IMG/VR virus record: IMGVR_UViG_3300046507_000271
Location: 1 to 54,222 of that record
Strand: one strand, 5' to 3'
DNA: 54,222 nt
Source of the DNA: a virus
Part shown: in pieces, positions 1-54,222 of the stretch
Position numbering within the stretch: the first letter of the stretch is position 1
Layout of the letters: each line of letters begins with the position of its first letter
Position numbers and translations under genes: made by a program
The notes under the pieces: generated by a model
Seen by the model: the letters and a program-made list of their open reading frames with translations, nothing else
What the model was told of the DNA's origin: nothing
Database searches by the model: none

Positions 1-127
1 ACCGGACACTGATATGGCTGTAGTTTTGCAGCTCGGCGACTTCACGTTTTCCGAGTACGAAATCCCCGAGCGCATCACTATGGTGACGGCAATCCGCACC
101 GTCGTCCGCAAGATGGTCGGCGGTGCG
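1..127. repeat. Terminal direct repeat, left copy (overlap of a circular assembly)
   Basis: Nt 1-127 are identical to nt 54096-54222. The ORF starting at 14 restarts at 54109, directly after the tape-measure stop at 54105-54107. Confidence 0.95.
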
Positions 128-976
128 CGTAACGTCAACATGATGGGCTATGACCCGGCGCCGCTCGAATGGTCCGGGATGCTGCTTGGCTCGAATGCGC
201 TAGACCGCGCGCGCACGCTCAAGCAGATGGCGCTTGCGCAGAAGATGCTGGCGCTGACGTTCAGCGAGTACAGCTACGCGGTAGTCATCAGCGAGTTCGT
301 CGAGGACTTTCAGCGCGAGTACGAGATTTACTACCGCATTCGCCTGGAAATAGTTGCTGACAACGCCGCGCAGGGGCCATCTGCAGCGCCCGGCATCGAT
401 TCGCTGATCGGCGCGGACATTTCGACCGCTAACGGCATCTGCTCGAAGATCGGCAATGCAAGCCTCACGTCGAGCATGGGCACGCTGACGACGGCGATCG
501 GCGCGGTGTCGAGCTTCGCGACGGCAGCAAAAAGCACGCTGCAAAGCGTTCTCGCGCCGCTCGCCACGGTTCAGGCGCAAGTTACAACGCTGATCGCCGC
601 CGGCGAGAACACATTGCAAAGCGTGTCAACGGTCGGCGGCCTGCTGCCAAACAATCCGATTGCGCAGCAAGTGTCGAAGCTCAGCGCGCAGGTCAATACG
701 ATGACGCAGCAGCCGCAACTTCTCCAGTTGCAAGGCGTGCTGTCGCGCATCGGCACGAACATCGGCCAGATCGGCTCAGCATCCAAGACGATCACGGTCG
801 TGGGCGGCAACCTGTACGACATTGCAGCCAAGTATTACAAGGACGCGACCGGATGGGTGAGCCTTTCCAAGGCTAATCCGTCGCTTGGCGGCGATCCGAA
901 CATCAGCGGCACGCAGAACATCGCACTGCCGGCCACGAATACCGCTGCATCCTCAGATGGAGTACCTAATGCCTAG
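14..976 (+). CDS. Tail protein with a P2 gpU-like N-terminal domain and a C-terminal LysM-like domain
   Basis: 320-aa ORF directly after the tape-measure gene across the circular junction, matching the P2 order T-U-D. The N-terminus MAVVLQLGDFTFSEYEIP...GYDPAPLEWSGML has gpU flavour. The C-terminus ITVVGGNLYDIAAKYYKDATGWVSLSKANP is LysM-like. Confidence 0.6.
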   Translation: MAVVLQLGDFTFSEYEIPERITMVTAIRTVVRKMVGGARNVNMMGYDPAPLEWSGMLLGSNALDRARTLKQMALAQKMLALTFSEYSYAVVISEFVEDFQREYEIYYRIRLEIVADNAAQGPSAAPGIDSLIGADISTANGICSKIGNASLTSSMGTLTTAIGAVSSFATAAKSTLQSVLAPLATVQAQVTTLIAAGENTLQSVSTVGGLLPNNPIAQQVSKLSAQVNTMTQQPQLLQLQGVLSRIGTNIGQIGSASKTITVVGGNLYDIAAKYYKDATGWVSLSKANPSLGGDPNISGTQNIALPATNTAASSDGVPNA

Positions 977-2120
977 TGCTGATCGCATTCTCGTGACACA
1001 GCCTGCCGGATTGGTGACTGTGCCGCGAGGTGTGGTTCGCATCAACGGCACGATTGCCCCGGCATGGCTTGATTTCGAGGTCGAAAACAACGCGCTTTCA
1101 TCTGCCGACACGTTCACGGTGCGATTTATTGGCTCGGCGCTGCCGGCTGCTACCGATGTGAACTGGTTCAGCCAGCAGAAGGACATGTACATCGAACTAT
1201 TCGCTGGCTTCCCGGCAAATTTCGACGTGTACACGCCCGAAGAACTGACCAAGCTCATCTACGGGCAGGCCGACACGATCGATTACGACATCGCATCGGA
1301 CGTTATCACGGTTCACGGTCGCGATCTTACGCGCGTTTTCATCGACGCCAAGACGACCGAGAAGTTTCAGAACCAGACGTCGAGCCAGATCGCGACGACG
1401 CTCGCAAAGCGCCGCGGACTGACGCCGCAAGTGACCGCGACAAAGACGAAGGCGGGCGCGTATTACGACATCGAGCACGTCAACCTGATGGACGAGCGCA
1501 CGGAGTGGGACATTCTCTCGTTTCTGGCGCAGCAGGAAGGGTTTCGCGTCTATGTGGCGGACAAGACGCTGTATTTCGGGCCGCCACCGGCCGCTGATTC
1601 GACGCCATACCCGATCGTCTGGTCTCAGGTGAACCCGAGCACTGCGCAGTACGTCGCAATGGCCGGCAACGTCGAGGATATGCAGTTTCAGCGCACTTTG
1701 ACGGTCTCGCGCGGCGTGACGGTGATCGTTCGTTCGTGGAATGACAAGAACCAGTACGGTTTCAACGCCACATATCCCCCTAAGAAGGTCGGCAGCCTGC
1801 AACCCGGTCAAGCGACGACGGCCGGCGGCGGCCAGGTGTTCACGTTTTTCTATCCGAACATCGACAAGCAGCGCGCGCTACAGATCGCACAGCAGAAGTA
1901 CGACCTGATCGTTGCGCACGAGATGAAATTCTCCTGCCGCTTGCCGGGCGACGTGACGCTCAACGCGCAGACGGTCATTCAGGTGTCGGGGACCGGTACG
2001 GCGTTCGACCAGACCTATTACCCGTCGCAGATCGTGCGCCGCATGGGCTTTGATGGCGGTTTCGAGATGACCGTACACGGCAAGAACCACGCTGCAACCT
2101 CACAGGCGGTCCCGCTATGA
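969..2120 (+). CDS. Baseplate hub / late-control gpD-like protein
   Basis: GGAG lies 6 nt upstream of ATG 969, inside the longer track ORF 885..2120. 383 aa. Sits in the gpD position. The segment TEWDILSFLAQQEGFRVYVADKTLYFGP is typical of the gpD / Mu gp44 family. Confidence 0.65.
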   Translation: MPSADRILVTQPAGLVTVPRGVVRINGTIAPAWLDFEVENNALSSADTFTVRFIGSALPAATDVNWFSQQKDMYIELFAGFPANFDVYTPEELTKLIYGQADTIDYDIASDVITVHGRDLTRVFIDAKTTEKFQNQTSSQIATTLAKRRGLTPQVTATKTKAGAYYDIEHVNLMDERTEWDILSFLAQQEGFRVYVADKTLYFGPPPAADSTPYPIVWSQVNPSTAQYVAMAGNVEDMQFQRTLTVSRGVTVIVRSWNDKNQYGFNATYPPKKVGSLQPGQATTAGGGQVFTFFYPNIDKQRALQIAQQKYDLIVAHEMKFSCRLPGDVTLNAQTVIQVSGTGTAFDQTYYPSQIVRRMGFDGGFEMTVHGKNHAATSQAVPL

Positions 2121-2764
2121 TGAATTACCACGAACTAGCGAACAACATGCGCGCGCATGCGGAGGCGGCTGCCGGCCGCATTCCCAAGCCGCGTATGGCG
2201 CAGATTAGCAGCTACAACGCGGCGACGCACTCGGTCAAGGTGACGTTTCAGGGCGTCGGCGACTCGGATTTCACCGAAACCGGTTGGATTCCACTCGGCG
2301 CGGTTGGCGTCGGCAACGGTTTCGGCGTGCTGACCGCACCGAATATCGGCGACATGGTGATGGTTTCTTTTTCGGACGGCTCCAACGCGGCGCCGAAGAT
2401 CGTCGGGCGTTTCTTCTCGAACGTGAACGTTCCGCCAAAGGTGCCGGCCGGCGAGACGTGGATCGTGCACAAGTCGGGTTCCTTCCTGAAGTTTCACAAC
2501 GACGGAACGGTCGAGATGAAGGCGGCCGCCGGCGCGACATACACGGCTACGCAGCATCACTTCGTCGGCCCGGTTCTGATGGACAACACGCTGACCGGAA
2601 ACGGAGGCATCGCGATCAGTGGCGACAACGGATCAGGCAACGCGTCCACCGTCAACGGCAACTTCAACACGACGGGCACGATTACGAACAACGGCCACGA
2701 CATAGGAAGCACGCACAAACACGTCAATTCCGGCGGCTCTGGCCTCGGTGGAGTACCGCAGTGA
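2117..2764 (+). CDS. Baseplate spike / assembly protein V-like
   Basis: ATGA overlap with the upstream gene. GDMVMVSFSDGSNAAPKIVGRFFS is the gpV-type OB-fold signature. The C-terminal tip is rich in Gly and Asn. Confidence 0.7.
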   Translation: MMNYHELANNMRAHAEAAAGRIPKPRMAQISSYNAATHSVKVTFQGVGDSDFTETGWIPLGAVGVGNGFGVLTAPNIGDMVMVSFSDGSNAAPKIVGRFFSNVNVPPKVPAGETWIVHKSGSFLKFHNDGTVEMKAAAGATYTATQHHFVGPVLMDNTLTGNGGIAISGDNGSGNASTVNGNFNTTGTITNNGHDIGSTHKHVNSGGSGLGGVPQ

Positions 2765-3162
2765 CAGATCTGAATCATTTCTGGGGCAACGACCTGGCGA
2801 TCGCGGCAAACGGCGATCTGGCGGTCGCAAACGACGACACGCTCGCGCAACAGGAACTGCTCCGCGCGCTGATGACGAACCCGCAACTAGCCGACTCGGC
2901 CGGCAACCCGCTCGCATCGCCCGATTACACATGGCATGCCGACTTCGGCGCAGGCATCCCGCGTCGCATCGGCAAGACGCTCAACGTCTCCGAGCTGCGC
3001 GGCGCGATTCAGGCAACGATGAAAACGATCGCCGGCATTGCCACATCGCCGACGCCGGTTGTCACGGTAATGCCGTTCAACAACGGCGCGGCGGTGACGA
3101 TCCAGTATGCCGACGCCGTGACCGGTCAGGTATCGACCCTCTCATTCGACATAAACCAATAA
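2761..3162 (+). CDS. Baseplate wedge protein (gpW/gp25 position)
   Basis: GTG 2761 overlaps the gpV stop (GTGA). It is in frame with track ORF 2284..3162, whose 5' part overlaps gpV. 133 aa, placed between V and J. Confidence 0.5.
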   Translation: MTDLNHFWGNDLAIAANGDLAVANDDTLAQQELLRALMTNPQLADSAGNPLASPDYTWHADFGAGIPRRIGKTLNVSELRGAIQATMKTIAGIATSPTPVVTVMPFNNGAAVTIQYADAVTGQVSTLSFDINQ

Positions 3163-4293
3163 ATGGCAAACGTACAGACGCAATCGCTGACGCAGATGCT
3201 TCAAAACTTTGCGTCTACGGTGCAGGGTTCGGTCACGTCCGCGCTCCTGAACTTTAACATCGGCACGGTGTTCCGCGCGCTCGGCGAGGCGGTGTCAGGC
3301 ATCGCGCTCTGGCTGCAAGGCATGATCCTGCAAATGCTCGCGCTCACGCGCGCATCGACGTCGACCGGCTCGGATCTTGACTCGTGGTTCGCTGACTTCG
3401 GTTTTTCGCGACTGGCGGCTTCGTATGCGACCGGTTCGGTGACGTTCTCGCGCTTCACGCCAACGTCGCAGGCGGTTGTGCCGGTCGGAACGGTCGTGCA
3501 GACGACTGACGGCACGCAGCAGTTCACGGTCAACACCGATACGACGAACCCGGCATACAGCGCAGCGCTCGGCGGCTACGTGCTGGCGGCCGGCACGGCA
3601 AGCGTTACCGTCACAGTGACCGCGGCCACGGCAGGTACGGGCGGCAATGTGCTCGCCAATACCATCACTCAACTGTCTCAGTCGGTCCCCGGCGTCGACA
3701 CGGTGACGAATGCGGCGGCCTTCACGAATGCGGTTAATGCGGAGTCTGACGCCACCGCGCTTGCTCGCTTCCAATCGTGGCTACTGAGCCTGTCGAAGGC
3801 GACGAAAGCAGCTATCGGTAACGCGATCACATCGCTGCAGCAGGGTCTGACATACACGATCACCGAGAATTACACCTACGGCGGCGTCTATCAGCCCGGG
3901 TATTTCTATGTGGTGGTCGACGACGGCTCGGGCGTGCCATCTGACACGCTGGTTTCGACCGTCTACAACGCGATCGACGCGGTGCGGCCGTTCACAAGCA
4001 CGTTCGATGTGAAGAAGCCGATCGTCGTGACTGCAACCGTCGCAATGGCGATCACCACGGCAGCCGGCTACACGCACAGCACGGTAACGGCGCTGGTGCA
4101 GACTGCGCTGCAGAACTACATCAACACTCTGCCGCTCGGTGCATCGCTCGCGTACTCGCGCCTCGCGCAAGTCGCCTATGACGCGTCTCCCGGCGTGGCG
4201 AACGTCACAGGCGTGACGCTGAACGGCGGAACGGCCGATGTGACCGCCGATGCGAAAACAGTGGTTAAAGCCTCGACAGTGACGGTGGCGTGA
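3163..4293 (+). CDS. Baseplate J-like protein
   Basis: 376-aa ORF abutting the W-like gene. Size, position and sequence flavour match the gpJ / Mu gp47 family. Confidence 0.7.
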   Translation: MANVQTQSLTQMLQNFASTVQGSVTSALLNFNIGTVFRALGEAVSGIALWLQGMILQMLALTRASTSTGSDLDSWFADFGFSRLAASYATGSVTFSRFTPTSQAVVPVGTVVQTTDGTQQFTVNTDTTNPAYSAALGGYVLAAGTASVTVTVTAATAGTGGNVLANTITQLSQSVPGVDTVTNAAAFTNAVNAESDATALARFQSWLLSLSKATKAAIGNAITSLQQGLTYTITENYTYGGVYQPGYFYVVVDDGSGVPSDTLVSTVYNAIDAVRPFTSTFDVKKPIVVTATVAMAITTAAGYTHSTVTALVQTALQNYINTLPLGASLAYSRLAQVAYDASPGVANVTGVTLNGGTADVTADAKTVVKASTVTVA

Positions 4294-5015
4294 TGACGGG
4301 TGATCGGCAGGACATTTTAGAGCGCATGCAAGCGCTACTGCCGCGCGGATGGTTCGGCGACTCGCCAGCGATCCTGACCGCGCTGCTCAAAGGCTTTGCT
4401 GCCATTCTGGCGAACGTGTACGCGGTTCTCGCCTACGCGAAGCTTCAGACTCGCATTCTCACCGCGACAGACGGTTTCCTCGATGTCATATCGGCAGACT
4501 TCTTCGGCTCGAACCTGCCGCGCAGGACCGGGGAGAGCGACACCGCGTTTCGCAATCGAATCACGGTGAACCTGTTCCGCGAACGCGCGACGCGCAAAGC
4601 GGTGATTGACGTACTGACGACGCTCACCGGGCGCGCGCCGCTCATCGTTGAACCGATGCGCCCGGCTGACACAGGCGGCTATGGCATCGCTTGCGGCTAC
4701 GGCGTGGCGGGTGCATATGGCTCGCTCGTTCACCAGTACCAGGCGTTCGTGACGGCTTATCGACCGCATGGGACTGGCATTCCGAATGTTGCTGGCTACG
4801 GCAGTTCGCCATCAGGCTACAGCATCGCATCACAAGGCGAATACGCGAGCATGAGTATGGTTCAGCAATCGGTGAGCGATGCGGACATTTATGCAGCGGT
4901 GGCCTCTGTAATCCCCGCCGGGACTATCGTATGGGTGCGCATTTCTGCCGACGTTCCTGCGCCGCCGACGTTCCTTGATAGCACATTCATCCTCGACAGT
5001 TCAACGTTGCTCTAG
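4290..5015 (+). CDS. Baseplate/tail protein in the gpI / Mu gp48 (DUF2313-like) position
   Basis: ATGA overlap with the J-like gene. 241 aa. The N-terminus DILERMQALLPRGWF is typical of this family. Confidence 0.55.
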   Translation: MMTGDRQDILERMQALLPRGWFGDSPAILTALLKGFAAILANVYAVLAYAKLQTRILTATDGFLDVISADFFGSNLPRRTGESDTAFRNRITVNLFRERATRKAVIDVLTTLTGRAPLIVEPMRPADTGGYGIACGYGVAGAYGSLVHQYQAFVTAYRPHGTGIPNVAGYGSSPSGYSIASQGEYASMSMVQQSVSDADIYAAVASVIPAGTIVWVRISADVPAPPTFLDSTFILDSSTLL

Positions 5016-5024
5016 GCAAGACAC

Positions 5025-6716
5025 ATGAAGAAAATTCTTATCGCTCTGACAGCGCTGCTGTTCTCTGTGCAGGCTAGTGCGCAATTTACCGCAGGCCAGG
5101 TCTTATCGGCCGCAGCGCTCAACAGCGCCCTCGCTGCAAAGACCACTAACGCCTCTGCGGCTATTACAGGCGGCACGATTACGGGGCTGTCTGCGCCGAT
5201 TGGCTTCGCTAATACTCCGGCAGCGACCGGTACGACTAGCCAGCTTCAGTATCTGCAAGGGGCAACTGGGAGTGTCGCTCGGTCGCTGACGAGTGTTTTC
5301 CAGGATTCAATTAGTCTGCTCGACTTCGGCGCTGACCCCACTGGCGTGACTGATAGCTCTATCGCTTTCAGTAATTTCATAGCCGCCGTTAAGACGACGG
5401 GTCGCGCTGGGCACATGCCGGCGGGAACCTACAAGATCAACACCGCTCAGGTTATCGATTTAGCATCGATCTCGCCAAAAGGCATCTACATTTACGGCGA
5501 TGGTCAATATCAGACCATGCTCGACCTGACGTCGGTGTCTGCATCGCCCGCATTTTCGATCATTGATACTGGCAACGCGGGCGGCGGTGGTTTTTACAGC
5601 ACCTTCGCTAACTTCGGCATAAAGGGGAACATTGCAGGAACACTGCTGCAGATAGGCAAAACCGACTTCAGCGATGCGCTTAACGAATTCAAGTTCGATA
5701 ATTTGTGGATCGGCAATAACAGCGCATCGGCATCAGCGATCGGGATTCAGGTCAACTACGTTCTCAATACGCACTTCAATGCAGTCATCGCGGCCAACAA
5801 CGGGCACGGTGATGCGTGGCAGATAAATGCCGGAGCGTTCAACATCTGGGCCGGCGGTTCAGGTACATATGGCGATAATGGCTATCATCTAACGGCGGGT
5901 GGACCGGGAACCGGAGCGATCGCGGGCAACACGTTCATTGGCATCGATCACGAAGTCAATGCCGTGAACGATGTCAAGATCGACACGGCAAATGCGCAGG
6001 GGAATACTTGGATCGGCGGCACATTCGTCTATACACCCGGTACAACCTACGCTTTCGCGGCGAGCGCCGGATCGGACAATACGATCATTTCGCCGATGAC
6101 GCTCGGGTATCCGAGCGGTACGCCAAACTATGCGAACTTTTTCAATGGGAGCATTGGTGTTTCTCTCGTCAACAAGTTCAGTCAGGCTACCTTTTACGGT
6201 GGCACTATTAATTCGAGTGCGCCGAATTCGAGTTCCCGAGGTGTGTTCCTTCAAACGAATGGCAGTAATCGATGGGGGTCTTACGCTACGTCACAGACGG
6301 AATCAGGCGGGAACGCCGGAAGCAATTTCAGTATTTCTCGATATAACGATTCTGGCGTCTTCATCGATAGCCCAATCGGCATCACGCGTTCTAGCGGTTT
6401 GGTGAATATCAATGATGGGCTGGCGGTAAATGGCTCAATAACAGCATCGACAACGGGCGCGATGCCTCTCTACGGCACGACTGGCACTGGCGTAAATGCA
6501 CCGCATATTATTACAGGAAGCGTTGCGCTATCGTCTGGCAGCGCAACTGTGACGCTAAGCAGCTCGGCTGTATTCACGTCATCGTCCACCTACACGTGCA
6601 CGGCAAACGACGCGACTGCAGCAAACGCCGTGAAGATCGGTCAGACATCTGGTACGTCGATCACTTTCACTGGGACGAGCACGGATACCGTGCAGTTCAT
6701 GTGCGCCGGTAACTAG
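5025..6716 (+). CDS. Right-handed beta-helix (pectate-lyase-fold) protein with a Sec-type signal peptide; putative polysaccharide depolymerase or tailspike
   Basis: 563 aa. The N-terminus MKKILIALTALLFSVQASA|Q is a canonical signal peptide. SLLDFGADPTGVTDSSIAFSNFIAA is the pectate-lyase-superfamily entry motif. GC looks lower than in the neighbours by eye. Two terminators follow the gene. Confidence 0.6.
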   Translation: MKKILIALTALLFSVQASAQFTAGQVLSAAALNSALAAKTTNASAAITGGTITGLSAPIGFANTPAATGTTSQLQYLQGATGSVARSLTSVFQDSISLLDFGADPTGVTDSSIAFSNFIAAVKTTGRAGHMPAGTYKINTAQVIDLASISPKGIYIYGDGQYQTMLDLTSVSASPAFSIIDTGNAGGGGFYSTFANFGIKGNIAGTLLQIGKTDFSDALNEFKFDNLWIGNNSASASAIGIQVNYVLNTHFNAVIAANNGHGDAWQINAGAFNIWAGGSGTYGDNGYHLTAGGPGTGAIAGNTFIGIDHEVNAVNDVKIDTANAQGNTWIGGTFVYTPGTTYAFAASAGSDNTIISPMTLGYPSGTPNYANFFNGSIGVSLVNKFSQATFYGGTINSSAPNSSSRGVFLQTNGSNRWGSYATSQTESGGNAGSNFSISRYNDSGVFIDSPIGITRSSGLVNINDGLAVNGSITASTTGAMPLYGTTGTGVNAPHIITGSVALSSGSATVTLSSSAVFTSSSTYTCTANDATAANAVKIGQTSGTSITFTGTSTDTVQFMCAGN

Positions 6717-6745
6717 CCAGCCGCCCCGCGGCATCCCATTCCCGA

Positions 6746-6768
6746 GCCCGCCATGCGCGGGCTTTTGC
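6746..6768 (+). terminator. Rho-independent terminator (first of a tandem pair)
   Basis: Stem gcccgc/gcgggc followed by ttttgcattt. Confidence 0.6.
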
Positions 6769-6782
6769 ATTTCTGAACACTA

Positions 6783-6806
6783 GGCTCGCTTCGGCGGGCT
6801 TTTTTG
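6783..6806 (+). terminator. Rho-independent terminator (second of a tandem pair)
   Basis: Stem ctcgc/gcggg followed by ctttttt. The flank gcattctg duplicates the flank of the first terminator. Confidence 0.6.
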
Positions 6807-6844
6807 CATTCTGGAGCACGATCATCAAACGCGTAATCAACTAC

Positions 6845-8521
6845 GTGGGCCAAGTGCCCCTTGATACCGACCTGCTTTCGAGCAACAAAAACATCCTGAC
6901 CGCTATCGGTCATATGCTGCAAGACATGCTCGGCACGTCGACGCTGTTCTCGGGTCTTGGCTGCGTGCCGACTGCACCGGCCGGCATGACGGTCAACGTG
7001 AATCCTGGCCGCGCGTACTCGTATCAGGCGATCGACGCCGGCTCGTATGGTTCGCTCGCGGCTGACGCGCACCAGATCGTCAAGCAAGGGATCTTGCTGG
7101 ATGCGGTCAATTTCTCCTGCCCGGCGCCGACGACTGCCGGATATTCGGTCAACTACCTCGTGCAAGGCGCGTTTCAAGAGGTGGACACCGGCTCGGTCGT
7201 TTTGCCCTATTACAACGCAGCAAATCCTGCGCAGGCATACAACGGTCCGAGCGGCAATGGTACATCGCAGGCGACCGCGCGCGACAACACCGTGCAGCTT
7301 TCGCTGAAAGCCGGCGTCGCCGCCACGACTGGCTCGCAGAACACGCCGACGCCTGACGATGGCTTTACGGGCCTTTGGGTCATCAGCGTACCGTATGGCG
7401 CGACGACCATCACGTCGGGCAATATCAGCCAGTACAGCGGCGCACCGCTCCTGTCTGCAAGCCTGCTGTCGATGATCCAGCAGAACGGCCTGTACGCGGT
7501 CGCCACTGGCACCGCTAACGCGCACGTTGCAGCGCTCAACCCGCCCGTCACGACGCGCACTGATGGCATGGTGCTGCGCTACAAGGCACCGGCTGCCAAC
7601 ACTGGCGCGCTGACGTTGAACGACGGCCTCGGCGCAGTTGCGGTGGTCGGCGCGGCACACTCGGCGCTGCAAGGTGGCGAGACCGCGGCGAACGGCGATG
7701 TGTGGGTGCAGTGGAATAGCTCGATCGGCGGCGGATCGTATGTGCTGATCGACTCGACCGGCGGCGCAGTGCAAGTCGCCCCCGCCACGCAGAGCCAGCA
7801 TGCGGTGCAGCTTGGGCAGGCGACGGGACGACTGTTGCGGACAACCATTTACACGAATCCGGCAGGCACTCAACTGGTTTCGGTGGGCGGCGGCGCAGCC
7901 ACTAGCACTGGGGCAACAACCTTCACGCCGCTATCGTCAACCACCTTCGCTATTGTGGAGGTGCAGGGCGGCGGCTCAGCAGGCGCAGGAGCCGGAGGTG
8001 CTGGAGCAAGCACTGTTTCGATGGGCGCTCCTGGGATGTCAGGAGCCTACGGAAAAAGTCGCTTCACGTCTGCGCAGATCGGTGCATCGCAAGCCATTAC
8101 CGTTGGCGCTGGTGGCGCTGCCGCCTCTAACGCTGCCGGGGGCAATGGCGGATCGTCTTCTTTTGGTTCGTTGTTGTCGGCACCTGGCGGAACGGGTGGC
8201 GGCCTATCCAACAACGTCACTCCGCCGAGCGTGAACGGAAATGGATCATTTACAACTGCACCAACAGGCGCAAATCTTGTGAGCATGCGCGGGGCGAGCA
8301 ATCAAGCCACTTTCGGGTTAAGCACAACTAGTGGCATTGCCGGCATTGGCGGGAGTTCGCCTTTCGGCAATGGCGCAGCTGGACCAGGCCTGAATACAAC
8401 GGGTCTTAGCGCGGTAAATCCCGGCACTGGCGGCAGTGGATGCGTTCTCAATCAATCGGGCGGATCGGCTGCTGGTGGCGCCGGATTTGGCGGGATCGTC
8501 GTTGTCCAGGAGTTCGCATAA
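6845..8521 (+). CDS. Tail fibre protein with a Gly-rich C-terminal domain
   Basis: 558 aa. The N-terminus GQVPLDTDLLSSNKNILTAIGHMLQDMLG is typical of myovirus fibres. The C-terminal part is Gly-rich (GGGSAGAGAGGAGAS...GFGGIVVVQEF). The GTG start has no visible RBS (see finding). Confidence 0.7.
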   Translation: MGQVPLDTDLLSSNKNILTAIGHMLQDMLGTSTLFSGLGCVPTAPAGMTVNVNPGRAYSYQAIDAGSYGSLAADAHQIVKQGILLDAVNFSCPAPTTAGYSVNYLVQGAFQEVDTGSVVLPYYNAANPAQAYNGPSGNGTSQATARDNTVQLSLKAGVAATTGSQNTPTPDDGFTGLWVISVPYGATTITSGNISQYSGAPLLSASLLSMIQQNGLYAVATGTANAHVAALNPPVTTRTDGMVLRYKAPAANTGALTLNDGLGAVAVVGAAHSALQGGETAANGDVWVQWNSSIGGGSYVLIDSTGGAVQVAPATQSQHAVQLGQATGRLLRTTIYTNPAGTQLVSVGGGAATSTGATTFTPLSSTTFAIVEVQGGGSAGAGAGGAGASTVSMGAPGMSGAYGKSRFTSAQIGASQAITVGAGGAAASNAAGGNGGSSSFGSLLSAPGGTGGGLSNNVTPPSVNGNGSFTTAPTGANLVSMRGASNQATFGLSTTSGIAGIGGSSPFGNGAAGPGLNTTGLSAVNPGTGGSGCVLNQSGGSAAGGAGFGGIVVVQEFA

Positions 8522-8737
8522 ATGAAAACTTACGCACGCATTGAAAACCTACACCGCGTTAACACCGTCATGGAAATCATAAAGCCAATGTTTGATGAGG
8601 ACGGAAATGAAATTCCAATCGAACAGCGCTTTACCGCTGAATTGGTCGAAACCCTTGTTGAGGTGACGAATGTTTCACCTCAGCCGGGCGATTGGTGGAC
8701 CTATGATGGGAAAGTATTCTCTCCTCCCGCCAATTAG
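8522..8737 (+). CDS. Small conserved phage protein in the tail-fibre accessory position
   Basis: 71 aa. ATG abuts the fibre stop. Pattern ...VNTVMEII...GDWWTYDGKVFSPP resembles small ORFs that often follow fibre genes. Confidence 0.4.
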   Translation: MKTYARIENLHRVNTVMEIIKPMFDEDGNEIPIEQRFTAELVETLVEVTNVSPQPGDWWTYDGKVFSPPAN

Positions 8738-9033
8738 CCATTTTGGTGCAATAGGCAGCCGCTCTTAAAAAATTCGAATGCTTGCTGGGTGAAGTCAGAA
8801 AGATAGAGATCTGGACTATCCGCGTTCCTAGCGAGGGATAAACGAAACCTCGCGTCCGTCTCCCGTCCAGCAAGCCTTTCGAATGCTGCGCGCAGATGAG
8901 AGTGCTTTCCGAAAGGTTCGGCGTGCCGTTTTGTATTCGTTCCGTTGCTCCGCTCTTGCACAACTTCCGTTGCGCCATGTATGGCGGTAGGGGATTCCAA
9001 GAGCATCGGAATGTCATGTTCTTGTAATTTCAT
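8734..9033 (-). CDS. Hypothetical protein (low-GC moron candidate)
   Basis: 99-aa ORF converging on the fibre accessory gene. Visibly AT-richer. No recognisable motif and a weak RBS. Confidence 0.3.
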   Translation of the reverse strand: MKLQEHDIPMLLESPTAIHGATEVVQERSNGTNTKRHAEPFGKHSHLRAAFERLAGRETDARFRLSLARNADSPDLYLSDFTQQAFEFFKSGCLLHQNG

Positions 9034-9101
9034 GTCGATTACGGCGATTCTTCAGTAGTTATGTCGACGAGAGTCTAGCCTAAAACGGCCAGACTCTGCA
9101 T

Positions 9102-9836
9102 TCAGAACTTAATTTTCAGCTCGATCGCATCCGCATCATTCCACAACGGCGGGACGCTTCGACTCTCGCTGCTGACGCGCATGAAGTAGTGCCTGTAGCT
9201 CAGCGTGAACCGTCCGTTGCCGACCGACGCGCCAACGACCGGCGCGACGGACCAATGCGTATCGGATAGGTGCAGATTCTGCGGCGCAACCGTCTTATCG
9301 ATCTGCCATCCAACGACGTCTTCCGACCAGCTATCGCGGTGAATGTATGCGCCGGCTTCGACGCCAAGGCGGACGCCATATGCCCAGTAGTAGGGCTCCA
9401 CGGTGAGCGCCACGCCTTGCGAACGTCCTGAGCCGGTGAAGTAAGCAGCCGGCGCGTCAAACCGATTCGTGAAGTGGTGCGTGTTGGCGTTGTAGTTCTC
9501 GTCTCGGGGCGTGCATGCGCAGCTTGCCGCCGCACGACCGAGATTCACGTACTCGGCGTGCCAGTCCATGCCCCACTTGCCGCGCGTGATGAGCGGGCCG
9601 GTGAATCCGAGGGAGAACGCCGGCGGCTTGCTCGTGAGCCTGTTGTCGCCGTTCGGCATGCCTTGCTGATACCAGCGGCCGTCCTGTGTCGTGTAATGCG
9701 AGGCCCCGATGCCGACTTCGCCCTGCACATATTCGTTGATGTAGTCGGCATGCGCCGACGTCGCCGCGAAGGCCATTGAAGTAATCAGTGCTGCCGCGTG
9801 AACGATGCGTGTCGTCGAAAATTGAGCAATGTTCAT
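9102..9836 (-). CDS. Outer-membrane beta-barrel protein with a signal peptide
   Basis: Start at ATG 9836 with a GGGGGA RBS, giving MNIAQFSTTRIVHAAALITSMAFAATSAHA|D. Shows alternating aromatic/hydrophilic strands and a C-terminal ...AIELKIKF with terminal Phe. Confidence 0.6.
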   Translation of the reverse strand: MNIAQFSTTRIVHAAALITSMAFAATSAHADYINEYVQGEVGIGASHYTTQDGRWYQQGMPNGDNRLTSKPPAFSLGFTGPLITRGKWGMDWHAEYVNLGRAAASCACTPRDENYNANTHHFTNRFDAPAAYFTGSGRSQGVALTVEPYYWAYGVRLGVEAGAYIHRDSWSEDVVGWQIDKTVAPQNLHLSDTHWSVAPVVGASVGNGRFTLSYRHYFMRVSSESRSVPPLWNDADAIELKIKF

Positions 9837-9837
9837 T

Positions 9838-10803
9838 TCATCCCCCGATGAGCTGCGCAACGAGTGGGCCGATCACGGCGGATTCGCGCTGCGCTTTGAT
9901 GTTGTCCAGATAGGCGTCAGGAACCAGGCAACTAGCCATGTGCGATTGCCAGTCAGGCAATGCGCTGATGTATGCGTACTGCTTGATGATCGCCACGTCG
10001 TAGGCGACTGCTGCGTCGTCCATCGCCTGCACGTAGGCGGCAAGTTGCGGATGGTCCGAGTCGCAGACAGGCCCGGATTCTTCGAGCACTGGCGTCTTGC
10101 CGGCCGCTCTCACTGCAACGACCCAATCAGCCAGGTATTGCCGGTAATCAGCCACGGTTTCGCCGCCGAGTGCATCGTTTATCGTGTGGCTTTCGATCAC
10201 GATGCTTGCTGCAGATAACTTGATACGGTCCGCGAACGGATCTCCGTTGCCATCCATGCCGCGCAATTCGTTGTAGAGGCTGCTCGATGTGCCGCCGGTC
10301 GCGCGGTTCGTTACGGTGATGCCGGTATCGTTGAACCGCTGTTGCAGAAGCGATTGAAGGGCGGCCGGCTCATTGGGCGATACGACGGACGGGGAGCCGT
10401 ATTGATTCAGGGCGAATCCCGCCATCTGGTCGTCGCCATATACTTCGATCTTGACCGCCGGCGTTGAAGCGGGAGCTGGAGCGGCAGGAGCCGACGCAGG
10501 CGCGGGATTAGATGCGGCAGAGGGCGCCGACGCAGCCGAATCAGCCCGGCTAGGCGACGATGCCGGGTCAGGCGCGGATGCCGACGACGCAGGGATTGCG
10601 AGAGCAGGCGCGACCTGCTTAACCGTGGCTCCCTTCGCCGGCGCATCGGCACCGCCGCAGGCTGACAACATCAGCACGGCGCACACCATGAATGCGCACG
10701 CAACGGATACCGTGACAGTATCCGTGCAGATTAAATTTTTTTCGTCGCGCGGCATTGCATCGCTCGATGCACCGCGTCGTACCGCAATGCTCCAATGTTT
10801 CAT
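9838..10803 (-). CDS. Lipoprotein with an SGNH/GDSL-hydrolase-like domain (start uncertain)
   Basis: Lipobox LMLSAC|GG followed by a Pro/Ala/Ser linker. Block-like motifs are VYGDDQMAG, NRATGGTSS and ESHTINDA. The nucleophile position reads GDD rather than GDS. The first ~35 codons contain a conserved DNA element. Confidence 0.5.
   Translation of the reverse strand: MKHWSIAVRRGASSDAMPRDEKNLICTDTVTVSVACAFMVCAVLMLSACGGADAPAKGATVKQVAPALAIPASSASAPDPASSPSRADSAASAPSAASNPAPASAPAAPAPASTPAVKIEVYGDDQMAGFALNQYGSPSVVSPNEPAALQSLLQQRFNDTGITVTNRATGGTSSSLYNELRGMDGNGDPFADRIKLSAASIVIESHTINDALGGETVADYRQYLADWVVAVRAAGKTPVLEESGPVCDSDHPQLAAYVQAMDDAAVAYDVAIIKQYAYISALPDWQSHMASCLVPDAYLDNIKAQRESAVIGPLVAQLIGG
10705..10742 (-). 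promoter_or_regulatory. Operator element, flank type 1 (GGATAC-N7-GTATCC plus TGCAG/TTAAAT/T-run flank)
   Basis: Perfect palindrome at 10706-10722. The flank gtgcagattaaattttttttt is shared with the copies at 26.56, 28.69 and 34.57 kb. Confidence 0.6.
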
Positions 10804-10844
10804 GTCGTTTACTCCGTTCGTCGTTCGTTGTTATGACGATATGA

Positions 10845-10873
10845 AGGATACTAATACGGTATCGTAAACGCAA
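10845..10873 (-). promoter_or_regulatory. Sigma70-like promoter with embedded operator palindrome (type 2)
   Basis: Minus strand reads TTGCGT, a 17-bp spacer, then TATCCT. The perfect palindrome 10847-10863 occupies the spacer and -10. The leader ends AACGGAGTAAACGAC-ATG(10803). Confidence 0.6.
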
Positions 10874-10897
10874 GCAGTTTTTTGTATCGCAACCCTA

Positions 10898-10920
10898 AGC
10901 CGCCTAGTGCGGCTTTTTCT
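10898..10920 (+). terminator. Hairpin plus T-run
   Basis: Stem agccgc/gcggct followed by ttttt, between the divergent moron and lysis units. Confidence 0.45.
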
Positions 10921-10931
10921 TTGGAAGCCCG

Positions 10932-11195
10932 ATGGATCTCAACGTTTTGAACAGTTGGCTGCTCACGGCTGCCGGCGGCGCAGGAGTGGTCGTCTGGTGG
11001 CTATTTCGCACCGTTCACGCCCGCGTTGAGCGAGCAGAGACGGCGCTGGCCGAATTCAAGCTGCACTGCGCCGAGAACTACGTCACGTCGAACACACTTG
11101 AAAAGGCGCTCGACAACCTGAACAAGACGATCGGCGCGGTGTTCACGAAATTGGAGCGCATCGAGGACAAGCTTGATCTGAAGGCCGACAAATGA
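10932..11195 (+). CDS. Membrane-anchored coiled-coil protein (holin or i-spanin-like candidate)
   Basis: 87 aa. One N-terminal TMD (WLLTAAGGAGVVVWWLF) followed by a heptad-like helix. First gene of the lysis region. Confidence 0.5.
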   Translation: MDLNVLNSWLLTAAGGAGVVVWWLFRTVHARVERAETALAEFKLHCAENYVTSNTLEKALDNLNKTIGAVFTKLERIEDKLDLKADK

Positions 11196-11359
11196 CCAGC
11201 ACGCCCGCACTGCTTCAGATTGCATGTGGTGCCAGCGCTGCCAATGCCGCCAAGTACGCGGCCCCCTTGCAAGCGGCATGCGATCGCTATTCGGTCAACA
11301 CGCCGTTGCGACGGACAGGAGTGGGTTTGGGTACGTTCGCTGTGCGAAGTAGATGGTAA
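11192..11359 (+). pseudogene. Probable 5' remnant of a GH19 (chitinase-like) endolysin gene
   Basis: ATGA-coupled 55-codon ORF. MTSTPALLQIACGASAANAAKYAAPLQAACDRYSVNTPLRR matches the usual N-terminus of GH19 phage lysins. Similarity stops at ~11316, before the catalytic region, and the ORF ends at 11359. Confidence 0.35.
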
Positions 11360-11425
11360 AATCGGGGCACGCAGCGCTACGAACACTGCGCCCCCTAACC
11401 AATATCAATTTCGTGAGAATTGAAG

Positions 11426-12031
11426 ATGGCTGAACAGGATTTTAACTCCATTGAGGTTTGGGCCCAAGTACGCGGTTACGAAGGCGTATATGAGGTTTCG
11501 TCGCTTGGAGCCGTGCGTCGATGCGACAGATACCATGCGTCACCGAGGACGCTGAAGCCTGCCAGCAAGCGCGGCTATCTGCAGGTCTGTCTTTCGATGG
11601 GTGGCGTGATGCGCACGTTCACCGTTCATCGGCTTGTTTGTGAGGCGTTTATTGGCCCGCGACCAGTCGGAATGGACATCAACCACAAGAACGGCGACAA
11701 GGCTGACAACAGTGCGCCCAATCTTGAATACGTGACACACGCCGAAAACATGACGCATGCCGACGAGGTTTTGAACGTCATCGTCCCTACCAGGGCGCGA
11801 GGAGACGAGAACGGGTCGCGCGCCAGCCCGGAAAATCTAAAACGAGGCGAGCAGATAAATACTGCCGTCCTGACGGAAGAAAGAGTTCTGGCGATAAAGG
11901 AAATGCTCGGGAGTGGCGTCAAGCAGCGCGACGTTGCTGAGCATTTTTCCATTTCTCAAACGCAGGTTTGGCGAATCAGGACCGGGGTCACGTGGAGGCA
12001 CGTAACCTCCTTCAAGCCGATTTCTACCTGA
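11426..12031 (+). CDS. HNH homing endonuclease (NUMOD4-type N-terminus, HNH core, C-terminal HTH)
   Basis: WAQVRGYEGVYEVSSLGAVR (NUMOD4-like). HRLVCEAFIGPRPVGMDINHKNGDKADNSAPNLEYVTHAENM (HNH). C-terminal VKQRDVAEHFSISQTQVWRI (HTH). Low GC by eye. Confidence 0.8.
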   Translation: MAEQDFNSIEVWAQVRGYEGVYEVSSLGAVRRCDRYHASPRTLKPASKRGYLQVCLSMGGVMRTFTVHRLVCEAFIGPRPVGMDINHKNGDKADNSAPNLEYVTHAENMTHADEVLNVIVPTRARGDENGSRASPENLKRGEQINTAVLTEERVLAIKEMLGSGVKQRDVAEHFSISQTQVWRIRTGVTWRHVTSFKPIST

Positions 12032-12052
12032 CGGTCCACGAAACTCAACAGA

Positions 12053-12074
12053 ACCCGCTTCGGCGGGTTTTTTT
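12053..12074 (+). terminator. Rho-independent terminator
   Basis: Stem acccgc ttcg gcgggt followed by ttttttt. Confidence 0.7.
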
Positions 12075-12104
12075 ACGCCTACTGATTTTGCGAGGCAAGA
12101 CCTG

Positions 12105-12560
12105 ATGACCAAAACCGTTTCCCCTAATGGCGTCGCACTGACGATGCGGTTCGAAGGCTGCGATCTGGAGTCGTACCCGGACCCCGCCACGCGCGCCGAG
12201 CCGTACACGATCGGCTACGGGCATACCGGTCGGGAAGTAACGCGGGGCATGAAGATCACGCAAGCTCAGGCCGATGCGTGGCTCAAGTTGGATCTGGATA
12301 GGGCGGCAGCAACGGTCAACGCGAACGTTCGAGTACCTCTTACTCAGAACCAATTCGATGCCCTGTGCGACTTCACTTTCAACGTTGGCTCCGGAAACTT
12401 CATCGCTTCGACGCTGCTGCGCCTGCTGAACGCTGGCAACTACGACGGCGCCGCTGTGCAGTTTGACCGATGGAACCTTGCCGCCGGCCGTCAGTTACCG
12501 GGCCTCGTCAAGCGTCGCCTCGCCGAGCGCCAGCTTTTCATGAAACCGGACGGCGCATAA
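12105..12560 (+). CDS. Endolysin, GH24 (T4/P22-type) lysozyme
   Basis: FEGCDLESYPDPATRAEPYTIGYGHT carries the Glu-Asp-Thr catalytic spacing. QNQFDALCDFTFNVGSGNF and LPGLVKRRLAERQLF are typical family blocks. Confidence 0.85.
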   Translation: MTKTVSPNGVALTMRFEGCDLESYPDPATRAEPYTIGYGHTGREVTRGMKITQAQADAWLKLDLDRAAATVNANVRVPLTQNQFDALCDFTFNVGSGNFIASTLLRLLNAGNYDGAAVQFDRWNLAAGRQLPGLVKRRLAERQLFMKPDGA

Positions 12561-12585
12561 CGCGCTGCATCTCGCACTCACACAA

Positions 12586-12607
12586 GCCGCCCTCGGGCGG
12601 TTTTTTT
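12586..12607 (+). terminator. Rho-independent terminator
   Basis: Stem ccgcc ctcg ggcgg followed by ttttttt. The flank tttacgcc matches the terminator at 12053. Confidence 0.7.
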
Positions 12608-12617
12608 ACGCCCGCAC

Positions 12618-13103
12618 ATGACCGACGTTACCCAGATTCACGAAGAGAAAGAGACGTTGACCGTCGACGTCAACATCCCCGGCCATGAGCCGCGCAAGAC
12701 GACGGCTCTATTCGAGCGCACGCGCAAGCAACTGATCGCGCGTGACGGTGGCCGCTGCTTCATCTGCAATGCCACCGCCGAGCAGAGCGGCCATCCGCTC
12801 GAAGCACATCACCATCCGATCGAGCGCTCGTTTGCCGAGATGATCGACTGGGAGCGCTTCAAGTTCGACGCGCAGGCCGGTGTATGGGGCGAGGCAATAA
12901 AGGCGTTCGACTGGGACAACTTCACCGACTGGACGCAGTTCGTCGACGACATGACCGTCAACGGCATGTTGCTTTGCAAGGCGCATCACATCGGTAAAGA
13001 CGAGGGTATGCACGCTTTGCCGTTCCCGATCTGGATCGCACAGAAGTACGGCAAGGAGGGCTATCAGTTCTCTGCCGCAGAAGTCATCCACCACGCAGCA
13101 TAG
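12618..13103 (+). CDS. HNH/His-Me-finger-like protein of unknown role
   Basis: 161 aa. GRCFICN...LEAHHHPIE...NGMLLCKAHHIGKDEGMH gives a Cys pair plus His-His motifs with a ~60-aa insertion. No visible RBS. Confidence 0.45.
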   Translation: MTDVTQIHEEKETLTVDVNIPGHEPRKTTALFERTRKQLIARDGGRCFICNATAEQSGHPLEAHHHPIERSFAEMIDWERFKFDAQAGVWGEAIKAFDWDNFTDWTQFVDDMTVNGMLLCKAHHIGKDEGMHALPFPIWIAQKYGKEGYQFSAAEVIHHAA

Positions 13104-13111
13104 GAGCATTC

Positions 13112-13327
13112 ATGGCACAGAATTCCGCAGTTATTACGGGCGGCGTCGCTATCTCGACCGCTACTCTCATGCCCGCAGTTGAATGGGCGCTCGGCCTTGC
13201 ATTTCATGTGCCGGTGCCCGCCAGCGTTTCGTCACTCGTTGCTGGCGTGCTGGTGGCTGGCGCCCACGCCGGCATCAACGCAGTCAACGCGCGCGTGCAA
13301 TCGAAAGCAGCCACGCCAGCGCAGTAA
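13112..13327 (+). CDS. Small two-TMD membrane protein (holin candidate)
   Basis: 71 aa. Hydrophobic segments AVITGGVAISTATLMPAV and VSSLVAGVLVAGAHAGI. Located in the lysis region. Confidence 0.45.
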   Translation: MAQNSAVITGGVAISTATLMPAVEWALGLAFHVPVPASVSSLVAGVLVAGAHAGINAVNARVQSKAATPAQ

Positions 13328-13365
13328 CCATCCCGCCGCGCCGCGGCACTCTCTGGAACAATCCC

Positions 13366-13818
13366 ATGAAGAAGATTTTCGCCGCTCTAGCGGCAGGACT
13401 CGTTGCGCTTGCTCTTTCCGCTTGCGCCGGCGCACCTCAACTCACGTTTTCACAGCAAGTCAGCATTGCTTGCGGCGCGGCTCACGGCGAAATCGCCATT
13501 CTCAAAGGCGATGGCGTATTCACTGGCGGCGCAGAAAAGACGCTGACCGAGACCGTTCAGCCCGCAGTCGACAAGGTTTGCTCTGCCGGCGCGTCGGTTG
13601 CCAAACCGGACCTTCAATCGATCGTCAATGCGACTCTGCCGCTCGTGAAGTCGCTGGTAGATTCATCGTCGCTGTCGCCTGACAAGATCAGGGCTGCCGA
13701 CGCCGCGATTGATACTGGCGTGTTGGCGTTCAATATCGCGATCAGCCTTGCGCCGGCTATCACCGCCACGGCTCCGGTTGCGGCATCGACGCCGCTCGCT
13801 GGTGCGCCGCTGCAATGA
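13366..13818 (+). CDS. Lipoprotein (spanin candidate)
   Basis: Internal ATG 13366 gives MKKIFAALAAGLVALALSAC|AG (lipobox). 150 aa. The C-terminus GVLAFNIAISLAPAITATAPVAA is weakly hydrophobic. Confidence 0.5.
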   Translation: MKKIFAALAAGLVALALSACAGAPQLTFSQQVSIACGAAHGEIAILKGDGVFTGGAEKTLTETVQPAVDKVCSAGASVAKPDLQSIVNATLPLVKSLVDSSSLSPDKIRAADAAIDTGVLAFNIAISLAPAITATAPVAASTPLAGAPLQ

Positions 13819-14204
13819 GCAAGTTCCTGACTGATCTGCAAGTCGAGCTTATCAGTGACGCCACGAACAGCGGGCGAGGGACGTGGCGCCTGACTGCGCC
13901 GCTGATCTATGACTCTGACGTAGCGGGGCGCGTGTTCGTCGTGCCGACCGGCTTTGAATCGGACTTTGCCTCGGTGCCTCGGCTGGCTATCGCGTTCGCG
14001 TTGTGCGGCGATAGCGCTCATGCTGCAAGCGTGGTGCATGACGCGATCTATTCCTATCATTGGGTCGATCGCGCAACCGCTGATGCAGTGCTTCGAGAAG
14101 CTGCGCTAGTCTCGGGTGTCCCGGCTTGGCGGGCCGCGCTTTTGTACTATGGGGTGCGGGTCGGCGGTGGCGGTTCTCACTGGAATGGCTCGATCTCGGT
14201 CTAG
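13815..14204 (+). CDS. DUF1353-like phage protein
   Basis: ATGA overlap with the upstream gene. The pattern RVFVVPTGFESDFASVPR...HDAIY is the DUF1353 signature. Confidence 0.65.
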   Translation: MSKFLTDLQVELISDATNSGRGTWRLTAPLIYDSDVAGRVFVVPTGFESDFASVPRLAIAFALCGDSAHAASVVHDAIYSYHWVDRATADAVLREAALVSGVPAWRAALLYYGVRVGGGGSHWNGSISV

Positions 14205-14444
14205 CGCCTCTCGCACAGCCTCAGGCACGCCAGCATGGATCGGCAGACCGTTAGCCTCATAGCTGACCATCTTGCCGATCTGCTCCAGCGCGCGTTGCCC
14301 CTTGATCGCCTTGTCGCGCCAGTGATCGTGCGCTGCTTGCAGTTCTTCTAGCGAGCGCACGTATTCAACGCGAGCTTCGATCAACTGGTCGTTGACCAGC
14401 TCGCAGCGTGAACTTAGCGGGCATTCATGCTCCGGCGGTTTCAT
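14106..14444 (-). CDS. Hypothetical protein (possibly frame-disrupted)
   Basis: 112-aa ORF. Its ATG lies inside an 11-codon mini-ORF that owns the strong RBS. Its 3' end overlaps the convergent DUF1353 gene by 99 nt. Confidence 0.3.
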   Translation of the reverse strand: MKPPEHECPLSSRCELVNDQLIEARVEYVRSLEELQAAHDHWRDKAIKGQRALEQIGKMVSYEANGLPIHAGVPEAVREALDRDRAIPVRTATADPHPIVQKRGPPSRDTRD

Positions 14445-14486
14445 AGATCGCCCTCATCATCCTTCCTCCCGCGCCATTGGCGCACA

Positions 14487-14756
14487 TCAATCTGCCCGCA
14501 CTAGCGGCGCGTCAAGCTTTGCCCACTCATCTATAAATCCCGATGCGACACTTTGCGGCAACGATAATCTGTAATTGACGATACCGCCGACGACGGAAAC
14601 AAATTCCGCAGAGCCGCCGCTCTCGCGAGCTAGTTCGTCAATCTCCGATACGATCTGTCGCGCTCGATCCTCGGTCGTCGTTAGGGGTTGCTCAATAGCG
14701 TTGGCAAGGCTCGCTTGAATGTATTCCAGCATGGCTTGCAACTCGATTTCTTCCAT
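14487..14756 (-). CDS. Hypothetical protein
   Basis: ATG 14756 is preceded by GAGGAGGAAGG. 89 aa, acidic and helical. Confidence 0.4.
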   Translation of the reverse strand: MEEIELQAMLEYIQASLANAIEQPLTTTEDRARQIVSEIDELARESGGSAEFVSVVGGIVNYRLSLPQSVASGFIDEWAKLDAPLVRAD

Positions 14757-14808
14757 CCTTCCTCCTCGCGTCCATGAGCGCACTCAATCGCCCGCAGGTT
14801 GCGGGGCG

Positions 14809-15033
14809 TCAACCGCCAATTCCGTTTGCTAGGACCGCAAGGCTGGCCAAGGGCCTGTCAGCCCGCACGTCGTGCACCCGATAGTATCCGCGGTTCCATT
14901 GGCCGCCCTCGAATTCGACGCTCACTATGACGCATGGGAAGCCATCCAGCAGAACCGGATCACCGGCCTTTGCCATGCTCAAGATACGCGCATATTCTTC
15001 TTCGCCGTAGAACGGAATCCGTCCGTCGCTCAT
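14809..15033 (-). CDS. Hypothetical small beta-rich protein
   Basis: 74 aa. ATG preceded by GAGGAGGAAGG. Confidence 0.4.
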   Translation of the reverse strand: MSDGRIPFYGEEEYARILSMAKAGDPVLLDGFPCVIVSVEFEGGQWNRGYYRVHDVRADRPLASLAVLANGIGG

Positions 15034-15070
15034 CCTTCCTCCTCTAGCCTGCCATCCGGCAGCGCGTCAG

Positions 15071-15679
15071 TTACTTCCTTCCCCAGCCCAAAGCCGCTGG
15101 CCGATCATACCCAGCGTTCTTGATCTTGATCCAGTCGGTTGACCTGCCACGAGCGTAAGCGGACGACATGCGCTTGGCGACCATACCCTCGAAGCCATAG
15201 TATTGCACCTGCTCGAATACCCACGTTCCAACGCCAACAACCGCATTGGAATAAACGAGCGTTGGCGTGTCGTCGAACGTATCGCGTAGCCGCTCGCGTC
15301 GTTCGACCAGTTCCACTTTGCGAATATCCGCGTCGCCCGCGGTCAGCAGATCGAACACGTAGAGCCGTGCCGGGCACGAGCGCGCGGCGGCGACGATGTT
15401 CTTCGGCGAGGTCGTGCGCGCCCGTTGCTGGAGCCTGTCAAACGATAACGGCCCCTTCCCATCGTCAACAGACAGCTCCGCATCCCACGTGAAGTCGCCC
15501 GGCACCGCTCCGACCGCCGCAACGACGTCGGGGAATGATCGGTTGAATGGCTTGCCAGTGCGGCTCATCAAATCGACCTGTTCGCCATGCTTTCGGACCA
15601 GGCACCGGAACCCGTCATATTTCCACTCAAACAGCCATTCTTTGTCGGAGAACGGTCGACCATGCAGCGTCGCTAGCAT
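15071..15679 (-). CDS. ATP-dependent DNA ligase adenylation (nucleotidyltransferase) domain, no OB domain
   Basis: Motif I EWKYDGFR, motif III FTWDAELSV, motif IIIa RLYVFDLL, motif IV EGMVAKR, motif V WIKIKN. The protein ends 15 aa after motif V. ATG 15679 avoids overlap with the upstream ORF; the track ORF extends to 15751. Confidence 0.7.
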   Translation of the reverse strand: MLATLHGRPFSDKEWLFEWKYDGFRCLVRKHGEQVDLMSRTGKPFNRSFPDVVAAVGAVPGDFTWDAELSVDDGKGPLSFDRLQQRARTTSPKNIVAAARSCPARLYVFDLLTAGDADIRKVELVERRERLRDTFDDTPTLVYSNAVVGVGTWVFEQVQYYGFEGMVAKRMSSAYARGRSTDWIKIKNAGYDRPAALGWGRK

Positions 15680-15692
15680 CAAATCCGACGCG

Positions 15693-15881
15693 TCAATCAC
15701 GGTAGCGAGACGTCCATGCCCACGCGAGCGCGAGCTTGGCCCAGGCATCATCTTTGGGGCAGCCGGTCACGTCGCACAGATGGTCAAAGTCCTCGTCAAG
15801 GGTATGCCCGTGCTCGTTCCGCTTGGTCCGGTCGGGCAAAACGACTTCAAGGATCGCTTCAGGGTTGCGGTATTCGTACAT
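15693..15881 (-). CDS. Hypothetical protein
   Basis: 62 aa. ATG preceded by AAGGCAAGGAGGTGACCC. Confidence 0.4.
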   Translation of the reverse strand: MYEYRNPEAILEVVLPDRTKRNEHGHTLDEDFDHLCDVTGCPKDDAWAKLALAWAWTSRYRD

Positions 15882-15884
15882 GGG

Positions 15885-16307
15885 TCACCTCCTTGCCTTG
15901 CGACCAGCATGAATCGGGCCTTCGTCGTCGGCGCCGATCGCGCGAACCCAATGGACACAACCGCGATCCGGCATCGCCTGCACATACGGCCTACCTTCGT
16001 GCATGCAAAGGATTACCGCACCGCCTGCGCGCCACTCGGCGAAGTGCTCACAGCCGATGCAATGGCGGTCGGTGGATTCAGCGTTGAACAGTCCAATTTT
16101 GCATCCCACTTCTGCGTTTCTTGCGACAAGATACCACGGAGGAATCCGCGCGCCAATAAAAATCCTGCTGCGGTATTGGTGCAAATGATGCGTACCAGGC
16201 GAAATTACTCGACATGCTTGTCTGGCGCGGGTTTGCGAGCGCCGGTACACTGGATCTGTACCAGATAGGCTATTGACCGATGGAGTGTGATGCAGAAGCG
16301 CGCCCAT
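15885..16307 (-). CDS. Hypothetical Cys/His-rich protein (start uncertain)
   Basis: 140-aa track ORF adjacent to the att region. Only the C-terminal ~90 aa looks coding. No clear RBS. Confidence 0.3.
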   Translation of the reverse strand: MGALLHHTPSVNSLSGTDPVYRRSQTRARQACRVISPGTHHLHQYRSRIFIGARIPPWYLVARNAEVGCKIGLFNAESTDRHCIGCEHFAEWRAGGAVILCMHEGRPYVQAMPDRGCVHWVRAIGADDEGPIHAGRKARR

Positions 16308-16408
16308 GTGATGAGCGGCGTAAAAAGAGGGTGCCGGAAAACTTCAGAGAGCAGATACAATTAAGCCGGCAACGGGTGCCGGCTTGCATGTTTTCCTGCC
16401 TGATTTAA

Positions 16409-16594
16409 TGCGACTGTACCAAATTCGTACCAATCGCCCGCAGAGCCTTATTCTATAAGGGTGCTTGGTGCCCAGGAGAGGACACTTATCCGGTATCCGT
16501 TGACCGTCAAACCCTGATGTAACCGTGCTTTACGGATACTATCATGGTATCATTTGGTCGATTTTAGAGTGCGACTGTACCAACTGCTGTACCA
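16409..16594. repeat. attP-arm-type direct repeats flanking an operator palindrome
   Basis: TGCGACTGTACCAA occurs at 16409-16422 and 16570-16583. Each copy is followed 4-5 nt later by GTACCA (16427-16432 and 16589-16594). Lies directly upstream of int. Confidence 0.45.
16535..16551. promoter_or_regulatory. Operator palindrome GATAC-N7-GTATC next to int
   Basis: Perfect copy gatactatcatggtatc. On the + strand it supplies a TATCAT -10-like hexamer ~75 nt upstream of the int start. Confidence 0.5.
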
Positions 16595-16628
16595 GGTGCC
16601 GTCGCCAAACAAAAAGGAACCGGAAAAC

Positions 16629-17639
16629 GTGGCGACATACCAGAAGCGCGGCGAGAGCTGGCGCGCAATCGTGCGCAAGGCGGGGCATAAGCCCGTGAGC
16701 GCATCATTCAACACCAAGCCCGAGGCGGTGGCGTGGGCGACCGCTACTGAGGCAAAGCTGAACGAAGGTGGTCAGGTTGTCGACGACAACACCGTCACCC
16801 TGCCGACAGTCTCAAAGCTATTGACTCGCTATGCCCTTGAGGTTAGCCCGACGAAGCGGGGCGAGCGTTGGGAGGTTATGCGGCTTGAAATGCTTGCCCG
16901 TAATTTTCAGGTCTTCCAGAAGCCGCTTTCCCGATTCTCTCCGCAAGATGTGGCTGATTGGCGCGATGACCGATTGAGCGTCGTTTCCGCTTCGTCCGTC
17001 AATCGAGAACTGAACCTTATTTCGGCCGTGTTCACGACTGCGATCAAGGAATGGCGCATGCCTCTCAAGGAAAACCCGGTGCATCTGATCCGCCGGCCAA
17101 AGAGCGCGCGCCCGCGCAAGCGCCGCGTGGATAACACAGAAATCCAGACGATGTGCAATGCGCTCGGTTGGGACATGAAGGCAACGCCGGAGATTTCCAA
17201 GCACCTGATCGCCTGGTCATTCGTCTTCGCCGTCGAAACGGCAATGCGCCGCGGCGAGATCCTGAACATTCGGCATCGCGACGTCAACATCGCCGAGCGC
17301 TATATCCATCTGCCGCAGACGAAGAACGACGACGCGCGCAACGTTCCCCTGTCCACGCGTGCCGTTGATCTGCTTTCGCTGCTTGCGAAGGGCCGGCCAG
17401 ATGATTTTCTGGTGCCAGTGAATGCCGGATCATTCGATACTCTGTTCCGCGAGGCGAAAAAAAAGGCCGGATTGACCGACCTGCATTTCCACGACTCGCG
17501 CCGCGAAGCTGCGACGCGCATGTCCAAGTTGCTGCCGAACGTTTTAGAACTGTCGGCGGTGACAGGGCACAAGACCCTCAAGATGCTGCAAATCTACTAT
17601 GAGCCGAAGGCGACGGACATCGCCGCCAAGCTCGGTTAG
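16629..17639 (+). CDS. int: Tyrosine recombinase / phage integrase
   Basis: GTG 16629 with AAGGAA 9 nt upstream. N-terminus ATYQKRGESWRAIVRK. C-terminal catalytic region HFHDSRREAATRM...VTGHKTLKMLQIYY (R..HxxR..Y). Confidence 0.9.
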   Translation: MATYQKRGESWRAIVRKAGHKPVSASFNTKPEAVAWATATEAKLNEGGQVVDDNTVTLPTVSKLLTRYALEVSPTKRGERWEVMRLEMLARNFQVFQKPLSRFSPQDVADWRDDRLSVVSASSVNRELNLISAVFTTAIKEWRMPLKENPVHLIRRPKSARPRKRRVDNTEIQTMCNALGWDMKATPEISKHLIAWSFVFAVETAMRRGEILNIRHRDVNIAERYIHLPQTKNDDARNVPLSTRAVDLLSLLAKGRPDDFLVPVNAGSFDTLFREAKKKAGLTDLHFHDSRREAATRMSKLLPNVLELSAVTGHKTLKMLQIYYEPKATDIAAKLG

Positions 17640-17863
17640 ACAACGGTGGGCGTCCTTCGCGGGCGCCCACGCTGCGCGGGCGCTGCCTGCGTGCTCTGCG
17701 CTATCACCCAATCTCTCACCACTGACGGAACCCAACGCGGCCGGCCAAGACCGGCGACACGCGGCGGCAGGCTTGCCGGCTTCTTCGTAACCATCGTTTG
17801 CACGGATGCGGGGCTGTAGCCTAAAAACTTCGCCAGTTCCTTGTGCGTCCAAAGTTCTTCCAC
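17636..17863 (-). CDS. xis: Excisionase / AlpA-type DNA-binding protein
   Basis: GTG 17863 with an AAGGGG RBS. ELWTHKELAKFLGYSPASVQTMVTKK...PRWVPSVVRDWV is an AlpA/MerR-type HTH. Converges on int with a 4-nt overlap. Confidence 0.55.
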   Translation of the reverse strand: MEELWTHKELAKFLGYSPASVQTMVTKKPASLPPRVAGLGRPRWVPSVVRDWVIAQSTQAAPAQRGRPRRTPTVV

Positions 17864-17873
17864 GTCTATCCCC

Positions 17874-18383
17874 TTATGCCGCCTGACGGAGTGCGAACCG
17901 TTCTGTAGCCTGGCCGCGCCGAATCTGAACCGCTTTGCCCGCGTGCAGCCGCCGTGTGTACTCGGCACACGCGCGCACATACTGACGGCGACTCACCGTG
18001 TCGACCAGTTGCTCAAACAGCGCTATGCCGCCATTCATCGCGCGCAGCTCGTCGCCAGTCAGCACGAACCGGCCGATCTCCTGAAATCGTTCGCAGACTT
18101 CGATCATGGAATTCTGCATAGCGTACAGCGGCTCAAGACCTATGTTGCGATTGCCGGCGCTTTCGCATAACACGATAGCGATGTTGCCCGTCACGACGAG
18201 CGTGTCCCATTCGTTCTTCGTGCCGGTGCCGCGTGATAGGGCAAGGGCGGCCATGTGAACGCTAGTCAGCACCTCCAGCTTTTCCTCGCCTTGCATCGGC
18301 TCGTCGGCGTTGAATAGAGTCGATACGACGTCTTTGCGTGCGACTAACTTGCGCGCCTTGCGTGGCTTCTTCGGGGTTGGCAT
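17874..18383 (-). CDS. Hypothetical early protein
   Basis: 169-aa ORF with a basic N-terminus (PKKPRKARK). Coding-like codon usage. Confidence 0.45.
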   Translation of the reverse strand: MPTPKKPRKARKLVARKDVVSTLFNADEPMQGEEKLEVLTSVHMAALALSRGTGTKNEWDTLVVTGNIAIVLCESAGNRNIGLEPLYAMQNSMIEVCERFQEIGRFVLTGDELRAMNGGIALFEQLVDTVSRRQYVRACAEYTRRLHAGKAVQIRRGQATERFALRQAA

Positions 18384-18448
18384 ATTCAGATCATCCAGTA
18401 AGTGCGGGTCAATTCGATGATCCGCTGTGCTGCTGCTTCAATCACTTG

Positions 18449-19057
18449 CTATTCCTTCCTCAATCCCTCTGATTGCGCGGATGCGTAGAGCGGCGTACCA
18501 ACCGGCACCTCAGATGCCTTGAACGCTGCCATCGTGAAGCCGTCAGTGCCTGGCATTGTCCCGGCCACACCCACCGGCTGCGCATCGACGGCTGGCGCTA
18601 CAGTGGCGATCTGCGCTTCGAGTGCGGCTATGCGCTTGTTCACCGCGTTGTGCTCAGCCTTCCAATACTCGGCGGTACGGCGGGCCTGATCGCGGGCCTC
18701 GCATAGCTTGCGCAACTCTGCGCTGTCGCGATGGTGCTGATCTACCAACCCAGTCGCCTGAGCTCTGTCTGTGGCGAGAGCCTCGATCTGGTCCTTGTGG
18801 TCAAGATAGTGCCGGTACGCGCCTTCGATAAAGCCCTGTTCGACGAATGCAGCAATGCGCTTGGCGCGCTCGGCAGCGTCGGGCACATCCGCGATCCGCT
18901 TGGACAAATCGGTCAGCCGGATTTCGCTTGCCCAAAGCGCGGCCATCGTTTCGAGGGCGGCCAGCGCTTTGTTGAGCGCCCGACGCTGATTCGGCGTCAT
19001 CTGTTCGAGATCGTCGTCGCCCGCAGCGCTGGCGGGATTCGGTTGGTGTTCACTCAT
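18449..19057 (-). CDS. Coiled-coil early protein (Ea22-like flavour)
   Basis: 202 aa with long heptad helices. ATGA-type coupling to the upstream gene. Confidence 0.45.
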   Translation of the reverse strand: MSEHQPNPASAAGDDDLEQMTPNQRRALNKALAALETMAALWASEIRLTDLSKRIADVPDAAERAKRIAAFVEQGFIEGAYRHYLDHKDQIEALATDRAQATGLVDQHHRDSAELRKLCEARDQARRTAEYWKAEHNAVNKRIAALEAQIATVAPAVDAQPVGVAGTMPGTDGFTMAAFKASEVPVGTPLYASAQSEGLRKE

Positions 19058-20238
19058 TTCGTGTCTCCGCTTGCAGATTGAGCGGCGGCCAGGGCGGCGT
19101 CGATGGCGGATCGCATTTGATCGGCATTCCAGCTACGGCTGATGGAGCCAGGATTCGGGCATGGGAAAGCATTGAACGCTGCAAGAGCCGCTTCGACCTG
19201 AGCATCCGCGAGCGCTGTCTGTGCTGGCGGGGCGGCTAGTGCAGCCCGAGCACGTTCGGGGTATGAATGGTCGCAACCCTCGGTTCCGTTGCAAATGGGG
19301 CACGGAAGCCACGGATACCCGAGAGAGTCCAACAGTGTCCTATAGGCGGAAGGCTCCGCACCCTGCGCCACATTGGCGGCGTCAACACGCGAGCGATGAA
19401 ATGCATCTGCGTATTCGCGCATCTGGTCCATCGTGTACAACTTGTCTGGGCGCGAGTTTTCGTACATCGCGACGACGAAATCAGGATGCCAACTTGACGT
19501 TTTCTCGCCTTCAGCTTTCAGGTCCGCATAGTCGGCAGATGTTGGCGATAGAAAGTCAGGAATATCGTCTCGCCTAGAAATCCATGCTTTATTCCCGTAC
19601 GCCGCTTTAACGATTGTCGCGAGGTCCGTGATAGGTTTCGAATCCTGCGCCACATTGGCGGAAGTTGATGCGGTGCGGGCGTATGCTATGCCTGCGCTCC
19701 ACATCTGCTTGGCGGGCCAGTCGTTATCGAACACTGCCCCGGCTTGTGCAACACTGGCCGCTCGCGCTTCCATATACGCTTCGATGAACGCCCCGCGCTC
19801 GTCCTGCTCGACCGATGGCGCAGCAGGCTTGCTTGCTTCATTGGCGAGAGGGGCGGCGTCAATGCGGGCTTCAGCGATAGTCGAATAGCGTCCGCTGCAC
19901 TTCGGGCACGCAAGCCCCATCACGCCCTCGCGGTGGCATCCGGGGCACTTATCCTCAACGGGCGACGGGCCAGTCCAACCACACGGGTAGCCGCACGATG
20001 CGTCGGTATCATGTGAATCGTTGATCCCGATATGGCCGCATTCTGCGCACTCGCAGCAATCCACATAAACCGTCGCCGCCTCTTTGTCGATAGCGGCAGG
20101 CTGGCGGGCGAGCAACGCGCGCAGATCATCGACCGTGATGGTTACGACTGTGCCGGGGCTGTCCTGTACCGTGGCGACCGTTTGGCCGACGCCGTTCATT
20201 TCCCATGCTTCGATGAAATACTTCAGTTTTTCGCTCAT
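19054..20238 (-). CDS. Multi-zinc-ribbon early protein, paralog family
   Basis: 394 aa. Contains CCECAECGH, CPGCHREGVMGLACPKCSG and CPICNGTEGCDH. Shares the APSVEQDERGA block and the C-terminal AAQSASGD tail with 33757..34482. Confidence 0.5.
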   Translation of the reverse strand: MSEKLKYFIEAWEMNGVGQTVATVQDSPGTVVTITVDDLRALLARQPAAIDKEAATVYVDCCECAECGHIGINDSHDTDASCGYPCGWTGPSPVEDKCPGCHREGVMGLACPKCSGRYSTIAEARIDAAPLANEASKPAAPSVEQDERGAFIEAYMEARAASVAQAGAVFDNDWPAKQMWSAGIAYARTASTSANVAQDSKPITDLATIVKAAYGNKAWISRRDDIPDFLSPTSADYADLKAEGEKTSSWHPDFVVAMYENSRPDKLYTMDQMREYADAFHRSRVDAANVAQGAEPSAYRTLLDSLGYPWLPCPICNGTEGCDHSYPERARAALAAPPAQTALADAQVEAALAAFNAFPCPNPGSISRSWNADQMRSAIDAALAAAQSASGDTK

Positions 20239-21056
20239 GCCTGGTCCCCGTTAGATGCGGCAGCGATCAATGAGAGGGCGTCGGCGCATGCTTCCTGCGC
20301 GGTCTCACCCTGTCCCCGCACGATCACCTTTCTCGACTTCGCATATGCAGCGGTGCCCGGCTCGCCTTGCGCGGGACGGTCGGTGATCCACGCCATCCAG
20401 CCGGTTTGACGCGTGTAGGCGAGTTCGAAATAGCAATACGGGTTGCCCTCAAGCTGCTCGGCGTGGAATGAAACCAGGCTATCGACCGGGCTCGCCACAG
20501 TCGCGGCTACGCGAGGAAGCGGCGCGGCGTAGAGCGCACGGACCTCATAAATGTCGGAGTGCCTCTCTGCAATCCTCTTTGCGTCCGCTTCATCGAGATT
20601 TATCCACTCGTGATTGCTCTTGAGTGGGCGCGATTGCCATTGCGCCACCGGCTCTTGCGCTCCGCCAGCAGCTATCGCGGCGACGTGCTCGCTGAGGTAT
20701 CCGGCAAGTGCGCAAGCGAAATCAGCGGCGAGCCGTTCCTCAATGTAGCGTTGGAAGTCGTGCCGACGTAGGCGCTTTGCGAAGAACTCTGCAATGTAGG
20801 CTCGGCCTCCCGTGCTCGTGCTTATATCGTGCTGGCCGATGATTGGCGCGGCGTCTGCCTGCGGAGTGGGTGATCGACGGTTCCACATTGCGGTCACTTC
20901 CTCGCCGGTGTCTTTCAGCGCGGTCTGCATGCCACAATCGCAATCGACGAATGCGTGATTAAGGGGCGAATATCCAACGATCAACTTCGGAGCGGCGCCG
21001 CACATCGGGCACGGCAGCAGACTCGCTGCGCCTGTATTCATAGTCGTTGTGTTCAT
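20235..21056 (-). CDS. Protein with an N-terminal Lar-like (restriction-alleviation) zinc ribbon
   Basis: Internal ATG 21056. LLPCPMCGAAPKLIV...VDCDCGMQT...EEVTAMWNRRS matches the Lar-family pattern CPxCG...C.CG...WNRR. The ~200-aa C-terminal part is of unknown function. Confidence 0.5.
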   Translation of the reverse strand: MNTTTMNTGAASLLPCPMCGAAPKLIVGYSPLNHAFVDCDCGMQTALKDTGEEVTAMWNRRSPTPQADAAPIIGQHDISTSTGGRAYIAEFFAKRLRRHDFQRYIEERLAADFACALAGYLSEHVAAIAAGGAQEPVAQWQSRPLKSNHEWINLDEADAKRIAERHSDIYEVRALYAAPLPRVAATVASPVDSLVSFHAEQLEGNPYCYFELAYTRQTGWMAWITDRPAQGEPGTAAYAKSRKVIVRGQGETAQEACADALSLIAAASNGDQA

Positions 21057-21079
21057 GTCTATGCCGGTAACGTAGTGGG

Positions 21080-21328
21080 TCAGGCGTCTTGCGCTTTCGT
21101 CGAAGTTCCGCAGAAAGGGCAGAAGCTTGCGATGACGGGAATCGACTTGCCGCGTTTGAAACCGGCAGCATTGGCAGTGATCTTGAATTCCGTCTTGTGG
21201 ATTACTTGGACGGATTTGCCGAAGGTGAAGCCAGCAGCCTGACATTCAGCGCCCGCCGGCGCACCCAACTCATCCGTGTACTTCGCTTGCAGCCTCTTTT
21301 CGAGGTCGTTGATGCAGTTGCAATTCAT
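21080..21328 (-). CDS. Hypothetical small protein with a C-terminal CPFCG
   Basis: 82-aa ORF in the co-directional early operon. Confidence 0.4.
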   Translation of the reverse strand: MNCNCINDLEKRLQAKYTDELGAPAGAECQAAGFTFGKSVQVIHKTEFKITANAAGFKRGKSIPVIASFCPFCGTSTKAQDA

Positions 21329-21401
21329 GGCCGGCGCCTCAATAGAAGGGTTTCAGGTTTATTCGAAAAAGAGCGGCCGGGGATGCGCCGCTCAACGCTC
21401 G

Positions 21402-21734
21402 TCACGCAGCTACGCTTGCATTCGGCTTGCGGGTTATTGCGGGTATGTTGCCAATGCGAATGCTTACCTGGTCGTGGTTATCCCGCGCAAGGATGGCTGC
21501 GGTTGCCGCGATCAGGTTGTGCGTCAGTTGACTTGTAGGCGTGATAGAGCGCAGGTATGCGTCTGTCGCCTGGGCGAGCGCGCGGGCAAGTTGGTCTTGT
21601 TTCACCGTGCGGGTTCCGATGTGGCGCTTTGAGGCGGCCGCCCGGCGCGCAATGACTGAGCATGCGCTTACACGAGCGGCCATGATGGCGTTCGCAGGCG
21701 TGCGTAATAATGCTGAGAATTTCGTGTAGAGCAT
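21402..21734 (-). CDS. Hypothetical protein
   Basis: 110 aa. ATG preceded by AACGGAACGGAACC. First gene after the promoter at 21785-21813. Confidence 0.45.
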   Translation of the reverse strand: MLYTKFSALLRTPANAIMAARVSACSVIARRAAASKRHIGTRTVKQDQLARALAQATDAYLRSITPTSQLTHNLIAATAAILARDNHDQVSIRIGNIPAITRKPNASVAA

Positions 21735-21784
21735 GGTTCCGTTCCGTTTATTGTTGATTATCGATGTGTGCTGCTATTGGCGTA

Positions 21785-21813
21785 ACGATACCGCAACAGT
21801 ATCTGTAACGCAA
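21785..21813 (-). promoter_or_regulatory. Sigma70-like promoter with embedded operator palindrome (type 2)
   Basis: Minus strand reads TTGCGT, a 17-bp spacer, then TATCGT. Perfect palindrome at 21787-21803. Confidence 0.6.
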
Positions 21814-21816
21814 TAC

Positions 21817-22176
21817 CTAATTTCGTGTTTTCATGCATAAATCACGGAAGCGCCGCTGTTCAGCCTCGTATCCGATGAGATTTCGGTGCATCCAGACTGG
21901 CGACGCACTCCGTTTTGTCTTTCGTTCGATAGCTTCGCGCAGTGCATCGCCTTCGAGCAGGGCATAGCGCACGCGTGACGTCGTGGCGTCGCGCCAGATG
22001 ACGCCTTTCGCGACGAGTGCATGCAGCGTGTCGCGTACAGCAGCGCGCGGGCGGTCGTTGAGCAGGGCGAATATCTCGTCGAGCGTGAACTGGTAGTTAG
22101 GATCCATTGCCGCGATCATGTCCTCATGAGCGACGGTCTCGGCGGTGCGTGTACTGCTGATGGCGATGTTTTTCAA
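21817..22176 (-). CDS. Winged-helix-like DNA-binding protein
   Basis: TLDEIFALLNDRPRAAVRDTLHALVAKGVIWRD resembles a MarR/wHTH recognition unit. Confidence 0.4.
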   Translation of the reverse strand: MKNIAISSTRTAETVAHEDMIAAMDPNYQFTLDEIFALLNDRPRAAVRDTLHALVAKGVIWRDATTSRVRYALLEGDALREAIERKTKRSASPVWMHRNLIGYEAEQRRFRDLCMKTRN

Positions 22177-22403
22177 TTTGAGCCTCGTGCGGCGTCGATC
22201 TTGTCGAGCGCTTCTCCGATGCCGCGTGCGCTCATGTTGTATTCGTCACTGGTGCCTTCGTACATTGACCGGTGATCCCGAACCGCCGTTTCCAGTGCCC
22301 GTAACCGTTCGCACTCAGCCTCAAGTGCTGCATAGTCGGAGTGGCGAACATAGACGCCGTTGGTGCAGGGCGCCGAGCTGGTGCCGAATCGTTGAACTGT
22401 CAT
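22173..22403 (-). CDS. Hypothetical protein
   Basis: ATGA overlap with the upstream gene. 76 aa. Confidence 0.4.
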   Translation of the reverse strand: MTVQRFGTSSAPCTNGVYVRHSDYAALEAECERLRALETAVRDHRSMYEGTSDEYNMSARGIGEALDKIDAARGSN

Positions 22404-22831
22404 ACCGTCTCCATCTGTGGTTGTGTGATGCCGGTCTCCCGGCGAGTCTGTTCGAGCAATTGCGCCTCGGTTCCGTATAGGCGTTCCCATTCCTCCTGGC
22501 CGGCATGGATGGCAACGCCATATCCGCCGATCCGGTGATGCCGCGGGCAAAGCGGGATCGTGTCGAGATTGCTGCTGCGCTGGCCGCCGCCGGCGAGGTA
22601 GCGGACGTGATGCACCTCGGCCGGCGAATCGCCATAGCCACGATTTCGGCACACTACGCAGCAGAGTCCCGCGACGATGCCCATGTGTTCTCGCTCAGCC
22701 TTTGTCGCAGACTTCCGCGCGGTTTTCTTCATCGGCTTGCGCTCCAGTTCCTTCGTCGCGCTGCGAAAGCTGCTGAACGACGCGCCGGGCTTGCGCTTGA
22801 ATGCGCTTGGCTTCAATGCAGAGCGCTTCAT
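22400..22831 (-). CDS. Ref-like HNH nuclease (recombination enhancement family)
   Basis: Basic N-terminus followed by GLCCVVCRNRGYGDSPAEVHHVR...TIPLCPRHHRIG, as in P1 Ref-type nucleases. ATGA coupling on both sides. Confidence 0.55.
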   Translation of the reverse strand: MKRSALKPSAFKRKPGASFSSFRSATKELERKPMKKTARKSATKAEREHMGIVAGLCCVVCRNRGYGDSPAEVHHVRYLAGGGQRSSNLDTIPLCPRHHRIGGYGVAIHAGQEEWERLYGTEAQLLEQTRRETGITQPQMETV

Positions 22832-23223
22832 CGTGCCGACTCCAGCAATCCGGCGAACGGATGCGCGCGCCCATCGCAAGCACTCCTACGCGCCTTGAAT
22901 ACGCCGGAATACTTGCGGTAGTGGCGAGCCGATGCCTGTTGACGTGCCTCGGTGCGATCGGGCTCTGGCTTGTCGCGCTTGTCGCCGGCAGCGTAGACGG
23001 CGCCCCACAAGCCGCTCTTGCCGACCATGCGGTGCCAGTCGCAGATGTAGACCTGCTTCGGCGTCTGAGTGCGCAAGATGCGCAGATGGCGACGCACGCC
23101 TGTCTCGGCGATGCCGACGATTGCTTGCAACTCGATCGCAGTCATCGGCTCCTGTGCGAGCAGTTCGACGATCTTGCGGCGCGTGTCGTTGCGCACGCTG
23201 TTGGGATTGAGCTTACCGGTCAT
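22828..23223 (-). CDS. ArsR-like wHTH DNA-binding protein
   Basis: RRKIVELLAQEPMTAIELQAIVGIAETGVRRHLRILR. Confidence 0.5.
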   Translation of the reverse strand: MTGKLNPNSVRNDTRRKIVELLAQEPMTAIELQAIVGIAETGVRRHLRILRTQTPKQVYICDWHRMVGKSGLWGAVYAAGDKRDKPEPDRTEARQQASARHYRKYSGVFKARRSACDGRAHPFAGLLESAR

Positions 23224-23666
23224 GCTGCCAGTCCCTCATATCCGGCCGGCGCGGGGTCTTTCCACTTGACGTCGTGTTCGGCACCCCAGGCATAAAGGAA
23301 TTCGATGAATTCTGACGCGTGGCGCTTGCTGAACTTGCGCGTCTGGACGCCAAGCTGCACGAAGCCGGTTCCGTCGAGATTCGGGATGATCGCGCCGACG
23401 CCTTGCACCGGGTCGCCTTCGGCGGCTTTGACACGCGCGAATGCGTCTACCAGGAGGCGCTTCCATGTTTCAAGGTCGCGCATTGATCCCATGAACGGAA
23501 CCTGAGCGGCTACATCCGCGAACATCGCGTGATACTTGGCCTGCTGATCGCTAGATTTTGTCGGCGCCTTGATCTCAACAATGAAGCCGTCTGGCGCGTG
23601 GATGCATGCGCGGATCGCTAACTGGCGCGCGGTGGGATGCACGAGGCGGTAAAGTTGCTTGTCCAT
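23220..23666 (-). CDS. ninB: NinB/Orf-family recombination mediator
   Basis: IVEIKAPTKSSDQQAKYHAMFADVA...IIPNLDGTGFVQLGVQTRKFSKRHASEFIEFLYAWGAEHDVKW is colinear with lambda NinB. Confidence 0.75.
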   Translation of the reverse strand: MDKQLYRLVHPTARQLAIRACIHAPDGFIVEIKAPTKSSDQQAKYHAMFADVAAQVPFMGSMRDLETWKRLLVDAFARVKAAEGDPVQGVGAIIPNLDGTGFVQLGVQTRKFSKRHASEFIEFLYAWGAEHDVKWKDPAPAGYEGLAA

Positions 23667-24040
23667 CACGCCCCCATGACCATGACTTGGCACCGGCCGC
23701 CCTTGACGATCTCGCCGCGCGCGACGAATAGCTCGTCGATCTGCTCGTCGTCGTTGTAGACGCCGGCATGTTCAAGCGCGTCGAAAATCGCCTTGCACCT
23801 GTTATCAAGATCGGCCGCGCGTCGGTCGCGCATGTGCAGGGTGAGCGCAACGCAGAGGCGCGCATCGCCGAACTTGATGGCTTGGCGCTCGGCGACGATC
23901 TCGGCGACGCGCTGGCGGAAGTCCTTTCCCTCGCGGGTTATATACATGCCACGCGGCGACTTACGCCAATAGCAGTTAATCGACGGCGGAAGGGGGAGCG
24001 TCAAAAATTGGGCGACGCCAGATAATGGATGTGTCGTCAT
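23666..24040 (-). CDS. rusA: RusA-type Holliday-junction resolvase
   Basis: LPLPPSINCYWR, DLDNRCKAIFDALEHAGVYNDDEQI. ATGA coupling. Confidence 0.8.
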   Translation of the reverse strand: MTTHPLSGVAQFLTLPLPPSINCYWRKSPRGMYITREGKDFRQRVAEIVAERQAIKFGDARLCVALTLHMRDRRAADLDNRCKAIFDALEHAGVYNDDEQIDELFVARGEIVKGGRCQVMVMGA

Positions 24041-25620
24041 GCTTGTTCCGTAGTCCGTTTTTCTACAGCCATGATTGCCACTGCGACGCCGGTTCCCTCG
24101 AACTCGCGCTCGAAGGCGCTCGACCATTCGCACTGCGCGTCAGGGAAGAACTGTTTCCCCCGCATCGAGGCCGGCAGGATTGCGACGAGACGTCCGCCTG
24201 CGGCCAGGATGCTGTATGCATACTCGATGTGCAGCAGGGCGCGGCCGTCCGAAAACGGCGGATTCATCACGATTCGATCGAAGGCGAGCGCGGAAGAGTT
24301 CGATTCTGCCCACCGGATGAAGTCGGCCTGCACGGTCTTGAGTCCCCGAGCGCGCAAGATGTCGCAGTGCAGGGCCGACAGCTCGACGCATGTCGTGCGC
24401 TCAATCGGCAGGAAGGCGGCTAGATCGCCTTGTCCTGCGCTTGGCTCAAGGCACGTGTGTGCGGGGCCGATCTGCGCCATGTCCGCGGCGATTTGCGCCA
24501 GCTTCGGCGGAGTTGGATAGAACTGATATGCCTGCTTGTCAGGAATGCAGCCGCTGACAACGATCTCGCGGATCACGTCATCGGGGCGGTATTCGAAATC
24601 GAAGCCGCCGCCCTTGGTTGGCGTGCCACCGATGGCGCGCAGGATTCGGCAGGCTTCTTGATAGGCCGCATCCTTCGTTGATGCTCCGTAGCCGAAGGTA
24701 AAGACGTTTCCGCCGGCGTGGCGCCGGTTGCGCATGCCATCGTTGAGCAGTTCGAGCGCCGCGAACGGTACTGGCCGCTGCATTTCCGTGTATCGCTTCG
24801 CTTGGCGCTTGGGTTTCTGGCGGAACTGCGGAGGGATTGCCGCCGGATAGAGGCTGTGCAGGAAGAGATTCAGCCGCCACGCCATATCTGGATGGACCTC
24901 CAGGTGGCCGGTCCCGACTTTGTACGTTCGAATGCGCAGAGCCCCACCATCGCAAGAAACCCATTCGCCGCGGTGAGCGCGGCACCGGTTTAACAAGGCA
25001 TCGGTGGCGCTATACGATGGCTGGTCGCGTCCCATAAACTTCGCGATCACATGCCGCAAGTCGTGAATGAGGCCGGCGCGCGCGTGATTCGAGTAGCCGA
25101 AGCTATCGCTCACGTAACTGATAATCATCCGCTTGCCGAACGCCTCGGGCGAGTTGGTGACGTGCTCGCCTGACAGCCCGCGAAAGATGCCGTCGACCTT
25201 TTCGGCCATGAACTGCTGACGCATATTGAGCAAATCCGTCAGGGTTGCGCGCACGGTCTCTTCTGAGAAATCCGGAGTGGAGTGGTCGACGATCGACTTA
25301 TTCCACTCGTCGCGTCGCTTCTGCGGCATGCACTCGAAAACATCCGTTAATCCAAGTGTCTTAGACCAATACGCCGAATTCAGGGCAGCAATAGCGCCAT
25401 TGGGCTCGAAAAGGCCGTCCGCATGGAATCGGCTTTCGCTGCGATTGCCATCCAAGAAATAGTGGATGACGTTCGCGCATTCTTCGCCGTTGACGATTCG
25501 AGCTACATAGTCAATCCGGTCCCGCGCTTGGTTGTATTGCCCGACCAATGAATCGATAAGGTCGGACGAGACGGGGGCGAAGAACTCTGCGGGCTGGTCG
25601 GCGTCGATGACGTCCTTCAT
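24037..25620 (-). CDS. Orphan N6-adenine DNA methyltransferase with a large N-terminal DUF4942-like domain
   Basis: 527 aa. The C-terminal third carries FYPTPP, LEPSAGQGDL (motif I) and VMNPPF (motif IV). No restriction partner is nearby. Confidence 0.75.
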   Translation of the reverse strand: MKDVIDADQPAEFFAPVSSDLIDSLVGQYNQARDRIDYVARIVNGEECANVIHYFLDGNRSESRFHADGLFEPNGAIAALNSAYWSKTLGLTDVFECMPQKRRDEWNKSIVDHSTPDFSEETVRATLTDLLNMRQQFMAEKVDGIFRGLSGEHVTNSPEAFGKRMIISYVSDSFGYSNHARAGLIHDLRHVIAKFMGRDQPSYSATDALLNRCRAHRGEWVSCDGGALRIRTYKVGTGHLEVHPDMAWRLNLFLHSLYPAAIPPQFRQKPKRQAKRYTEMQRPVPFAALELLNDGMRNRRHAGGNVFTFGYGASTKDAAYQEACRILRAIGGTPTKGGGFDFEYRPDDVIREIVVSGCIPDKQAYQFYPTPPKLAQIAADMAQIGPAHTCLEPSAGQGDLAAFLPIERTTCVELSALHCDILRARGLKTVQADFIRWAESNSSALAFDRIVMNPPFSDGRALLHIEYAYSILAAGGRLVAILPASMRGKQFFPDAQCEWSSAFEREFEGTGVAVAIMAVEKRTTEQA

Positions 25621-26003
25621 TCGGCCTTCCCGTATGCCAGGCGAATTGCGTTTGCGGATAATTTCACGTGAACCCCGTTTGAAGTTGTACGCACTCAGGC
25701 GCGTTTTTCACTACGGATATATGCCCAAAGCTCTCGTTTCGCGCGCTCTGCAACGTCATCGCCTGACGTACTCCTAATGCGCTCAACGATGGTTTTCGCT
25801 TTGTCGAACGATCCGCTGCGACCGTCGCGCACCGCGGCCATGAAGCGCTGTCTGCAATCCTGTAAGTGGTCGGCTGTCGTCACTGGATGCAAATGTCGGA
25901 GTAGGCGACAGTTCTGCGAATGAACCACCTGAAGCCGTCGAATCCGTATTCGCTGTAGCTATCGAACTTCAGGCGTAAGTTGGTTCGCATGGCGGATCTC
26001 GAT

Positions 26004-26504
26004 TTAGCGAATATCCAAACGCTGGCCGCGCACAAGGCGGCAGCCCGGCACTTCGAAGCCGTCTTTCAGCGCGGCGGCGATCAACTTCTTGTCGGGCGCC
26101 GGAACCGGCGGCAGTGGATCGGTCTTGTACTCGGCCGGAATCAGGGATTCGTCGTCGATCTGCACCGCAGCCGGTTTGTCGCGAATCGCGAGCTTGAAAA
26201 ACGGCGTGTCGATCTTCGGCACGTTCGCCAATTTCATGCCGTCGAACAGGTATTGCTTGACCGACGTTGCACGGTTCTCCAGCGCATTCGCCCGGTCGAG
26301 CATCGCCTTGGCGTGCGCCTTAATCTGCTCTGCGCTGGCCTCGATGTTCTTGATGACGAAGCCGATGTTCTGCGCCTTCGTCGTCAGGTCTCCGCTGATC
26401 GATTCCAGCGTATCGCGCACGGTCGTTTCGTCCAGATCTAGCTCTACCAGCGTGTCGGCTGCTTCGCGGTACTCGCGGGAGATTTCGAACAGGTTGAGTG
26501 ACAT
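26004..26504 (-). CDS. Gp157-family protein (recombination-module accessory)
   Basis: ATG 26504 with an AAGGAA RBS. MSLNLFEISREYREAADTLVELDLDE...TKAQNIGFVIKNIEA is typical of the siphovirus Gp157 family. Confidence 0.6.
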   Translation of the reverse strand: MSLNLFEISREYREAADTLVELDLDETTVRDTLESISGDLTTKAQNIGFVIKNIEASAEQIKAHAKAMLDRANALENRATSVKQYLFDGMKLANVPKIDTPFFKLAIRDKPAAVQIDDESLIPAEYKTDPLPPVPAPDKKLIAAALKDGFEVPGCRLVRGQRLDIR

Positions 26505-26553
26505 TTCGGTTCCTTTTGTTTGATCTGTGCTGCGGTATCGGTACATGCAGAAA

Positions 26554-26590
26554 GATACCATGACGGTATCCTTAGCGGTCAAATTTTTTT
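26554..26590 (-). promoter_or_regulatory. Operator element, flank type 1
   Basis: Perfect palindrome at 26554-26570. Minus strand reads AAAAAAATTTGACC-GCTAAG-GATACCGTCATGGTATCTT (TTGACC -35-like and TGgTATCTT extended -10-like). Confidence 0.6.
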
Positions 26591-26821
26591 GCGTCGCAGC
26601 CCGCGCCATTCGAAGCCGCCTTCGCGCTCCGCTTCACTGCTCGGCTTGTGCTTGCAGGACTCGGCGCCGCGTGGCGTCTGCGCCGTGTACGACCAGCGCT
26701 TGCCGGTCCAGTAGCTGAACAGGCGAAAGATCGTCTTGCCGTTCGGCTTGCGGCGCACTTCATAGACGCCAATGTGTATCGGCTTGGTGCTCTTGTCGAA
26801 CCAGACTGTGAACTCTTGCAT
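26579..26821 (-). CDS. Hypothetical protein
   Basis: ATG 26821 with an AGGAG RBS. 80 aa (MQEFTVWFDKSTKPIHIGVYEV...). Confidence 0.45.
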   Translation of the reverse strand: MQEFTVWFDKSTKPIHIGVYEVRRKPNGKTIFRLFSYWTGKRWSYTAQTPRGAESCKHKPSSEAEREGGFEWRGLRRKKI

Positions 26822-26879
26822 GGGAGGTCTCCTGGCTGACGCCGGCGCGGGCCGGCGACGCGGTTTTATTGCGCGTACC

Positions 26880-27536
26880 TCAAAAGGGGATGTCGTCCGC
26901 CATCGTGTCGAATCCGCCGAAGTTTTCATCGGCGATGTGGCCGCCGTTGCTCGATGCCGTCGACTTCTTCAGCGGCCGATCCTTCAGGGCGGCGACTAGC
27001 TGCGGCAACTTGGTCGGCGTCGTCTTGCGGTCAAGGATTTCGGATGCCGTCAGTTCGGTGTCGGCCTGAAACACGGCATTCAGGCGAACGCTCCAGCCGG
27101 TCTCGCCAGTCGGCCGCTTGTTCTGATCGCGCTTCTCGTATTCCTCCATTGCGATCAGGATGCCGACGCGCTTGTTCAGCAGTTCCGGGAATTGGCTCAG
27201 CGTCTTGCTGACGTTGGCCGCCGCGTCCTTGTCCCAGACCATCGATGCAACCTGCGCCGGCTTGATGTCCTTAACACCGAGGCACGTCATCAGTGCCATC
27301 AGCGTCCCGAAGTCGCCGAGTTTTTCTCCATCCGACTTGATCGTGTAGATCGAGAAGTTCGCTTTCTGGCCGTCGTCGGTCTCGAACGTGAATGCGATGC
27401 CGCGTGTGCCGCTTGCCGCGGTGATGTCCTCGGCGCGCGTGAACTTGCCGACATACTTGCCTTTTTCGTCGATGAAGCTCGTCCGTTGCTCGGCCTTGCG
27501 TGCTGCTTGCGCGGACTCGTTGTTCAGTGCGTACAT
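26880..27536 (-). CDS. SSB-like single-strand DNA-binding protein (DUF669 type) with an acidic DDIPF tail
   Basis: 218 aa. The C-terminus FGGFDTMADDIPF is the SSB protein-interaction tail. Sits next to the Sak4-like ATPase. Confidence 0.6.
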   Translation of the reverse strand: MYALNNESAQAARKAEQRTSFIDEKGKYVGKFTRAEDITAASGTRGIAFTFETDDGQKANFSIYTIKSDGEKLGDFGTLMALMTCLGVKDIKPAQVASMVWDKDAAANVSKTLSQFPELLNKRVGILIAMEEYEKRDQNKRPTGETGWSVRLNAVFQADTELTASEILDRKTTPTKLPQLVAALKDRPLKKSTASSNGGHIADENFGGFDTMADDIPF

Positions 27537-27560
27537 GGTGCGTTTTCCTGTGGTTGCTTG

Positions 27561-28211
27561 TTAGGCCGTAGCCGTGAGGGAGTAATACTCGGTGATAGCC
27601 GCGTCGACAGCCGCCAGGTCATTCGGGATCGTGTCATCCTCGAATAGACCCATCGGCGACTTGCATGTATTGCGGCCGTTGTTTTGCGTGATGAACCGAT
27701 AGTCACGGTCCATCACATCGGTTTGCAGGACGATCGTCACCATGCCTTCAAGGCAAATTTTGTCGTCCAGCATTTTTCCGATGCTTTTCATCTTCGTAGT
27801 CCCGTCGTCGCTTTTCTCTGTGTGCGACAGGACGTAGACGCGCACATCGTCGGGCAGGGCAGTCGCCGCGTTCAGAATGTCCCACGCGTGCCGGCCAATC
27901 TCGGTGAACTTCTCGTACCCCTTCTCGTCGCTCCGTCGCATGAATTCCGACGACATCACATACTGAAAGTCGTCGAGCACGATCACCTTGCGCTGCGTTC
28001 GCGTCATGTACTTGATGATGCTGTCCGATTGATCGCAGACGATCACGTTTCCACGCGGCGTGTCCTTGGACAGATAGCCCCATCCCGCCGATCGGAAAGG
28101 CAATGGCTTCTTAAGAGCCTGTATCAAAAGGGTCGACGAAGGATCGAGATTGCGCATTGACGTGCTCTTTCCGGTGCCCGATGCTCCGAGAATGAAGGTT
28201 ACGATTGCCAT
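27561..28211 (-). CDS. Sak4-like RecA-fold ATPase (single-strand annealing / recombination)
   Basis: Walker A GASGTGKST at the N-terminus. Walker B VIVLDDF. 216 aa. Sits in the module with SSB and Gp157. Confidence 0.65.
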   Translation of the reverse strand: MAIVTFILGASGTGKSTSMRNLDPSSTLLIQALKKPLPFRSAGWGYLSKDTPRGNVIVCDQSDSIIKYMTRTQRKVIVLDDFQYVMSSEFMRRSDEKGYEKFTEIGRHAWDILNAATALPDDVRVYVLSHTEKSDDGTTKMKSIGKMLDDKICLEGMVTIVLQTDVMDRDYRFITQNNGRNTCKSPMGLFEDDTIPNDLAAVDAAITEYYSLTATA

Positions 28212-28380
28212 TTGCTTCTCCTGTTCGTTCAGTTCGTTCGTTCAGTTCAATTTGTTGCTGCTCTTCAAGCTCGGCTTGCCACTGCCAGCCGTCGTCGTCA
28301 TAGCTCATTGCCACGCTCCGATGTTCTGCGCCGCGCACCATGCGCCATATCCAAGGCACAAGGCCAGCGCAACTAGCCAA

Positions 28381-28791
28381 TCAAGCGCGGGCTTCATTAG
28401 CTATCTCGTCAATCTCAGTGCGCAGCACATTGGCGCGCTTCATGAGTAATGCGAGCCAGCCATCGGCCGCCGCGTCTGGGTACAGCGTTTCGTATCGCTG
28501 CCATTCGTCCGTTAGCTCGCGCAGTAGCGCGTAGACGTCGGGAAACTTCGTGGCTATGCGGATCTGTCGATCAAGCGTTACAAGCGTGATCACGTCCGCA
28601 ATGTATTGGTCGCCAGCGTTTCGCAGATCGGCAAGTGCCACGTCCTTCGGGACTTGCGTCACTGCGTTAACGCTAGCTTCTACGGTATCGGTGCAGTTCA
28701 AATTTTTTTCGCCGACGCCGGACTGGCGCGGGTGAAACGCCGACGTGGCCCGTAATAATAACGCCTTTTGTAGCTTGGTTACCGTGTTCAT
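28381..28791 (-). CDS. Hypothetical protein (start uncertain)
   Basis: 136-aa ORF. ATG 28791 preceded by AACGGAAG. Codons ~28-41 are encoded by the type-1 DNA element. Confidence 0.4.
   Translation of the reverse strand: MNTVTKLQKALLLRATSAFHPRQSGVGEKNLNCTDTVEASVNAVTQVPKDVALADLRNAGDQYIADVITLVTLDRQIRIATKFPDVYALLRELTDEWQRYETLYPDAAADGWLALLMKRANVLRTEIDEIANEARA
28673..28709 (-). promoter_or_regulatory. Operator element, flank type 1 (half-palindrome)
   Basis: acggtatcggtgcagttcaaattttttt. GTATC at 28685-28689. The partner half is degenerate (ctagc). Confidence 0.45.
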
Positions 28792-28843
28792 GGTCTAATC
28801 TTCCGTTCGTGGTTTTGGTTTGTGTTTTGTGCTGCTGAGATGA

Positions 28844-28872
28844 AGGATACTAAAACGGTATCCGTCTTGCAA
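28844..28872 (-). promoter_or_regulatory. Sigma70-like promoter with embedded operator palindrome (type 2)
   Basis: Minus strand reads TTGCAA, a 17-bp spacer, then TATCCT. Perfect palindrome at 28846-28862. Confidence 0.6.
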
Positions 28873-28904
28873 GTGTTTTCGCTAAGATTTTCGTGCGCTC
28901 GCGC

Positions 28905-29240
28905 TCAGTACGGCCGGATATTCGACCAGTGGTCGCTATCGTCGTATGGGCCGCCGTCGAAAATGTCAGCGTCGCGCCAGTCGCCTTCGACAAACATTTC
29001 TGTCTCACTCATGTGGATGCCGGAAAGTGACACCATCTTCGTGCGCACGATCAACTCCAGATCGTGAACCGGCGGCGGCGCTGCATCGTTCTCGCGCCAC
29101 ACGAGTTTATCTAGTTGCTGCTGCACTGATACGCTGCGCGTGCCGTGATTGTCGCCAGGCTTGCTATTCGGGCAGCAATAGAAGTCACCATGCGGACCTT
29201 TTCGTATCATGGCTTTCGCTCCACAGGTTGCACACTTCAT
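28905..29240 (-). CDS. Zinc-ribbon protein
   Basis: ATGA-coupled ATG 29240. MKCATCGAKAMIRKGPHGDFYCCPN. Confidence 0.45.
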   Translation of the reverse strand: MKCATCGAKAMIRKGPHGDFYCCPNSKPGDNHGTRSVSVQQQLDKLVWRENDAAPPPVHDLELIVRTKMVSLSGIHMSETEMFVEGDWRDADIFDGGPYDDSDHWSNIRPY

Positions 29241-29467
29241 GCCGCCTCCTTCAATTCGCGGATAGCCTCCGCGCAACGCAGCCGTTCATTGGCGGCATCG
29301 ATCCAGCCGTTCTGCTTCACGCAATCGACTCCGCGCGTGATATGGTTCGCCGCTTCTTCAAGCGCATTTGCGCGCACTTCGGCTGCAAATGATTTGAGGT
29401 CGATGCTCCATTCCTCGTATCGTGCGAAGTGCTTGAGCGCGAGCTTGGCGAGTTGTTCGTCTGTCAT
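29237..29467 (-). CDS. Hypothetical protein
   Basis: 76-aa helical ORF within the operon. Confidence 0.4.
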   Translation of the reverse strand: MTDEQLAKLALKHFARYEEWSIDLKSFAAEVRANALEEAANHITRGVDCVKQNGWIDAANERLRCAEAIRELKEAA

Positions 29468-29468
29468 C

Positions 29469-29657
29469 TCAATGCACCCCCGTTACATGAAACGTGCGAT
29501 GCGTCTGGCCGGCGATCTGCACGGATGCTTGCAGGGCGGCTGCCGATTCCAGGCAGCGTGCGGCGATCTCGTGCGCGGGGCTATCGTGCAGCGCGTCAGC
29601 AGCAGCCTTCAGCGCGGCGATTGCGTCGATCACCTTGTCTGAACTAACTTGCATCAT
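29469..29657 (-). CDS. Hypothetical protein (MMQ paralog 1)
   Basis: 62 aa. The start region GAGGTGAATGATGCAA is identical to that of 30297..30506. Confidence 0.4.
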   Translation of the reverse strand: MMQVSSDKVIDAIAALKAAADALHDSPAHEIAARCLESAAALQASVQIAGQTHRTFHVTGVH

Positions 29658-29920
29658 TCACCTCGGGCGCGAAGCATTGCATCGGCCATCTTGAAGGCAT
29701 GCTGAGCGATCCGGTCATACGCTTCCGGTATATCGTGAAGGTGGCTTTGTGGCATAGGTACTGCCGCCATCGCCTTCGCCGCGAAATAGTCACGCATCGT
29801 GAGGCCGCCGAATTGCCAAGTGTCGTACCCGTCTTGGTGTCCGTATGCACTTTCGTTAGGCGCGCCAGCTTCACGAGTACTTACTGGAAATGCCGGCCCA
29901 CCATCTTTGATCTTGGTCAT
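29654..29920 (-). CDS. Hypothetical protein
   Basis: ATGA-coupled ATG 29920. 88 aa. Confidence 0.4.
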   Translation of the reverse strand: MTKIKDGGPAFPVSTREAGAPNESAYGHQDGYDTWQFGGLTMRDYFAAKAMAAVPMPQSHLHDIPEAYDRIAQHAFKMADAMLRARGE

Positions 29921-30300
29921 GCTTGGCTCCCGGTGGCTTTGGCGACGATGGCCTGAAGGTCTTCGCACACAATCTGTTCTCCCCACGAGTTATCGCGCGT
30001 GGAAAGAAACTTGATAGTCTCGATCGCTTCTTTTAGCGCTTCGAGCAGTTCCGGGGCGGCGGCCCGTAGGTAAGCATCGGCAAGTTGCCGCTCGTTTGCG
30101 GCGATTGCCTTATCAGCGTCGTCCATGCGGAACCCTCGCGCCGTCATGACGTCATTGATCGTTTTGTGGCTCGTGCTGTAGGCGTAGCGATGTTCGCTGG
30201 CGACAATCTCGCCAGCCTCGTTGACGATCTCGACATGGAACGGCCATTTTTCCGGCTGGCGCACGAACAGCGGCCCCGGCGTATGCTTTATCTCGCTCAT
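29917..30300 (-). CDS. Hypothetical protein
   Basis: 127-aa ORF, ATGA-coupled. Confidence 0.45.
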   Translation of the reverse strand: MSEIKHTPGPLFVRQPEKWPFHVEIVNEAGEIVASEHRYAYSTSHKTINDVMTARGFRMDDADKAIAANERQLADAYLRAAAPELLEALKEAIETIKFLSTRDNSWGEQIVCEDLQAIVAKATGSQA

Positions 30301-30506
30301 TGCACACCTCCCACCGGCAGCGAAATTGCTGCGCCCGATACGTCAATCGGCGCGCGCCCGATGCGCACTTCGAGATCAATAGCCGCGATAATGCATCCAG
30401 CGGCGGCTCGACCGCGCTGCTCAGGCGTCCCGCTTCGAATGGCATCTGCCGCTTCGTTCATTGCCTTGATGGCGCCGAGAACGTATTGAAGATCAATTTG
30501 CATCAT
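30297..30506 (-). CDS. Hypothetical protein (MMQ paralog 2)
   Basis: 69 aa. Shares its start region and the N-terminal pattern MMQ...AI.A...AADA with 29469..29657. Confidence 0.4.
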   Translation of the reverse strand: MMQIDLQYVLGAIKAMNEAADAIRSGTPEQRGRAAAGCIIAAIDLEVRIGRAPIDVSGAAISLPVGGVQ

Positions 30507-30802
30507 TCACCTCCAGCCAGACGGCGCTTAACGATGACTTCCTTCGCATCGGTAAGCAGCGTGTGAATCGTGTGCAGGTCGTCTTTTTCACCGCGCGCCA
30601 GTGCCTGCATGAATTCCTCGCGCTGCACGCTGTTCAGCTCGACCAGTAGTTCCATCAGGTCGTCGAACGTGACTTCGCGCTCGATCTGTTCGCGGCGGTC
30701 GTGTGCGGCGAGTGCTGCGTTGTCGGCCGCTTCCAGATCGCGGTCGAACAGCCAATTGCCGTAGGCTTGCGTGCGGGAAACTAACTGCGGTACGTGGCTC
30801 AT
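30503..30802 (-). CDS. Hypothetical protein
   Basis: 99 aa. ATG preceded by AAGGACGGAAATC. Confidence 0.4.
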   Translation of the reverse strand: MSHVPQLVSRTQAYGNWLFDRDLEAADNAALAAHDRREQIEREVTFDDLMELLVELNSVQREEFMQALARGEKDDLHTIHTLLTDAKEVIVKRRLAGGE

Positions 30803-30911
30803 GATTTCCGTCCTTTTTGTTTGTCTGCGCGATCCGGCTCCGCCGGGGCTGGTGCTTCTACTGCGGTGCTATTCGCACTAGCTTGGCTCCGGGCCAAGAT
30901 GGTGAGAACAG

Positions 30912-31112
30912 TTATGCGACGCGACTCCAGCCATACGGCGAGAAGTCCACGTAGCAGTCATAGCGCCAGTACTGGACACCGTCGACCGTGCAAAACTCCT
31001 TGCCGCTGGTCTTCGAGTCTTCCGATTGCTCCCAGCGGTATTCCGAACGATCCTTCTCTCCGATCAGATATTCGTCACGCCACTGAACCCCGGTACGCTT
31101 GATTGCGGGCAT
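30912..31112 (-). CDS. Hypothetical small protein
   Basis: Internal ATG 31112 preceded by AAGGGGAAGGAA. 66 aa. Confidence 0.4.
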   Translation of the reverse strand: MPAIKRTGVQWRDEYLIGEKDRSEYRWEQSEDSKTSGKEFCTVDGVQYWRYDCYVDFSPYGWSRVA

Positions 31113-31156
31113 TTCCTTCCCCTTGTTGCCGCGGTGAGCTGCGGCGGGTTTGAGAG

Positions 31157-31270
31157 TTAGGCGGCCGGGAAGAACTGGTCGACCAGGTAACAATCCCAAC
31201 GAAGGCCATCTACTACAAATGCGGCCCAAGCGTCAGAGAAGTTGCCGATGTCGTTTCCAAAGTCGTCCAT
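31157..31270 (-). CDS. Hypothetical 37-aa protein
   Basis: ATG 31270 preceded by AACGGAAAGGGG. First ORF after the promoter at 31329-31357. Confidence 0.3.
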   Translation of the reverse strand: MDDFGNDIGNFSDAWAAFVVDGLRWDCYLVDQFFPAA

Positions 31271-31328
31271 GTCATTCCCCTTTCCGTTGTTTGCTGAAGA
31301 ATACTGCGGCGGTGTGTCGATGGGTTGA

Positions 31329-31357
31329 ACGATACCGTAACAGTATCCGTAACGCAA
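31329..31357 (-). promoter_or_regulatory. Sigma70-like promoter with embedded operator palindrome (type 2)
   Basis: Minus strand reads TTGCGT, a 17-bp spacer, then TATCGT. Perfect palindrome at 31331-31347. Confidence 0.6.
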
Positions 31358-31366
31358 GCGAAAAAA

Positions 31367-31873
31367 TTATGCGTGTCGCGAAAATTCACGGTGGAGGGAA
31401 TTTCGCGCTTCTCGAATTGCGCGTTCGGCGTCGTCTACGGTCTTGAAGTAGCCTATATGGATAATCTTCCCGTCCACAGATATTCGCGCCCTCAGTCCTT
31501 GCTTCGCTGCCGACACGCCTTTGATGCCGCTAGTGTTGTCGCTTCTTTTTTTCCGGTTGTAGGCGTTTTCGTTTGGGCTAGCCATTCGCAAGTTCGCGAT
31601 TCTGTTGTCAAGCGGGTTTCCGTTGATATGATCGATCATCCGGTCGGGCATTTCTCCATAGACTAGTAGCCATGCTAGTCTGTGGGCCAAATAACGGTTC
31701 GCTCCCACTCTGATGCACCAATACCCAGAATTGTTTATGCCACCGGCTGTCGTTCCACGGTGATTCTTGTGTGTGCTCTTTTTTCTCGTAAACACGCCCG
31801 TCTCTGGATCGTAGTCTAGGATTTCTGCAACGTATTCTCGGGTCAGCGTCGGGTTATATGTCACACTGTTCAT
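31367..31873 (-). CDS. HNH homing endonuclease with a C-terminal AP2-type DNA-binding domain
   Basis: GYWCIRVGANRYLAHRLAWLLVYGEMPDRMIDHINGNPLDNRIANLRMASPNEN (HNH). SGIKGVSAAKQGLRARISVDGKIIHIGYFKTVDDAERA (AP2-like). Low GC by eye. Confidence 0.8.
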   Translation of the reverse strand: MNSVTYNPTLTREYVAEILDYDPETGVFTRKKSTHKNHRGTTAGGINNSGYWCIRVGANRYLAHRLAWLLVYGEMPDRMIDHINGNPLDNRIANLRMASPNENAYNRKKRSDNTSGIKGVSAAKQGLRARISVDGKIIHIGYFKTVDDAERAIREARNSLHREFSRHA

Positions 31874-32453
31874 CCCTTGGAACCCACCCTCGGCGAGCGA
31901 ATGCTGGCTGCAACTTCTCGTGTACCGATGTGCGTAATTTCGCGATCACCGGGGCTACCTTGGCTGCTGTTCGGGCTACAGTCTGTGGATGAATAGCGAA
32001 TTCGCGCGCAATGCGATTTAGGCTCCAGCAATACGACTCGCCGAAAACGAACTCACGCGCGATCAGGGCGCGGACCACAGACCGATTGCGGTGCGCTCCT
32101 TCGAGTAGGCATACAAGCCGCTCAACGCCTGCGTGACGCTCTCCGCGCTCACCGCCATAGGTGGCATCCAGCAGGGCGCGCTGATCGAGCGAGAGGTGCG
32201 ATTCGATGACATCGTGCACGTATTGCGCCTGTGCTTTCTTCTCGTGCACAGACAGGAGCAGGGCGGCGCCATCCGGCCCGGTGTATTCGCCAATCTGCCC
32301 GATCTTGACGCCGGGCCGCGCGCGCCAGGTGTAGGCAAAGGACAATGCCGCCTCCATCGAGCGGAACATCGGCGCGCGACTGTCGTCTTCCGGCTTAGGA
32401 GTGCGAAGGGTGAGGCGACCAAGTGAGCTTTCGTGTGCGGTGCATACTTGCAT
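31854..32453 (-). CDS. Putative transcription regulator with a C-terminal HTH (sigma region-4-like)
   Basis: ATG 32453 with an AAGGA RBS. LSLDQRALLDATYGG... and WSLNRIAREFAIHPQTVARTAAKV. Confidence 0.45.
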   Translation of the reverse strand: MQVCTAHESSLGRLTLRTPKPEDDSRAPMFRSMEAALSFAYTWRARPGVKIGQIGEYTGPDGAALLLSVHEKKAQAQYVHDVIESHLSLDQRALLDATYGGERGERHAGVERLVCLLEGAHRNRSVVRALIAREFVFGESYCWSLNRIAREFAIHPQTVARTAAKVAPVIAKLRTSVHEKLQPAFARRGWVPRDEQCDI

Positions 32454-32464
32454 ATCGGTCCTTG

Positions 32465-32761
32465 TCAGTGGAGCGGGGCGGTCAGCAGATCGGGAGCGGC
32501 TTGGATTACCTTGACAGTCTGGCCCGTATGCGGGCATTTGCGCGTTGATGGCTCGATGACATGGCCCTCGGCGCGCAGCTCGGCTACCCGCGCGCAGACG
32601 CTAGAGAGCCGGATGCCGGTGAGGTTCGAAATGTCGAGCCGCGATAAGGCAGTCGCCGGTATCGTGCGCAGCAGTGCGAGGATCTTCGATTGCTGGTTGG
32701 CGACCGTTCCATCGTCGCGCACGGACAGATATGCTTGTAAGCTGGTTTCGCTGGTTATCAT
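32465..32761 (-). CDS. Winged-helix DNA-binding protein
   Basis: QQSKILALLRTIPATALSRLDISNLTGIRLSSVCARVAELRAEGHVI. Confidence 0.5.
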   Translation of the reverse strand: MITSETSLQAYLSVRDDGTVANQQSKILALLRTIPATALSRLDISNLTGIRLSSVCARVAELRAEGHVIEPSTRKCPHTGQTVKVIQAAPDLLTAPLH

Positions 32762-33057
32762 GCTGGCTCCTTGATGTCGTCGGTTACTTCGTCGTTGACG
32801 GGAACACCGCTGATTGGGCGAAGCAATCTATCCATCACCACGCGTCGCTTTACGACTCGCAGAATCCCATCGTTGCTACGCGCCGGAATCGATGACCCTG
32901 ACTCGACCACCCAGCTTGGCTCTGTGACTTGGTAATGGATTCCGTCAACAATTTCCGCATGAATTGCGGGACGCAAAACGGTAACGACGATCCCGATCAT
33001 TTCAGGCGTGACTTCAGCGCGTACAACATAAGCCAGATCACCAGGTCTGCAGTTCAT
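32758..33057 (-). CDS. Hypothetical protein
   Basis: 99-aa ORF, ATGA-coupled. Confidence 0.4.
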   Translation of the reverse strand: MNCRPGDLAYVVRAEVTPEMIGIVVTVLRPAIHAEIVDGIHYQVTEPSWVVESGSSIPARSNDGILRVVKRRVVMDRLLRPISGVPVNDEVTDDIKEPA

Positions 33058-33428
33058 TGCCTCACCCCCATGCGAACAATCGCATTGACAGCGTTGAGCA
33101 GCGTCGGATCGGCTTTCGGGAACCGTCGGTTATCGCGGCGGAACTTTGCGTCGATCTCGGCTTCTGTTTGCTTCGGCCGCGGCGGCAGCGACGGCCGCAG
33201 CGCAACGTTCTCTCCCTTGCCGATCACGTACCGGACGGCTCGGCGATAGCCGTTGTGGTCGATTGCGCGGAACTCCTGGTCGCGGCCCGGCACGCGCGCA
33301 CGGCGTAGGTATTCGTTGACCATCGATAAGTCGCGCCCGATGCCCTCGGATATTTCCTGAGCAGTGCGCGGCTTGCCGTCAGCCATCAGATTGCGAATTA
33401 AGTCGGCAGTGAATACGCGTTTGGTCAT
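33054..33428 (-). CDS. Hypothetical protein with an HTH-like N-terminus
   Basis: ATGA-coupled ATG 33428. GKPRTAQEISEGIGRDLSMVNEYLRRA. Confidence 0.4.
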   Translation of the reverse strand: MTKRVFTADLIRNLMADGKPRTAQEISEGIGRDLSMVNEYLRRARVPGRDQEFRAIDHNGYRRAVRYVIGKGENVALRPSLPPRPKQTEAEIDAKFRRDNRRFPKADPTLLNAVNAIVRMGVRQ

Positions 33429-33760
33429 GCGGTCTCCAGAAGGCGCTCGGCCTTTTCGCGATAGATCGAAACAGCGATAGAACTGAACGCCCAGAATGCG
33501 GCGAAGTCGAACTGGCCGTACCAGGCGAACAGGATGACGACCGTGACGTCGCCAACGCCCGTCACCCATCTGGTGATTCGCGGAAGCGGTTCCATATGCG
33601 TTCCCGGCTCGGCAAACAGCGTCACTACGCCGCATGCAAGCGATGCATACACCCAGAAGCGGATGACGTTGCGCGCTCCCTCTATGCCGAAGCCGTACCA
33701 CGCGATAGCGAGGCAAGCGAATAACACGACATAGGCGATGTGTTTGATCGAGCGCTTCAT
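33425..33760 (-). CDS. Small integral membrane protein (3-4 TMDs)
   Basis: ATGA-coupled ATG 33760. Hydrophobic runs IAYVVLFACLAIAWYGF, FWVYASLACGVVTLF and VTVVILFAWYG. Confidence 0.5.
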   Translation of the reverse strand: MKRSIKHIAYVVLFACLAIAWYGFGIEGARNVIRFWVYASLACGVVTLFAEPGTHMEPLPRITRWVTGVGDVTVVILFAWYGQFDFAAFWAFSSIAVSIYREKAERLLETA

Positions 33761-34482
33761 GCTTGATCTCCGCTTGCGGACTGAGCGGCGGTCAGGGCGC
33801 ACTGCACTGCTGCCACGAATTCAACTTTGGTGGGCGGAACGCCGACGCACTTCAAGGACAGATACGATTCATCGCTCGTCTCGATGTTTTGCCGCATCAG
33901 CACGTCGAACAGATCGATCAGGCGCGCATCATCGGTGTTCGCTGTCTGTGCTGGCGGGACGGTGTAGACGATGCGTTTGAATGCGCCGTCCGTTGCGTCA
34001 TATAGGCTTTGCGGTACGTCGCTCCAGCCTCCTTCAATCGGATCAAGCACCTGATAGATCGCCCCGCGCTCGTCCTGCTCGACCGATGGCGCGGCATCTT
34101 CCAGTTGCTTGTCAATGCAGGTTAGGCACACGTAACCGCCCATCCAGTCGATACGCAGGGGAGTGTGCTTATGTTCTCCGCAGCGCGCGCAGTTTGTCGC
34201 CTGAGTGCTCGCGTAGGAATACTGCTCGACGGCTGGCGCAGGCTTACTTGCTTGCTTGCTGGCGTCAGCCAGATCGGGCTTCACATCGCAATCCGCGATG
34301 CATCCCTTTATTTGAGCAATAGCAAGCCGGATTTGCTCCGCTGCTTGCGCCGGATCGGACCCGTTATCGAGCCATCGAGCCGCGCATTCCAATGCGAATA
34401 CCGCGCGCTCGAAGGCGGATTTTTCAGTCGTACTGTATGTTTGTACAGTACTTTGTCCTAAAGATGCCTCGTTAGTGTTCAT
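33757..34482 (-). CDS. Zinc-ribbon early protein, paralog of 19054..20238
   Basis: 241 aa. CARCGEHKH...CLTC. Shares a 33-bp identical DNA block (34060-34092 = 19789-19821) and a near-identical 3' end with its paralog. Confidence 0.5.
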   Translation of the reverse strand: MNTNEASLGQSTVQTYSTTEKSAFERAVFALECAARWLDNGSDPAQAAEQIRLAIAQIKGCIADCDVKPDLADASKQASKPAPAVEQYSYASTQATNCARCGEHKHTPLRIDWMGGYVCLTCIDKQLEDAAPSVEQDERGAIYQVLDPIEGGWSDVPQSLYDATDGAFKRIVYTVPPAQTANTDDARLIDLFDVLMRQNIETSDESYLSLKCVGVPPTKVEFVAAVQCALTAAQSASGDQA

Positions 34483-34564
34483 TCTCAGTTCCTTTTTTTA
34501 TTTCTTCACATGAAAGATTTCTAGGCGATTTCCGCCCGGAAAACCGATACCGTTGCTATAGACG

Positions 34565-34601
34565 GATACTACCACGGTATCGGTGCAGTTCGCAAAAAAA
34601 G
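34565..34601 (-). promoter_or_regulatory. Operator element, flank type 1
   Basis: Perfect palindrome at 34565-34581, followed by ggtgcagttcgc and an A-run. An extra half-site lies at 34546-34550. Confidence 0.55.
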
Positions 34602-34611
34602 ATGCAGGCGG

Positions 34612-35259
34612 TCATGCCTGAGCTAGCTGCGGAATCGACGCGAGCATCGCGTCCAGCGATCCAGCCCGCGTGAAGGTCAGTTGTGGATTGTCCGAGCCGC
34701 CGAGCATGACGCGCTTGGCCTGTTCAGCGTGTCCGATCAGCACTGGCGGATGGCTCTTGTGGCCGGCGCGATTGTTCTGCGACTCAGAAATTCCGGTCAG
34801 CACGCGCTGGTATTCCGGCGTCTCGTTACGCATCTTGTATCCGCGATAGCGGTTCTCGAACTCTTTCGCGACGAAGGGCCATTCCTTCTCGTCTTTACCG
34901 CCAACCTGCACCCATCCGCCCATGTCCATGATGACGCGGTGAATGATCGGATCGTCAAAGACAACGCTGTTATATGTTCCGCAGGATCTCACTGCGCGGT
35001 CTACTTTTGCCCATGCCACAAGGGCCGAATCCTGTGTCGAGCCTTGCAGCATCTTCACCACGTCGGCGGGCTTCGGTGCAAACTGGCCGCTATCCGGGTT
35101 CACGCAATGCCGGTTGAGCGCGTCAGCCACGGCGCGGTAGTCGTATGGCTTCATGGCCTCCCACCAGACATTCCCGCCGAACTCGGATAGGTCTTTACCA
35201 TAGAACGCCTGGACGTCTGCAATAAGTGCGATAAAAGCGGCGTGTTCGTTCGTGTTCAT
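34612..35259 (-). CDS. Replication-module protein (helicase-loader position)
   Basis: ATGA-coupled ATG 35259. 215 aa. Directly downstream of the initiator gene. No recognisable ATPase motif. Confidence 0.45.
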   Translation of the reverse strand: MNTNEHAAFIALIADVQAFYGKDLSEFGGNVWWEAMKPYDYRAVADALNRHCVNPDSGQFAPKPADVVKMLQGSTQDSALVAWAKVDRAVRSCGTYNSVVFDDPIIHRVIMDMGGWVQVGGKDEKEWPFVAKEFENRYRGYKMRNETPEYQRVLTGISESQNNRAGHKSHPPVLIGHAEQAKRVMLGGSDNPQLTFTRAGSLDAMLASIPQLAQA

Positions 35260-36116
35260 TGATGCGCCTCTCCATGCTGTGCCTGAAATTTCGCGGAGAG
35301 CCGCGCCGCAACTTCGCGGTTGCGGGCCTCCAGCGCCTCTTGCTTGTTGAGAGGCTGCGCACCTGACCGGACCGCTGCGCCGGTCGTTGCGCCGCCCCGC
35401 TGCACCCAATCCGCCCTGAATCCCGCCCAATTTGCCTGTACCGCGTAATGCACCGCATCGGCCGGCGACATGTCGACCTTTTGTGCCTCAGCCTTTACGC
35501 CATCCCACGCGGTTTGCGTGAGAGGCAGGCGCTTTGCTTTGCGAAGCGTGAGCCAGTCGGCGGCGACCTGCTTGTCTACGCCGTCGTTCGATAACTCATC
35601 GACCCCGAGTGATGACGGTGCAGCGCTGCGCGAGCGCGGCGCCTTTCTTTGTGTAGTCTCTGTAGTAGTCTCTGTTCTATATAGGAATGCGGTGGAATTT
35701 TCCGCATGGTCCGGTGGATTCTTCCGCATGGTGCGGTGGAATTTTCCGCATTGAGGTGCGGTGGAATTTTCCGCATTGCCTTCCGGCGCATTGCTTATAT
35801 CGTCCAGGCGGTCGTAGTTAATCGCGTAGTAGTTCGTCCGGTTCGCTGTGTCTGTTGCGAGCGTTTCGACGTCCAGTAGTCCCTCGGCGCGCAGCTTCGC
35901 GACGATCTTGCGGATAGACTCTGGTTTCCAGAACGGAAACTGCTCAGCCCATTCCTTATACGTGTTGTAGACCCACTTGCGGCCATTGCGCACGGTCTTG
36001 CTGTGAGCGGCCCAATAGTGGATCTGCTGCAAGACAATTGCCTCCTGCAGCCCGATTTTGCAGGCGAGGGTAGGGGAAACGACGAGCGGGGGCTCGTCGA
36101 ATAGCAGGGCTCTCAT
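35256..36116 (-). CDS. Replication initiator / replisome organizer (lambda O-like) with a DnaT-like C-terminal domain
   Basis: N-terminal wHTH LQEAIVLQQIHYWAAH...ESIRKIVAKLRAEGLL. C-terminal WLTLRKAKRLPLTQTAWDGVKAEAQK...ANWAGFRADW. Iterons lie inside the linker. Confidence 0.65.
   Translation of the reverse strand: MRALLFDEPPLVVSPTLACKIGLQEAIVLQQIHYWAAHSKTVRNGRKWVYNTYKEWAEQFPFWKPESIRKIVAKLRAEGLLDVETLATDTANRTNYYAINYDRLDDISNAPEGNAENSTAPQCGKFHRTMRKNPPDHAENSTAFLYRTETTTETTQRKAPRSRSAAPSSLGVDELSNDGVDKQVAADWLTLRKAKRLPLTQTAWDGVKAEAQKVDMSPADAVHYAVQANWAGFRADWVQRGGATTGAAVRSGAQPLNKQEALEARNREVAARLSAKFQAQHGEAHQ
35689..35776. repeat. Origin iterons: four copies of (G/C)CGGTGGA(A/T)T(T/C)TTCCGCAT
   Basis: Copies at 35689-35707, 35711-35729, 35733-35751 and 35758-35776, with spacing 22, 22 and 25 bp. 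Preceded by a TAGTCTCTGT direct repeat and an AT-rich ttctatatagg. Confidence 0.7.
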
Positions 36117-36147
36117 GCGTTGTCGTCCACCAGATAGCGGGCTTTTC

Positions 36148-36468
36148 TCATTGGTCGTCCTGTTCGGTTCGTTCGGCTGCGACGGCCGGCAGATCGGGGA
36201 TTGCTTCGATGACGGCCGGGCCGCGCGCTTTGCCGACGAGCTTCGGCATTTCGTGACGCAGGCCGATCATGTCGATGACGGTCAGGTGCGGCTTGTTCGG
36301 TCCAACTAACTGCGCGCTGACTCGTGCGAATTCGAGCGCGCGTTTCTTGCCGACCACCTTGTGACCGTTGCGGATGTTGCTCCAGTAGATCGGGCCAATG
36401 CCGATGTGGTCGAGCAACTGGTTCACTACCTTCGCCCCGTATGCATCGTGAAATTCTTGTGCGTTCAA
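36148..36468 (-). CDS. Cro/CII-type HTH regulator of the leftward early operon
   Basis: TTG 36468 lies 7 nt after AAGGAG. IGPIYWSNIRNGHKVVGKKRALEFARV is HTH-like. Divergent from the CI-like gene. Confidence 0.5.
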   Translation of the reverse strand: MNAQEFHDAYGAKVVNQLLDHIGIGPIYWSNIRNGHKVVGKKRALEFARVSAQLVGPNKPHLTVIDMIGLRHEMPKLVGKARGPAVIEAIPDLPAVAAERTEQDDQ

Positions 36469-36525
36469 TTCATGGCTCCTTTGCCGGGTTATAATTGCAA
36501 TACAGTATAGCATCGGATACCGTGA

Positions 36526-36542
36526 CGGTTAGCGTTTAGGAT
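36526..36542. promoter_or_regulatory. Degenerate operator copy in the immunity intergenic region
   Basis: ggataccgtgacggttagc. The left half plus spacer match the 10705 copy and the right half is degenerate. A TATACT -10-like hexamer lies 8 nt downstream on the minus strand. Confidence 0.45.
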
Positions 36543-36566
36543 GAAATTTTGTCGGGAGATAACCCT

Positions 36567-36686
36567 ATGAACTTATTGAAAAATGATGCCTTTACGGTTG
36601 CATTGGCAGCCGGAAACCTTCAAGATTTCACGAATGGATGCCGCGATTTAATCGGGACAGGCATCCGACCAAGTGGCGTGCCTTGA
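36567..36686 (+). CDS. Possible 39-aa leader ORF upstream of the CI-like gene
   Basis: ATG 36567 lies 8 nt after GGAG. MNLLKNDAFTVALAAGNLQDFTNGCRDLIGTGIRPSGVP. Confidence 0.3.
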   Translation: MNLLKNDAFTVALAAGNLQDFTNGCRDLIGTGIRPSGVP

Positions 36687-36718
36687 CGCGCCCTATACGA
36701 CTAAGGATTGGGAATCAC

Positions 36719-37156
36719 ATGGCTATCGAAACGATCGATGCATTGCGCGCACGAAACTTCCACCTGCTTTTCGAGCAGTTCAAGGAAGGGGTGAGAAGGG
36801 ATGACCCGACCGCGCCCGATCGGGGAATGCTGAGGCGCTTCGCTGCGCACCTGGAAATGAACCCCGTCTACCTGTCGAACCTGAACACAGGCTCGAAGAC
36901 GATCGGACTGCGGACGGCGCGCGAGATTGAGTCCCGGCTGAAGCTGCCGGAAGGCTGGATGGACACGGACCACAGCAACAACGAAGCCGAGATGAGCGAT
37001 GACGACCTGGCGTTCCGGGATTCGGTCATGGCGATGTACCGGCAGGCGCCCGAGGCGTCGCGCGCGGCCGTTCTCCGGGTGCTTCAGGCTCTTGTCCTGG
37101 GTAAACCCATAGAGGACGTACTTTCTACCGACAAATCCCGCAAGAAAGCGAATTAG
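36719..37156 (+). CDS. CI-type repressor (HTH only, no S24 peptidase domain)
   Basis: ATG 36719 with an AAGGA RBS. FAAHLEMNPVYLSNLNTGSKTIGLRTAREIESRLKLPEGWMD is a phage-CI-type HTH. The whole protein is 145 aa. Confidence 0.6.
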   Translation: MAIETIDALRARNFHLLFEQFKEGVRRDDPTAPDRGMLRRFAAHLEMNPVYLSNLNTGSKTIGLRTAREIESRLKLPEGWMDTDHSNNEAEMSDDDLAFRDSVMAMYRQAPEASRAAVLRVLQALVLGKPIEDVLSTDKSRKKAN

Positions 37157-37311
37157 ACTCGCGCAAACATTTGCGGATTGTTGCAACCGCTGAAAATGTA
37201 AAATTTTGTATCGAAACTTGTTGCGTGCGCGGGACTGGTGCGGATACTCTTACGTCACCGCTTATCCGTTGCGGGAAAAGATACCGGTTTCGCAATCCTG
37301 AGAGGCACGAC

Positions 37312-37518
37312 ATGACGAGTTTTGGCACTGCTGGCAGTACAGAAAAAAACAATACTGCCGCTGGTGTACTGGCGGAAGGCTTACGCAGCGACGAGGGCGA
37401 ATACCAGATCGCCGCCGCTGCCGCAGCCATCCCAGCGCATATGCGCCGGGAGGTTCTGGCTCACTTGCACGAGCTTATTTGCGCCGATGCAACGCACACC
37501 GTGGCGGTATGCAAATAG
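37312..37518 (+). CDS. Hypothetical 68-aa protein downstream of the CI-like gene
   Basis: Internal ATG 37312. Upstream TTGCGT-16 bp-GATACT promoter-like pair at ~37231-37258. Confidence 0.3.
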   Translation: MTSFGTAGSTEKNNTAAGVLAEGLRSDEGEYQIAAAAAAIPAHMRREVLAHLHELICADATHTVAVCK

Positions 37519-37629
37519 TGCTTGCGATACTGTGAAGGTTTTGATACGATTTATCTAGCATGTCGTTTTTGCGTCTAGCGAGGCGGTGTGTTCATGTTGG
37601 TTCCGTTCGTAGATCCCCAGATCTACTTT

Positions 37630-37659
37630 CCGCTCTCCTGATGGATTGAGCGGCTTTTT
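37630..37659 (+). terminator. Rho-independent terminator
   Basis: Stem ccgctc/gagcgg followed by cttttt. Confidence 0.6.
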
Positions 37660-37668
37660 ACACTGTAG

Positions 37669-37707
37669 GCCCCTGTCTGATGCGAGTCGGCAGGGGCTTT
37701 GTGCTTT
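37669..37707 (+). terminator. Second hairpin with T-rich tail
   Basis: Stem gcccctg/caggggc followed by tttgtgcttt. Confidence 0.5.
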
Positions 37708-37718
37708 ATGGCTTCAAT

Positions 37719-37797
37719 TCCGCGAAACCCGAGCAAGGTGCATGGGCCTGACTGTTAATCAGTGGCTAGCTGAGTTCGATCCTCAGGCGCGGAGCCA
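37719..37797 (+). tRNA. tRNA-like gene with anticodon loop CU-GUU-AA (Asn) and several non-canonical positions
   Basis: Hand fold: acceptor TCCGCG(A)/(G)CGCGGA. D arm CCCG/TGGG with an 11-nt loop containing A14, G18G19 and A21. Anticodon stem CTGA/TCAG with loop CTGTTAA. T arm CTGAG-TTCGATC-CTCAG. Discriminator G followed by CCA. Anomalies: A at position 8, an A.G 7-66 pair, no position 26 and a 6-nt variable loop. Confidence 0.5.
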
Positions 37798-37799
37798 AC

Positions 37800-37824
37800 A
37801 CAAAAAGCCAGCGCAAGGCTGGCT
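37800..37824 (-). terminator. Rho-independent terminator of the short leftward unit
   Basis: Minus strand reads agccagc cttgc gctggct followed by ttttt. Confidence 0.55.
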
Positions 37825-38013
37825 CTCTGCGATCTATAACCGCAGCACAGGATTCCTCTGCAAGCGCGCCGTCATGGCGACCGCCTACGCGCAGATGCGT
37901 TCTCTTTCTCGCCGATCGGTTGGTGGACTACCGACCGGCTGACGTAATAAGCGGCGATGCAGGTTGGTCGAGTTCATGGCTTCCGTTCCTTATGGTTGTG
38001 ACTTCGCGGTGAT

Positions 38014-38142
38014 TCAGTCGCTGTCGGCGTCGCTATCGTCTGCGTCGTCGTCCAGCTCAGGCTCGCCATAGCTCTCGTCGCAATAGCGAGCGGCAACACG
38101 CGCAAGGTCGGATTCGCCTGCGGTGTCGAAAGCTGTTTTCAT
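38014..38142 (-). CDS. Very acidic 42-aa protein
   Basis: ATG 38142 is preceded by AGGAG. MKTAFDTAGESDLARVAARYCDESYGEPELDDDADDSDADSD. Absent from the ORF track because it is shorter than 60 aa. Confidence 0.4.
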   Translation of the reverse strand: MKTAFDTAGESDLARVAARYCDESYGEPELDDDADDSDADSD

Positions 38143-38276
38143 GGCGCACTCCTAATGATCCTGAGATACGTTGAAGAAGGCCCTAGGTGTTTCTGGTGCG
38201 CGCGCCCGATGAACGGGCGTCGTTGCTGCGATCCTGACGACAAACTCGATTGCCGTAGATCGGCACATGACCGAAT

Positions 38277-38293
38277 GATGCCATAACGGTATC
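38277..38293. promoter_or_regulatory. Operator copy with one mismatch (GATGC-N7-GTATC)
   Basis: gatgccataacggtatc followed by tttgagtgcgagaagttttt, a type-2-like flank. Upstream of the leftward acidic-protein unit. Confidence 0.45.
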
Positions 38294-38374
38294 TTTGAGT
38301 GCGAGAAGTTTTTGTTACAGGTTGTATTCGTGGATACTGTTGCGCGTTTTGTGTTCGCTGGCGCACATTGCACG

Positions 38375-38391
38375 GATACCGTGAAAGCATC
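38375..38391. promoter_or_regulatory. Operator copy with one mismatch (GATAC-N7-GCATC)
   Basis: gataccgtgaaagcatc preceded by TTGCAC. Upstream of the rightward unit starting at 38415. Confidence 0.45.
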
Positions 38392-38414
38392 TCGAATGGC
38401 TAGACGGAGGCCGC

Positions 38415-38558
38415 ATGAAGTTTGCCGCTTACATGATTTGCTGGCCGCTGCTCGGTGCGATGTGGGTTGCTGCTACCGTTGGCGACGCGGCGGGCGACGT
38501 CGTGTACTACCTGGATGACCTGACCGACAGGCTGCTTGAGTACTCGGAGGCGGAATGA
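38415..38558 (+). CDS. Small membrane protein (47 aa)
   Basis: ATG lies 4 nt after GGAGG. MKFAAYMICWPLLGAMWVAATVG has one TMD. ATGA overlap with the next ORF. Confidence 0.45.
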   Translation: MKFAAYMICWPLLGAMWVAATVGDAAGDVVYYLDDLTDRLLEYSEAE

Positions 38559-38755
38559 AGTTAGCTGAAGCTATCGCCATTGCTCGCCGCGTAATGATTG
38601 AGCACGGCGGCATCGAACTGCAGACCATCGATATGCGCCCGCATGCGCAGCCAGTGAATCCCGACAACGCGCAGCAGGCGGAAGCCGCGGCGGCATACAA
38701 CGCAATGTATGCGTTCACGTCGATGCTGAACACGATTTCGCCGGAGTCGGCATGA
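38555..38755 (+). CDS. Hypothetical protein
   Basis: 66-aa ORF, coupled on both sides. Confidence 0.4.
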   Translation: MKLAEAIAIARRVMIEHGGIELQTIDMRPHAQPVNPDNAQQAEAAAAYNAMYAFTSMLNTISPESA

Positions 38756-38970
38756 GTTCCGGCGCCCGCGATCCGCACGACGACATCGACAAGCTATGCG
38801 ACACGATCGCAGTGCTGATGCTGGCGCTATGCGAGAACGAATTGCTGGATCTGCCGGGAGATGCGGCCGACGCTGCGAACAAGCGTCTGCTCGCGCTGCA
38901 AGGCGAGAACCAGACGGACGTAATCAAGGCTGGCGTCGAGGTACTGATGCGCAGCCGGGTAGTGCATTGA
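38752..38970 (+). CDS. Hypothetical protein
   Basis: 72-aa ORF, ATGA-coupled. Confidence 0.4.
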   Translation: MSSGARDPHDDIDKLCDTIAVLMLALCENELLDLPGDAADAANKRLLALQGENQTDVIKAGVEVLMRSRVVH

Positions 38971-38976
38971 GACCAT

Positions 38977-39408
38977 ATGAAAACTGATGTCCATTTCTCG
39001 TCCGCAACGGACGATTGGCCTACGCCGCAAGATTTCTTCGACAAGGTGAATGAGGAGTTCGGTTTTACTCTTGACCCTTGCTCAAGTGCGGAAAATACCA
39101 AGTGCCAGCAGTTCTTTACCAAAGACGATGATGGTCTCGTCCAAGAGTGGACGGGGCGCGTCTGGATGAATCCACCTTATGGTCGCGTTATCGGCGCATG
39201 GATGAAAAAGGCATACGAGAGCGCAAAGAGCACTGCTGAAGCTGTCGTGTGCTTGGTCCCTGCTCGAACGGACACCGCGTGGTGGCATGAATACGCGATG
39301 AAAGGCGAGGTGCGATTTATACGCGGTCGCCTGAAGTTTGGCGGGCATGCGAATTCAGCGCCATTCCCGAGTGCGCTAGTTGTGTTTCGCCCCGACATGA
39401 CGAACTAA
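38977..39408 (+). CDS. Phage Dam-type DNA N6-adenine methyltransferase
   Basis: DDWPTPQDFFDKVNEEFGFTLDPCSS...VWMNPPYG...CLVPARTDTAWWHEY matches the phage Dam family. Low GC by eye. Confidence 0.85.
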   Translation: MKTDVHFSSATDDWPTPQDFFDKVNEEFGFTLDPCSSAENTKCQQFFTKDDDGLVQEWTGRVWMNPPYGRVIGAWMKKAYESAKSTAEAVVCLVPARTDTAWWHEYAMKGEVRFIRGRLKFGGHANSAPFPSALVVFRPDMTN

Positions 39409-39961
39409 AGAATTCCCTGTGTGGGAATGGCGTCGCACGATGTTCCTCGCATCTGCGCGCAACCAAGGGACCGCTCAAGGCAGCTAACCGGCCAACGCCG
39501 GCTCTGTGCCGCGAGCGGGTCTCTACACACTTTCATGATTGGCGCCTTCAAAACGTGGGACTCGGCCCCCATGGATGCGGCGAAGTGCCGGGCTTCAAGG
39601 CGCCAACCATGAGAGTGAATGCTGGCGAGTATCAGAAGAAAGGTGAAGCCAATGAAGAAATAACGGAACTCCACGCCATTAAACGCGCGATCGCGCTTGA
39701 TCTCTTCGACTTCAAGTAATTCCCTATGGGGAGTTGCGGCACCGGCATAGCGCTCTGAGAGCGTCTTTCGGCGGCCGCCTTAAAGAAAGTGGGATGGCCC
39801 CCTAGCCGATGCTGCCGCTCAGTGAAGCAGCAACCTAGCGAGGGCTTGTCTCTACACTCCATTTGCGCATGAGCGCTGCTCAGCAGTTGGCACTGCGGCC
39901 GAGTCCCGGCCTGTACGGGGCAGCGTTCAGCCGCAAATGATCTAACTCTCACGGAGCCGAA

Positions 39962-40249
39962 ATGGCGAAATTCCGCAAGAAGCCCGTCGTCATCGAGGCG
40001 ATCACATTCGACGAGCTTGTCGAGCATGGCAAAAGCCAAGTCGATGAGGCGCATCGAGTCAACGGGATGCCTTGGTCGTTTAGCTACGCCGGGCACCCCA
40101 TCACGCATGAGAATGATGATTGCTACATCATCCCAACGCTCGAAGGTTCCATGAACTTTGGTCGGGACGACATGCTAATTACTGGCGTCAAGGGCGAGAT
40201 TTACCCTTGCAAGGCCGATATTTTCGCGGCCACCTACGAGCCTGCATGA
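39962..40249 (+). CDS. Conserved phage protein of unknown function
   Basis: ATG lies 7 nt after ACGGAG. 95 aa. MAKFRKKPVVIEAITFDE... is a widespread small phage family. Confidence 0.5.
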   Translation: MAKFRKKPVVIEAITFDELVEHGKSQVDEAHRVNGMPWSFSYAGHPITHENDDCYIIPTLEGSMNFGRDDMLITGVKGEIYPCKADIFAATYEPA

Positions 40250-40335
40250 TTCCCCGCGCTGCTCCCGGCTGCTATCAGCCTGCGAACTCTCCGCGCAGGA
40301 GTGGCCGGTGAGCGCGCACCTATAGCGAGGCAAGG

Positions 40336-40542
40336 ATGCGAGAGGCACACATCGTAATCAATGGCGTGGCGCTGTCCAGCGCGCAGTCTGCAACGCTCAG
40401 GTCCGCGCTAGAGTCGTTTCGGATGCACATTGCTGAGCCGTTCGCGCTTGGCAATGACGACCACGGTATAGCTATGGTTCAAGCATACAGAGCGCATGCA
40501 TCCAAGATTTCCGACTTGATCCACAAGGACATGTCGAACTGA
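40336..40542 (+). CDS. Hypothetical protein
   Basis: 68-aa ORF. RBS GAGGCAAGG. Confidence 0.4.
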   Translation: MREAHIVINGVALSSAQSATLRSALESFRMHIAEPFALGNDDHGIAMVQAYRAHASKISDLIHKDMSN

Positions 40543-40697
40543 ACAACGACCTTGCGGTCACGCGCCTGGCCGCGGAGTGGCGCGAAGCATCACGAGTAAC
40601 CCCGGCAGGCCACGATAGGACGTAAGCCACCTCCTTCCCATCTTCGGATGGGTTCTATGGCGCTAGGCGTGGTCAACCCATACACACAGGAAGCGTA

Positions 40698-40970
40698 ATG
40701 AACAGTGTGCACGCATCCGGCGCCACCATCACGATCACGCCGCACGAGGGCGAGCCGATAACGCTAGAAGGCCGGCTCCACATACCGAACGAGCACATCA
40801 ACCGCAACGATTGCGAAGCATGGCCGAACAGCCTGAGTGGAGCGATCACGGTTACGTTCGACGTGCGCTGCAACGGATGGCGCGTGTACGACACGCTGTC
40901 GAAGTTGCCACGTGCGCCGCGCAAGGTGGCGCAATGGAAGCGGGAGCAAACGCCGCTGCGTTACCGATAG
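40698..40970 (+). CDS. Hypothetical protein
   Basis: 90-aa ORF. RBS CAGGAAG. Confidence 0.4.
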   Translation: MNSVHASGATITITPHEGEPITLEGRLHIPNEHINRNDCEAWPNSLSGAITVTFDVRCNGWRVYDTLSKLPRAPRKVAQWKREQTPLRYR

Positions 40971-41036
40971 CAAGCTGAGCGGTTTCCGCTCGACGCTCGC
41001 GCCTCTGAGCGCAAGAATTCACTCAACAGGACCGAT

Positions 41037-41804
41037 ATGGCGCTGACAGACAAGCAGCGCCGCTTTGTGGACGAGTATCTGATCGACTTGAACGCCACGC
41101 AAGCGGCGATTAGGGCGGGATACAGCGAAAAGACGGCTCGTTCCATTGCCGCGGAGAACCTGACTAAACCTGACGTAGCCGAGTATTTGTCCAAGCGTCG
41201 AGCAGAAATTGCCGATAAGACGGCGATCACACCCGAAGTCGTGCTTCAGCGCTGGTGGGAACTGGCAAACGTCGACATCAACGAGATCGTCGAATACCGG
41301 CGGGACAACTGCCGACACTGCTGGGGCGAGGATCACGAATACCAGTGGACGCACGGCGAGTTTGAGAAGGCGCAGCGCGACGCTGAGAACGAAGGGAAGC
41401 CAGAGCCAAGCTGCGTGGGCGGCTTCGGATTCGTTGCGACGCGCGAGCCTAATCCTGAGTGCCCGGAATGTGCAGGCGAAGGCCGCGGCAAGGTGCACGT
41501 GCATGACACGCGCCGATTGAAGGGCGCCGCTCGGCGTCTATATGCCGGCGTGCATCAGGGCAAGGATGGGCTCAAGGCGCTGATTGACGACCGAATGAAG
41601 GCGCTGGATAACGTGTCGCGCATTCTCGGCGTGTACAACGACCGTCGCGACGATCCGATCAAGGCGCAGCAGGCCGAAAAGCTCCGCATGGAGAACGATC
41701 TACTGCGTAAGGACATAGACAGCGACGACGAATCGCCGCCTGAATCGCGCAAGTTCGTGATCGAGGTCAAGGACGCAAGGAAGCGCAGCGATGCCGAGTC
41801 TTAA
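41037..41804 (+). CDS. terS: Terminase small subunit (Terminase_2/P27-like) with an inserted CxxC...CxxC segment
   Basis: MALTDKQRRFVDEYLIDLNATQAAIRAGYSEKTARSIAAENLTKPDV is the family HTH. The insertion carries CRHC and CPEC. Confidence 0.8.
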   Translation: MALTDKQRRFVDEYLIDLNATQAAIRAGYSEKTARSIAAENLTKPDVAEYLSKRRAEIADKTAITPEVVLQRWWELANVDINEIVEYRRDNCRHCWGEDHEYQWTHGEFEKAQRDAENEGKPEPSCVGGFGFVATREPNPECPECAGEGRGKVHVHDTRRLKGAARRLYAGVHQGKDGLKALIDDRMKALDNVSRILGVYNDRRDDPIKAQQAEKLRMENDLLRKDIDSDDESPPESRKFVIEVKDARKRSDAES

Positions 41805-43065
41805 CGTACCGCAGGCTCAGTTCCTGTCGATGGAGCACAAGTTTCGCGCCTACGTTGCCGGTTTCGGATCGGGTAAGACGTGGGTTGGTTGTGGCGGCCT
41901 GATGCAGCACTTCTGGGAGTATCCGCGCATCAACGCGGGGTACTTCGCGCCGTCGTATCCGCAGATTCGTGACATTTTCTATCCGACCGTCGAGGAAGTC
42001 GCCGCCGATTGGGGGCTGAGTGTCCGCATCAATGAGTCGAACAAGGAAGTGCATGTTTTCGAAGGCCGCAAGTCGCGCGGCACGATCATTTGCCGCTCAA
42101 TGGAGCGCCCAGACACGATCGTTGGTTTCAAGATCGGCAAGGCTCTATGCGACGAGCTGGACATCATGAAGGCCGAGAAGGCGCAGCAGGCATGGCGAAA
42201 GATCATCGCCCGTATGCGCTACAAGGTCGACAACCTGAAGAACGGCGTCGATGTGACGACCACGCCTGAAGGCTTCCGCTTCGTGCATAGCCAGTTCGTC
42301 AAGCAGTTGAGCGAGAAACCGGCGCTCGGCGGGATGTACGGGCTGATCCAGGCGAGCACATACGACAACGAAGCGAACCTGCCGGCCGATTACATCGACT
42401 CGCTGTTCCAGTCGTATCCGCCGCAACTGATTGACGCATATTTGCGGGGTCAATTTTGCAATCTGACGAGCGGCAGCGTCTATCCGAACTTTGACCGCAA
42501 GCTGAATCACAGCGACGCCGAGATCAAGCCTGGCGAGCCGCTGCATATCGGCATGGACTTCAACGTGCTCCGCATGGCTGCTGTCGTGTACGTGGTGCGT
42601 GACGGCAATCCGATCGCAGTTGACGAGCTGGTCGACGTGCGCGATACGCCGGATATGGCCCGGCTGATTGGCGAGCGCTGGCGCGACAACGGGCATGCGA
42701 TCACGATCTACCCCGACGCGAGCGGCCAGAACACGAGCAGCAAGAAAGCATCCGAGTCGGACATTTCGATTCTCAAGCAGGCGAAGTTCACGATCAACGT
42801 TGGGTCGACAAACCCGGCTGTCAAGGATCGCGTGCTGTCGACAAACGCCATGCTGCTGAACGGCCAGGGCGAACGCCGCATGAAGGTGAACACGCGGCGC
42901 TGCCCGAAGTTCACCGAAGGTCTCGAACAGCAGGCATACGACGAGCGCGGAGAACCGGACAAGTCGAGCGGCGTGGATCACGTCAACGACGCCGGCACGT
43001 ATCCGATCGTTCGCATGTACCCAATCGTGAAGCGCCAGACGACCGTCCGCCCGCTCCACATGTAA
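41791..43065 (+). CDS. terL: Terminase large subunit
   Basis: Walker A AGFGSGKT. 424 aa. Overlaps terS by 14 nt. Confidence 0.85.
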   Translation: MPSLNVPQAQFLSMEHKFRAYVAGFGSGKTWVGCGGLMQHFWEYPRINAGYFAPSYPQIRDIFYPTVEEVAADWGLSVRINESNKEVHVFEGRKSRGTIICRSMERPDTIVGFKIGKALCDELDIMKAEKAQQAWRKIIARMRYKVDNLKNGVDVTTTPEGFRFVHSQFVKQLSEKPALGGMYGLIQASTYDNEANLPADYIDSLFQSYPPQLIDAYLRGQFCNLTSGSVYPNFDRKLNHSDAEIKPGEPLHIGMDFNVLRMAAVVYVVRDGNPIAVDELVDVRDTPDMARLIGERWRDNGHAITIYPDASGQNTSSKKASESDISILKQAKFTINVGSTNPAVKDRVLSTNAMLLNGQGERRMKVNTRRCPKFTEGLEQQAYDERGEPDKSSGVDHVNDAGTYPIVRMYPIVKRQTTVRPLHM

Positions 43066-43078
43066 CCGAACAACACAC

Positions 43079-44479
43079 ATGACGACAACAGTGCGCGACC
43101 AGTCCGCCGCAGTCGCTTCGATGGCTGAGAACTGGCCGATTATCGACGCACTGCTCGGCGGCACGCCTGCCATGCGATCGGCAGGCACCACATATCTACC
43201 GCAATGGCCCGGCGAATCCGGCGACGCATACAAGGCGCGCAAGGACACGGCGACGCTGTTCCCGGCGTTCCCTCGCACGGTCGAGGTGCTGGCAGGCAAG
43301 CCATTCAGCAAGCCTGTCACGCTGACCGACGATGTGCCGGCGCGCATCAAGGACTGGTGCGACACGGACATCGATCTGCAAGGGCGCAACCTGCACGCGT
43401 TCGCCGCGAGCGTGTCTGAGGAAGCGCTATCGCACGGTATCACCGGCATTCTGGTCGACTGTCCGCCAGCGAATGGCGTGCGGACGCAGGCAGAGGAACA
43501 GGCCGCTGGCATCCGGCCGTATTGGGTGCATATCCACGCCAGCAACATTCTCGGCTGGCGCTCGCAGCGCATCAACGGCGCGGAAGTGTTCACGCAACTG
43601 CGGCTGCTCGAACAGGTGATCGAGGATGACGGCGAGTTCGGCGAGAAGCTGATCGAGCAAGTGCGCGTGCTGTATCCCGGCAAGTGGCAGACGTGGCGCG
43701 AGTCCGAGAATCCTGATCCGACGACCGGCAAGCCCGAATGGATTCTGAGCGATGAAGGCACGACGACGCTCGACGTGATCCCGTTCGTGCCGATCTACGG
43801 CCGGCGCACCGGATTCATGACCGCGGTCCCGCCGCTGCTCGAACTGGCGCACATGAACGTCGAGCACTGGCAGAGCAAGAGCGATCAGCAGACGATTCTG
43901 CACGTCGCGCGCGTGCCAATCCTGTTCGGCAAGCAACTCGGCGAAGCACCGGTTGTAGTAGGCGCCGGCTCGATGGTCTCGTCGGACAACGAACACGGCG
44001 ATCTCAAGTACGTCGAGCACTCCGGTGCGGCAATCGAAGCAGGGCGGCTCTCGCTGCTTGATCTCGAAGACCGCATGCGCCAAGTCGGCGCCGAACTGCT
44101 CGTCATCAAGCCTGGCAAGACGACAGTCGCGCAGACCGTCGCCGAGAACGAAGCGGGCATGTGCGCGCTGCAGCGGCTCATCGAGGACGTCGAGGATGGC
44201 ATCGACGCCGCGCTCGCACTGACCGCGCGCTGGATCAAGGAAGCGAAGGGCGGCAACGTGCAGATCTTCAAGGATTTCGGCGTTGCAACGCTTGCTGAGG
44301 CATCGATCGACCTGCTGCGCGACATGAACGTCGACGGAACGTTCTCGGACGAATCGCTGTTCAACGAAGCGAAGCGCCGCGGCTACATCAGCCCAGAAAC
44401 GAAGTGGGATGACGAGAAGAAGCGCATCGCACAGAACACGCCGAAGGGCAATCTAGGCGCCGTCGCCATCGCTGACTGA
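43079..44479 (+). CDS. Portal protein
   Basis: 466-aa ORF after terL. Portal-like flavour (NVEHWQSKSDQQTILHVARVPILFG). Confidence 0.75.
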   Translation: MTTTVRDQSAAVASMAENWPIIDALLGGTPAMRSAGTTYLPQWPGESGDAYKARKDTATLFPAFPRTVEVLAGKPFSKPVTLTDDVPARIKDWCDTDIDLQGRNLHAFAASVSEEALSHGITGILVDCPPANGVRTQAEEQAAGIRPYWVHIHASNILGWRSQRINGAEVFTQLRLLEQVIEDDGEFGEKLIEQVRVLYPGKWQTWRESENPDPTTGKPEWILSDEGTTTLDVIPFVPIYGRRTGFMTAVPPLLELAHMNVEHWQSKSDQQTILHVARVPILFGKQLGEAPVVVGAGSMVSSDNEHGDLKYVEHSGAAIEAGRLSLLDLEDRMRQVGAELLVIKPGKTTVAQTVAENEAGMCALQRLIEDVEDGIDAALALTARWIKEAKGGNVQIFKDFGVATLAEASIDLLRDMNVDGTFSDESLFNEAKRRGYISPETKWDDEKKRIAQNTPKGNLGAVAIAD

Positions 44480-44504
44480 CGAAACACGAACAAGCTACCT
44501 ACCG

Positions 44505-44535
44505 GCCGCACAGCTAACCCTGCGCGGCTTTTTTA
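44505..44535 (+). terminator. Hairpin plus T6
   Basis: Stem gccgcacag/ctgcgcggc (one mismatch) followed by tttttt. Confidence 0.5.
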
Positions 44536-44604
44536 TTGCCGGTTCCTCGGATGAGGGGCGGCGCAACACGGCCGGATGGCCTAACAGCTCGGGTTGGATG
44601 ACCT

Positions 44605-45360
44605 ATGAAACTCAAACTGAATGATGATGGATTCGCAGTCGTGCAAGACGGCAAGCCGGTCTACGTGAACGACGATGGCAAGGAAATCGCCTTCGATGTC
44701 GCTGGCACGGTTGCAACGATCTCGCGCCTGAACAGCGAAGCCAAGGGCCACCGCGAACGTGCAGAAGCGGCCGAGAAGGCTGCCAAGGCATTCGAGGGCA
44801 TCACCGACGCAGAAGCCGCACGCAAGGCACTCGCTACTGTCGCCAATCTCGACGCAAAGAAGCTCGTCGACGCTGGCGAGATCGACAAGGTTCGCGCCGA
44901 AGCGATCAAGGCCGTCGAAGACAAGTACGCGCCGATCGTCTCCGAGCGCGACGGACTGCTCAAGTCGCTGGTCGACGAAAAGGTCGGCGGCAGCTTTGCG
45001 CGCTCCAAGATGATCGCCGACAAGCTCGCGATTCCTGCCGATCTCGTGCAAGCGCGTTTCGGCAATGCGTTCAAGGTCGAAGGCAATGACGTCGTGGCCT
45101 ACGACAAGTCGGGCAACAAGCTGTTCAGCCGGAGCAATCCCGGCGAAGTGGCGAAGTTCGACGAAGCGCTCGAAATCCTCATCGACCAGTACCCGTATCG
45201 CGATTCGATCCTCAAGAGCACCGGCGCATCTGGCGGCGGCGCTCAAAGTGGCAATGGCGGTGCATCCGGCAGTAAATCCATGTCCCGCGCTGCATTCGAT
45301 GCGCTACCTCCCGCCAAACAGGCGGAAGTCGCACGAAGCGGCACGACTTTCACTGATTGA
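44605..45360 (+). CDS. Scaffolding protein
   Basis: 251 aa, Ala/Lys/Glu-rich and helical. Sits between the portal and coat genes. Confidence 0.6.
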   Translation: MKLKLNDDGFAVVQDGKPVYVNDDGKEIAFDVAGTVATISRLNSEAKGHRERAEAAEKAAKAFEGITDAEAARKALATVANLDAKKLVDAGEIDKVRAEAIKAVEDKYAPIVSERDGLLKSLVDEKVGGSFARSKMIADKLAIPADLVQARFGNAFKVEGNDVVAYDKSGNKLFSRSNPGEVAKFDEALEILIDQYPYRDSILKSTGASGGGAQSGNGGASGSKSMSRAAFDALPPAKQAEVARSGTTFTD

Positions 45361-45374
45361 TTTAGGAGCCTTCC

Positions 45375-46541
45375 TTGGCTAACACTTTGACGGGTCTGAT
45401 CCCGACCCTTTACGAAGCACTGGACGTCGTTTCGCGCGAACAGGTCGGCCTCATCCCGGCCGTCTCGCGCAACAGCAACGGCGCACGCGCCGCGGTGAAC
45501 GAGACGATCATGATCCCGATCGCACCCCCGGGCACGATGGCCGACAACACGCCGGCCGTGACCGCTCCGAATACGGGCGACTCGGCGATCAGCAACGTGT
45601 CGATGACCATCAGCAAGTCGAAGCACGTTCCGATCCGCTGGAATGGCGAAGAACAGACGGGCCTGAACAACGCTGGCACGTATGGCGGCATTCTGATGAA
45701 CCAGTTTGCGCAAGCGTTCCGCACGCTTGGCAACGCAATCGAAGCCGACATCTTCGCGACGGCATACCAGAACGCATCGCGCGCCTACGGTACGCCGGGC
45801 ACGGCTCCGTTCGGCACCGCTGGCGATCTGTCGGACATCGCTCAGGTTCGCAAGATCCTGGACGACAACGGCGCACCGCAAACCGATCTTCAATTGGCGC
45901 TCGGCTCGTCCGCTATCGCCAATCTGCGCGGTAAGCAGAACGTGCTGTTCAAGGTGAACGAAGCTGGCACCGACCAACTTCTGCGCCAAGGCAAGATCGG
46001 CGAACTGGAGGGCATGGCGATCCGCAACTCGGCAGCCATCAAGCCGGTCACGAAGGGCACTGGTGCAAGCTACACGACCGACACCGCTGGTTACGCTGTG
46101 GGCGCGACCGTCATCAACCTGATCACCGGCACCGGCACCGTGTTGGCTGGCGATACCGTCACGTTTGCCGGCGACACGAACAAGTACGCCGTCGCAACTG
46201 GGATCGCCGCACCCGGCCAGATCGTTCTGGCTGCGCCCGGCCTGCTCCAGGCGATTCCGGCATCGGCTACGGCTGTGACGGTTGGCGCAACCGCAACGTC
46301 GAACCTGGCGTTCAGTTCGTCGGCGATCCAACTGATCACGCGCGCTCCGAAAATGCCGATCGGCCCGGACGGTCGCGCGATGGACATGGCAGATGACCTG
46401 ATCCAGATCACCGATCCGGTGACGGGCATCACTTACGACGTCGCCGTGTATCGCCAGTTCATGCAATTAGTCTATCACGTGCGCCTCGCATGGGGTACGC
46501 AGGCCATCAAGCAGAACCACATCGCGACCCTGCTCGGGTAA
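45375..46541 (+). CDS. Major capsid protein (P22 gp5-type coat)
   Basis: TTG start 6 nt after AGGAG. 388 aa. LIPTLYEALDVVSREQVGLIPAVSRN is typical of P22-coat-like proteins. Confidence 0.75.
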   Translation: MANTLTGLIPTLYEALDVVSREQVGLIPAVSRNSNGARAAVNETIMIPIAPPGTMADNTPAVTAPNTGDSAISNVSMTISKSKHVPIRWNGEEQTGLNNAGTYGGILMNQFAQAFRTLGNAIEADIFATAYQNASRAYGTPGTAPFGTAGDLSDIAQVRKILDDNGAPQTDLQLALGSSAIANLRGKQNVLFKVNEAGTDQLLRQGKIGELEGMAIRNSAAIKPVTKGTGASYTTDTAGYAVGATVINLITGTGTVLAGDTVTFAGDTNKYAVATGIAAPGQIVLAAPGLLQAIPASATAVTVGATATSNLAFSSSAIQLITRAPKMPIGPDGRAMDMADDLIQITDPVTGITYDVAVYRQFMQLVYHVRLAWGTQAIKQNHIATLLG

Positions 46542-46595
46542 TCGCGCTCGGGGCGGTGCGGTACGGCCGCCCCGGCTCAATACGGAGCCATTCAC

Positions 46596-46763
46596 ATGCA
46601 TTGCCCGACTGTTCGCGTGGTATCGCCGGTCTCCGACGACAACCCGCACGGATTCATCGTGATCAACGAGTCGGACCTGACCGACGATCACGAGATTTTC
46701 GAGGAAGGCGCTGACGAAGCGGCCAAGCCGAAACGCAAGTACACGAAGAAAACGGACGTTTGA
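46596..46763 (+). CDS. Hypothetical 55-aa protein
   Basis: ATG lies 8 nt after ACGGAG. Not in the ORF track because it is shorter than 60 aa. Confidence 0.35.
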   Translation: MHCPTVRVVSPVSDDNPHGFIVINESDLTDDHEIFEEGADEAAKPKRKYTKKTDV

Positions 46764-46764
46764 C

Positions 46765-47163
46765 ATGGCGCTGACCGACGCTCAACTGACCGATGTACGC
46801 CGTTTCATGGGCTACCCGCTCAACGGTACGACCATGACCATCACCAATGACCAGGATCTGGTCTACGGCTATTTCGGCATGGTTGTTATGTCGCTGCAAC
46901 AGCGGCTGACAACGCTGTCGGCCAGCGAGGAATCGGTGCTCATCAACACCTATCTGACGCCGCTCTACGCGCTGGAAACAGCGATTTTCGGTGCGGGGGA
47001 CAACCTGGACACCGATCAGGCTGCCGTCTGGACGCGCAACAAGAGCGAAGTGAGCGACCGATCGAAGCTATTCGACCAGTGGCGCCGTCGCATGTGCGCG
47101 TTTATCGGATTCGCGCCCGGCCCGTCGCTCGGCAATGGCGGCTCGCAAGTAATTCGGGGCTGA
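46765..47163 (+). CDS. Head-tail connector region protein
   Basis: 132-aa ORF abutting its neighbours. The call rests on position only. Confidence 0.45.
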   Translation: MALTDAQLTDVRRFMGYPLNGTTMTITNDQDLVYGYFGMVVMSLQQRLTTLSASEESVLINTYLTPLYALETAIFGAGDNLDTDQAAVWTRNKSEVSDRSKLFDQWRRRMCAFIGFAPGPSLGNGGSQVIRG

Positions 47164-47164
47164 T

Positions 47165-47809
47165 ATGGACGGCACGAAGGCACAGAGCCTCGTATATCGG
47201 GGCTACGCAATCGCGGCGTCGAAGCTCGGCACCGCATACAGCCAGTATCGCCCCACATCAGCCGATCTGACCGGCCTCGCGCCGATTTCGACGTCATTGC
47301 TCGCCAGTTTCAACGCTGAAGACATGACGTACAGCCGGCCGAACAAGTACGCGAAGCCGACATGGTACGCGCTGGTCGACGGCACGCAGACGAAGGTCGG
47401 CGATTACCTGATTGGCGCGGCCGGAACGTTCTTCATCGCTGCGCAACAGCCGTTGCTGCCGATTCTGGCGGTCGAGTGCAATCGCACGCTGTCGTTTGCG
47501 CGACCGCAGACGCAGGCGCAGTTCGGCGCGGTGACGAATTACGAAGGCAATACGCCAACGACGCAAACGCCGCTTGCTACGGGCTGGCATGCGTCGGTGC
47601 TGCAAGGCACGAAGGGCGAAAAGAACGAAGTCGGCTTGCCTGGCGACACGCGTAATCCGTGGTGGGCGATTCTGCTCCCCGCGATTCCCGGCGTGACGCT
47701 GCAAACCGGCGATCTGGCATCCGACGACATCGGGCGTCGCTACCTGCTTTCGAGCGTTGAATTGACGGATCTCGGGTATCGATGCACCGCGCAACAATCA
47801 CAGGCGTAA
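47165..47809 (+). CDS. Head-tail connector region protein
   Basis: 214-aa ORF. The call rests on position only. Confidence 0.45.
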   Translation: MDGTKAQSLVYRGYAIAASKLGTAYSQYRPTSADLTGLAPISTSLLASFNAEDMTYSRPNKYAKPTWYALVDGTQTKVGDYLIGAAGTFFIAAQQPLLPILAVECNRTLSFARPQTQAQFGAVTNYEGNTPTTQTPLATGWHASVLQGTKGEKNEVGLPGDTRNPWWAILLPAIPGVTLQTGDLASDDIGRRYLLSSVELTDLGYRCTAQQSQA

Positions 47810-47812
47810 ATC

Positions 47813-48658
47813 ATGGCTGACGTGAGCGAAGTTCAGACGACGCTCGTCGGCTTGATAGCCGGCGCGCTGTATCCCAATGGCACAGGCCAGCCGTCAGCAG
47901 TCGGTGCGAACTGTCGCGTCGGCTCTGGATGGCCGAGCAAGCCGCAACTCGACGCCGATCTTGATGCGGGCATCGTCAACGTGTCGGTCTATCCGACGTC
48001 GATCGAGCACAAGACCTCGCGCCACATGCAAACGTGGCAGCAGATCAACCACAACGCGCCCACGGTCACGCTGACCGCAGCAGGGCAGGCGATTACGGTA
48101 GGCGGCACGCTGCCGGCGACGTACTTCGCGCAGAACGTTGCCGTATTGATCGGCGGCCACGCCTACGCCTACACGGTGCAGCAGAGCGACACGCTGACGA
48201 CGATTGCCAGCGCGCTCGCATCGATGATCGCCGCGAACTACGCCGGCACCACGTCGAGCGGCCCGGTTATCACGCTGCCTGCTGGCACGCCGCAGCCGAC
48301 GCTGCGCACTGGCGGCACGGCGACGATGGGCAAGGAAGTCAAGCGCCAGTCGCGCGTCGTGCGCATCGTCATCTGGGCGCCGACGCCGGCATTGCGCGAT
48401 GCAGTCGCCAAGGTGCTCGACCCGATGCTTGCGCAGATCAATTTCCTGACGCTGCCTGACGGATTCGCCGGGCGGCTGCTGTATCACCACTCGGATCTCG
48501 TCGACTTGCAGGAGAAGGCGAATCTGTACCGCCGCGATCTCTGCTACTCGGTGGAGTATCCGACGACCATCACGCAGCAGGCAACCGACGTCACGGTGAC
48601 GGTCACGAACCTGGTCGAGCCGACAACCGGCGCGGTCATCAAGCAAATCATCTATTAG
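47813..48658 (+). CDS. Virion structural protein (neck / tail completion region)
   Basis: 281-aa ORF. The call rests on position only. Confidence 0.45.
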   Translation: MADVSEVQTTLVGLIAGALYPNGTGQPSAVGANCRVGSGWPSKPQLDADLDAGIVNVSVYPTSIEHKTSRHMQTWQQINHNAPTVTLTAAGQAITVGGTLPATYFAQNVAVLIGGHAYAYTVQQSDTLTTIASALASMIAANYAGTTSSGPVITLPAGTPQPTLRTGGTATMGKEVKRQSRVVRIVIWAPTPALRDAVAKVLDPMLAQINFLTLPDGFAGRLLYHHSDLVDLQEKANLYRRDLCYSVEYPTTITQQATDVTVTVTNLVEPTTGAVIKQIIY

Positions 48659-48666
48659 GAGCCGTC

Positions 48667-48828
48667 ATGGCTGACAAACAGGCTGCCGCGAAGGCAGATT
48701 TCGCGCTCGTCGTGATCCATCCGTTCGGCGACTACGAGCGCGGCGCGCGCATCGAGGATGCAGACGAAGTTGCGAAGGTTCTGGAGGGCGAAAACGCCTC
48801 GCATGTGAACCGCGTCGCCGCGCAGTAA
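48667..48828 (+). CDS. Hypothetical 53-aa protein
   Basis: ATG lies 6 nt after AGGAG. Followed by a strong terminator. Confidence 0.35.
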   Translation: MADKQAAAKADFALVVIHPFGDYERGARIEDADEVAKVLEGENASHVNRVAAQ

Positions 48829-48848
48829 TCCACCATCAACGATGAAAG

Positions 48849-48875
48849 AGCCGCCTCTGGGCGGCTTTTTCTTTT
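48849..48875 (+). terminator. Rho-independent terminator
   Basis: Stem agccgcc tctg ggcggct followed by ttttcttttgg. Confidence 0.7.
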
Positions 48876-48887
48876 GGAGCTTCACGC

Positions 48888-50444
48888 ATGCCTATTTATC
48901 AGAGTGGGGCGCTCAATGTCAGCGCGCTCAACGCGCCGGGCGTCTACCTGCAAATCCAACCGCCGCCGCCGATCATCAACGGCGTGGCGACCAACCTGCT
49001 CGGCCTCGTCGGCGTCGGCTCGTGGGGTCCGGTCAACAGCGCAACGCTGATTGGCTCGGGCAACGATCAAGCCAACTGGCTCGGCTCGCCGCAGGTTCGC
49101 AAGTACGACCTCTCGACCGCTGTGCAAGTGGCGCTCGCTGCTGGCTCGAACGCGATCATGTATGTGCGCGTCACTGACGGCACCGACGTCGCCGCATCGT
49201 GCCTCGTCAAAGACAACGCGGGCACGGTGACGGGCCTCACGCTGACCGCGCTCTACACCGGCACGATCGGCAACACGCTCACCGCAGCGATCACGACCGG
49301 AACCGCGCCGTCGAGCTTCAAGCTCACGCTCACGCGCCCCGGCTTCACGCCCGAGGTCTACGACAACGTGACTGGCACTGGCACGGCGCTGTGGACTGCG
49401 TTCGCAAGCGCGGTGAACAACGGCCTGTCTGGCGTGCGCGGCCCGTCGCAATTGTTTGTGGCTACGGTTGGCTCGTCCACCGCGGCGCCGAGCACGTCGG
49501 CAACGTTCACAGCAACGGGCGGCACTGACGGCACCGCAAGCATCACTGATGCCGTGCTGCTCGGAACGGACGGCACCAGCACGACGCGCAAGGGCATGTA
49601 TGCGCTGCGCAGCTCGGGCGTGCAGGTCGCAACGCTCGTCGATCACACGGATTCGACGTCGTGGAGTTCGATAGCAGCGTTTGCGCTGAACGAAGGCATC
49701 TATTTCGGCGTGCAAGGCCCGGCTGGCGCATCGTATTCGACTGTATCCACAAGCCTGAACACGGCCGGCGCGGACACATACGCGCTGAAGGTGTTCGTCG
49801 GCGATTGGGTGTACTGGCAGGACGGCACGAACAACGTGCAGCGTCTGCTTGGCCCGACGACCTTCTGGGCACCGAATCAGGCGGCGATGGCGCCGCACCT
49901 GTCTAGCCTGAACGACGCGATCTTCGGCATCGCCAGCACGCAGCGCGTATCGCAGAAGAACGCCTACAGCATGGCGGAAATCGGCCAGGTGGCGACCTCG
50001 CGCCTTGACGTGATCACGAACCCGTCGCCGGGCGGCAATTACTACGCCTGCCAGACCGGCCGCAACGCGTCGAGCAATCCGGCGATCTGTGGCGACAACT
50101 ACACGCGCATGACGAACTACCTTGCGCTCACGTTGGCTGCAGCATTCGGCTACGTCATCGGCAAGCCGCAGACGACTGACCTGCGCAATCAGGCGAAGTC
50201 GGCGATCCAGTCGTTCCTCGGCAACCTGTGGAGCATTGGCTACATCGGCGACGTGAACAACCCCGGCGCGGTGCCGTACACGGTGGTGATCGACAAGTCG
50301 AACAACACCGATCAGGCAGTCGCCACCGGCTACATGACGGCGAACGTGACGGTCAAGTACCTCTCGATCGTCTTCTACTTCGTCATCAACCTGCAAGGCG
50401 GCCAGACGGTCACGATCCAGTCGTCGAGCAGCGCGGTCGCGTAA
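48888..50444 (+). CDS. Tail sheath protein
   Basis: 518 aa. The N-terminus PGVYLQIQPPPPIINGVATNLLGLVGVGSWGP is the sheath signature. Confidence 0.8.
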   Translation: MPIYQSGALNVSALNAPGVYLQIQPPPPIINGVATNLLGLVGVGSWGPVNSATLIGSGNDQANWLGSPQVRKYDLSTAVQVALAAGSNAIMYVRVTDGTDVAASCLVKDNAGTVTGLTLTALYTGTIGNTLTAAITTGTAPSSFKLTLTRPGFTPEVYDNVTGTGTALWTAFASAVNNGLSGVRGPSQLFVATVGSSTAAPSTSATFTATGGTDGTASITDAVLLGTDGTSTTRKGMYALRSSGVQVATLVDHTDSTSWSSIAAFALNEGIYFGVQGPAGASYSTVSTSLNTAGADTYALKVFVGDWVYWQDGTNNVQRLLGPTTFWAPNQAAMAPHLSSLNDAIFGIASTQRVSQKNAYSMAEIGQVATSRLDVITNPSPGGNYYACQTGRNASSNPAICGDNYTRMTNYLALTLAAAFGYVIGKPQTTDLRNQAKSAIQSFLGNLWSIGYIGDVNNPGAVPYTVVIDKSNNTDQAVATGYMTANVTVKYLSIVFYFVINLQGGQTVTIQSSSSAVA

Positions 50445-50472
50445 GCGGCGGGTTCCGTTCTCTAGCACACAG

Positions 50473-50498
50473 AGCGCCTTCGGGCGCTTTCTCTTTTT
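50473..50498 (+). terminator. Rho-independent terminator
   Basis: Stem agcgcc ttcg ggcgct followed by ttctcttttt. Confidence 0.65.
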
Positions 50499-50510
50499 CA
50501 TAGGTGCGAC

Positions 50511-50942
50511 ATGCCTGTAAATGGCTTTAACGTCGGCCGCGACTATGCGGTCAACGTGCAGACGCCGAGCGGCCCGCTGCAATTCAACCTCGTGACGAAG
50601 TTCACGAAGAAGCAAGACCTGATCGACAAGAAGATCAAGGGTCTGGACGGGCGCACGCGTCACGTCGTGTTCCCTGACGGCTGGAATGGCACGTTCGAGA
50701 TCGAGCGGCAAGACAGCGCGGTCGACGACTACTTCGCAGCGCAGGAAGCCGCGTATTACGCCGGTCAGAACACGCTGCCGTCGACGATCACCGAAACGAT
50801 CACGGAAGTGAACGGCTCGATCACGCAATACCAGTACACGAACGTCATGCTGAAGTTTCCGAACCCGGGCGACGCAGCCGGCGACGAGACGGTACACATG
50901 ACAGTCGACTGGCTGGCTGAACGCCGTATCAAGCTGGCGTAA
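50511..50942 (+). CDS. Tail tube protein
   Basis: 143-aa ORF directly after the sheath gene. Confidence 0.7.
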   Translation: MPVNGFNVGRDYAVNVQTPSGPLQFNLVTKFTKKQDLIDKKIKGLDGRTRHVVFPDGWNGTFEIERQDSAVDDYFAAQEAAYYAGQNTLPSTITETITEVNGSITQYQYTNVMLKFPNPGDAAGDETVHMTVDWLAERRIKLA

Positions 50943-51006
50943 GCATCGCGGCCGCGCTCTCAACAATGCGCGGCCGCATCCCGAATAATCTCACCCAAAA
51001 GACAAG

Positions 51007-51402
51007 ATGAAAGTAAATGTGAAGCAGCCCGGCGCGACGCCGGCAGAAAACGTCGAACGCCCGAGCGACATGATCGTGAAGCAGGCTGCGCAGTCGCTGA
51101 CGGTCGAGGACAGCACCGGCCGCTCGATTGGTCTGCGCTTGCCGAAACCGCTGCAACGCCTGCGTTTCATCGACGCGATGGGCGAGAGTTCGTCGAATTC
51201 GCTGTGGGCTGGCACGGTCGCACCGCTGATGTATGTCGGCTCGATCGACGGCGAGGCGGTCAACGTTCCGGTCACCAAGCGCGAGATCGAAGCGCTGTAC
51301 CAGCGACTCGACGAGCACGGCCTTGACGCGGCAACTGAAGGCATTCAGCAACTTCTCGGTATCTCGAAGGTGGAGGTCGACGAGGAAGCGGCAAAAAAAT
51401 AG
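51007..51402 (+). CDS. Tail assembly chaperone, short form
   Basis: 131-aa ORF between the tube and tape-measure genes. Ends GCA AAA AAA TAG. Confidence 0.6.
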   Translation: MKVNVKQPGATPAENVERPSDMIVKQAAQSLTVEDSTGRSIGLRLPKPLQRLRFIDAMGESSSNSLWAGTVAPLMYVGSIDGEAVNVPVTKREIEALYQRLDEHGLDAATEGIQQLLGISKVEVDEEAAKK

Positions 51403-51575
51403 TCGGCAACGCGGCGATTCGTGAGGCTCTGTGGCTGACGCAGCACAACGTTCCCTTCGATGTTTCGTTCTCGCTCGACGATACGACGCGCTATGCGTGG
51501 TCGATCATCGTTTCTGAGCAGCAGAGCAATCGCACGTTCGACTGGAACAAAAAAGAGTTCGTTGAGCGCACATGA
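51007..51575 (+). CDS. Tail assembly chaperone, long form by programmed -1 frameshift at A AAA AAA (51393-51399)
   Basis: The -1 frame is open from the slip site to TGA 51573-51575 (IVGNAAIREALWLTQHNVPFDVSFSLDDTTRYAWSIIVSEQQSNRTFDWNKKEFVERT). That stop overlaps the next ATG. Confidence 0.5.
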
Positions 51576-52054
51576 AAACCTTCCATAGCTTCGCCGCGTT
51601 CGCGACGCATCTGCAAGTTCTCGCCATCGAGACGAAAGTCGTCAAGCATGAAGTGCTGGAGGCTGCCGCCGAAGAAGTGCAGGAAACAGCCAAGGGCATG
51701 ATCGGCTTCTATCACGACGACCCGCATTGGGAAGCGCTGTCTCCCGAGTATGAGGCGGCGAAGGTAGCTTCAGGGTATGAGCCGGATGCGCCATTGCTGC
51801 GAACCGGCGCAATGCGCGAAAGCATCACCTATGTGGTGGCGACGGACGGCAACAGCGCTGTCGTTGGCACAGACGATCAGAAAATGGTCTGGCACGAGCT
51901 AGGCACCGACAAGATGCCGCCGCGGCCCGTCATGGGGCCGGCTGGCGTGCACAGCGCGCCGCGCATCGCATTGATCGCGTCGAAGATGATTACCTCGTGG
52001 CTATCCGGGCGCGGCGTCAAGAAGCCCGTGATCCACAAAAAACAAACGGCGTAA
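51572..52054 (+). CDS. HK97 gp10-like / virion morphogenesis family protein
   Basis: 160 aa. PLLRTGAMRESITYVV and MVWHELGTDKMPPRP resemble the gp10-like tail-component family. Confidence 0.45.
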   Translation: MKTFHSFAAFATHLQVLAIETKVVKHEVLEAAAEEVQETAKGMIGFYHDDPHWEALSPEYEAAKVASGYEPDAPLLRTGAMRESITYVVATDGNSAVVGTDDQKMVWHELGTDKMPPRPVMGPAGVHSAPRIALIASKMITSWLSGRGVKKPVIHKKQTA

Positions 52055-52058
52055 CGCG

Positions 52059-54107
52059 ATGCTAGAAGCCTTCAAGGTCGGAACGACCCTCACCCTGCAT
52101 GACCTGATAACGCCCAAGCTGCTCGAATTGTCGAAGCAGATGCTGAAGGTCGAAGTGCAGGTTGCTGCGCTCGACCGGCAGTTCAAACAGATCGGCAAGG
52201 CGAACGGCGGCATCAAGCAGGCGACAAACTATGCCAACGCGCTCGACAAGGCGATCGGCAAGACCGATCAGCACGCCAAGATCCTCGTCAAGACGTTCGG
52301 AAAGCTTACGGCGTTCGACGGCAAGGCAATCGACGGCGTGAACAAGCTGCTCGTCGAGCTGAACAAGTCGGACGGTGCGGCCGGGCGCCTGTCGGGGCAC
52401 CTCGGCAAGATTTCGGCGTTCAATCCTGAAGTGCGCGAGTTGGCGCGGTCGACGAAGGCGCTCAGCGATGCGCTGCGCTCGTCATCGAGCAATGCCGCGA
52501 CGCTTGCGCATCAGATCAAGTCGATCCACTCGCTTGGCGCGCTTCCTTCCATCCCGGTAATGCCGGGCGGTGGAGGCGGTCGAGGTGGCAGTGGTGGCGG
52601 CGGCGGACGCAGGGGCGGACACGGCGGCAACATCCACGCCCGCGGGCACATTGGGCCGGGTGGCGTAGGTCTCGGTGGCGTCGGCTTTGGCCTGCCGGGT
52701 GGCATGGCGACGATGGGCGCGCTGGCGGCCGGCTACATGGCATACGCCGGCGTCAAATCTGGCGCCGAGGCGGCCGGTGACTTCGAGTTGCAGAAGCGCC
52801 GATTTGAAATGTTCGGCATGAGCGGATCGCAGAATCAGAGCGCATTCGACTTCGTGAAAAACTCGAATCTGCCCGGCGCATCGCTGTCTGACAAGATGCG
52901 CTACATGATCGAAGGTCAGGGCGCGTTTCGCGAGTCTGGCATGGCCGGCGAGGATGCATTGCGCGCTTCGAAGATGGCGATGCCGATGCTCGCCAAGATT
53001 CACTACGCCAGCATCCTGTCTGGGCGCGAGCTGACCGAATCGCAGGAAATGGACATGCTGCGGTTCGCCGAGCAGCGCGGCGCCATTCGCGATCCGTCTC
53101 TGTTCAACAAGACGATCGAGAACGCTTACCGCACAACGGTGACGTCTGGCGGTCAGGTCGACTTCTCGAATTTGCGCCAGTTCATGCGTACATCGCAGGG
53201 CGCGGGTATGACCATCAGCGACGATGGCTTGCTCGGTTGGGCTGAGCCTCTGCTTGGCGAATTGAAGGGCGGCCCGGCTGGTACGGCGCTGGCGACTGCG
53301 CGTAAGCGTCTTATGGGCATCACGAAGGCGACCAAGTCTCAGTTGCAGACCATCCGCATGATGGGTGCGTGGGACATGAGCAAGGTCGTGCTCAACGCGC
53401 ATGGCGGGGTCGATCACTTCACTGGCGATGGCATCCCATTGGCACATGCGAAGGAGTTCGGCGAGAACCCGTTCAAGTGGTACGCGGACTACATCCTGCC
53501 GTTCTACAAGGCGAAGGGATACGACATCAACCAGCAGTCGAAGCTGAACAGTGACCTGTTCGGTGGGACCGGTGGTGCCATGTTCGACAAGGTTGGCGTT
53601 CAGTTGCCGACGATCCTTGAGGGTCTGCATGCGCGCGCAATCGTGCCGGGCATCGATTCGGCCGTCGACAAGTCGAAGCAGACGCTGACGGGGCAAGAGA
53701 AGGAGTTCGAAGCAGCATGGACGGACTTCAAGACGGTTTTCGGCGAAAACGTGCTGCCTGGCGTCATTCAGGTGCTCAAGGCCGGCACTGAACTGTTCAA
53801 AAAGCTGGCTGATTTCAACAATGAGCAGGACACCGGTATTTCTGCTGTTCAGCACGCTAACGGCGTGTTCGGAAAGATCGGCGCGGCTTGGGATTGGGCT
53901 AACGGAAACTTGCCTGGCAAGCGCGATGCAACAGTCGCGTCTCCCGGCGGTGGCGCATCAGGTACCACTGTTCACGTTTCGGTTGACGGCACGCCGCTTC
54001 ATGCCAAGTTCGTCAACACCGTGGTCCGCAAGACAAGTTCGTCGCTCGGAACCGGCTTCTTCGACCCGAACGCGTCGCCTATGACGCAATTCAATACCGG
54101 ACACTGA
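52059..54107 (+). CDS. Tail tape-measure protein
   Basis: 682 aa. Helical N-terminal part, a Gly-rich tract (GGGGGRGGSGGGGGRRGGHGG) and the position before the baseplate genes. Confidence 0.8.
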   Translation: MLEAFKVGTTLTLHDLITPKLLELSKQMLKVEVQVAALDRQFKQIGKANGGIKQATNYANALDKAIGKTDQHAKILVKTFGKLTAFDGKAIDGVNKLLVELNKSDGAAGRLSGHLGKISAFNPEVRELARSTKALSDALRSSSSNAATLAHQIKSIHSLGALPSIPVMPGGGGGRGGSGGGGGRRGGHGGNIHARGHIGPGGVGLGGVGFGLPGGMATMGALAAGYMAYAGVKSGAEAAGDFELQKRRFEMFGMSGSQNQSAFDFVKNSNLPGASLSDKMRYMIEGQGAFRESGMAGEDALRASKMAMPMLAKIHYASILSGRELTESQEMDMLRFAEQRGAIRDPSLFNKTIENAYRTTVTSGGQVDFSNLRQFMRTSQGAGMTISDDGLLGWAEPLLGELKGGPAGTALATARKRLMGITKATKSQLQTIRMMGAWDMSKVVLNAHGGVDHFTGDGIPLAHAKEFGENPFKWYADYILPFYKAKGYDINQQSKLNSDLFGGTGGAMFDKVGVQLPTILEGLHARAIVPGIDSAVDKSKQTLTGQEKEFEAAWTDFKTVFGENVLPGVIQVLKAGTELFKKLADFNNEQDTGISAVQHANGVFGKIGAAWDWANGNLPGKRDATVASPGGGASGTTVHVSVDGTPLHAKFVNTVVRKTSSSLGTGFFDPNASPMTQFNTGH

Positions 54108-54222
54108 TATGGCTGTAGTTTTGCAGCTCGGCGACTTCACGTTTTCCGAGTACGAAATCCCCGAGCGCATCACTATGGTGACGGCAATCCGCACCGTCGT
54201 CCGCAAGATGGTCGGCGGTGCG
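54096..54222. repeat. Terminal direct repeat, right copy
   Basis: Identical to nt 1-127. Confidence 0.95.

Follow-up and report, generated by a model that had tools for sequence, protein, structure and literature searches.

What reads a 17-bp palindrome that recurs at separate promoters across the early genes of a temperate phage, and what would such a protein do there? The window analysed here is the whole of the IMG/VR virus record IMGVR_UViG_3300046507_000271 (54,222 nt). Perfect copies of GATAC-N7-GTATC start at 10706, 10847, 16535, 21787, 26554, 28846, 31331 and 34565, exactly where the first-pass annotation had located them, and its claim that eight copies exceed chance holds: shuffled controls contained 0.02 perfect copies on average and never more than one. 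We propose, with a probability of about 0.7, that the palindrome is the operator of the phage's immunity repressor, most likely a dimer of a 145-aa CI/Rep-like helix-turn-helix (HTH) protein.

A dispersed palindrome in the early region

The full 17-bp element reads GATACYRT-N-AYRGTATC. A site-scoring matrix trained on related phages alone (threshold at least 8 bits) found 13 sites in the window against 0.9 expected. All 13 fall in 10.7–38.4 kb, and none lies in the structural genes. The two one-mismatch copies previously reported at 38277 and 38375 are both present, and the half copy GTATC at 28685–28689 is real, forming part of a partial site. Two further one-mismatch copies, at 16481 and 16130, had been overlooked, and a copy placed at 36526–36542 was 10 nt off, the true partial site being at 36516–36532. 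A one-mismatch match at 34825 scored below 4 bits and is probably due to chance. The sites outside the cro/CI region are as follows.

10706–10722, minus strand: class-2 perfect operator with flank A7-TTTAATC-TGCACG, in the 5′ part of ORF 9838–10803, 141 bp downstream of the 10847 site
10845–10873, minus strand: class-1 promoter–operator; −35 TTGCGT (10868–10873), perfect operator (10847–10863), −10 TATCCT (10845–10850); predicted targets, lipoprotein/GDSL-like ORF 9838–10803 and ORF 9102–9860
16130–16146, no strand assigned: one-mismatch site (16.0 bits) in an 800-bp non-coding stretch upstream of int
16481–16497, plus strand: one-mismatch site scoring 14.2 bits, with the perfect int-proximal site 54 bp downstream of it
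16525–16553, plus strand: class-1-type promoter–operator, GTGCTT-17-TATCAT, with perfect operator 16535–16551, immediately upstream of tyrosine integrase ORF 16554–17639
21785–21813, minus strand: class-1 promoter–operator, TTGCGT-17-TATCGT, operator 21787–21803; predicted targets, 21402–21734 and the genes downstream
26554–26570, minus strand: class-2 perfect operator, 49 nt upstream of a Gp157-family gene (true start 26504), with an additional half-site, GATACCG, 14 nt downstream; the upstream ORF 26579–26929 terminates within the A-run/TGA of the flank
28673–28689, minus strand: class-2 partial operator with one perfect half, ACGGTATC (28682–28689), in ORF 28381–28791, 173 bp downstream of the 28846 site
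28844–28872, minus strand: class-1 promoter–operator, TTGCAA-17-TATCCT, operator 28846–28862; predicted targets, 28381–28791, AAA_24 ATPase gene 27561–28211 and 26880–27536
31329–31357, minus strand: class-1 promoter–operator, TTGCGT-17-TATCGT, operator 31331–31347
34565–34581, minus strand: class-2 perfect operator, after a terminator-like hairpin (34605–34620) and followed by TATAGC (which relatives have as TATACT), then a GGTATCGG half-site and the 241-aa ORF 33757–34482
38277–38293, minus strand: one-mismatch operator (19.6 bits), upstream of a 42-aa acidic ORF (38014–38142)
38375–38391, plus strand: one-mismatch operator scoring 13.8 bits, with 24 nt separating it from the first rightward gene downstream (38415), the head of the plus-strand block running into the structural genes

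The earlier statement that every copy lies between genes or at an ORF edge applies to most of them and fails for 10706 and 28673, which sit about 100 nt within ORFs starting at 10803 and 28791. Relatives keep the same imperfect form of the 28673 site. The 38277/38375 pair is spaced 98 bp apart (99 bp in one locus) in 12 of 13 relatives checked.

Probable operators embedded in promoters

In six copies, which we call class 1, the palindrome occupies the promoter spacer (TTGCGT-N17-TATCNT) and gives the −10 element: the spacer is exactly 17 nt and the −10 consists of the operator's final 4 nt plus 2 nt. All six point to the downstream gene, with an ATG and ribosome-binding site 43–60 nt away. The four TTGC(G/A)(T/A)-17-TATC(C/G)T promoters described at first reading matched exactly, and the int site repeats their layout on the plus strand. 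The promoters fit the σ70 consensus poorly (7/12), and a generic σ70 scan found no other minus-strand promoters across 20–39 kb. The early region appears to comprise at least eight transcription units, each with its own weak σ70-type promoter and a predicted start site. Since operator and promoter overlap at class-1 sites, a bound repressor would exclude RNA polymerase.

The proposal that the palindrome supplies the −10 applies to class 1 and not beyond it. At class-2 sites, TTGACC or TTGAAC lies 19 bp from TATC; this departure from the 17-bp spacer counts against the operator model, and the class-2 sites are candidate promoters. The second conserved flank that had been noted (an A/T run, TTGAAC/TTGACC, then TGCAC) is present at 10706, 26554, 28673 and 34565, whereas its TGCAC element varies in relatives. 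Another part of the first reading assigned operators to an envelope moron operon. The lipoprotein operon does carry them, and for that reason is probably a lytic-phase unit rather than one expressed in the lysogen.

Conservation and covariation with the CI recognition helix

The promoter layout (TTGCNN-N4, the 17-mer, then NT) recurs on the early-gene strand in related viral contigs (60 + 71) and is common to about 130 related metagenomic contigs and Paraburkholderia prophages. In these relatives the GATAC/GTATC arms are invariant, the central 7 nt and the adjoining genes vary, and site positions are kept while adjacent genes are swapped. The conservation check proposed earlier thus came out in favour of the motif, which is retained with its promoter layout across the phage family.

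Each palindrome type is exclusive to one type of CI recognition helix. Helix MNPVYLSNLNTGSK goes with GATAC (3–4 sites per locus in 8 loci, with none of the other types), MDQIYVSQIKNG... with AATAC-N7-GTATT, ISDKFVSHINTGRK with CTACCG (CTACC-N5-GGTAG, 4–5 perfect copies) and FSDAYLSHINTGYR with GCTATC (CTATC-N5-GATAG). These locus counts overstate independence because some relatives are counted twice: L121–L123 are the same prophages as L132–L134, and a single contig contributes several of the IMG/VR loci. Half of the loci were fetched with CI as the anchor, so universal CI presence is no independent test. Site type follows CI type rather than anchor-gene divergence, relatives at 84%, 80% and 79% identity carrying AATAC, GATAC and GATGC, respectively. 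The covariation is confounded by common descent; the Cro-like gene, 21817–22176, 22828–23223 and several other early genes likewise track the GATAC group.

The cro/CI switch region

The candidate binders and the sites beside them are as follows.

36148–36468, minus strand: Cro-like HTH protein of 106 aa (TTG start at 36468), divergent from CI
36516–36532, minus strand: imperfect operator (9.7 bits; GATACCGTGACGGTTAG, three right-arm mismatches) in the Cro-like gene promoter
36585–36629, no strand assigned: two degenerate 17-mers, GATGCCTTTACGGTTGC and GAAACCTTCAAGATTTC, in the interval from the cro start to the CI start
36719–37156, plus strand: CI-like repressor of 145 aa (HTH ...RGMLRRFAAHLEMNPVYLSNLNTGSK...), the proposed palindrome binder

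The CI-like protein matches PHROG regulator/repressor families and has no peptidase (S24) domain. Its model has an HTH (helices 37–45 and 49–57) followed by C-terminal helices. The best match in both profile and fold is the small HTH repressor Rep of Salmonella phage SPC32H, which likewise lacks a cleavage domain (PDB 5d50; profile E 1e-5, fold probability 1.0), although the similarity is weak, at 19–25% identity over the three 5d50 chains and a TM score of 0.45.

A candidate −10 (TATACT) lies 6 nt downstream of the 36516 site. In the 8 type-A relatives with a measurable distance, an equivalent site precedes the CI start by 203–204 bp; five shorter loci have one at the corresponding place too. 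Prophages of Paraburkholderia piptadeniae and P. caffeinitolerans, which are distant relatives, carry three copies of their dispersed palindrome 85–160 bp upstream of the CI gene and a further copy just downstream of it. By position, the two degenerate 17-mers of the window may parallel operators 2 and 3 of that cluster, though the evidence is weak. The window's own cro/CI intergenic region holds one moderate site and two very degenerate ones. Strong sites near its own gene would be expected of a classical autoregulated repressor, and this counts against the CI reading.

The earlier claim that one dimeric protein controls many promoters through scattered palindromes gains from the conserved layout, the helix covariation and the CI-adjacent cluster. 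Of the binders then listed, comparison leaves the CI-like protein; the winged-helix label was confirmed for 22828–23223 (ArsR-like) and is tentative for 21817 and 32465.

Alternative readings

The Cro-like protein may be a second binder of the palindrome. That it, or another early lytic regulator, is the main binder, with CI acting at the switch only, is unlikely. Such a protein would turn down early promoters later in infection; the Cro-like helix GPIYWSNIRNGHK is similar to that of CI (NPVYLSNLNTGSK), so that both could read one site, the Cro-like protein covaries with CI in most groups, and the strongest sites in the window are away from the CI gene. We favour CI over Cro because the ISVINFRQIMSGHK CI group has dispersed palindromes and no detectable Cro-like gene, and because loci with one CI helix (ISPISASQHKHG) and two Cro variants have a single operator type. 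At least eight autonomous lytic promoters would, moreover, require a lysogenic repressor on every one.

The palindrome might instead bind a phage activator, with weak promoters of both classes firing only when bound, as in MerR-type regulation. The promoters' poor σ70 match agrees with this, as does a generic scan that detected none of them, and class 2 fits it best, 19 bp being the typical spacer length of MerR-type promoters. We regard an activator as quite improbable, given that every type has a class-1 spacer of exactly 17 bp, that a dimer at about −28 to −12 would ordinarily block RNA polymerase, that none of the early genes scanned gave a MerR-family protein, and that clustered copies beside divergent CI/cro genes in relatives are a classic repressor layout. 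Very improbable indeed is a host transcription factor or a DNA-level function (methylation/restriction, a homing-endonuclease target or recombination). The phage does encode a DUF4942/methyltransferase-like protein and two HNH endonucleases, and 16 of 97 homology-block ends lie near sites against 6 expected; yet relatives retaining every site lack a homologue of the methyltransferase-like gene (24037–25620) and of the HNH gene at 31367–31873, and the sites keep a constant offset from the −35 and −10 hexamers. The half-site also differs among co-occurring related phages and tracks a phage protein, a pattern that a host factor would not give.

Comparison with known regulons

P1 C1 operators, of about 17 bp, are scattered over the genome at 22 sites and are asymmetric, ATTGCTCTAATAAATTT (PMC8546580). 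As in P1, one repressor here would serve many separate transcription units through dispersed operators of about 17 bp; unlike in P1, the operators are symmetric, implying a symmetric dimer. C1 lacks a self-cleavage domain, as does the CI-like protein, and is countered by protein antagonists. No search made matched the CI-like protein to C1, and this phage encodes an integrase; P1, by contrast, persists as a plasmid.

Motif and repressor also co-vary in Cluster A mycobacteriophages (L5, Bxb1), giving graded immunity types (PMC6550527), and these phages share the many genome-wide repressor sites. Their stoperators are asymmetric, monomer-bound, transcription-oriented and mostly off promoters (PMC6550527, PMC9283540). 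The sites here are, by contrast, palindromic and mostly part of promoters, in a phage of a Gram-negative host. The 10706 and 28673 sites, in transcribed ORFs downstream of a promoter, could nevertheless act as roadblocks, as stoperators do.

In the Streptomyces phage phiC31, repressor c binds highly conserved 17-bp inverted repeats in early-gene intergenic regions and regulates its own gene, and the early promoters are of a non-σ70 type. A 17-bp inverted repeat in many intergenic early-region copies is common to both phages; repressor family and host differ. Lambda offers the divergent CI-like/Cro-like HTH pair and 17-bp two-fold symmetric operators, and its OR1–3 resemble the three-operator cluster that separates the two genes in the Paraburkholderia relatives. 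Unlike lambda, this phage would rely on at least eight autonomous promoters, each with an operator, rather than an OL/OR pair with antitermination; its CI-like protein has no S24 peptidase domain, and its switch-region sites are the weakest in the window, not the strongest. We conclude that the regulon probably works like that of P1 C1 or the actinophage repressors, but with symmetric, promoter-embedded sites.

A repressor without a self-cleavage domain would be induced through an antirepressor. The title of PDB entry 5d50 describes a Rep–Ant complex, in which Rep is inactivated by its antirepressor; unlike SPC32H, the window yielded no Ant homologue. An SOS-box-like palindrome at 34430–34451 points to an antirepressor route of induction.

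In the lysogen, a single repressor would silence the units for replication, recombination, nuclease, integrase and lipoprotein as well as the beginning of the rightward block, with the weaker, conserved imperfect copies in the cro/CI region and downstream of CI providing graded control of the switch. A single CI-type repressor thus most likely keeps the whole lytic programme silent in this temperate phage of a Burkholderia-like host, a strategy already known, here in a phage family that is undescribed.

Dispersed palindromes, probable operators, outside the structural genes

The window, with a G+C content of 59%, looks like a complete temperate phage genome, laid out as follows.

1-8.5 kb and 38.4-54 kb, plus strand: structural genes
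10.9-14.2 kb: lysis cassette
16554-17639: tyrosine integrase
17.8-36.5 kb, minus strand: long early-gene block

The early block encodes NinB, a RecA-dependent nuclease, a DUF4942/methyltransferase-like protein, Gp157, an AAA_24 ATPase and an O/DnaD-like replication protein. Divergent genes at 36.1-37.2 kb encode two helix-turn-helix (HTH) proteins, a Cro-like protein of 106 aa on the minus strand (true start TTG 36468) and a CI-like protein of 145 aa on the plus strand (true start ATG 36719). Megablast of 20 kb found no close relatives among GenBank phages, and for the coat protein the only matches are to distant phages of the P22-coat type (52-56%). Homologues of the CI-like protein turn up in Paraburkholderia prophages (P. 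piptadeniae, P. caffeinitolerans and P. phosphatilytica) as well as in metagenome-assembled genomes of Burkholderiales, which makes a host within the Burkholderiales probable. A literature search found nothing specific to this phage group or motif.

Perfect copies of the palindrome GATAC-N7-GTATC occur exactly eight times in the window (mean of dinucleotide-preserving shuffles, 0.02), and the pattern search returned precisely the eight copies listed in the first-pass annotation, which begin at 10706, 10847, 16535, 21787, 26554, 28846, 31331 and 34565. Allowing one mismatch raised the count to 13 (0.79 expected); this set recovered the previously listed copies at 38277 and 38375 and added three, at 16130, 16481 and 34825. 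The half copy reported at 28685-28689 is real and forms part of a larger partial site, 28673-28689, and a copy that had been placed at 36526-36542 lies instead here:

36516-36532: imperfect operator, sequence GATACCGTGACGGTTAG

The arms reach inward, so that the element is a 17-bp palindrome of two 8-bp half-sites, GATACYRT-N-AYRGTATC (operator consensus GATACCGTAACGGTATC). A position weight matrix trained on the sites of related contigs alone, with the window left out, matched 13 positions in the window at 8 bits or more, compared with 0.9 in first-order Markov resamples. All 13 fall within 10.7-38.4 kb, and the matrix scan found no operator in the structural-gene blocks (38.5-54.2 kb and 1-10.6 kb). 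Motif copies far above chance over several transcription units are characteristic of a dispersed-operator regulon.

Probable operators built into predicted promoters

At four minus-strand sites (10847, 21787, 28846 and 31331), here called class 1, the operator lies inside a predicted promoter. The -35 hexamer is TTGCGT or TTGCAA, the 17-nt spacer holds the left 13 nt of the operator, and the -10 hexamer, TATCCT or TATCGT, consists of the operator's last 4 nt and 2 nt more, a TTGC..-17-TATC.. layout exactly as first described. The int-proximal site at 16535 has the same layout on the plus strand (GTGCTT-17-TATCAT), and 38277 is a weaker version (CGCACT-17-CATCAT). An ATG with a GGA-type ribosome-binding site follows each class-1 site by 43-60 nt; the conserved AACGGAR 'leader' of the first-pass annotation is present there as sequence and corresponds to the ribosome-binding region before the ATG. 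The predicted class-1 promoters agree with the sigma-70 consensus at only 7 of 12 positions, and a generic promoter scan of 20-39 kb detected no other minus-strand promoter. As in dispersed-operator regulons, the sites are placed at (here predicted) promoters and lie outside the late structural genes; they keep a fixed register with the -35 and -10 elements. A protein occupying about -28 to -12 would keep RNA polymerase off the promoter. Close to the 10847 site, a strong intrinsic-terminator-like hairpin on the plus strand (10897-10923; AAGCCGC-ctagt-GCGGCTT and a T-run) separates the operator from the first lysis-cassette gene at 10932; the 2 kb before it contain minus-strand genes only.

The class-2 sites (10706, 26554, 28673 and 34565) are flanked by an A/T run and, at 6 nt from the operator, by a hexamer resembling TTGACC/TTGAAC. 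This hexamer is 19 nt from TATC, too distant for a standard promoter. In relatives, the 34565-type site has a good TATACT 4 nt past the operator, followed by an additional half-site, and a downstream half-site is likewise conserved at the 26554-type. Two class-2 sites, 10706 and 28673, follow class-1 promoters at distances of 141 and 173 bp, respectively, and fall about 100 nt inside ORFs starting at 10803 and 28791, in both of which the element is translated as EKNL(I/N)CTDTV. A hydrophobic or lipobox stretch comes directly after this peptide in both ORFs. Among relatives, some 25 codons ahead of the in-ORF element vary freely, and the element and the sequence following it are conserved. The element may act as a leader peptide or a roadblock, or the gene may truly start elsewhere.

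Conservation of the sites in related loci

A first scan of genome contigs with the 218-aa anchor protein found no relatives. The early protein encoded at 26880-27536, used as query, gave 60 IMG/VR loci, and an alignment of CI-like proteins gave 71 further loci and 6 from bacterial genomes. Conservation in close relatives, on which the first-pass annotation had made its reading depend, supports that reading: loci whose CI is 96-99% identical to that of the window share its site map, with perfect GATAC-N7-GTATC copies at equivalent promoters. Across these loci the arms are invariant and the central 7 nt variable, and the genes beside the sites show 30-100% identity or are fully replaced. The imperfect sites around CI are conserved as well. 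One lies 203-204 bp upstream of the CI start in the 8 relatives with a measurable distance, and at the matching place in 5 shorter loci; the two imperfect sites downstream of CI, spaced 98 bp (99 bp in one locus), were present in 12 of 13 relatives checked. No related locus that covers the positions of the DUF4942/methyltransferase-like gene (24037-25620) and an HNH gene (31367-31873) has a counterpart of either, and both look, from this comparison, like recent insertions. The HNH gene is immediately upstream of the 31331 operator; another HNH endonuclease is encoded at 11420-12031.

Covariation of palindrome and CI recognition helix

Relatives with other CI alleles keep the promoter-operator layout unchanged and have a different palindrome; the first row of the table is the type of the window itself.

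Table. Recognition helix of the CI homologue and palindrome of the same loci
CI helix: palindrome
MNPVYLSNLNTGSK: GATAC
MDQIYVSQIKNG...: AATAC-N7-GTATT
ISVINFRQIMSGHK: GATGC-type
ISPISASQHKHG: GATAC...GTATT
ISDKFVSHINTGRK: CTACCG-N3-CGGTAG
FSDAYLSHINTGYR: GCTATC-N5-GATAGC

When CI helix type was cross-tabulated against perfect palindrome count, the types showed zero overlap, the sole exceptions being single GATAC hits that, in one group, lie within the CI coding sequence. Judged by sequence comparison, site type tracks CI type rather than overall relatedness: loci at 84%, 80% and 79% anchor identity are of the AATAC, GATAC and GATGC type, respectively. Motif and repressor thus covary as in dispersed-operator regulons, with shared descent only partly excluded as the cause.

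In the P. piptadeniae and P. caffeinitolerans prophages, the CI gene is preceded, at 85-160 bp, by three copies of the dispersed palindrome, next to a divergent gene; one more lies just past CI, and others are at TTGCGC-N4-operator promoters several kilobases away. Two degenerate 17-mers in the window (36585 and 36613) parallel operators 2 and 3 of this cluster. The two loci (L132, P. piptadeniae STM7183; L133, P. caffeinitolerans LMG 28688) each contain 13 CTACC-N5-GGTAG-type sites in 20 kb, of which 4 and 5, respectively, are perfect; the three-site cluster upstream of the CI homologue (9840-10470) is among them. The P. phosphatilytica 7QSK02 prophage (L134) has 14 CTATC-N5-GATAG sites, 7 of them perfect. 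These three prophages offer cultivable systems for the regulon.

The CI-like protein as candidate repressor

We consider it fairly probable (roughly 70%) that the palindromes form a scattered-operator regulon of the immunity repressor, for which the CI-like protein is the candidate; its binding and its effect on transcription we infer from sequence. The protein has no Pfam or NCBIfam match, including to the S24 peptidase C-terminal domain, and its 145 aa end in an all-helical C-terminus in the model. It does match PHROG regulator and repressor families, and in the PDB its family profile hits the repressor 5d50 (E = 1e-5) as well as the N-terminal domain of a phage 'CI', 7nkv. The AlphaFold2 model (pLDDT 78.6) places an HTH at residues 37-57 (helices 37-45 and 49-57), followed by C-terminal helices, and contains no peptidase domain. 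Its best fold match is again 5d50, a Rep-Ant complex of a Salmonella temperate phage (Foldseek E = 4.6e-3, probability 1.0, TM 0.45, 25% identity over 87 columns); other fold matches are Xre/lambda-type domains, in keeping with an N-terminal HTH.

The recognition helix of the Cro-like protein is similar to that of the CI-like protein, and Cro may therefore bind the same sites. CI is favoured as the common factor: in one CI group palindromes are present although no Cro-like gene could be detected, and a single operator type occurs alongside two different Cro variants. Among the winged-helix candidates of the first-pass annotation, the product of 22828-23223 is a genuine, ArsR-like winged-helix protein, and those at 21817 and 32465 gave no such match. 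The ArsR-like protein went undetected in one related locus (L056) and the Paraburkholderia prophages despite their dispersed palindromes, which, with about 10 kb per side covered, counts weakly against it. The proposal of one dimeric protein acting at many promoters is thus supported by conservation and helix covariation, with the candidates narrowed to the CI-like protein.

The palindromes as targets of a methyltransferase/restriction system or a homing endonuclease we rejected, since the candidate enzymes are missing in relatives that retain the sites. Scans for tRNAs and Rfam families over the window gave no match, so an RNA-element reading is without support. An intrinsic terminator we also rejected: the stem is A/T-rich with its T-run 13 nt away, and in three of the four class-2 copies an A-run is on the transcribed strand. 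For sigma-54 or ECF-type promoters, the spacings in the class-2 flank are, by inspection, wrong.

A proposed model for repression and induction

Under control by an immunity repressor, the early region would be divided into autonomous units, each promoter bearing its operator; a terminator-like hairpin lies at one unit boundary (34605-34620). Bound repressor would occlude the promoters and keep the entire lytic programme silent, including int, the lipoprotein unit and the first rightward gene. The conserved imperfect sites at the switch would allow weaker, concentration-dependent control.

Because the repressor lacks a cleavage domain, induction would probably proceed through an antirepressor. 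A 22-bp perfect palindrome resembling an SOS box, GTACTGTATGTTTGTACAGTAC, occupies 34430-34451. This places it downstream of the 34565 operator and some 35 nt into a 241-aa ORF (33757-34482), at its 5' end. LexA of beta-proteobacteria recognises CTGT-N8-ACAG. At least 13 relatives conserve the box as DNA, with variable codons on either side, which suggests LexA control of this unit. The unit possibly encodes an antirepressor; the 241-aa ORF itself has no detectable similarity to known antirepressors and no family or PDB support for that role. Another ORF (38014-38142, minus strand; 42 aa) is extremely acidic, ends ...ELDDDADDSDADSD and has a good ribosome-binding site. It lies downstream of the 38277 operator, with a leader of about 120 nt containing a hairpin in between, is 93% identical in the one relative checked (L071), and could be a DNA mimic or repressor antagonist.

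Two further features lie downstream of CI. A good promoter-like sequence on the plus strand (37522-37550; TTGCGA-17-TACGAT) overlaps a GATAC half-site, and about 120 nt past it is a strong hairpin with a T-run (37668-37708). The interval holds no convincing ORF and Rfam was empty there; past the CI operon, 37522-37708 may thus encode a small RNA. The segment 37737-37797 resembles a tRNA 3' half (T-arm CTGAG-TTCGATC-CTCAG, acceptor strand and CCA), and ARAGORN found no tRNA there. The surrounding 37714-37800 is absent from the alignment with a related locus (L069) and may be inserted DNA or the remnant of an attachment site; the integrase gene is distant.

Comparison with known systems

The closest likeness of these sites is to the 17-bp conserved inverted repeats of phiC31. 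Whereas lambda has two operator clusters (OL and OR) and antitermination, here at least 10 operator-bearing positions lie in separate units; and whereas lambda CI has a C-terminal S24 domain for RecA-stimulated self-cleavage, the CI-like protein lacks one, the two sharing an N-terminal HTH. By sequence and fold, the CI-like protein is nearest, weakly, to the Rep/Ant type (5d50). P1 C1, with 22 dispersed, asymmetric 17-bp operators (PMC8546580), uses functionally the same strategy, but here the operators are symmetric and part of the promoter. Cluster A mycobacteriophages, including L5, share the covariation of operators/stoperators with the repressor (PMC6550527; PMC9283540). Their stoperators are asymmetric, 13-14 bp long and oriented with transcription (PMC6550527), whereas the sites here are 17-bp perfect palindromes. 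Stoperators are mostly found away from promoters, where they block elongation; here most sites are embedded in promoters, and 10706 and 28673 sit about 100 nt inside ORFs downstream of a class-1 promoter.

The promoter-operator cassettes might also be portable junctions for gene-module exchange in this phage family, an unlikely reading for which the evidence is at most suggestive. Of 97 homology-block ends, 16 lie no more than 60 bp from an operator, against 6.0 expected under a uniform rather than intergenic-only null. Cassettes 28669-28902 and 34254-34604 persist in relatives as 74-94% identical islands amid non-homologous genes, and it is at the class-2 element of 28673 that the window and its relatives come to differ in the downstream gene. 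If so, a module recombined in at a cassette would arrive pre-wired to the resident repressor, and a new immunity type would need concerted change of all cassettes (more than 10) and the CI helix.

The system is a clean, conserved example of scattered operators, with natural specificity variants, in an undescribed Burkholderiales phage family. With it, a strategy known chiefly from P1 and actinophages extends to operators that are symmetric and promoter-embedded, in a Gram-negative siphovirus-like phage. At least five natural helix/half-site pairs allow the joint change of repressor specificity and operator set to be studied, and could serve as orthogonal repressor-promoter pairs in Burkholderia-type hosts. 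For uncultivated Burkholderiales temperate phages, the analysis provides a regulon map comprising the operator, its likely repressor and about 10 target promoters.

Follow-up and report, generated by a model that had tools for sequence, protein, structure and literature searches.

A solitary 79-nt segment that folds like a tRNA lies beside the immunity region of a temperate phage, and the question was whether it is a working tRNA-Asn gene, a captured fragment of a host gene or a decoy. The segment belongs to IMG/VR record IMGVR_UViG_3300046507_000271, a complete genome of 54,222 bp with terminal repeats and 59% GC, which was analyzed over its whole length and is called the window below.

Genomic context of the element

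The features around the element and the integrase of the phage were located as follows.

16554-17639, plus strand: tyrosine integrase (PF00589, 77 bits; phrog_1 integrase, 1e-50)
35256-36116, minus strand: O-like protein, replication initiation (replication-initiation PHROGs)
36638-37156, plus strand: CI-like repressor gene, 172 aa (phrog_5736, 1.6e-10, and phrog_12107, transcriptional regulator/repressor)
37171-37518, plus strand: ORF of 115 aa, 3' of the repressor gene, without PHROG or Pfam match
37630-37659, plus strand: terminator-like hairpin 1, then UUUUU (found by folding; sequence conserved in relatives)
37667-37709, plus strand: terminator 2, a GC-rich hairpin with a U-rich tract, left edge of the slot (z = -4.3 for 37625-37716)
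37719-37797, plus strand: predicted tRNA-Asn(GUU) gene of a non-canonical phage family, 76 nt plus encoded CCA, anticodon at 37754-37756
37799-37831, minus strand: intrinsic terminator of the convergent unit, right edge of the slot (z = -5.0; identical in relatives with other cargo)

The early and replication genes on the minus strand occupied 33-36 kb of the window, and the CI-like repressor gene, divergent from them, lay ~560 nt upstream of the tRNA element. This layout places the element just downstream of the immunity region, and no other match to the family model described below was found in the window; the description of a solitary gene beside the immunity region in the earlier note was accurate. 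The ORF between the repressor gene and the first hairpin is possibly the second gene of the repressor operon. To the right of the tRNA, genes for a methyltransferase, both terminase subunits, the portal, the major head protein and the tape measure protein were found. The large terminase subunit was 78-79% identical to prophage genes in two Burkholderiales genomes, which points to Burkholderiales as the likely host order; a search of three Burkholderiales genomes with related terminase genes gave no match to the repressor protein.

Folding supported the two plus-strand terminators that had been proposed upstream of the element, both being hairpins with U tracts, as well as the converging minus-strand terminator abutting its 3' end. 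These hairpins are missed by a rule-based terminator scan with loops of at most 8 nt. The pairing of the second terminator was kept through differing sequences in the relatives L209, L216 and L220. No sigma-70-like promoter was found in 36400-38500. On the minus strand, a convergent unit of very small ORFs (37832-38390) ended at the terminator that abuts the tRNA.

Structure of the element and calls by tRNA finders

The cloverleaf that had been folded by hand agreed with the sequence nucleotide for nucleotide. The acceptor stem pairs positions 1-7 with 66-72, including A7.G66, and is followed by A8 and A9; the D arm has a 4-bp stem and an 11-nt loop with A14 and G18G19, and nucleotide 26 is absent. 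In the anticodon arm, C27.U43 stands above four stem pairs and the loop is CUGUUAA with the anticodon GTT. The 3' part consists of a 6-nt variable loop, a 5-bp T stem with the loop TTCGATC, the discriminator G73 and an encoded CCA. Most universal positions of tRNA were present as had been listed, the elbow and core nucleotides A14, G18G19, U33, G53, T54, U55, C56, A58 and C61 all being found in the window's copy. The listed anomalies were equally real: of the general tRNA features U8, nucleotide 26, a paired 7:66 and a paired 27:43, none was found in the element. The single-sequence fold was unremarkable (z = -1.27).

A check with tRNA finders had been proposed, and its outcome was divided. 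ARAGORN with default settings found no tRNA in the window; with the -ps option (threshold 95%) it called tRNA-Asn(gtt) on the same 79 bases and drew the same cloverleaf, which indicates that the element lies just under the default cut-off. Rfam gave no match at gathering thresholds and no tRNA match at E <= 10 on 301 bases, and RF00005 had no match against the whole record. This rejection is not valid as a refutation, since most members of the family, whose conservation is demonstrated, escape the same finders: among the matches listed, ARAGORN called 25 of 197 family loci and missed ~87%. In GenBank, tRNAscan-SE 2.0.12 is the named source for two annotations of a homologue as tRNA-Asn.

With a covariance model of the family, the element scored 103 bits over model positions 1-79, the window's copy being one row of the alignment behind that model. 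Apart from the score, membership was supported by 92-96% identity to the nearest family copies and by the presence of every family-invariant nucleotide in the window's copy.

Distribution and neighbours of the family

Based on a sensitive blastn search of cultured phages, full-length homologues with ~82% identity were detected in ~60 Acinetobacter phages and in Synechococcus phage BUCT-ZZ01. The Acinetobacter carriers were T4-like phages, and in KARL-1, Maestro and BUCT-ZZ01 the homologue lay within a tRNA cluster. ARAGORN called the BUCT-ZZ01 copy as tRNA-Asn and missed that of KARL-1, and in the Maestro record the neighbours were annotated as tRNAs and the homologue was left out. Homologous genes are already annotated as tRNA-Asn in the Acinetobacter phages Berthold (MN709128), Apostate (MN723850), Konradin (NC_049479), TAC1 (MK170160), P1 (OL960030) and CP14 (OP585105). 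They were homologous to the element over the whole 79 nt, with ~81-85% identity in the aligned part, and shared its D arm, anticodon arm, variable loop and Asn identity set. The Acinetobacter copies stand in tRNA clusters of lytic phages of 100-170 kb and are left unannotated in most sister records, whereas in this temperate phage of 54 kb the gene stands on its own, in a swap slot next to cI.

Pattern scans of IMG/VR yielded at least 197 family loci. Two patterns were used, one fixing the D arm only and the other fixing only the framework outside the D arm; part of the apparent invariance of the family stems from these patterns, and the invariance of a region counts only from the scan that left the region free. 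When one genome per species was scanned for ~185,000 prokaryote species, the signature was detected in 7 loci only, so the lineage is essentially viral. Three of these 7 loci were Burkholderia contigs or plasmids with large tRNA arrays. The arrays, on Burkholderia contigs and a plasmid of Candidatus Burkholderia crenata (L204, 3635-5002; L205, 5689-7938; L208, 6305-7995), comprised 12-19 tRNA genes, and their family tRNA-Asn was 90-92% identical to the window's copy.

Among the matches listed, 165 of the 197 family loci held at least five other tRNAs, and a second, canonical tRNA-Asn was called by ARAGORN in the fetched stretch of 28 of these 165. The family copy is therefore the only tRNA-Asn found in most of the tRNA-rich phages, as far as the fetched stretches go; the 28 loci that also hold a canonical gene suggest that the family copy may serve a function beyond that of a normal tRNA-Asn. 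Across 176 contexts, the commonest upstream neighbour of the family tRNA-Asn was tRNA-Asp. A general linkage of Asn with Tyr, both with GUN anticodons, was considered and rejected, tRNA-Tyr being the immediate neighbour in only 12 of the 176 contexts.

No description of this tRNA-Asn architecture was found by full-text search, within the limited literature that the search covered. Phage tRNA inventories and analyses of codon supply thus undercount tRNA-Asn, because ARAGORN at default settings misses ~87% of the copies listed and many GenBank records omit the gene.

Covariation and conserved departures from canonical tRNA

Structural statistics were obtained from an alignment of 122 distinct family sequences, drawn from the matches listed. 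Across these sequences 90.4% of cells were paired, and 15 of 23 pairs had changes on both sides. Double changes were recorded for five of the seven acceptor pairs, one D-stem pair, three anticodon-stem pairs and four T-stem pairs. The covariation score was 0.44, compared with 0.125 for shuffled controls (0 of 500 reached the observed score) and at most 0.07 for slid controls.

The earlier note had called the element divergent, in the sense of decayed, and this part did not hold, since all of the listed anomalies were conserved, covarying traits of the family. A8 was present in 122 of 122 sequences and A9 was invariant. Position 7:66 was unpaired in 117 of 122, mostly as G.A or A.A, with A.G in the window; 27:43 was never paired (C.U or C.A in all 122), and nucleotide 26 was absent. 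The variable loop of 6 nt ending in TAG was likewise a family trait, and the D arm, with its 11-nt loop, is class-II-like. The scan whose pattern did not constrain the D arm showed covariation in the D stem, from C10-G25 to U10-A25, and the motif AGCNNGGYGCA was kept in the D loop. This D loop, A8A9, C27.Y43 and the variable loop ending in TAG form the family signature, all of which was found in the window's copy.

Tertiary contacts left a record in the alignment as well. The pair T54:A58 swapped from UA to AU (98 versus 24 of the 122 sequences), and column 17 in the D loop paired with column 62 in the T loop (nucleotide 59) as AU, UA and CG in 104, 14 and 3 sequences, which predicts a Watson-Crick tertiary pair between nucleotides 17 and 59 that is extra relative to canonical tRNA. 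The pairs 13:22 and 10:25 tracked nucleotide 2 of the variable loop. These signals fit an L-shaped tRNA. From the D stem to the anticodon loop, the stack counts five layers, compared with six in canonical tRNA. An abundant natural tRNA of bacterial viruses breaks the near-universal rules of U8, nucleotide 26 and a six-layer anticodon arm and keeps a covarying L-shape, which makes it a good test case for the tolerance of translation towards the tRNA body.

The Asn identity reported for the element (GUU, G73 and the encoded CCA) was present in the window, as was U1-A72, and GUU and G73 were invariant in the family; U1-A72 was found in 120 and an encoded CCA in 114 of the 122 sequences. The identity set of bacterial AsnRS is G34, U35, U36 and G73, and U1-A72 is the GatCAB determinant in the indirect pathway (PMC9976931). 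Canonical bacterial tRNA-Asn(GUU), such as the two copies in Burkholderia aenigmatica LMG 13014 (L229), has the same CUGUUAA loop, G73, U1-A72 and CCA. Unlike the family, cellular tRNA-Asn has U8, a paired 7:66, G26, a standard D arm and a 5-nt variable region, and with the family model the cellular genes of Burkholderiales genomes and B. aenigmatica scored 45-46 bits compared with 103-104 for family members. The mismatch C27.U43 is not special to the phage lineage, as it also occurs in Burkholderia tRNA-Asn genes and 4-bp anticodon stems are present in 14.9% of bacterial tRNA-Asn (PMC13092985).

A terminator-flanked slot with exchangeable RNA cargo

Relatives of the slot were found via the repressor protein. 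Their flanks were 86-98% identical on both sides, and homology broke at ~37660-37713 on the left, depending on the relative, and at 37795-37801 on the right. The following cargo was found in place of, or next to, the tRNA-Asn.

L214, 3230-3313: tRNA-Tyr(gta)
L065 (more distant), 880-963: the same tRNA-Tyr, directly 5' of a family tRNA-Asn
L226, 5150-5225: a different tRNA-Asn(GUU)-like gene, 48.6 bits
L216, L218 and L219, ~5076-5160: tRNA-like RNA of ~85 nt
L209-L213, L220 and L221: apparently structured RNA of 230-545 nt without Rfam match (L209, 1483-2027; L210, 5077-5428; L213, 1212-1437; L220, 1192-1544)

Given these other RNAs in the same slot of relatives, the tRNA-Asn is interchangeable cargo between two terminators. 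The ~85-nt RNA had a 7-bp acceptor stem, a T arm with the loop TTCGATT and G73, followed by CCA in L218 and L219 and by TCA in L216, and a 10-bp hairpin stood in place of the D and anticodon arms. ARAGORN made no call on it, and Rfam, run on L216, made none either. For the alternative slot cargo, no Rfam family and no informative match among cultured phages was found.

Several details of the cargo were recorded. The slot tRNA-Tyr of L214 and L065 has the T loop GATCGTTAC, with A54 and U58 exchanged, a feature shared with one sub-branch of the family tRNA-Asn. The gene of L226 stands 3' of a repressor gene whose product is 48% identical, has A8A9, a short D arm and G26, and is missed by ARAGORN. 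The large cargo shares a hairpin with a GAAAGA loop followed by CGCTCTCA; the complement TGAGAGCG lies ~80 nt downstream, and a third copy lies near the 3' end. Two T-arm-like hairpins were seen in the cargo of L210, and an ORF of 66 codons in that of L209.

Discussion

Based on family membership, structure, identity nucleotides and position, the element is most probably an intact, functional elongator tRNA-Asn(GUU), one of a lineage of phage tRNA-Asn whose non-canonical body is conserved, and rides as cargo in an accessory slot. Counted against a functional tRNA-Asn were the two terminators directly upstream together with the lack of a sigma-70-like promoter, the lack of an Rfam tRNA match, and the anticodon arm that is one layer shorter than canonical.

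Two of the alternatives have next to no credibility. The failure with ARAGORN at default settings and with Rfam and the unremarkable fold would suit a decayed tRNA pseudogene or a chance cloverleaf, but the supposed defects are invariant or covarying across the 122 distinct copies and the window's copy holds all invariant positions; this candidate, disfavoured by the family covariation, is given next to no credence. The other takes the element for an attP site or for a piece captured from the host tRNA-Asn gene, which the integrase would use or which imprecise excision would have left behind. Genes for tRNAs are the target of many tyrosine integrases, and the phage does encode an enzyme of this type. 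However, the integrase lies 20 kb from the element, the element is full length, and its longest exact match to the tRNA-Asn of Burkholderiales genomes with related prophages, taken as stand-ins for the host, is 11 nt; distance and match length together put this reading out, as neither an adjacent integrase nor identity to the 3' part of a tRNA was found against these stand-ins. The same lineage also occurs in tRNA clusters of lytic phages and is almost absent from cellular genomes, and a lineage that is nearly confined to viruses and crosses host phyla argues against simple host capture. An origin as a captured host fragment, which the earlier note had offered, is thus extremely improbable.

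The remaining alternatives concern what the RNA is for. A mimic working outside translation, as a decoy or sponge that would take the place of host tRNA-Asn for a tRNA-directed factor of host or phage such as an anticodon nuclease, a modification enzyme or a toxin, would agree with a body that departs from every cellular tRNA-Asn around an exactly kept anticodon loop, with the 28 loci (among the matches listed) that hold a canonical tRNA-Asn as well, and with the presence, in the slot of relatives, of tRNA-like RNAs that lack a regular anticodon arm. Against it, the features for charging and for EF-Tu and the ribosome are conserved (G73, CCA, U1-A72, T arm, elbow pairs, U33, A37 and A38), and the family copy is the only tRNA-Asn found in ~83% of the tRNA-rich loci among the matches listed, so that a role as mimic seems improbable. 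Plain codon supply, in which a phage of 59% GC would use AAY codons more than a host of higher GC and the tRNA would have no link to defence, is unlikely, though a live rival. Asn makes up 3.6% of the codons, with AAC above AAT, as counted for the phage alone; sampled chromosome stretches of Burkholderiales, as candidates for the host, have ~58-66% GC; and tRNA-Tyr, found as alternative cargo, is likewise a reader of AT-rich codons. Supply gives no reason for the use of a phage-specific lineage of altered structure instead of a host-like copy, and it leaves the non-tRNA cargo in the same slot unexplained.

For a functional tRNA-Asn, the following course is inferred. The RNA would be made by read-through of the two terminators of the cI operon, or from a promoter that was not recognised, and RNase P would cut it at U(-1), with no need for CCA addition. 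AsnRS could charge it by way of GUU and G73; alternatively, a non-discriminating AspRS followed by GatCAB could do so by way of U1-A72. The charged tRNA would decode AAC and AAU. Most likely, Asn decoding would thereby become independent of the host tRNA-Asn, either as plain supply or as a backup against depletion or cleavage of the host tRNA.

Position -1 was U in 198 of 205 copies, with A before it in 195 of 205 (loci L003-L201). The conservation of this A-then-U before the mature 5' end was above that expected for RNase P context alone, and U(-1) could form a wobble pair with G73.

Phage tRNAs can rescue infection from tRNA-cleaving defences, as reported for the tRNA-Tyr of the T5 family against retron Eco7/PtuAB and for the tRNA-Lys of SP15 against PrrC170 (PMC11555353). 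By analogy, a backup or counter-defence role would be the most attractive purpose for the element. Like those tRNAs, it is a phage copy of one isoacceptor that could replace an attacked host tRNA, and a sister slot carries tRNA-Tyr. In contrast to those cases, no tRNA-Asn-directed defence was identified here. The anticodon loop does not differ from the one in cellular tRNA-Asn, so any escape from a nuclease would have to lie in the tRNA body.

We tentatively propose, as a possibility short of an even chance by some way, that a phage scaffold for tRNA-Asn was re-engineered with a short anticodon arm, A8, a purine-purine 7:66 and a 17:59 pair, and spread horizontally among phages of unrelated hosts. 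The altered body might evade tRNA-directed nucleases or tRNA-depleting defences and still be charged by either Asn pathway, and the gene might be one of several swappable RNA cassettes (tRNA-Asn, tRNA-Tyr, tRNA-like and structured RNAs) that occupy a slot next to the repressor gene dedicated to counter-defence.

In phage lambda, rexAB after cI marks an accessory ("moron") slot downstream of the repressor gene. The slot described here resembles it in that terminator-bounded accessory cargo stands directly 3' of the repressor, in the same orientation, and varies between close relatives. It differs in that the cargo consists of predicted small RNA genes instead of proteins. A slot on the cI side with swappable small-RNA cargo offers a testable system for the purpose of prophage-borne tRNAs.

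One family copy had an unusual anticodon loop. At L086 (4658-4806), ~69 nt with three small hairpins were inserted after CTG; the insert is too short for a group I intron and could be a mini-intron or a disruption.
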